Source: Thalia democratica (taxonomy: Eukaryota). From it: a stretch of DNA of 64,000 nucleotides. The translations under genes were made by a program, and so were the position numbers. The stretch covers positions 64,046,001 to 64,110,000 of the forward strand of contig OZ241827.1 of NCBI GenBank assembly GCA_965202585.1, given 5' to 3'. A model generated the notes under the pieces. The model had not been told where the DNA came from and did not search any database. It saw only the letters and a list, made by a program, of their open reading frames with translations. Shown here piece after piece: positions 1-64,000 of the stretch (the first letter of the stretch is position 1; every line of letters starts with the position of its first letter).

Positions 1-405
1 GTTAGTGTCATTTCGAGTTGTAAATGTAATTAAAAATTACTTTATTTTAAACTTATTTTATTTATGAAACAAAGCAAATATTTAAAGACATTTTTACTTT
101 ATAATAATGCAAGATTCACAAAACTGTTCATAATACTCCAATTATCAGGACCACTGCATTTGTGAGTCCAAGATCTGTTAGACTTTTGCCAATGTAATCT
201 TTGATGCTATGAAACAAAAATAACAAAGTATTCTATTTTCGTTTCTATGCTTTCAGTTGATATTGATGAGTGGTAAAAATTTTTTACATTACAAAAATCA
301 AATTTTATGTTATATATTTAGTTTATATAAGCTAATGTTGTAAATAAATATCATACTTAGTCAGCAAATTTTTATGTAGTACTTTCAGCTTATTTAATTA
401 TAAAT

Positions 406-487
406 ATGGGCGGTAAGGTGTCCAGAGCAGATTTTGAGTGGGTTTACACGGATCAGCCCCATGGTGACAGAAGGAAAGCCATGTTCA
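406..487 (+). CDS. DEGS1: DEGS exon 1 ([27 protein letters not shown])
   Basis: ATG at 406; phase-1 donor GTTAGT at 488. Confidence 0.92.
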
Positions 488-3400
488 GTTAGTTTTGTAT
501 ATAAATTGATTAAAATATTGTTCATGTGATTGTTAATATAAAGTGTCTTTGAAATAAGTACTTGACAATTAAACAAAGTTTGTATGATGAAATGTTTGTT
601 AGACTGTTGTCGAACAAATATTCATATAGCAATAATGAAAAATAAGTTTATATTTTTCCACTAAGTATAAATACCCAAATTTAGTTTACTTTTTGTTATA
701 CATATAGCAAGTTTTATAAAAAATTTACTAATAACAAATTGTTATTATTATAACTGCTGTTAATCAAGAAAATACTTTTTTTTCAGATAATTTTTTGACA
801 TGAATTTGTTATACTAAAGTTGTGTATAATTTTAATTAGTAAAACTCATTTACTTACTTAAAACTCATCACTACTAACTCATCATTACTTAAAACCCACA
901 AGAAACTAAAGTTTCCAAAGAAAGTATCTTTAAAAAAAAGAAAAAAAAAACACAGATAGAATCTAGCAAAGGTTCACTAAGTCGTTTTAAACCAGAAAAG
1001 TACCCACATATAAAGAAGTTGTCCAACACAACTTAAAAATAGATATTTCAATCAAAACTGCTTTTAAAGCTACACAAAAATTATTGTAAACAACAATCTA
1101 TACAAATTTTATTTCAACCAGAAAAGTACCCGCAAATAAAGAAGCTGTTCACGGTTGACAACCACTTTGTGTACGTCGTCCTAGCAATGGTGTGCACACA
1201 GGTCATCATGTGCTACCTGGTCAAAGACATGTCGTGGACCGCGTTGATTTTGCTGGCCTACTTGTTTGGAGGCACCATCAACCACTCTCTGACGCTGGCC
1301 ATACACGACATCAGCCACAACACTGCGTTCGGGTTGGTTGGATGTTTCATTAAATTATTTCTATTTTTTAAACATGTACATGTGCTATGTACTGTTTAGT
1401 TATTGTTTGAAATGGTTAGTTTACACCACTGAACCCCCAGGTGTTAAAATAAAGCAGTATAAACATTGCTACAAAAATTAATAGATGTTTTGTAATAAAT
1501 CAAAGGAAAATAAACTTGCTGTTTTATGTAAAGCAAAATAAACAAACTTTACTTTGATTACTTAACTTCAATTAACAACTTTATATTTGATTAATTGATT
1601 AAGTGTTTCAAAGTATAGTTGTTTAAAAGAATGAAGTTTTATATTTTTTCTACATTTTATAAGTCATAATACAGCTTCTGCTTGAGTTGAAAACTGTATT
1701 ATATTAATAAATAAGTATCAACATGTTAAAGTAATTTAACAAATTAGCTCACTTAAAAGCTGCATATTTTTTATTTTTGTTTTTTTAAGGCATATTGGTA
1801 TAAACAACACATCTACCTTTTAAGTGATTTAGATATTGTACAAAAAAATAATCAACATACAGTTGTTCAGTATATTTTATTATACGTAATATTTATAGTA
1901 ACAAGATTTTAATATTTTTTTATGTTTTTCGTTTGTAATAGTCAACTTGCAATACATGATATAAGTCAAAATGTTGCATTTGAGCAAACTATATTTTACT
2001 CTACATTTCAGTATGTTGAATGATGATACAAAAATAATTATAAACTTTATACATGACTTTTAATTTTTATTTTATAATTTGACTGCTATATGTGTGTTAG
2101 TTTATTTACAGTTGAAAACAAAATTAAATTTTTAAAACTGTTCAAATCTGCAACTGTTACATCTCTACAGAAAACAAAAAATACATTTTTAAACAGGCGC
2201 CACTAGACAAAATGATGGAAAACTTTCAAATAGTATAAACTGTCACAAATGTATAAAAATGCTTTTATACAGCTAAATACAACAATCTGCACATGACAAA
2301 GTAGAACATGTTTATTAAATTGCAAATTCTACTAAAAAAAAAACAAAGCTGCTAGGTGACAAAATAAGCAACATATTTTAACAAAACTTTTATATCCTTT
2401 AACATACAAAGTTGCCACTTTACTTGGAAACCCCAAAAAACCTGCCATTTGAAAATTTAGGCAAAAAAAATAACCTGGAGCTTTATACAATTTTTACATG
2501 TTAAGTAGGAAAGTTTTGATTAGAAAACACATTTGAAGTAGCTTTACAGTATCTTTTCAATGTTTTTATACTATCTAACACAGTTTTTCACCTTAAATTT
2601 AACTTTAAACTAAAAATAAACCCATAAACATGTACTTTCAAAAACCTGGAAGGAATTTCTCAAAAACCAGTGGCAACCCTGAACATAATATACTTGGTTA
2701 TTTTTTTAACTTCTTTTTAACACTGCTTGCAATAGTCACACTAAGTCATACATTTGGTAGCTATTGAAAATTTAAAGTGGTACATATTACATAATACTTT
2801 AAAACAGATATTTTTGGATTACAACAAAATCAGCAGTACAACTAATTTAATATTTTTTTCAAACCAAGGCACAAAACAAAAGAACACACATTTCTCATAA
2901 AGTTTCAACATTGCTAAAAAACACACACTAGGCACATGATATACTGGGGCACATAAATGCACACGTGAAATTATAGCAAATTTTAACATGTTACACACGT
3001 TCATTACTGTTTTACAGATGTTACCAACCTACAGTAAACATTATTGATTTTTATTTACCACAACTAATTTCAAGTGTTTTCAAACGCGCAGGTACCACAA
3101 GACGCTGTGGAACAGGTACTTCGGGATGATCGCCAACCTGCCCATAGGCGTCCCGATGTCCATCGGCTTCAAAAAGTACCATGTCGACCACCACAGGTTT
3201 GTGTTTAGTTTTACTTGCTAGACTTTGAAACATGCATTTATTTGAATTTGTTCACACGTCATAAGTTGAAATTTTCTTTCAAAATGTTTTACTAACCAAA
3301 AGTTTTTTCAAATTTGTTTAATATATACCACTTGATAATGAAACTCGTATAGTTTTGAAAACGTTTGTGAAATGAAATCTAAAAAAAAAAAGAGTAATTT

Positions 3401-6400
3401 CTATACACTCAGTTGCAAATAGTATATAAATTTACGTTAATTTTTTACATCTTTTGTTTTTCTCTTTGAATTACAGTTAAGACACCTACAAGGCAAATCA
3501 TTATTTGATAAAAGAATTCTTTAAATTTTTTAGTTTGTATTTTTATTCAGCGCAAAATTGGTTTTTATTAAATAATTTGTTTATTTTCAAAATAATTAGT
3601 TGTTGGGTTTTTCAAGTCTGTTCTTACATGCGTAAACCAGGAAAGTGTTTTTGAAATGTAATTTTTAAGATGACCAGTGTAGGGTTTTGTTTTGTGTTAA
3701 AGGCTAGTAGTATTCAGCAATGAAAGTAATTCTTTTTTTAAATATTTTATCATTTCCACCTATTTTAAACTTGATTTATAGTATTTTTATTCAGTCTTCC
3801 ACTTTTAAAAAAATATTCTCTCCCAACCCAGGCTAGATTTTTAACCAGAAAGAGTGGCAACCTTTAGTATTTAAGTTAAAAATATTGTTTAAAAAATGAT
3901 GTGAAATGTACGTATTAAGAATTTAAAAATACTACATGTCTTGAATTGAAAAAAAACATCCATGAAAAAATATTTTATGTAGTTAAACACAGTCAACCAA
4001 CCAAGACATGTTGTTTTAGTTTAATTGTTCGTTTCAACACAGAAATTTATGAAGTTAAGTCACTCAGAATTGTTTTATGTCCTAATTGATTTGTTTTCCC
4101 TAACTTCAATATGACTTTTTTTTTCAAACGCCTACAGTTGGTTTCTATGTAACTAGATTACAGTGTTTTGCATCGATAAGACTGCATGTTTTAAACGGTT
4201 TAAGAAAGTGATAAGCATTATGTTAAAATAAAATAGTATCTAAAATGCAATATCAAGTTGTGTAGAGTTTTTGAAATTATTTTTGGTTTTGAGGTTGTTG
4301 TTATATTTTATTATTTATGTTGTAGTCTTAAATATTAAAGTATGTTTTTATCTAATAAAAATAAGTTGATTATTTATGTGAAAAAATTGTAAATTAACCT
4401 TATTTGAAGGTGAGTTAGTTTGGAATATTGTTTTATTTAAAAAACAGAAATAAGCTTTTATTTTATTTGAAAAAAACTAATATACGAAAAGATAAGGCTA
4501 AATTATTGTTAAATGATGGTTTGTTGATGTCTGAAAGTCTGTATTTAAAATCAATTCTTTTTCAATTAAATTCAAGCCACAAGGCTCAAGTTTAAGCTTA
4601 GTAACTAAATACAAAATTTATATTTCTGTTTAACTTCTATATTTTGATTCAACTTAGAAATGTGTACAAATGTTGTTTAAAACGAAATATTATTGATTTT
4701 TTATATTAGGTGTAGTTTTACTACGCATAGGTTTATGCTGTTTTTTATAGTCTGCTAAACCAATTATAAGCACTTTTACAATATATCATTTGTAAAGCAT
4801 TTTTAGAAAGTTTATTCCAAACACTTATTTAATAAAATTATCTTGTTATGCTATAAACATTCAAGCAAAAAGTAATTCAACCAACTCAAGTGCAATCAGT
4901 TTTTTAAATAATTAAGTTCATTTATAAAAAGAAATTACAATAATTACTGTAACTTTAAATATATTATCAATTGATAAGTGTATATTTTTTCTAGGCTGCG
5001 TTGTTGATTTTTACAATGACGCTGTAGGAAGCTTCCTACACAAAATTTGCATAAATTTTGAAACTTTAAAATATCTTAACAAAAGCTTTTTTGAGTTTTA
5101 AGCAACTGTCTAAAGCTAAATTGTGCTTTCACCAACTGATAAAATTAAGAAAAATAATTTAACTGTGTTATAGTTTATGTATGTAATAAATTGTTTTTTG
5201 ATTACAACTACACTCCCGACTTAGCAAACGTTGAAATTTTTCAAACCATGTAAAAAGTTTCCAGTCGGGTTGAAATATTGAGCAAAGCAACAATATAAAA
5301 GCATTTGTAAGGCAGGAAAATTAATATTCACTGTGAATGGAAGGTGGGTAATATGCAAACAAAAGGTGCAGCTCGCGTTGCTTGGTTTTTGTTTATCTTT
5401 CAACAGAGCGTTAAAATTTTCATCTTACGTAACTTTTCATAGCCATTCGAAAAGTGATAAAAAAGTTGAAGTCTATTTTGTTTTGCAATTTTTTTTAATC
5501 ATTAAAAGTCAGAAAAACGCATTAATCATTGGCCAATGGCCACAGATATAGTTTACGATAACAAAAAAGTATGAACAACTTATACTCGATAGTTGACTTG
5601 TTTTTATAAAACTTAAAAAAAACTTGCTGTTTCTAAAAGCTGTGGATTTTGTGCATTGAAATAAAACTCACTGACTAGATTTAACTCACTTTCTTTCCCT
5701 TTTATTTTTAATCACGTGCACACTCTGCATAAAAGTTTTTCAAACAAACTTTTGTTAAGACGTTCACTGTGGAGAATTTAAATTATAGTGCAAACACATT
5801 ACATCATTTTTAAATTTAAGTTAAATGTCACTAAATAAACTTGACATTAGTAAACAGTAATTCGTAAAGTTATAGCGTGTATTTACTTTAAGTAGGTATG
5901 GATGCTGTTTTTTCTAATGGTTATATAACTTTACACTTTTGGTATCCCACAAACGAATTTGCCAAACCAAACCGCATTTATTATGAGAAATGTTGTTTTA
6001 AACAGTATTAAACAGTATTAAAAACTTGTTGTCCTGTTTACTTTTATGTGAGTCTTGTATCTTTTTACATACAGTTTTTACTTAATTGTTTAAAATCCAT
6101 AATACCTTTAATTATAAAAAGAATATGAACAAAATATGAAAAATAAGAATATAAAAAAAAAATGTGATTGAATTTCGTTAAATTTAAACTGTCGAACAAA
6201 ATTACAATGATAGACAGTTTCAGGGTTTTCGGTATATTTGAAACAGCTGCATTTTAGTTTTTTTTCAAATATATTATTTGCCATTAATATTGTTATTAAA
6301 CATTTCTAGTATGTGTTTATTTGTAAGCAAGTTACCATAAAAATGAAAAGATTCATAGAAACCTAAATGGCAAAAAGTTAAAGTTCATCAAAAAATTTGA

Positions 6401-9400
6401 ATAAAAAATAATAATGCCATGGTGGAAGCCTGTATGGTAGCAAACTGAAACTACTCAAAACATTTAAACTCAAATACCATTCAACGCAGGTACCTGGGCG
6501 GGGACAAGTTGGACGTGGACCTGCCAACGGAGCTGGAAGGTTACCTGTTCAGCAACTCGTTCACCAAAATAATCTGGCTCTTCCTCAACCCGCTCTTCTA
6601 CACGTTGCGACCCATGGCCGTCAACCCCAAGCCCGTCACTGGTTGGTGATTGGTTGACTGTAGTTTTGGTTTGTTACGAGTTTTCTCAGCTTTGGTTTTT
6701 TTTTCTGCGCATTGAAAACTGCAAGTTCAAAAGAATAAAGTTAATATTTTGTATTGTGTTACTTTTATATTTAAAAGTTCTTGGGAAAAATGTATTTTTA
6801 AAATTTTTATGTAAAGAAAAATTATTGAGATTATTGCTCAGTTTGTAATATGTGTATTCGGAATTTGTTAAAATTTTTACAAATTGTTTGTTTTCCTTGT
6901 AACGTTTTAAGATTTTTATTTACATCAGTAACGTATAGTGTTATGTATTATTTAAAACAACAACTCGGTCAAAAAAAATGAGTACGTATTTATATGAAAG
7001 CGTTGAAACTTCTCATAAATAATTGATAGTTTGTAAGTTGAGGCGGAACAACTTAAATTAAAGATTTTTGACTTTGTGGACCGATATTGTAATGTATTGA
7101 AATTTCTTTAAACCTGGAAAAAAAAGATTTGTGTAACCGAGATTAAACATTTATAAAGAATCAGCTTGGACTGTAAACAATGTTAATAACCGAAGAATTC
7201 TCCTATAAAACTGAATGGTAAACGTGATATGTTTTAATTACCGAGATTAATTAAACAAAACAAAAAACCTAAAATAGATTCAACTGTCTTTTTCATATCA
7301 ATCAGAAATTATATTAAATTGAATGAATATTTGAAGTTTGCTATTTATTTACTCTAGCCCAATTGTACACCTATTTTTATATGTTTTATCGATAACAGAC
7401 TTTTAAGTATACCTCAAAATTATTCTATCAATACATTTTGAACAAAATCAGTTATTCATTAAATAAATAAAGTTACACATTAAATTTTTCTTAAATCATA
7501 CACTTTTATAATAATTCAGTTGTTTTATAAGATTATCTTAATTTCATCCACAAGCCTTTATTAATACTTACTTACTTACTTCAAAAAGTAAAACCAAATA
7601 TGACATAAACCGATAACCAACATGCATTCAAATGTTCATACAATAAGAAACTTGTATTTAGTTTTCAACCAATCGCAGACCTGGAAATTCACAACACGAT
7701 CATCCAATTGGCGTTCGACGGCTGGTTGCTATGGAGCTGGGGACCGAAGCCAGTGTTGTACCTGTTGTCAGGCACCCTTCTTTCCCTGGGTCTGCACCCC
7801 GTATCTGGCCACTTCATATCCGAGCACTACATGTACACAAAAGTTTGTTTGTTTTTCATAAAAAATGCGATTTAGTTCGATGTTCAAGTAAAAGTGTTTC
7901 GTTACGTATGCATAAAAGTTTTGTTTTTGGTAACAAAATAGAAAATAGAATGGTTTGACACAAATAAATTTATTTTCAACAATGTTATTAAGTTGAGATG
8001 AAGATAGATAAAAGTATAGAAGTGTTTACATTACATATACACAAAGGTTTATTTGTTTTGTGTTAAAGTTGATGATATGTTGAAAGCGAAATGTTTACTT
8101 CATGTACACAAAAGATTGCTTGCCAAGACATTGATTAGTCTTTATATTTTCAATTTCCAAACACGCGCTATGGTTGTTGCTTTTCGGGAATTAGTTTTGA
8201 AAACAAACTAAACATACGAATTCTATTTTAAGCCAAGAAATAAAAGTTTAAAGATAAAAAAGTCTTAATACTACCTGTATTTAATTTTGAGTGAAATTTA
8301 AAGTACCTTTTAAAAGTGTAGTTTTTCAAACATAAGGAGCTTATTATTAGATGCATACCAGAATATTGAACTAATTTTGTGTGTATGCAAAATTGTTTTT
8401 CATCAAGCTTATTTGTAAAGCTCTAAAGTTTTACATCTTATTATTCAAATGAATTCAAAATGCGTTAGATATTTTTTCTTTAAATTAAAAAAAGTATTCC
8501 GTTTCCGAATGGAAACAGTTTACTTTTTAAGAAGTTATAAAGTTTGAGAGAAATTTTTAAACACTGTGTATTTGTTCGGTAAGTATTTTCCGTACCAAAA
8601 TAAATTTTACATAAAACATGAAAATTGATGCTGATTGATTAAAGTTGCATTTAGAAGCAAAACATTGTAGAAAACTATCTGAAAAAAAAAGAAGTTCCAA
8701 ATGTCTATAATTTATATTTGCACTAATGCAAGTATAATTTAGCTTATATTCATTTGTCTTACATAATTAAAGTACAAAACTTAACTAAGTAAGGATGACA
8801 AAAAGAAAATAATTAGGAAAAAATAAGTAAAAACACTTTTGTATATTTGCACCAGGGTCAGGAAACTTACTCGTACTACGGAGTTTTGAACAGAATAACT
8901 TTCAATGTTGGATACCACGTTGAACACCACGATTTTCCCGCAATACCCAGTTCCAAGCTACCTTACGTTAGTATTTGTACTGCGATATTTTTTATTTACT
9001 GTAGTCATTTAAATATATCATTTTTTAATCAAAATGCATACCAAGTGCTAAACTTCCATATGTTACTCGTTTGTACTTATTTTAAATATAAACTTTTAAT
9101 ATATTTACACATAAAATCATCCAGTACTGAATAAAGATTTATTTAGTATAAAACTTACGTTTTTCAATAAAGTTATGTGATAGGCTCTAAATTGCCTTAC
9201 CTTACTAACTTGTTGATAATATTAACTTAGTTACACAAACGTATTAATTATGTGAGTTTAATAACAAAGTATATAAAATATTGACACAGTTACAGTTTCT
9301 TCAGACAATCATACTAGTATTTGTTGTTTAGATGGGTCGTATTAAATTCAAATGTTGTAGTGTTTGCTATATTTATTTATAGGTTGAACATAAAACCAGT

Positions 9401-11119
9401 AATAAACTGACTAAATGTTTAAATATACACAAACACATATTAAGTAATTTTAATTTTTATGACCTAAAATTTTCATACGTTAATTCTATTATAATTCAAT
9501 TGAAATAAAAGTCAATTTTGTTACAAGGATACAGTTTTGTAAGTATTAGCCTTTGGTATGTATTTAAAATATTTAAAAAAATAATAAACACAAATCAAAT
9601 TACATACAATGTTTTTGAAATACATGATTGAAAACTGTTTATGTTCTGAATTTTCTTCAATTAGTTTCAAACTAAGAAATGTTTCATAACGAGTATTGTG
9701 GATACTTCACCTTGACAAAATTTACGCTTTACAAAGTAAAGAGTGCTGTGAGGTGCGTTCTATTGTAACAATTTGTATTGTTGAAGTTAATTTACTTTTG
9801 AAAGATTTGAATTATTCACTTTCATTGCGATAACTGTTGTGCTTTATCTCAAAATGGTGTTTTTGGTTTTGTTACTTTCAAGTTTAAAAACATACTTTTG
9901 TCGTGTTTGATCAAAACTATTTGCGAATAAGAAAAAACTGTACAAAGTAATTAAGGAAAAAAAAGTAAATAGCTAACAAATTATTATGAAGCAATTATCA
10001 AAATATCTAAACTATGAAACAACTTTCAATTTAATTGGTTTAATTTAAAAACAAGTTTAAAATTTTTAGTTGCTAAAATATACGCTAAAAATTTACAGCT
10101 TTTTTTTCTACTTTGATGAAATATTTATTAGTTGCAAAGCTTGAAAATGCGTTTTCATTTTCTCTCAGGTGATAAGTTTTTGTTATGAAATATTTAAGAA
10201 TACTTTTTACATTTGCTTTAACAACCACATGCTGGTTAAAAAAACACTAAATTAATCTTTTTTACTACACAGAAATTAGTTAAGCGTTTTATAGCGTTAT
10301 GAGCTTAAAATATAAAATTGTCTTGCGCTGAACTGCTATAAAATGACTGATCTTTTTAATTATTTTTTATGGTAACCAATTATGAAAGTTTACGTCGTAT
10401 TGTGTCTGTTTAGTTTTGTGTGATTTATCCAGTGTAAGCTCAAGTGGCTGAAAACTGCTTTGCATATAACGTACGGATCGTTTTCAGTTTCACGTTTTGA
10501 ATTAAACTTATAATGTACACTTTATATGTACTATAAACACAACACTACTTTTTTTTTCTGAAACAATTGCTTCACTATTCCGTTGAACAAAATAGGTTCT
10601 AAGTGAATTTGTTAGGTAGACAATAAAAAAATACATAAGTACTTTGAATTTTCATGAACATATGTTGTAAAAAATATTAACTACAAACTAATAAAAAATC
10701 CAAGTATTGTGATTTCTTTATACGTTTATTTTAAAGTGATTAATAATCAAATTACTAAAAATAAATAAACTATCTAGTTGAAGAAGCTAACATTAGTTTT
10801 CGCTCTTTTTGCATAACTGCCTTTTAAAAAATCAATAATTAAAAAAACCTATAAAAACTTCCAGGTAAAGAAGGTAGCGCAAGATTTGTATCGTCTTCAT
10901 ACAACAGACTTTAGATTTATATATAATAACTCAACTAATAGATAAATTAAAATGCAGGTGAAGAAGATAGCGCCGGATTTTTACGAGCACCTCCCCTCGT
11001 ACACTTCATGGTGCCGGGTCCTCTTCGATTTCGTCTTCGATCCCGCCATCGGCCCCCTCTGCCGCGTCAGAAGGAACTTCGAGCTGGGCGGTGACGCGAT
11101 AAAGGCGGTGACGTCATAA
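406..11119 (+). CDS. DEGS1: Sphingolipid delta(4)-desaturase / dihydroceramide desaturase (DES1/DES2 family), 7 coding exons, 328 aa
   Basis: Exons 406-487, 1122-1332, 3092-3196, 6490-6641, 7679-7842, 8856-8966 and 10958-11119 join in frame through GT-AG introns (987 nt including stop). N-terminus [23 protein letters not shown]; three His boxes HDISH, HVDHH and HVEHH; GHFISEH and ETYSYYG motifs typical of DEGS. DEGS1 versus DEGS2 orthology is not resolved. Confidence 0.95.
1122..1332 (+). CDS. DEGS1: DEGS exon 2 (KYPQIKKL...[13 protein letters not shown])
   Basis: Acceptor CAACCAG; first His box; donor GTTGGT at 1333. Confidence 0.93.
2407..2681. mobile_element. MITE, CAGGGTTGCCAC-TIR family, 6-bp TSD
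   Basis: Left end CAAAGTTGCCAC, right end GTGGCAACCCTG; AACATA directly flanks both ends (2401-2406, 2682-2687). Interior resembles 32760-33060 and 35493-35888. Confidence 0.8.
3092..3196 (+). CDS. DEGS1: DEGS exon 3 ([35 protein letters not shown])
   Basis: Acceptor CGCGCAG; second His box; donor GTTTGT at 3197. Confidence 0.93.
6490..6641 (+). CDS. DEGS1: DEGS exon 4 ([17 protein letters not shown]...[12 protein letters not shown])
   Basis: Acceptor AACGCAG; DVDLPT and LRP motifs; donor GTTGGT at 6642. Confidence 0.93.
7679..7842 (+). CDS. DEGS1: DEGS exon 5 (LEIHNTIIQ...[18 protein letters not shown])
   Basis: Acceptor ATCGCAG; [13 protein letters not shown] motif; donor GTTTGT at 7843. 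Confidence 0.93.
8856..8966 (+). CDS. DEGS1: DEGS exon 6 (GQETYSYYG...[19 protein letters not shown])
   Basis: Acceptor GCACCAG; third His box; donor GTTAGT at 8967. Confidence 0.93.
10958..11119 (+). CDS. DEGS1: DEGS exon 7, terminal ([18 protein letters not shown]...KAVTS*)
   Basis: Acceptor AATGCAG; IAP.FY..LP...SW motif; TAA at 11117-11119. Confidence 0.92.
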   Translation: MKKIAPDFYEHLPSYTSWCRVLFDFVFDPAIGPLCRVRRNFELGGDAIKAVTS

Positions 11120-13418
11120 CGCGTGCTGGGAATATTTTTTTTTCTTTTAAGTTTTGCGATGCTTTTCATTGTTGTAGTTGGTAGTGTAGTTAAAAGATTT
11201 AGTATTTATTATTCAAATATAAATAATTATAAAATAAACATTTTTTTAATAAAAACTGTATTGATAAAGTTTCAAATAATCCACTTTCTCAGTAAATTCT
11301 ATTTTGAGTAAGTATTAAAATTAATATTTTTCTATGATAATTTTGACTTGAAAAAGCCAAATGAGCTGAAAAAATAAACTTTTTGATAAGTTTCAAATCG
11401 AAAATAAGATACGGAAACGCCAAAGTTTTAGAAGTAATTAGATTTACGTTTGTAGACATTGATTTTGTGATTGAGCTTGTTAAAACTATTTAACGCTACT
11501 GTTAAAAAAATTTCAAACAAACTTTTTTGATGGTGAAATGTGAACAGGTTTTTTATAAACTATAAACTTTTCGTTATTAAATTTTAAGAGCTCTTCTTGC
11601 TTCTTACACTTAAAACAAAAAGTTTTTTTATTAAAACAAAAAAGCTTGTGTGAGTTCAATGTGTCATTTTATCAAATTCAATAGAACGAGCTTGACATGT
11701 TAACAAAATACCTTCTGGGCCGACCTTTTATTTTTATTTTTTTAAATTTAGGTGTGATTTAACTAACACCAACTGTAGATAGTAAGTGCTATTTAGTTAC
11801 ACAATATTTCTTCACATATATATATTATCCTTCTAAAGCGTAATTAAACCTTTGTTGGTACAAAGATTTCGTTTTTAACCATTTTAAATGTTCTAAATCT
11901 TGTTTGTTGTGTTTGAAATAACTTATTTATCCACTGTTTTTCTAACGATATTTAAACTTTTTTTGTTATGAGTTATATAAACACTTGAGCGGAAATGTTT
12001 ACAAATGTTAAAATCAATAAGCAAGGTTTACACAATTTTCAATCTAAGTTTTAAAGCATAGGGGGTTTCACAATGTGCTTGTGTTATAATCCATACAATT
12101 TCAATTTAATTGAATGGATTATATGTAACAAAAACTTTATTGAACTTGATTTTATTTTGATTTTTTGTGCTTTACGCATTTGAGATTTACTTCGCTTTTT
12201 CTTTTGTATTTAATTTTATGCAATTTTTTTTCATGAAATCATGAACGTCTAGGCCGTCTCATCAATTTTTTTATTGTTTTCGTATAATTTTTGTCGTATT
12301 GTTATTTGTATTCAGATATGCACTCAATCTCGCTTTATTGACAAAAGATGATACTAAAGTTCAAGTAATTTGAAAATAACTTCTAACCGAACAAATATGT
12401 ACTTGAAAACTACTAACTTTAGAAATAATTAAAATAAAAGTTATCAGGCATTCCAAAAAAGTTTAACCTTGTTTTTTTTTTCATTTGTACGAAATATATT
12501 TTTTGTTGAAATCTGTGGCTTAATACAACTCACGGTATATTTTAATAAAAATAAACAAGATACAGCTACATTAATAAGTAATAAACTGAGCTCATACTTC
12601 TGTCTTGATTTTGCTGGACTGTACGTCGTCTTTTTACAAATAAAATTCATTATTTGTGTCTCTTTCGTTTTTATCGAAACATATTTATTATTCAATTGTT
12701 TGTTTGTTATTTTAATTTTAAACAACAAAAATAAAGTATTAGTAATACGCCTATAGTTTTTAGAAAATCTTAGTTTTAAATTTTTAAACCGAAACTTATA
12801 AAAACTTATTTATCAAAACTTAAACTTAAGTTAAAGTTGTAGAAATTGTTATTCTAATATTCATGTTCTTCTTTAGTTTGACAAGATAATTTAAACTTTA
12901 AAAGTACTCAATCACCCATTAAAGTGTATAAAAAAAAGTTAAGTTATTTGTATTATATTTTATTTATAGGTACAATCTTATTCCTAATTAAAATATGGTT
13001 TTAAATTTAAAAGCATATTTTAGTAAAAAAATTAGCAGTAAGAAAGATAATAAAGAATAAAAAAATAATTATGTATTGTCGTTTTATTTGATATAAGCAT
13101 TCAAAACAAAAAGCTTTAAAAGAAACTCAATAACTTTATCCGAAATTATCAGAATCTAAGTAAAGCAAGTTTTTAAAATCAATTAGATAATTAGATACAA
13201 CAAAAAATTAGAATAATTAATGGTACAAGATACTACCTTAGTAAGGTGTGATATAATTAAAAAGTTTTACAAAAGAACTCTTAAAAGCAATTAAACTCGT
13301 AAATTAAAAATAAAAATAATGTACATGTCAGATTTCATACTGATTAATGAAACAAAAGACAAACAAGTTAACCATCAAAAGGTCGAGTTTGAAAACTTTG
13401 TTTGGCGTTATTGATGCA

Positions 13419-13683
13419 TTATTGATGCTGGCAAATAAAGTTGAATTTGTAGTTAGGATGATTATAAAGCCGACCAAACTCACTACCGCTACCACAATAT
13501 ACACTCATGAAATCGTACCCTGCACTTGAACTAATACTGGGTAATCCCCTTCTTCCTCCATACCACTCGTATTCGAATGAAGCAGGGACGTCGCTCCCGT
13601 CAGCGAGCCTCCACCCTCCGCTGGACTCCTTCTCCATCCCGATCCACGTCCAACCTTCTGCTCCACTTCTTCTGCACAGCTCT
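13419..13683 (-). CDS. Lectin gene exon 4, C-terminal part of the C-type lectin domain
   Basis: Acceptor CAACAG, phase 2; ELC...GWTWIGM...WRLADG...YC...FICQHQ*. Confidence 0.82.
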
Positions 13684-14974
13684 CTGTTGTTAAAAGTTAT
13701 TTAGATCGTGTTAGTTTTGTGTTTTAACAGGCATTGTTGCTTTTAAATTTGGTTGAACCATTTTGTATGTTATCAAACTGTTACAGTTTTACGAACCGTC
13801 TTTGCGCGGTGGTATCAATTCCAACTTGGGCGAGGACCATGTTGTGCTCTTTGCAGTAATCTCCGGCTTCCTTGAACGAAAATTCTTTTCCTGTTGAAAT
13901 ATTGGAAAACAGTTTGAAGTGTGCCGGCATACATAACATGTTCTGCACCTTGTTAAACTTTTTAGGATTTTTTAATATAAGTAAAAGACTTTTTACGTGC
14001 GAGTTGAACTAGTCATGCTCTAAAAGTTATAAGCCTGTCTAATAATTGTTTACCTACATTTTTTTAAAACAGCAAAAGTAAATAAAAGAAAAGTAGTAAA
14101 CAACAACTACTTTTTGCGCATTTGAGTGGATTAGTTTGGAAACTCGGAAGTATTTTTCCATCCACACAACTTCTCACTGTTTCACCTTCCGCCTCATAAT
14201 GCAGTTCGCATAGATACTTCACAACTGTATTATGACGAACGAGGCGGGTCGAGTTTGTCGTACTTGAAGCAACTTCAGGCACTTCACAACCTTTGATAAA
14301 CAATATAAATTAATCCGAAACCGTTTTATCCAATAAACCAAAAACTATATACTTTTTAACAAAAATTTTTAATTATAAAAATGCAAGTAATTTTGTTGAC
14401 AAACGATATAATTTGATTTGAAGGGCTTAACTAATTTTAAACAACAAGCCAACATATTTTCATAAGAAACTAACAATTATTTATTGAGAAAAGAAAAAAT
14501 AATCAAAAAATGCAAGTAATTTTCAACTGACTTGACAAAGCTTCAACGTGTTTGTTGAGGCGCAGAATTTCTTCGCTCTGCCGTCCCACCGCCGCGACCA
14601 ACTTTTCCACCGTCCAAAGCTTCGAGGCGCCTGTTCTGTTCGGATTCGACGTTCGAAATTTCGCCGCTCAGCTCCGACAGCGGCGCCGAGTTTCTCTTGA
14701 TTTGCCTTCCGTGTCTCGCCGTCGCCGCCGAAACTTCCGCGACGACTTCGCTCAGGTCCGTGCCCGCGGGTCCGGCGGGGCCCGCCTCCCCCTTCTCGCC
14801 CTTTGCGCCGGCCTTGCCGCGCTTGACGGCGTTGCCATGTGGAGCGGAGGGAGAAAAAGGGGGGTTTTCCCCTGGGTCGCAGGTGGTGGTCGTCACCGAA
14901 GTGCAAGTCTGGCTTTCGGCGCGAACGGCCGAGAAAAAAAGCACCGAAACAAAAACTACTGAATATTTGTTCAT
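13419..14974 (-). CDS. Secreted collectin-like protein: signal peptide, 7 Gly-X-Y triplets, coiled coil, CCP/sushi domain, C-type lectin-like domain. Frame-disrupted as assembled (possible pseudogene, or rescued by exon skipping)
   Basis: Exons 14974-14532 (donor GTCAGT), 14290-14111 (CCP, phase 1-1), 13948-13797 and 13683-13419. MNKYSVVFVSVLFFSAVRA signal peptide; GKAGAKGEKGEAGPAGPAGTD collagen; CEVP...YLC...SCVDG...KC sushi; F.EA.DYC...LA, WIG and FICQ lectin motifs. A +1 shift lies near 14614 and a probable one near 13920. Confidence 0.75.
13797..13948 (-). CDS. Lectin gene exon 3, N-terminal part of the C-type lectin domain
   Basis: HFKLFSNISTGKEFSFKEAGDYCKEHNMVLAQVGIDTTAQR; donor GTTCGT at 13796. 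The 5' boundary is uncertain (13948, 13942 or 13890). Confidence 0.72.
14111..14290 (-). CDS. Lectin gene exon 2, CCP/sushi domain
   Basis: 180-nt phase 1-1 exon with four sushi-spaced Cys (CEVP, YLC, SCVDG, LKC). Confidence 0.8.
14532..14974 (-). CDS. Lectin gene exon 1 (signal peptide, collagen, coiled coil); frameshift near 14614
   Basis: Acceptor TTTTACAG 7 nt before the ATG. The heptad pattern continues only in the +1 frame (TVEKLVAAVGRQSEEILRLNKHVEALS) up to the GTCAGT donor at 14531. Confidence 0.75.
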
Positions 14975-16519
14975 TGTGTATCTGTAAAAGTTTAACTAGT
15001 TAGCTTTAACCTGAAGTTTTATTTATTAGAAGTAGCTCGCTGCTGAACAAAACAAAAACTTTTTAAAATTAAAAAAAAAAATAGTTTATTTAAAAACAAC
15101 TATTAGTATTACTTTATTTTTATATAAACATCAAGATATACTTTAATCAAATTTTAGCTCAACATTTAAAGCCACTTTCAAAACTTTTGATTCTAAACTA
15201 ACCAAAATTTGATCATTAAAAACTGAGCTAAAATAACAACTCAAATCATGTAGCTTAAAATTATATTTAAAGACACTAGCACGAAAAGTATGCTCAACTG
15301 ATTTTTTTTTCTCAAACAGGCTTTCCACAGGAAATAAAGTACTTAAAGGAACAAGCACAAAAGTTTTTTTTTTCTTTTAACAAAACAAATAGTTTATTTT
15401 TCGTTGTAACAAAATAAACAGTTTTTTTTTGTAACAAACTAAACAGTTTTTTTTTTGTTAAGAGATTAAAACAATTTAAATGCTTTTCAGCTTAGATGTG
15501 GGTCAGGTATTTGTTTTTTGCTACAAACTTCGCAAGAAATTTACACGCTTAAGTACACTTAAAAAAAATTTTACTTCTAACAAGTGTTGCTTTTACTTTT
15601 AGGGCTTGTTTAAAGCAATTTAAAGTATATCAATGAAAAAAAATATATATATTACAAAAATTTTATCATGTAAAAATTTGAGGTGTATTAAATATTTTTT
15701 AACTACTAATAGTTATCTTATAACGTTATTTTAAAGGTTTTCAGATTAAATATATATTACTTTTGTTTAAAGCATATAGCATTTCGTAACAATTATAAGA
15801 TATCTTCTGAGATTTTTAAAAATTGTAACGCAAAATATCATCTAATTAAAAATTCATTAAAATTTTATTAATTATCGTAACTGTAAAGAAAAGATTCTTA
15901 TTTTTTTACTCATCACGAAACATTAAAACATGAGGATTACATAAACAGAGAAAATAATTTTCTTAAACTTAGCTTAAAGTTAAAGTGTTTCATTAAAGGT
16001 TAATTTTATAAAAAAACAGTTCTTTAAATATTAACTTAATGGTCTTTGAAACCTTCATAAAAAACCGGTAAAAAATTCCTTATAAATGAATAATTAAAAT
16101 GCTTATGTTTTATCTTGATTTAAAACACCTAGTAGTAAATAGGAGATCAATACATAAACCAAATTGGATTCAACTGCTATTAAAGTATAAAAAAAAATTA
16201 TATATAGTAATCAATTAATTGCTAAATAACTAAAACTCCTAATACCACAAAAAAAAAAACAGAGTCAAAACTAAAAATTATTAGATTTTCAATAAAATTT
16301 ATACTTAAACAAGGTTTTAACAAAAAATACACCTTACATTTTTCGAACTTACAACACTTTATTTGTAATAAACATTTATATTTAATTGAATTATAATATG
16401 AAATATAATACAAGCGTCCGGCAGCATGTTATTTATCCTAGTATAGAGGTTTTTCACAACTTTTTTTTTAAATTCCAAAATTATTTAACTCAAGGACACT
16501 GCAAATGAAAGGAAAATGT

Positions 16520-16680
16520 TTGTGCAATCAGAAGCAGCTTGTACGACATTCGCTTGTTCAAGGTTGGCTTCACAATAAAAGTTTCAACATTATTTACATT
16601 GCAACGTACCTTGCAAGCTTGGATTATTTTTATGATGTAACGTTTCACACTTTGGATTGTGTTGTGTGAGATGATAAAAA
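16520..16680 (-). promoter_or_regulatory. Conserved block: putative non-coding first exon / promoter of the lectin gene, with donor AAG|GTACGT at 16609
   Basis: About 5 differences in ~160 nt versus the copy at 18278-18437, while flanks are clearly more diverged. It contains a minus-strand donor that could pair with the acceptor at 14984-14982. Confidence 0.45.
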
Positions 16681-16842
16681 ATAAAAGTAACTTTGCTTTT
16701 TTATGGACATATCGTTGGTCGTTTGTGTTTTAGGTACAAAATAGTAGTTAATTTCAGTTTTTTAACATTATATAAGTTTTTAAACGGTTATTTTAAGGTT
16801 ATAACTAAAAGAAATGTCAAATTTTTAAATAAAACATTATGC

Positions 16843-16999
16843 ACTTGATGGCGTTGCCACGGGGGATTTGGGGAGAAAAGGGGGATTTTTCCCTTGGTCG
16901 TATTTCTTATACTGAAGTCTGAGTCTGGCTATTGGGGCGAACGGTCGAGAAAAAAGCACCTAAATCAAAACTACTGAATATTTGTTTGTTGTATACCTG
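16843..16999 (-). pseudogene. Decayed duplicate of the 5' part of lectin exon 1
   Basis: Homologous to 14821-14984. ATG is replaced by ACA (16989-16987), TAG falls at 16962-16960, and the copy is truncated before the collagen repeat. Confidence 0.85.
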
Positions 17000-18277
17000 T
17001 AAAAGCTGTAATTTATTGATTTTTAATCTTAATTTTTATTAATTAGAAGTAGCTTGGCGCTGAAGAAAATTAAAACTTTTAAAAACTTTAACAAATATCA
17101 AGACTTTTGTCAAAAAAAACAACTAGTAACTCTTTATTTTAGTATGAAAACTAATGTATAGACTTTAACTAAAACTAAACTCAACGTTTAAAGTTACTTG
17201 CAGAACTTTTGATTTTCAATTAAACCGACACTTAATCATCAAACACTAAATTAAAATAATAACTCGAATCCTGATATTTTTGGATGTGGCGCACATATTT
17301 GTATTTTGCTGCAAAATTCGCATGAAGTTTACACGCTTGAGAACACTTTGAAAAAATATTTTTTCAAACAAGTGTTGCTTTTACTTTTTTTGGTCAATTA
17401 AAGAAAATTAAAGGATATCGATAAAAAAAACGTTTTACAAGAATTTTATCATGCAAAAATTTGAGGTGTTTATATAAATTTATTCAACAGTTAATAGTTA
17501 TTTTATAAAAGTAACATAAAGCTTTTGAGATTAAAAATATATATTTCTTTTATTTAAAGCATATATTACTTTGTAAAAACTAAAAGATATGTACTGTTTT
17601 TTTATCAAATTGTAACGCAAGGTAATGTTTAATTTAAGACTCATTAAAATTTTATTAAACTATCTTAACTGTAAAGTAAAGATTATAAACATTTATTTTA
17701 TCTATTTATCACGAAACATTAAAACATGATGAGCACATAAACAGAGAAAATAATTTTCAAAAACTTAGCTTAAAGTTAAAGTGTTTCATTAAAGGTTAGT
17801 TTTATAAAAAACAGTTTTTATAATATTAACTTAATGGGCAAGTCTTTGAAACTTTCACATAAAACTGATAAAGCTATCGTTATAAATAAAATACTTAAAA
17901 TGCTTATATTTTATCTTTCTCTAAAACACCTAGTAGTAACTAGGAAATCTAGACATAAACCAAATTGAATTTAACTGCTCTTAAAAAAAAGAACTTTTTA
18001 CACATATTTATTAATAAATCGCAAAACAACTAAAAATCCTAACAGTTCAGAAAAAAACAGTAGGAAAAATGAAAAATATTAGGTTTTTAACAAAATATTT
18101 CAACTAAATTAGGTTTTACTAAAAAAATAAACTTGAGAACTCAATTTATAACAACTCGCAACAGCTTTTCTTGTAATGAACAATACATGTTGTTTAAGTT
18201 AGTATAAAAGTTTTAAAACTTTTTTTTTTTAATTTCAAAGTTCTCTAGTTCAAAGGCGTGGCAAATTAACGATCAAT

Positions 18278-18437
18278 TTTGCGCAATCAGAAGCAGCTTG
18301 TACGACATTCGCTTGTTCAAGGTTGGTTTCAAATAAAAGTTTCAACATTATTTACATTGCAACGTACCTTGCAAGCTTGGATTGTTTTTATGATGTAACG
18401 TTTCACACTTTGTATTGTGTTGTGTGAGATGATAAAA
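18278..18437 (-). promoter_or_regulatory. Second copy of the conserved putative first-exon/promoter block (donor GTACGT at 18367)
   Basis: Near-identical to 16520-16680. Confidence 0.4.
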
Positions 18438-21400
18438 ACTATAAGTAATTTTTCTTTATGATGGGAATATCAGTTATTTTTTCTGTTTGTGACACAATAT
18501 ATTTTTTAATTTGAGTTTTTCAAACGATGTACAAATTTTTTCAATTTCAATTGGAGGTTATAGTTAAAGTTAATATTTAAATAAATAAAAAATATTTCTT
18601 TAAACTTTTGTAATGCTGAATAAAAGTTTAGTGCTTGTTCGAAAACGACTTTAAACCTATTAAGTCAAAAGTTTCCAAGTTTTTGTTATTAAAAAAAAAA
18701 AGTCATTATAAAGATTATTCTTTATAATCTTTTTGTTTGCTTATCATCTTCTATACAACTCCTTTGAAGCCAACACTATTTTACAAAAGATAATTAAAAT
18801 AAATTGCTTATATAATATATTTCTGCGAATTACTACTAGTAAGCTGAGAATCTATACATAAACTAATCTGGGTTCAACTACCTTAAAAAAATTACAAATA
18901 GCGATTAATTAATTTTTTTACTCTGCGTTTGGTGCAAAAAAAAACAGCTTCAAACTGATTTTTTAGTTTTACAATTTAACTTTTTAACTAAATCAGGTTT
19001 GTACAGAAAAATAAAACTGACATTTAAAGTACCGACAATTTTTTTTCTTATAAACAATTCATGTTATTTTAACTAATAAAAAAGCTTATAGCAAGAACTT
19101 TTGCTCTTAACTGAATTTTCAAATTTTACAAGCACAATTAAATGTTAAAAAGCTTTAAAGTAAACATGCTTTTATGTGTAATAAAGTAAACATTTTCGTT
19201 GCGCGTGTAATTTTTAGGTTTAAATTCTTAATTAGTATGTGGAAATTTAATTCAACTTTTGTATTTTAACCTACTTTACTAACCTAAGTGTATTTAATTA
19301 AAAAAATCATTAATAAGTTTTATATTATTTCATAGCAAAATTTAAATTTAGAAAAATTAAAATAAATTTAAATAATAGAAAAAACTGTGAGGTACATAAG
19401 TGAGATATTTTTGTTAGAATACAAGTAAATGACTAGATAACGACTTTTATTGATACAAGTTTATGAATTAGATTTATTATATTTTAAGTTAGATTTTTTG
19501 TAAAGATTGTCTATTTATTTCTAAGAGAAGTAATTCCAGGTAAAAATATTTCAGAGTATAGTTATTAAACTATGAAGTATAATTGATTTCATTACAGAGT
19601 TTTAAAAACAGCTGTAAAGGGGCTAGTAAAGTTAAACATGCAAAACTCCAAGTTTTCAAACTTTTTTAATTATCATACTTAAAATTTTCGTCATAAACAA
19701 TTAATTAATACTTTTTAATCAAGCTCAGTTTTAAATGCAAACACAAACTTTTTTTTTAAGGTTTTAATAATACTATAGTTACAATAAACTTAGTTTGAAC
19801 CTTTTTTACAAATCAGAATGCAAAAGAAAATTAGCAAAACAAAACTAAAACTTGTTCTACATTTGTTGTGAGTCTGCAAGTTGAAACAACATTTCTTTCA
19901 CACAACAATCGGTACAAAACATATTTCACATTTATAGTTTACAGCAGTACTCAACTCACTACTCTATAAAAATAGGTTGAAAGCAGAAGTTATTCATTTT
20001 ACAAAGTACAAACCATTACACGTTAAGAAACAGCAAAATAATTTGAAATCATAACTTACAAAGCTAGTTATAAGTTGCCGTTATTATCCAATTTTATTAA
20101 TAACTTTAAAAAAGCTAAAAACTTTTTTCGAAGCGATAGAAGGTGTGGTTAAATTAAGTTAGGACGCTAAGCTTTTATTAATCAAAAACTGTTGGTATAT
20201 TTGCAAATCTAAAAAGTCTTTCACTATCTCATAGTATCTTTAACTATCTATCTTGGTATCTCTTAGTATATATAGTTTATTGAGCGACAAAAAAGCGCGA
20301 AAATATTTCGTCCTACGACTTGGTGCACAAAGAACCTTTCGGTTATCGAGTCGCACACCATGGATACCTTTTAACGTCTTGTCTTAGTATGTCTTATTAT
20401 ATTTTAGTATTTCTTTTAATACACAAAATTTGCCACAAATAAACCGTTGAACAGCGGTGTGGTTTTATTAAAATTTAAAATTAGTGAAAGCTTCTGAAAT
20501 CTTACAAACATAATATAGCTGAAAAACATGTATTAAACAAAACTTGGTTACTAAATCAAAATTCATCACTCTAAATCGCAAGAAACTATGCGCATTCGTG
20601 CTTTTATATTTTAGTTATTAAAAACTTATTTTTTGATAAATGTTTAATATGTTTGGTTGATGTGGGTTAGAGATAAAGCTAAATTTCGTTTTATTGTTGA
20701 GTCAGCAAATATTAGGGAAACACGTTCAAATTACAATCTGACCCCTTCGATAAAAGTCCATAAGTGTGTATTTAAAAAATGCCTAATCATAATAAACTGT
20801 ATTTCTTTTCCTTGAAATAAAATCAATCAATAATTTAACAACTTGTTACTGAATAAAATTTACCACGTTTTTATAATTTAAGACTTTGAATGAAAGATTG
20901 TATGCAATATTTTTAAGTTTTTATTTAAATTTTATTTTTATTTAAAACACTTATAATAAACCTGTTGTATCTTGATTAATTTAAATATTTTAATAAAATT
21001 TTTAAATAATGTTAAAAGAAACAACTTTGTAACATATTTCTAGCATTGAATCTGCTTAAAAGTTTACCAAAACTAACGAAAATAAAAAAGATTTTAATAA
21101 AGTATAATAGGTAAGACAATTACTTATAACATTTCTATTTAATTTTTGAAAGAACAAAACACTCATTTTTAATGTCATTTAATCGATTATTCGTCATACA
21201 AATAATAAAAAATTAATATTTAGTTTGAATAGTTGGCCGTTATTATGCCATTCAAATAGATATAAATACAAAAATTTCTTATTCGTAAAACAAAAATACG
21301 AGTTATAGACTGAATTTATGTACTTATATAGCTTATTTGTACTAGTTTACTAGATATATATAAATATCTACTTTAAGTATTCAAATAAAGATTTTAAAGA

Positions 21401-23121
21401 TGGCAATGAATTGTTGTGAAAACGACATTTTTTAGTTACCAAAAATCGATATTGTTATAAATTAAAAGACATTATATTTTTACATGAATTTTTGTAAAAA
21501 AAATTTTTTTTTCAAAAATAAAAACAAGTTTTAGAATAATACTAAAATTCAAGGTTTTGTTTAGATGTAATTGTGTATGACCACTAGTTGGAGTTTAAAT
21601 TTGCTCTGGTGCATGCAGCAAGGGACTAAAGTTTAAATCTGAAAATTTGAAACACTGTGTAGTAAACTAAAAATATGAACTTGAAAATTATGTATTTCGT
21701 AAAGACCCTAGAAACCAAAATAAACAATTTAAGTATTAATGCAGTGACTTGACTTTCTAGGACATTTGTTATTATTTCCTCTGACAGTTATATTATGTTT
21801 TTAATACTACTTACTTGATTTTGAGTTGAAAAATATTCAATGTATTTAGTGTAAAATGCATCTTTATTACATGTTTATATCATATTAAGAATCTTTTCTA
21901 ATTCTATTTGAATAAGATTTATTTAATCACTGACAAGGTCTTTGACCAAAACTTAGTTTGTAAAATAAATTCTTGAAAGTAGTTGAGATCTCTCTATTTG
22001 TTTTCTTAAAACCAAAACATACAATACTGATAATCTTTTTAACTTTGGTAGCATTTGATTTTTTATTTTTCCTAATTTTTAAGTTATAAGGGTTCATAAT
22101 TGAAGAGTTCAACAGGTCCATATGGAGTTATTAAAAATTTGTGAAGTAAGACTATAATTAATCTTACAACTATTTTAAATCATTATCAAACCCCTCAGAT
22201 AAATATCAAGTGAATAATCAAGTGTTTTATATCCTAACAATATAGGTTTTTATGTCTTAAGTTTTTATAATTATTAAAAATTATGTAAGTTTAGGCTTAT
22301 ATTTAAAGCTAACTATTTAATTATTTATTATAGTATTAATAATTATATAATACAAAAAACACTCCCTAAAACTTTTAAATTAGTTTTTTAAAAATTGAAA
22401 AGATAATAGCAATAAAAACTTCATTTTCATATGGGTTTCTTTGATTACTAAACAAATTTAATCTCAAATTAAATGTTTTATATTTTATTAAAAATATTTT
22501 TCAATTTATGACTTCAGCTATAAAATGAATTGAGGGCAAAAGTTATTTTTTGTAAAAAAATCTTTGACAACTTTTGACCTCAAGACTTAAAAAGTATATA
22601 AATCTCTACAAAAATATAGAAATGTAAATAAAAACAAGATTGATTGTATGTTCTCATTAAGTTGTTCCAGTAATTTATTTTAATATTACTTAATAAAATT
22701 ATAAGATTCATGTCTGATTTTTATCAAGTTTTTCAGTAATTTTAATTTTCTAGTAATTAGTAGTTTAACAGAAATTTATGTATTATTTATTTATTTTTTA
22801 ATAATTTTTTTCTCATACTTTTACTGTTTATTCTTAATGGAAAAAAATATATATAGGCAAAAGTTTTTATTATTCAAAAAAAAAGTTTGTAAGAAGATTA
22901 TATTTCTGGAAATTTTACACCAACTTTTTTAATTATTAATTTTGCATGCCATATCTTTTCAAGGAATAAGTTGTAAATCACTTTTTTCAGTATTATTTTT
23001 CATACAAATAACTAAGCTACTAGTAGGCTCCCTATGAAAAGCACAAACTATAAAACACAAAAGTCTATTTAACCAAAATCTTCTTTTTGTACAATATAAG
23101 AAAAACAAACTGTCAATTTTA

Positions 23122-23469
23122 TAGGGTGGTCGTTCAACCTTAAATATATGAACTTTTCAGCTAAATCATAGTAATTCTTTAAATGTTAAACAATTTTAAA
23201 AGTAAAAGTTTTCAAATTTGTAAGATAAAGAAATAAAAATTAGTTATGAAATAGCTAATATAAACAAGAAAATATGTGTTCATAACTTGTTTTATTGTTA
23301 AACATAGTTAAAGTACAATTAAATATTTGTGTAATTTTGTGCAAACAAAACTTCTTTTACCTTAAACTTTATTTTATACTTCAAAAGGCCAAGAAAACTT
23401 GTTTTTTATAAAACTCAAAGAAAATCAAATAACCTAGAAAATATTCCTAATGAGCTAGTGGCCACCCTG
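23122..23469. mobile_element. Degenerate CAGGGT(T/G)GCCA-family MITE
   Basis: Left TAGGGTGGTC, right TGGCCACCCTG; flanks match only partly (ATTTTA / ATTAAA). Confidence 0.35.
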
Positions 23470-24093
23470 ATTAAAAAATAAAGATAAAGTCTTTTAAAAA
23501 GAATTTTTAACTAATATTCATTTTTTTATTGATTAAACAAAAAAAAGACTTTATATTTTTTAATGTTGAACAATTTTAATAAAAAAAAAAACTGTTGTTA
23601 GATTTTAACTACTGCAAGGCACACTTTCTGGAAGTTAGAGAACTTATGCTCAAAAAATCAACTACCTATAGCTTTAAGTTAAAAAAATATTACACACTGT
23701 AATAATAATACACAGTAAAAAAATGTTAAAATTTTTTCTTAAGTTAGGAAAATCTCTGTATAAAATTTTTGACAAACTAGTAAAAATCAAGAATGTAAAC
23801 TTGAAGAATTGGTAAGAATAGATAAAATTTACAGATTTGCCACACACTCAGGACATTTAAGATAACTGCGGATATTTAAAGTTTTAGAAAATTACAGGAT
23901 GAATCAGCATATTTTTTAATTATAAACTTAAAACATTACTTTTTATAAACTTCAAATGTTTTTTTTTTAAATCTCAAGCTAGTTTTTTTTCTAGATTTTA
24001 TATGAGATCTATTTAAGTTGGTTTAAATTTTTAGTTTTTTTTAACTAACTTTGTTCAAGCACTTAATTTTTATTGATTTTGTAAAGTTTTTAA

Positions 24094-24762
24094 GGGCCTA
24101 GGAGAGGTAAATCTTTTTTTTCACAATTCAATTTTATTTTATAGATTTAACTAAGCTACAAGATGCTTTTTACAGAATTAAAAATTTAAAATAATTTTTG
24201 AGATATAGCAGGTCAAAATTGGAGGCAAAAATAGGTTCCTTAGGGAGGTACAAACTAAAATTGCAAAAAAAAACTATTTCACTATAAATCTATCATCTCC
24301 TACGTTTTTTGAGATAAATATCTCAAACTTTCAGGAAATGTTCCTTGCAATATTTGAAATGTTCTGTAAGATAAGATAAAAAAAATTAGAAAATAAAATT
24401 ATCATAAAAAAATAAACAAAAAAAAATTTATTTTGTTTTTTTGTCATAAATTTATCTTTTTTTTATTAAAAAAAATTTTTTTTTGACAGAATCTTTTAAA
24501 TATTGCAAGGAACATTTCCTGAAAATTTGAGGCAGTTTTCTAAAAAAATGTAGAAGATAGATTTTTAGTGAAATAGTCTTTTTTTTTGCCCTTTTAGTTT
24601 GTACCTCCCTAAGGAACCTATTGTTGCCTCCAATTTTGACCTGCTATATCTCAAAAGTTAATTTTTAAATTTTAATTCTGTAACAAAAAGGTTAGTTAAA
24701 ACAAAATAAAACAAGACTATATTGTTATAAAGGTTGTTTGACCCCTCAACCCTCCTATGCTC
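24094..24762. mobile_element. Foldback MITE, TTAA-flanked, Kolobok-like
   Basis: Long inverted arms: 24200-24260 GAGATATAGCAGGTCAAAATTGGAGG...CAAACTAAAA is the near-perfect reverse complement of 24593-24652. Left TTAA|GGGCCTAGG; right end CCTCCTATGCTC. Confidence 0.8.
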
Positions 24763-25922
24763 TAATTTGTTTTAAATGATTTAAAAAAATCACAGGATGA
24801 CTCAGAACAGTTTCAGGTTAATCAGGTCAGTTTTTTGACTCAAAAAGTGGCAACCCTGTATTTATACCATACAATTAATTATATTAATACCAATTTCTCT
24901 TTGTTACATACTTCCAATGGAACATTTAAAACAATACAAAGTTGTCGGAAAAGTTTTGACTATTTTTCTTAAAGCAATTAAGATTAACCAAAGATCTGTC
25001 CCTTTTTATATATTTTACTGTTAAAGTCTACTTGTTTTTAACAAATGCACTTTTAAATTTATAGAATTTGTAGCATAAATTTTTTTAATATCTAATATCT
25101 TCAGCGATGTTAATATCTTCAATTAAAAAAATATATAAAAAAGAAAGTTTTGGGAATTTATTTTTATTTTATATGACTAATACACAACTGAAGCTGGCAA
25201 GTGGTTATTTACTAGAAAATGAAACTAAGATGTATAATTAAAAGTTAATAGATTAGAAGAATTGTTAGTTAAAGTTTGACAATTTTTTATTATCTTTTGA
25301 ATAACTTTTTAAATATCAGTCAAAATTAAAGTTTGAACCAATTACACAAAAATACCTAAACTACTTATTCACATATGTATTTTTTCAACCTTTTTTATCG
25401 GATGTGGTATAGCCCCGTTAAAAAATAAAAAAAATATAGTATTATAATGTGTTAGTTTAAAAAAAGACTTTTAAAAAACTCAGAACTGTTTTAAATAAAT
25501 ACTGAGGGTCATGCCACTTAAAGGCTTTAGTTGGCTTTATGAAAGAAACTACAAAAAAAAACTGAAACTCTTATTTTAGGAGTTAAACTATTAAGGTTTT
25601 TAAGTTTTTTTTTTTGAAAAATAAAATAAAATGAATGCTTTAAAAAATCTTTGAATAAGTAATGTAGTTTTTCAATAAATACTACACTATACCAAAATAA
25701 AGTAGTAAAAAATTACTAAAGATAAGTTTTTTTAGTATTTTTGTGTAGAACTTACAATCTATTTTAAACCAGTTTTTTGTTATTTAAAGTAGTTTTTGAG
25801 CTGAAAAAGCACAAACTGACGGCCTTTGAACTTGAGTAACTTTTGAAATACTTTGTAACTTTTGAAATACTTTGCAGAAAATAAACAAAATCTCTTTTCA
25901 AAAGAAGAAACCAAGCTATATA

Positions 25923-26352
25923 CAATAGGGTGCTTATTTTTACAGCTACTTTTTATTTGACAAACACATTGTGAACAATTTAGGAAAAGTTATGGTTGCA
26001 TTTTTTGATTTTATGTAATTTTTGTCACTTTTTGTAAGTATTCTTGAATTTCCAGTTTTTTCTTCAAAAATCAATAAATGCCACTATAAAACTTTTTTTT
26101 TCAATCGTTTTTAATTGTTAACAATGTGTTTGTATGATTATTGGCCACATGTAAGATTTCAGCTTAAAACTCCAAGGTCACGTTTAAAGATCTCATACAT
26201 TTTGCAGCGGGGTGGTTTTTAAAAAATTGGTTGGTGCTAAAGTGAAAGTTTCTTTAAATCATCTAAAATTTTGCATAGGGTGTTTTTATGATACTACATA
26301 ATTTTTTTTCCACCTAGAAACTCAAGTAGCTGTAAAAATAAGCATCGTAATA
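25923..26352. mobile_element. TA-flanked MITE (Tc1/mariner-like)
   Basis: Perfect 21-bp inverted repeat TGCTTATTTTTACAGCTACTT (25931-25951) / AAGTAGCTGTAAAAATAAGCA (26324-26344), with TA beyond both degenerate ends. Confidence 0.7.
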
Positions 26353-26849
26353 TACAATTGTATAACTTTTAGTTTTTTCAAGTTTTTTCTTTGGTTTTCT
26401 AGTCACTATAAGTTAGTTTGCATTTGATCCCCTTTTTTACATTGTAATCTTTGAAAAATTTAAATATGTTTCAAACTTTTTCAGTTTATACTTGAAGCTT
26501 ATTAAATAAGAGCCAATGTTAAATTTTGTAAAAAAAATGTTAGACCCCTCCTACTCTTATTATGTTTTGAAAAACGTATTTTAACTACTAAAACATAAAA
26601 TTACTAAAAATTTATGTTTTTCTCCACTTTTTAAAACATTAACCTCAAATTTTCAGAAAGTTTTCCTTGAATTATTTAAAAAACTCCTATTGTAACAATT
26701 TCCAAAAATTATTTATAACTTTATAACAGAAATAAAAACAAAATCTTTTTATTATTATTATTTCAAATTAAAGGACTAAAAAATTTTTAAAGATGTAAAT
26801 GTTTATTCTTTAGTTGAGATTAAACTGAAAAGTTTTCAGAATTATTGCT

Positions 26850-27054
26850 TACTAGCTGTAGGAGAAGGTAGATTTTTGAGGAAATAGATGTTTTTGCTTT
26901 TATGATTTGCCTTCATTCCATAAACCATAAGAACCTATTGAGCCCTCCAAATTTTTACCATCGTATCTCAAAAACTAATTTGAATTTAAAAAAATTGCTA
27001 GCTATATTTTTGAAACAAGACCAACATGTAAAAAAGTGTCTAACCCCTATAGCC
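26850..27054. mobile_element. Right arm remnant of the Kolobok-like foldback family
   Basis: GTAGGAGAAGGTAGATTTTT...GAACCTATTG...TATCTCAAAA...CCCCTATAGCC|TTAA. Confidence 0.6.
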
Positions 27055-27754
27055 TTAATTGTTTAACATACTAGACCTAAAAATGTTTCTCAAAATAAAA
27101 TTTCATATGATATTTAAAAAAAAATAACAGTCAAAAGTAATGAGGTTCCATCATGACTTTTTTATGAACGTAGTTTTAGTTTTTAAAAAAAATAAAGCTA
27201 TTTTATAAATTTAAAAAATATTTAAAAAATGTTTCAATACTATTGAAATTATGAACTAATTTTAAAGCTTAATAGCATAAAACTTTCATGTAACAATAAA
27301 TTTCTGCATTTGATTTATACTTTTGCTTTATTTGCATGTGTTGTAATTTATATTTTTTTAAAGCTTGGTGTTTAACAACTTTTATTCATATCAAAATATT
27401 AAATGCTGAAAAATTGCAACTGAAGTTCAACAAACTGTTGGTATTTTACTTAAATTATAAAGAAAAACTTAAAAAGCTATTTGCCATGTTATCATAGCAT
27501 TGTCATTACATGTAGGGATAATTATAAAAATTTTTGCTGGTAGTAAACAAATGTTGTGTTTTACAACATTCTTATTGTTATATGTTCACATGGTTTCTGT
27601 ATACTTTTAAACGTGTTTGCGGCTCTGTAATGCGTTAATATTATTTCACTGCAAAATTGTCATTTGTTTACGGACCAAATTAAAGAAAATATTATTAATA
27701 AATTGTTTTAATTTTAACCAATGTTTAAAATAACATTGCTAAGATGTTTGTTAA

Positions 27755-28397
27755 GAGCATAGGGGGGTTAATCACTTTTTTTCACAATTTATCTTGTTTT
27801 GTCAAGTTTTAACTAAGTTACGAGTTGATTTTTACAGATATGTTAAAATCAAAATAATTTTTGTGATATAGCTGGTCAAAGTTGAAGACTACACCAGGTT
27901 CCTTATTCAAGACACATTAAAACAGCAAATAACTAGAAATCACTAAGATCTATATCCTACTTTTTTTGAGATAACTACCTCAAACATTCAGGAAACCTTC
28001 TTTGCAATATCTAGAAAACTCTGTTGGAACAAAATTAAAAAAAAAAATTATGACAAAAAAAAACTTTAATTTTTAAAATAAAGTTTTTATTTTTTCAATT
28101 ATTATAAATTTTGTTTCGACACAATTTTTAAGTGTTGTAAGGAACGTTTCCTGGAAGTTTGAGGTAGTTATCTCAAAAAACGTAGGATAAGATAGATTTT
28201 TAGTAATATAGTTTTTTTTTTGCAGTTTTAGTTTGCGCCTCCCATAAGGGAACCTATTGTTGCCTCCGACTTGACCTGCTGTATCTCAAAATCTCTTTTT
28301 TAAATTTTGTACTCTGTAAAATGCATATTGTAGCTTAGTTTAAACTCATAAAATAAGATCAAATTGTGAAAAAAATTAATTACCCCTCTTCTATTCC
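27755..28397. mobile_element. Foldback MITE, TTAA TSD, Kolobok-like
   Basis: TTAA on both sides (27751-27754, 28398-28401); ends GAGCATAGGGGGG / CCCCTCTTCTATTCC; internal inverted arms are homologous to 24094-24762. Confidence 0.8.
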
Positions 28398-29100
28398 TTA
28401 AATAAAGTAGTTTTTAAGTAACTTATATATTTGCCTATAAATTAAATATAGTTTTATGTATTTAGTACAATTTCTTAAATTCAATTACATACCTAGATAC
28501 TTATAAAAATTAAAAAAGACATGTTTAGAGTTTTTTAAGTTTTAAATAAAATGTTATCCTTTGCTCTTACTTGATAAAAATGTGTAAAAGTATGCATAAA
28601 ATTAACTATTAAGTTGCCACTGGTACATTTATTGGTTTTAGTTTCTGGAAAATTTCATGGGCTCTTTTTTTGGGTGATTTTTTTCTTAACAATTAAAATA
28701 ATCTAAATTATTTTATTAACTGTGGCTTATTTCAGCTTGCATGTTTTTGTACTGTACAGTTTAACCAGCTAAAACACAAAGATATAAAATTTACAAATTA
28801 AAGTATATATAGGTATCATACTTTTAAGACAATAACAAGTATTTTAACAAGATAACAAAACTTGTTTTAGGTAAAAAAACCTTAAACCTACTTATTTTTA
28901 ACATCTAACATCAAAATCTGTCTTTTCACGTATTTAATTTATGTTTACAAATGTTTTAAGTTAAGTGCAATTTTTGTTTTCAAACTTACATATCTTCTCT
29001 GTACTTTTAATCAAGTATTTTGATTTTTATTGTTCACAAACATAAGCTAAAATGTCATGATTGTTGCATCTAACATTTTCTAACATCTTTTTTCACACAG

Positions 29101-29166
29101 GTTTGAGCTTATAAACTAACTGCTTTTGCAAACTAACCTTGTGTAAAGTCACTAGCAATCGTCATG
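29101..29166 (+). CDS. Putative PABP 5'-UTR exon ending in the start codon (ATG|GTATGT)
   Basis: Acceptor TTTTTCACACAG at 29100, preceded by two CTAAC motifs. ATG at 29164-29166 with a phase-0 donor joins in frame to AAAG|GCA at 30547. There is no in-frame ATG in the next exon. Confidence 0.4.
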
Positions 29167-29896
29167 GTATGTTTGTTGTTTTTTTTATACAAAATAAACA
29201 ACTTGAAAGAAAAAACTTTGTAGTACTGTTATTTTCTTATAAACATCAAAAAAAAAAACTTATCATATTAACAATGTCTTTGTTAGTTTTCTGTTGAAGT
29301 CTAAAGTTAATTAATTTAGGTAGTAGATTGATAAAAATATTATTTTTAAATCAAAATTATTGTGTGGTTTTCTTTATTACATGACTAATTTTGTTTTGTA
29401 CAGCACAGTAGATAAGTTATTAACTTCAAAGTAAAAGTTTAACTTCAAAAAAAAGTTTATACCTATGAAAATATATCACAAAAAAGTTGATTTTGAAGTT
29501 CTTCTGTACTTCAGTTTATGTGATAAATAAACATAACATTTCAATAAAACATTAAATTATGAATGATTTCAAGAAATCATTTTATGAATAATGAGTTGTT
29601 GAACTGTTGTTTAAAGAAGTTTTAAAGTAATTTACTTATGTCCAGCCTTGTTGACATTCTCTCATTAAGTTATTCAGTTCATCATTCTGTTAAGTTATAT
29701 TCCATTAGTTAACTTTAAAAAGTGTCAAATTAGTTAAAATAGTTTAGATGTTTAGATAAATCAAGTTATTAACGATTTATTAAGCATTTCTTTGAATTTT
29801 AAAAGGCCATGGGGATCAAAGCAGTTTTTTTACAACTTGGTTTGTAAAGTTTATAAAACCATAGATAAATCAAATTAATTACAACTTATTATAGGG

Positions 29897-30260
29897 CCAC
29901 AGAAAAGGGTAAATCATTTTTCTAACAACTTGATCTTATTTTGTAAAGTTTTAATTAAACTACAAATTGCTTTTTAATGGTTTTTGTTAATATTTAAACT
30001 AACTCGACATAGATATAAAAGTGCAATAGGTTCTATATAGGAGTAGATAACTGAAATGATTAATAAACATACACCACAAAAAATCTATCTCCTCCTACAT
30101 TTTTTTCCATTACCTCAAATTTTTAGGAAAATTCTTTTAAACATTAAGTAAGTAACAAATTTAAAAAATACAAGTTTGTGAAAGTATTACAACAAAAAAA
30201 ATCAAAGTTTTATTTTTTGATTACAATTTTTTACCAAAAATTTAATAATTCCATATGAAA
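29897..30260. mobile_element. Left-arm remnant of the Kolobok-like foldback family
   Basis: GGGCCACAGAAAAGGGTAAATC...TTGATCTTATTTT and AAAATCTATCTCCTCCTACATTTT match the arms of the other copies. Confidence 0.5.
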
Positions 30261-30477
30261 GATTTTTTAAAACAATCTCCGCTCATTATTAAATTTCCTG
30301 ATGATCTGCTCATCAGTGAAACGTAATCCTACAAAATGAACAACATTATTGCCACTGCTCACCGTTCTTTGTTTGAACACTTGAAAGTTTGTCCAGTTAA
30401 AAATTCAGTCTAATCAATAAAATCAACATTGGCACTTATTGCCAGATACTACTGGCAGCTTTTATTTTAATGCTTGA

Positions 30478-63688
<33,211 letters not shown>

Positions 63689-64000
63689 GTACAACTAAAA
63701 AATAATATACATTATGTAACCAATACTTTTCAAGTTGATATTGTAGCAAAATGTCATTAAATTTTAATAAATTTGTTTTTGATTAAAGTTTTTACTTGAA
63801 TCCAATCAAGTGCTTTTTGCCGCGGACGGTATAGCTAAATATAATAAATGGTTGACAAAAAAATAAACCCTTGATATTTAAAATATCCTAACAAGTGTAT
63901 TTTGCATACGTGTTTCGGTATTTATAAATTATCATTAGATTATAACAATCAGTTTTTTAACAAGGAAAATCTGAATTTAAAAGTTTCAAAATTTTTCCAA

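Follow-up and report, generated by a model that had tools for sequence, protein, structure and literature searches.

In the 37-bp VNTR in intron 7 of the human F7 gene (Borensztajn et al., 2006; PMC1557585), the authentic donor precedes pseudo-donors that are identical to it and potentially functional yet remain silent; splicing takes the site lying farthest upstream. Both intron growth and the choice of splice sites among look-alikes are long-standing questions, and arguments that the first donor prevails among several identical ones have drawn on this single human case. The F7 repeat comprises a handful of units (5–8) in one gene. Repair of adjacent single-strand breaks and end-joining templated insertion both duplicate nearby sequence locally and in direct orientation, over tens to hundreds of nucleotides and sometimes with filler; neither is known to prefer exon–intron borders. 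Polymerase-theta-type repair usually yields both direct and inverted insertions. New introns can be created by tandem or segmental duplication of a segment carrying a splice site (the Rogers model; Hellsten et al., 2011, PMC3265369; potato RdRp, PMC4974935), and introners or transposon-derived intron sequences add intron DNA at genomic scale (Gozashti et al., 2022, PMC9860276).

The window analyzed here is a 64,000-nt stretch of the genome of Thalia democratica, a very AT-rich planktonic tunicate with exons of 50–57% GC (GC3 0.75–0.86) and introns of about 24% GC. The test set consists of the 32 splice junctions of three neighboring genes, encoding a sphingolipid delta-4 desaturase-like protein (DEGS), PABP, and a lectin (Table 1). 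Exon models were derived from sequence, and spliced RNA contigs confirm PABP E2–E8, joining E2–E3, E3–E4, E4–E5, E5–E6, E6–E7, and E7–E8 at exactly the modeled sites. The spliced DEGS ORF is unbroken across 328 aa, and its exon 6 is matched by Pfam FA_desaturase; Pfam RRM_1 matches six PABP exons (E1, E2, E3, E5, E6, E7). A protein search with PABP exon 7 for relatives gave no candidates, and a metagenome scan for relatives returned only an unrelated 53% match (L001).

Table 1. Gene models and junction-derived copies in the window (E, exon; offsets are relative to the source).
Feature	Position	Strand	Description
DEGS gene	406–11119	+	Sphingolipid delta-4 desaturase-like; 7 exons
DEGS E1–E4	406–487, 1122–1332, 3092–3196, 6490–6641	+	Defined from sequence
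DEGS E5–E7	7679–7842, 8856–8966, 10958–11119	+	Defined from sequence
DEGS E2 acceptor echo	986–1025	+	Source 1112–1151 (junction -10 to +29), offset -126; 35/40 identical, CAG retained, p = 2e-9
DEGS E5 donor echoes	7903–8122	+	Source 7825–7855, p = 1.7e-4; copies 8029–8059 (27/31), 8097–8122 (23/26, without GT), 7903–7939 (weak)
DEGS E6 donor echo	9038–9077	+	Source 8943–8981 (-23 to +15), offset +95; 30/40 identical, p = 0.0017
DEGS E7 acceptor echo	10862–10890	+	Source 10955–10983 (-3 to +25), offset -93; 24/29 identical, p = 4e-4
Lectin exon-1 donor-region echo	14377–14403	-	Source ~14506–14540, offset ~130; 18-nt core plus 8–9 nt of exon end (gapped), donor itself deleted
PABP gene	30560–63257	+	Four RRMs; 8 exons
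PABP E1–E4	~30560–30745, 34333–34526, 42945–43110, 44594–44700	+	
PABP E5–E8	45201–45336, 46477–46631, 47610–47810, 63180–63257	+	
PABP E1 donor-junction ladder	30886–31355	+	Period 172, 91%; unit begins 28 nt inside exon (30718)
PABP E2 acceptor echoes	34106–34126, 34200–34219	+	Source 34324–34349, p = 3e-5; CAG retained in both
PABP 58-bp array	36441–42944	+	~98 units; ends at PABP E3 acceptor
PABP E3 donor-junction ladder	43199–43612	+	Unit begins 40 nt inside exon (43071); copies 43296–43358 (GTGAGT intact), 43571–43612 (GT to GC), partial 43199–43218
PABP E5 donor echo (weak)	45808–45834	+	Source 45312–45338, offset +496; 22/27 identical, p ~0.002, 33 bits
PABP E6 acceptor-side echo	46378–46398	+	Source 46481–46501 (exon +5 to +25), p = 3e-7; 20/21 identical, acceptor itself not preserved
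PABP E6 donor echo	46737–46766	+	Source 46608–46637 (-23 to +6), offset +129; 25/30 identical, p = 2e-5
PABP 59/62-bp array	47787–61190	+	Unit 1 is the live exon 7 end plus donor

The closest precedent for this locus is the F7 VNTR, and the array downstream of PABP exon 7 is laid out alike. Its first element spans the boundary, with 24 nt inside exon 7 plus the donor; its repeats carry authentic-like pseudo-donors, GT being kept at 219 of 221 junction copies; and only the most upstream donor is used, as judged from assembled RNA contigs, a level at which rare decoy use would be hidden. The contigs of two runs link 47810 straight to 63180, and across both PABP arrays every join seen in RNA contigs is between authentic sites. 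The differences lie in scale and spread: the last 24 nt of exon 7 and a live-looking donor are repeated 220 times (13 kb) as against a handful in F7, an acceptor-side counterpart is present, and milder versions occur at about 40% of the junctions examined, local same-strand copies (hereafter echoes) being found at 13 of the 32 junctions of the three genes (DEGS 4, PABP 8, lectin 1). The decoys here are silent at the level of RNA contigs.

Within the exon 7 array, the donor hexamers are GTGAGT (138 copies), GTTAGT (65), GTTGGT (8), GTGAAT (5), and GTTTGT (3), and the common ones all serve as real donors elsewhere in the window. The 24-nt exon part is identical in 86 copies. Units of 59 and 62 nt are intermixed, with no clear age gradient or higher-order period along the array, and its distal tail (60891–61190) contains about five decayed, wider-spaced copies among the 220. 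The unit reads TTCAGT/GTGAGT, so that its CAG is one base off register relative to the recursive pattern YAG/GTRAGT; RNA at contig level is one direct join. The distal edges of the arrays, examined for microhomology, are simply decayed units.

The 58-bp array on the acceptor side of E3 abuts the exon without including it, and in this respect departs from the boundary-spanning F7 arrangement. Each unit consists of a branch-point-like CACTAAC and a C-rich tract, and copies the branch-point region of the acceptor, halting one base before the AG; AG stands at the junction position only in the last unit, the others reading CAC, and the final G is all that sets the last unit apart from the consensus in the second sample. 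A search for exon sequence hidden in the unit was negative, the alignment to the exon start scoring below the shuffled mean. The sizes originally estimated for two arrays (about 98 and about 220 units) hold, with the amendment that two 58-bp blocks (11.3 and 86.9 units) are one array split by a transposon at 37096–37893. Within the window, about 64% of the intron DNA of PABP consists of junction-derived copies, in agreement with the proposal that they enlarge introns.

As in intron creation by duplication, a splice signal here is duplicated locally and splicing removes the surplus sequence; there, a new intron takes its ends from the two copies, whereas here existing introns are lengthened. 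The best donor-probe matches lie 75–500 nt from the donor, whereas intron gain of the AGGT type would put them at the intron's 3' end. Echoes also differ from introners in that they derive from the gene's own adjacent exon edge and do not form a dispersed family bearing terminal repeats. The window also contains real transposons, which are distinct from the echoes.

The geometry of the copies is uniform. They sit 75–500 nt from the source in the adjacent intron, and none lies on the opposite strand. Donors (8) and acceptors (5) are both represented. Each copy includes 9–40 nt of exon edge (mostly about 23–30 nt) together with the splice site and an intron portion of varying length; the source is always at most 40 nt from the exon edge that faces the copy, and each echo matches its own adjacent exon edge only. 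GT or AG is kept in most echoes and GT is lost at 8097, 31319, and 43612. The original observation of local junction duplications on the correct side and strand, affecting four of the seven DEGS exons and six of the seven RRM-coding PABP exons, is substantiated, including the exception of the exon at 44594 (PABP E4), at which no echo was found. The 17-nt echo noticed at lectin exon 1 is likewise real (p = 3e-5) and, with a gap, extends to 8–9 nt of exon end. The claim that every echo straddles or abuts a junction needs correcting for the PABP E6 acceptor echo, which covers only exon +5 to +25 and has no recognizable junction.

The copies form an age series, as had been suggested, from decayed single echoes through ladders to the arrays. 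The young copies are complete tandem units that reach up to 185 nt into the intron, and the window contains four such junction-anchored units. The PABP E1 ladder has two copies of a full 168–172-nt unit together with an older pair of units of about 238 nt (31058, ~31295) and a partial copy (31162–31193). In the E3 ladder, which is found also in a contig of the second sample, the intron portions are homologous too (43232–43272 and 43512–43552).

The reading preferred here, at a probability of roughly 0.55, is that these are DNA-level, same-strand local duplications of junctions, biased toward exon–intron borders, decaying neutrally, and sometimes amplified to arrays. The bias is evident across the three genes of the locus and may extend genome-wide. 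Junction probes found local copies at p < 1e-3 in 10 of 26 cases on the same strand and in 0 of 26 on the reverse strand, a contrast that excludes chance. The corresponding figure for intronic probe-sides lying outside the junction-derived ladders is 4 of 371 (Fisher p = 2e-10). An information-weighted scan for all local direct repeats (30–700 nt, at least 26 bits) returned nothing beyond junction echoes, their ladders, transposon-internal repeats, and one additional match, of 13 nt and exon-internal.

Duplication might instead be uniform, with junction copies only appearing enriched because of the conserved GC-rich exon or a selection filter. Side and strand would follow trivially from tandem duplication and the need for an intact mRNA, old echoes are recognizable mainly in their GC-rich exon-derived part, and junction patches are about twofold more detectable than intron patches (0.86 versus 0.40 for simulated short patches). 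Simulated intron-only duplications, matched in size and age, were however detected at 0.67–1.0 as whole units. As whole-unit decay proved unsupported as a model for the old echoes, detection power was recomputed for short patches; under a uniform rate, the observed split has P ~1.5e-9 for whole units and ~7e-7 for short patches, so that the power-corrected expectations are off by orders of magnitude. Exon interiors, which have edge-like composition and constraint and are equally detectable, contain no echoes (P ~0.003), and neither do GC-rich non-exon islands (0 of 10). Against the four young junction-anchored tandem units, no young intron-only unit of 60–300 nt was found in about 17–19 kb of intron and about 19 kb of intergenic DNA. 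Uniform duplication is therefore improbable. Junction enrichment persists in the window after control for detectability, duplications not being equally frequent at other intronic positions, and the caveat that echoes are easiest to notice beside a conserved exon fails to explain the pattern in the face of probes, simulations, exon interiors, and GC-rich islands.

Some of the old single echoes may be truncated units, or copies of a short patch, and not decayed whole tandem units. For six of them, no residual similarity is left in the remainder of the tandem unit that they would presuppose (z ~0). Their sharp edges and unrelated flanks would suit a process in which 16–40 nt of exon edge is copied into an intron break in a polymerase-theta-like manner, single echoes never having been whole units; the patch lengths (16–40 nt) and offsets (90–220 nt) are compatible with this, and the PABP E6 acceptor echo is 20/21 identical to its source, yet the neighboring acceptor is unrecognizable. 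Decay and indels could nevertheless mask 65–75% identity in AT-rich flanks, the young cases are all full tandem units, and the confinement of sources to within 40 nt of the facing exon edge is what contiguity of a tandem unit predicts. The size range fits end-joining templated insertion, but that process inserts copies in either orientation; the copies here are all direct, with no inverted junction copy and no reverse-strand probe hit. Templated patching as the general origin of the single echoes is considered unlikely.

Junction enrichment is also the expectation under selection for copies of splice signals. In this case, copies would be kept or amplified for a function, as U1/U2 sites that define the neighboring exon or as suppressors of premature polyadenylation in AT-rich introns, and the 220-donor PABP array might be regulatory. 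The retention of GT or AG in most echoes and of GT throughout nearly all of the array, and the presence of AATAAA in every 59-bp unit, are in line with this idea. Per-column variability, by contrast, reveals no better conservation of the donor columns than of the other array columns, acceptor echoes are about as common as donor echoes although their benefit is not obvious, and the first array units have no extra coverage and no extra ends in RNA contigs. Some echoes have lost GT. Echoes decay as neutral DNA: 59% of echo–source differences fall at codon position 3, and neutral decay with an AT bias, combined with synonymous exon changes, predicts ~0.60. Echo decay thus fits neutral, AT-biased mutation, and coding-like constraint was rejected as the source of the position-3 excess, which is explained by GC3-rich exons and AT-biased decay. 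Selected decoys are an unlikely explanation. A mutational bias would make exon–intron borders hot spots of duplication and open a new route by which introns expand; a selective one would mean that intronic decoy sites are functional.

Slippage or repair where GC gives way to AT, and processes coupled to splicing or R-loops, were proposed at the outset and are candidate causes of the bias. By inference, the bias is most likely mutational, its probable source being errors of replication or repair at the abrupt change from GC to AT. Duplications would arise at exon–intron borders much more often than elsewhere in introns, and the extra copy would always lodge inside the intron because only that layout keeps the mRNA intact: it would leave with the intron because the spliceosome takes the first donor or the last acceptor of the real exon. 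The spliced-out copy would then decay neutrally under AT-biased mutation, and once two copies are present, unequal exchange or slippage could build ladders and, in two cases, minisatellites. One possible trigger is a fork that stalls shortly after entering a GC-rich exon and re-primes in the intron behind it, which would fit breakpoints tens of nucleotides inside the exon at donors and acceptors alike; exon-side breakpoints of at most 40 nt could also reflect selection against long pseudo-exon fragments.

An origin in splicing or transcription would place the breaks at splice sites through R-loops or stalled polymerase or spliceosome, or would have protected pre-mRNA fragments copied back. The copied segments of about 30–40 nt, which include the unspliced junction and, at donors as at acceptors, have their center a little to the exon side, are suggestive of such a footprint, as is the lack of echoes within 700 nt of non-splice exon edges (0 of 5, not significant and too few to separate the GC/AT step from the splice site). 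The young units nevertheless extend into the intron far past any footprint, and two duplications involve sites that are not splice-site exon ends, one of 2 kb that has a breakpoint within exon 1 of the lectin gene and one of 17 nt at the stop codon of DEGS; this origin is accordingly regarded as improbable. That salp genomes undergo junction-targeted duplication, tied to the extreme GC/AT contrast of exons and introns or to co-transcriptional splicing, as a main driver of intron growth that keeps seeding decoy splice sites and occasionally runs away into arrays with hundreds of units, is put forward tentatively, at slightly less than even odds. If a junction-targeted process does operate, salp genomes are a natural experiment on how perfect decoys, in their hundreds, go unused by spliceosomes.

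Tunicate genomes are highly heterozygous and arrays pose difficulties for assembly, and an assembly artefact, such as haplotypes stitched at conserved exon edges, might in principle mimic junction copies. This is very improbable: the copies differ by AT-biased decay, unlike alleles, and a different sample, compared through its contigs at the PABP locus, carries the E3, E5, and E6 echoes in its DNA, single contigs running from the junction through one echo to the next (X3 records 2 and 7). In the same sample, array k-mer depth is tens of times the single-copy depth.

Partial copies of exon–intron junctions inside the adjoining intron (echoes) are real and statistically robust in the window. Three gene models were built from GC islands, reading frames and splice motifs: DEGS, a sphingolipid delta-4 desaturase-like gene (+ strand, seven exons, a continuous 328-aa ORF, exon 6 matching Pfam FA_desaturase); PABP, an eight-exon stretch of a four-RRM gene (+ strand); and a collectin-like lectin gene (− strand) whose frame is disrupted. 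When 70-nt junction probes were locally aligned to the adjoining intron, the score exceeded every null sample at 12 of the 26 DEGS and PABP junctions, with p<0.01 at 12 and p<1e-3 at 10 (Gumbel-fitted nulls, 700-nt targets), and against the reverse strand of these introns none of the 26 probes reached significance. The affected exons (DEGS E2, E5, E6 and E7; PABP E1, E2, E3, E5, E6 and E7) are exactly those of the original prediction, which also excepted PABP E4, where no echo was found, and claimed a lectin echo, recovered here at one of six lectin junctions. The larger tandem structures that it described reappear with Tandem Repeats Finder and anchor counts, including two ladders (few-copy tandem sets) of 172-nt and 225–280-nt units. 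Echoes contain 9–40 nt of the intron-facing exon edge, usually the splice dinucleotide, and 0–25 recognisable intron nt, and lie 75–500 nt from their source. Tandem duplication, with the mRNA having to stay intact, accounts for the side and strand on which they lie.

Junction enrichment exceeds what ascertainment produces, and a merely apparent enrichment has very little probability, as four controls (intronic probes, window scan, power and composition matching) all agree on a true junction excess. Intronic probe-sides gave 15 matches in 382, with 11 inside junction-derived ladders and 4 inside the subterminal repeats of a transposon; because of those 11, the appropriate comparison is 4/371 intronic vs 10/26 junction (Fisher p=2e-10). 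Across the whole window, all direct repeats 30–700 nt apart were scanned with information weighting; at 26 bits or more, this returned only junction echoes, ladders derived from them and repeats internal to transposons, apart from one 13-nt exon-internal match. In simulations, tandem units confined to introns and matched to the observed ones in size and age were detected at 0.67–1.0 up to 20% per-copy divergence. Since old echoes may be short patches, the simulation was rerun for 16–40-nt patches, giving a power of 0.40 for intron-only vs 0.86 for junction patches; if duplications arose at a uniform rate, the split seen here would have P ~1.5e-9 under the unit model and ~7e-7 under the patch model. 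Among the composition-matched controls, exon interiors supplied no echoes (P ~0.003), nor did ten GC-rich non-exon islands (p=0.018). The prediction had named equal tandem duplication at random intron positions, with detectability controlled, as its counter-case; in the window, the junction excess persists under that control.

Each young copy is a whole tandem unit: the PABP E1 unit spans exon −28 to intron +140 and the PABP E3 unit exon −40 to intron +185, with intron parts homologous between copies in both. Ladders contain nested generations, a pattern that fits unequal exchange between a source and an echo it had already produced, and ladders and arrays (large tandem sets) would have grown through unequal exchange between copies. 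At six old single echoes, the rest of the presumed unit has no similarity above shuffles; the PABP E6 acceptor echo is identical at 20/21 positions and the adjoining acceptor is unrecognisable. Such echoes could be short-patch copies, units whose AT-rich parts decayed past recognition, or units truncated by later indels, truncation possibly being favoured where it disabled a harmful decoy acceptor. Short templated patches in place of tandem units are unlikely as a general origin.

The 59/62-bp array (47787–61190) begins with the live end of PABP exon 7 and holds 220 copies of the exon-7 end and donor (anchor counts), a layout the same as that of the human F7 intron-7 VNTR, in which the most upstream donor is used (PMC1557585). 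GT is kept in 219/221 junction copies, in hexamers that authentic donors use at other places in the window; over the 24-nt exon part, 86 copies match the exon perfectly and 99 have one mismatch. Variability is low and even among array columns, no gradient runs along the array, and the distal tail is decayed. A reading frame continued past exon 7 runs for nine codons before a stop. RNA contigs (assembled metatranscriptome) exactly reproduce the PABP joins E3–E4, E4–E5, E5–E6 and E6–E7 in two runs, with outer overhangs that match the E2 end and the E8 start. At contig level, where rare decoy use is possible, only authentic sites are used across both arrays and all ladders, and the first array units have no extra RNA-contig coverage. 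Selection for decoys is quite improbable as the source of the pattern. Just upstream of the exon-7 acceptor, 47409–47592 is GGGTGGATTT-rich and has zero depth in DNA from a second sample, the stretch being passed over as repeat in read placement.

The 58-bp array (36441–42944), ending at the PABP E3 acceptor, comprises 11.3 + 86.9 units (Tandem Repeats Finder, anchor counts) and was formerly continuous, having been split by a 0.8-kb element. Its unit lacks exon sequence; all units carry CACTAAC and a C-rich tract, and AG occupies the junction position in the last unit only, which in the second sample differs from the consensus by its final G alone. The inserted element and its sibling are DNA-transposon-like: both end in inverted repeats of 12 nt (CAGGGTTGCCAC / GTGGCAACCCTG) and have repeated CTCAGGGAA in their subterminal parts. 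Because one element splits the array and the other fills most of the remaining intron, the ancestral PABP intron 2 would have been ~150 nt. Junction-derived DNA makes up ~64% of PABP intron sequence in the window. The MITE-like elements of PABP introns 3 and 5 have a k-mer depth ~100x single copy in the second sample.

Transposon-like and MITE-like elements in the window
Feature	Position	Location	Characteristics
Transposon-like element	37096-37893	inside 58-bp array	0.8 kb; 12-nt terminal inverted repeats; 6-bp target duplication TAAAGA
Sibling transposon-like element	34563-36388	most of remaining PABP intron 2	no clear target duplication seen
MITE-like element	44227-44390	PABP intron 3	palindromic
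MITE-like element	45405-45738	PABP intron 5	palindromic
MITE-like element	24170-24683	intergenic	palindromic

In the second DNA sample (introns 2–6% diverged), the E3, E5 and E6 echoes lie on single contigs and array depth is strongly elevated, which together practically rule out that the copies arose in assembly; the echoes are therefore older than the split between the two samples. The E3 donor echo there has C at 43310, as in the exon, and its donor is altered at −1 and +4 (window 43310, 43333, 43337); decoys therefore evolve separately in each of the two lineages. Of the differences that separate echoes from their exons, 59% are at codon position 3, mostly exon G/C vs echo A/T; as AT-biased mutation with one third of the divergence from synonymous exon change predicts 0.60, nothing in the echoes points to coding constraint.

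Overall GC content of the window is 26%, punctuated by sharp-edged GC-rich islands, and GC3 of exons is 0.75–0.86 vs ~24% GC in introns. Exon-side breakpoints lie no more than 40 nt inside exons of 105–211 nt. Because donors and acceptors are equally affected and copies contain unspliced junctions, the favoured candidate cause of the junction bias is a mutational hot spot in the DNA itself, located at the GC/AT step. An origin coupled to splicing is very unlikely. Models of intron gain by duplication (PMC3265369, PMC4974935) share the principle but differ in geometry. The Salpa genome paper says nothing of the pattern, and no report of a junction-wide duplication bias was found in the literature; the phenomenon is much larger in scale than known examples of its kind.

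At 30484–30745, in the first PABP coding exon of the window, no in-frame ATG precedes the RRM1 start, and the ATG at 30497 is out of frame and begins a short ORF; translation may really start in an exon further upstream, or may need trans-splicing. Lectin exon 1 (14532–14974, − strand) does not keep one reading frame: its collagen/neck part (...EALDGGK) and the coiled-coil-like stretch that follows, KLVAAVGRQSEEILRLNKHVEALSSQLK, are in different frames. Either this is a pseudogene with a frameshift or the sequence contains an error. The left boundary of a ~1.9–2.0-kb tandem segmental duplication (14906–16762 vs 16922–18520; 76–83% identity) falls within this exon, so that a second copy of the first 69 coding nt, together with the region upstream of them, lies ~2 kb upstream of the lectin gene. 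Here an exon edge that is not a splice site has been partially copied. The DEGS C-terminus has been reshaped by a tandem duplication of 17 nt (11087–11119; 1.9 copies, 87%) whose end coincides with the stop codon.
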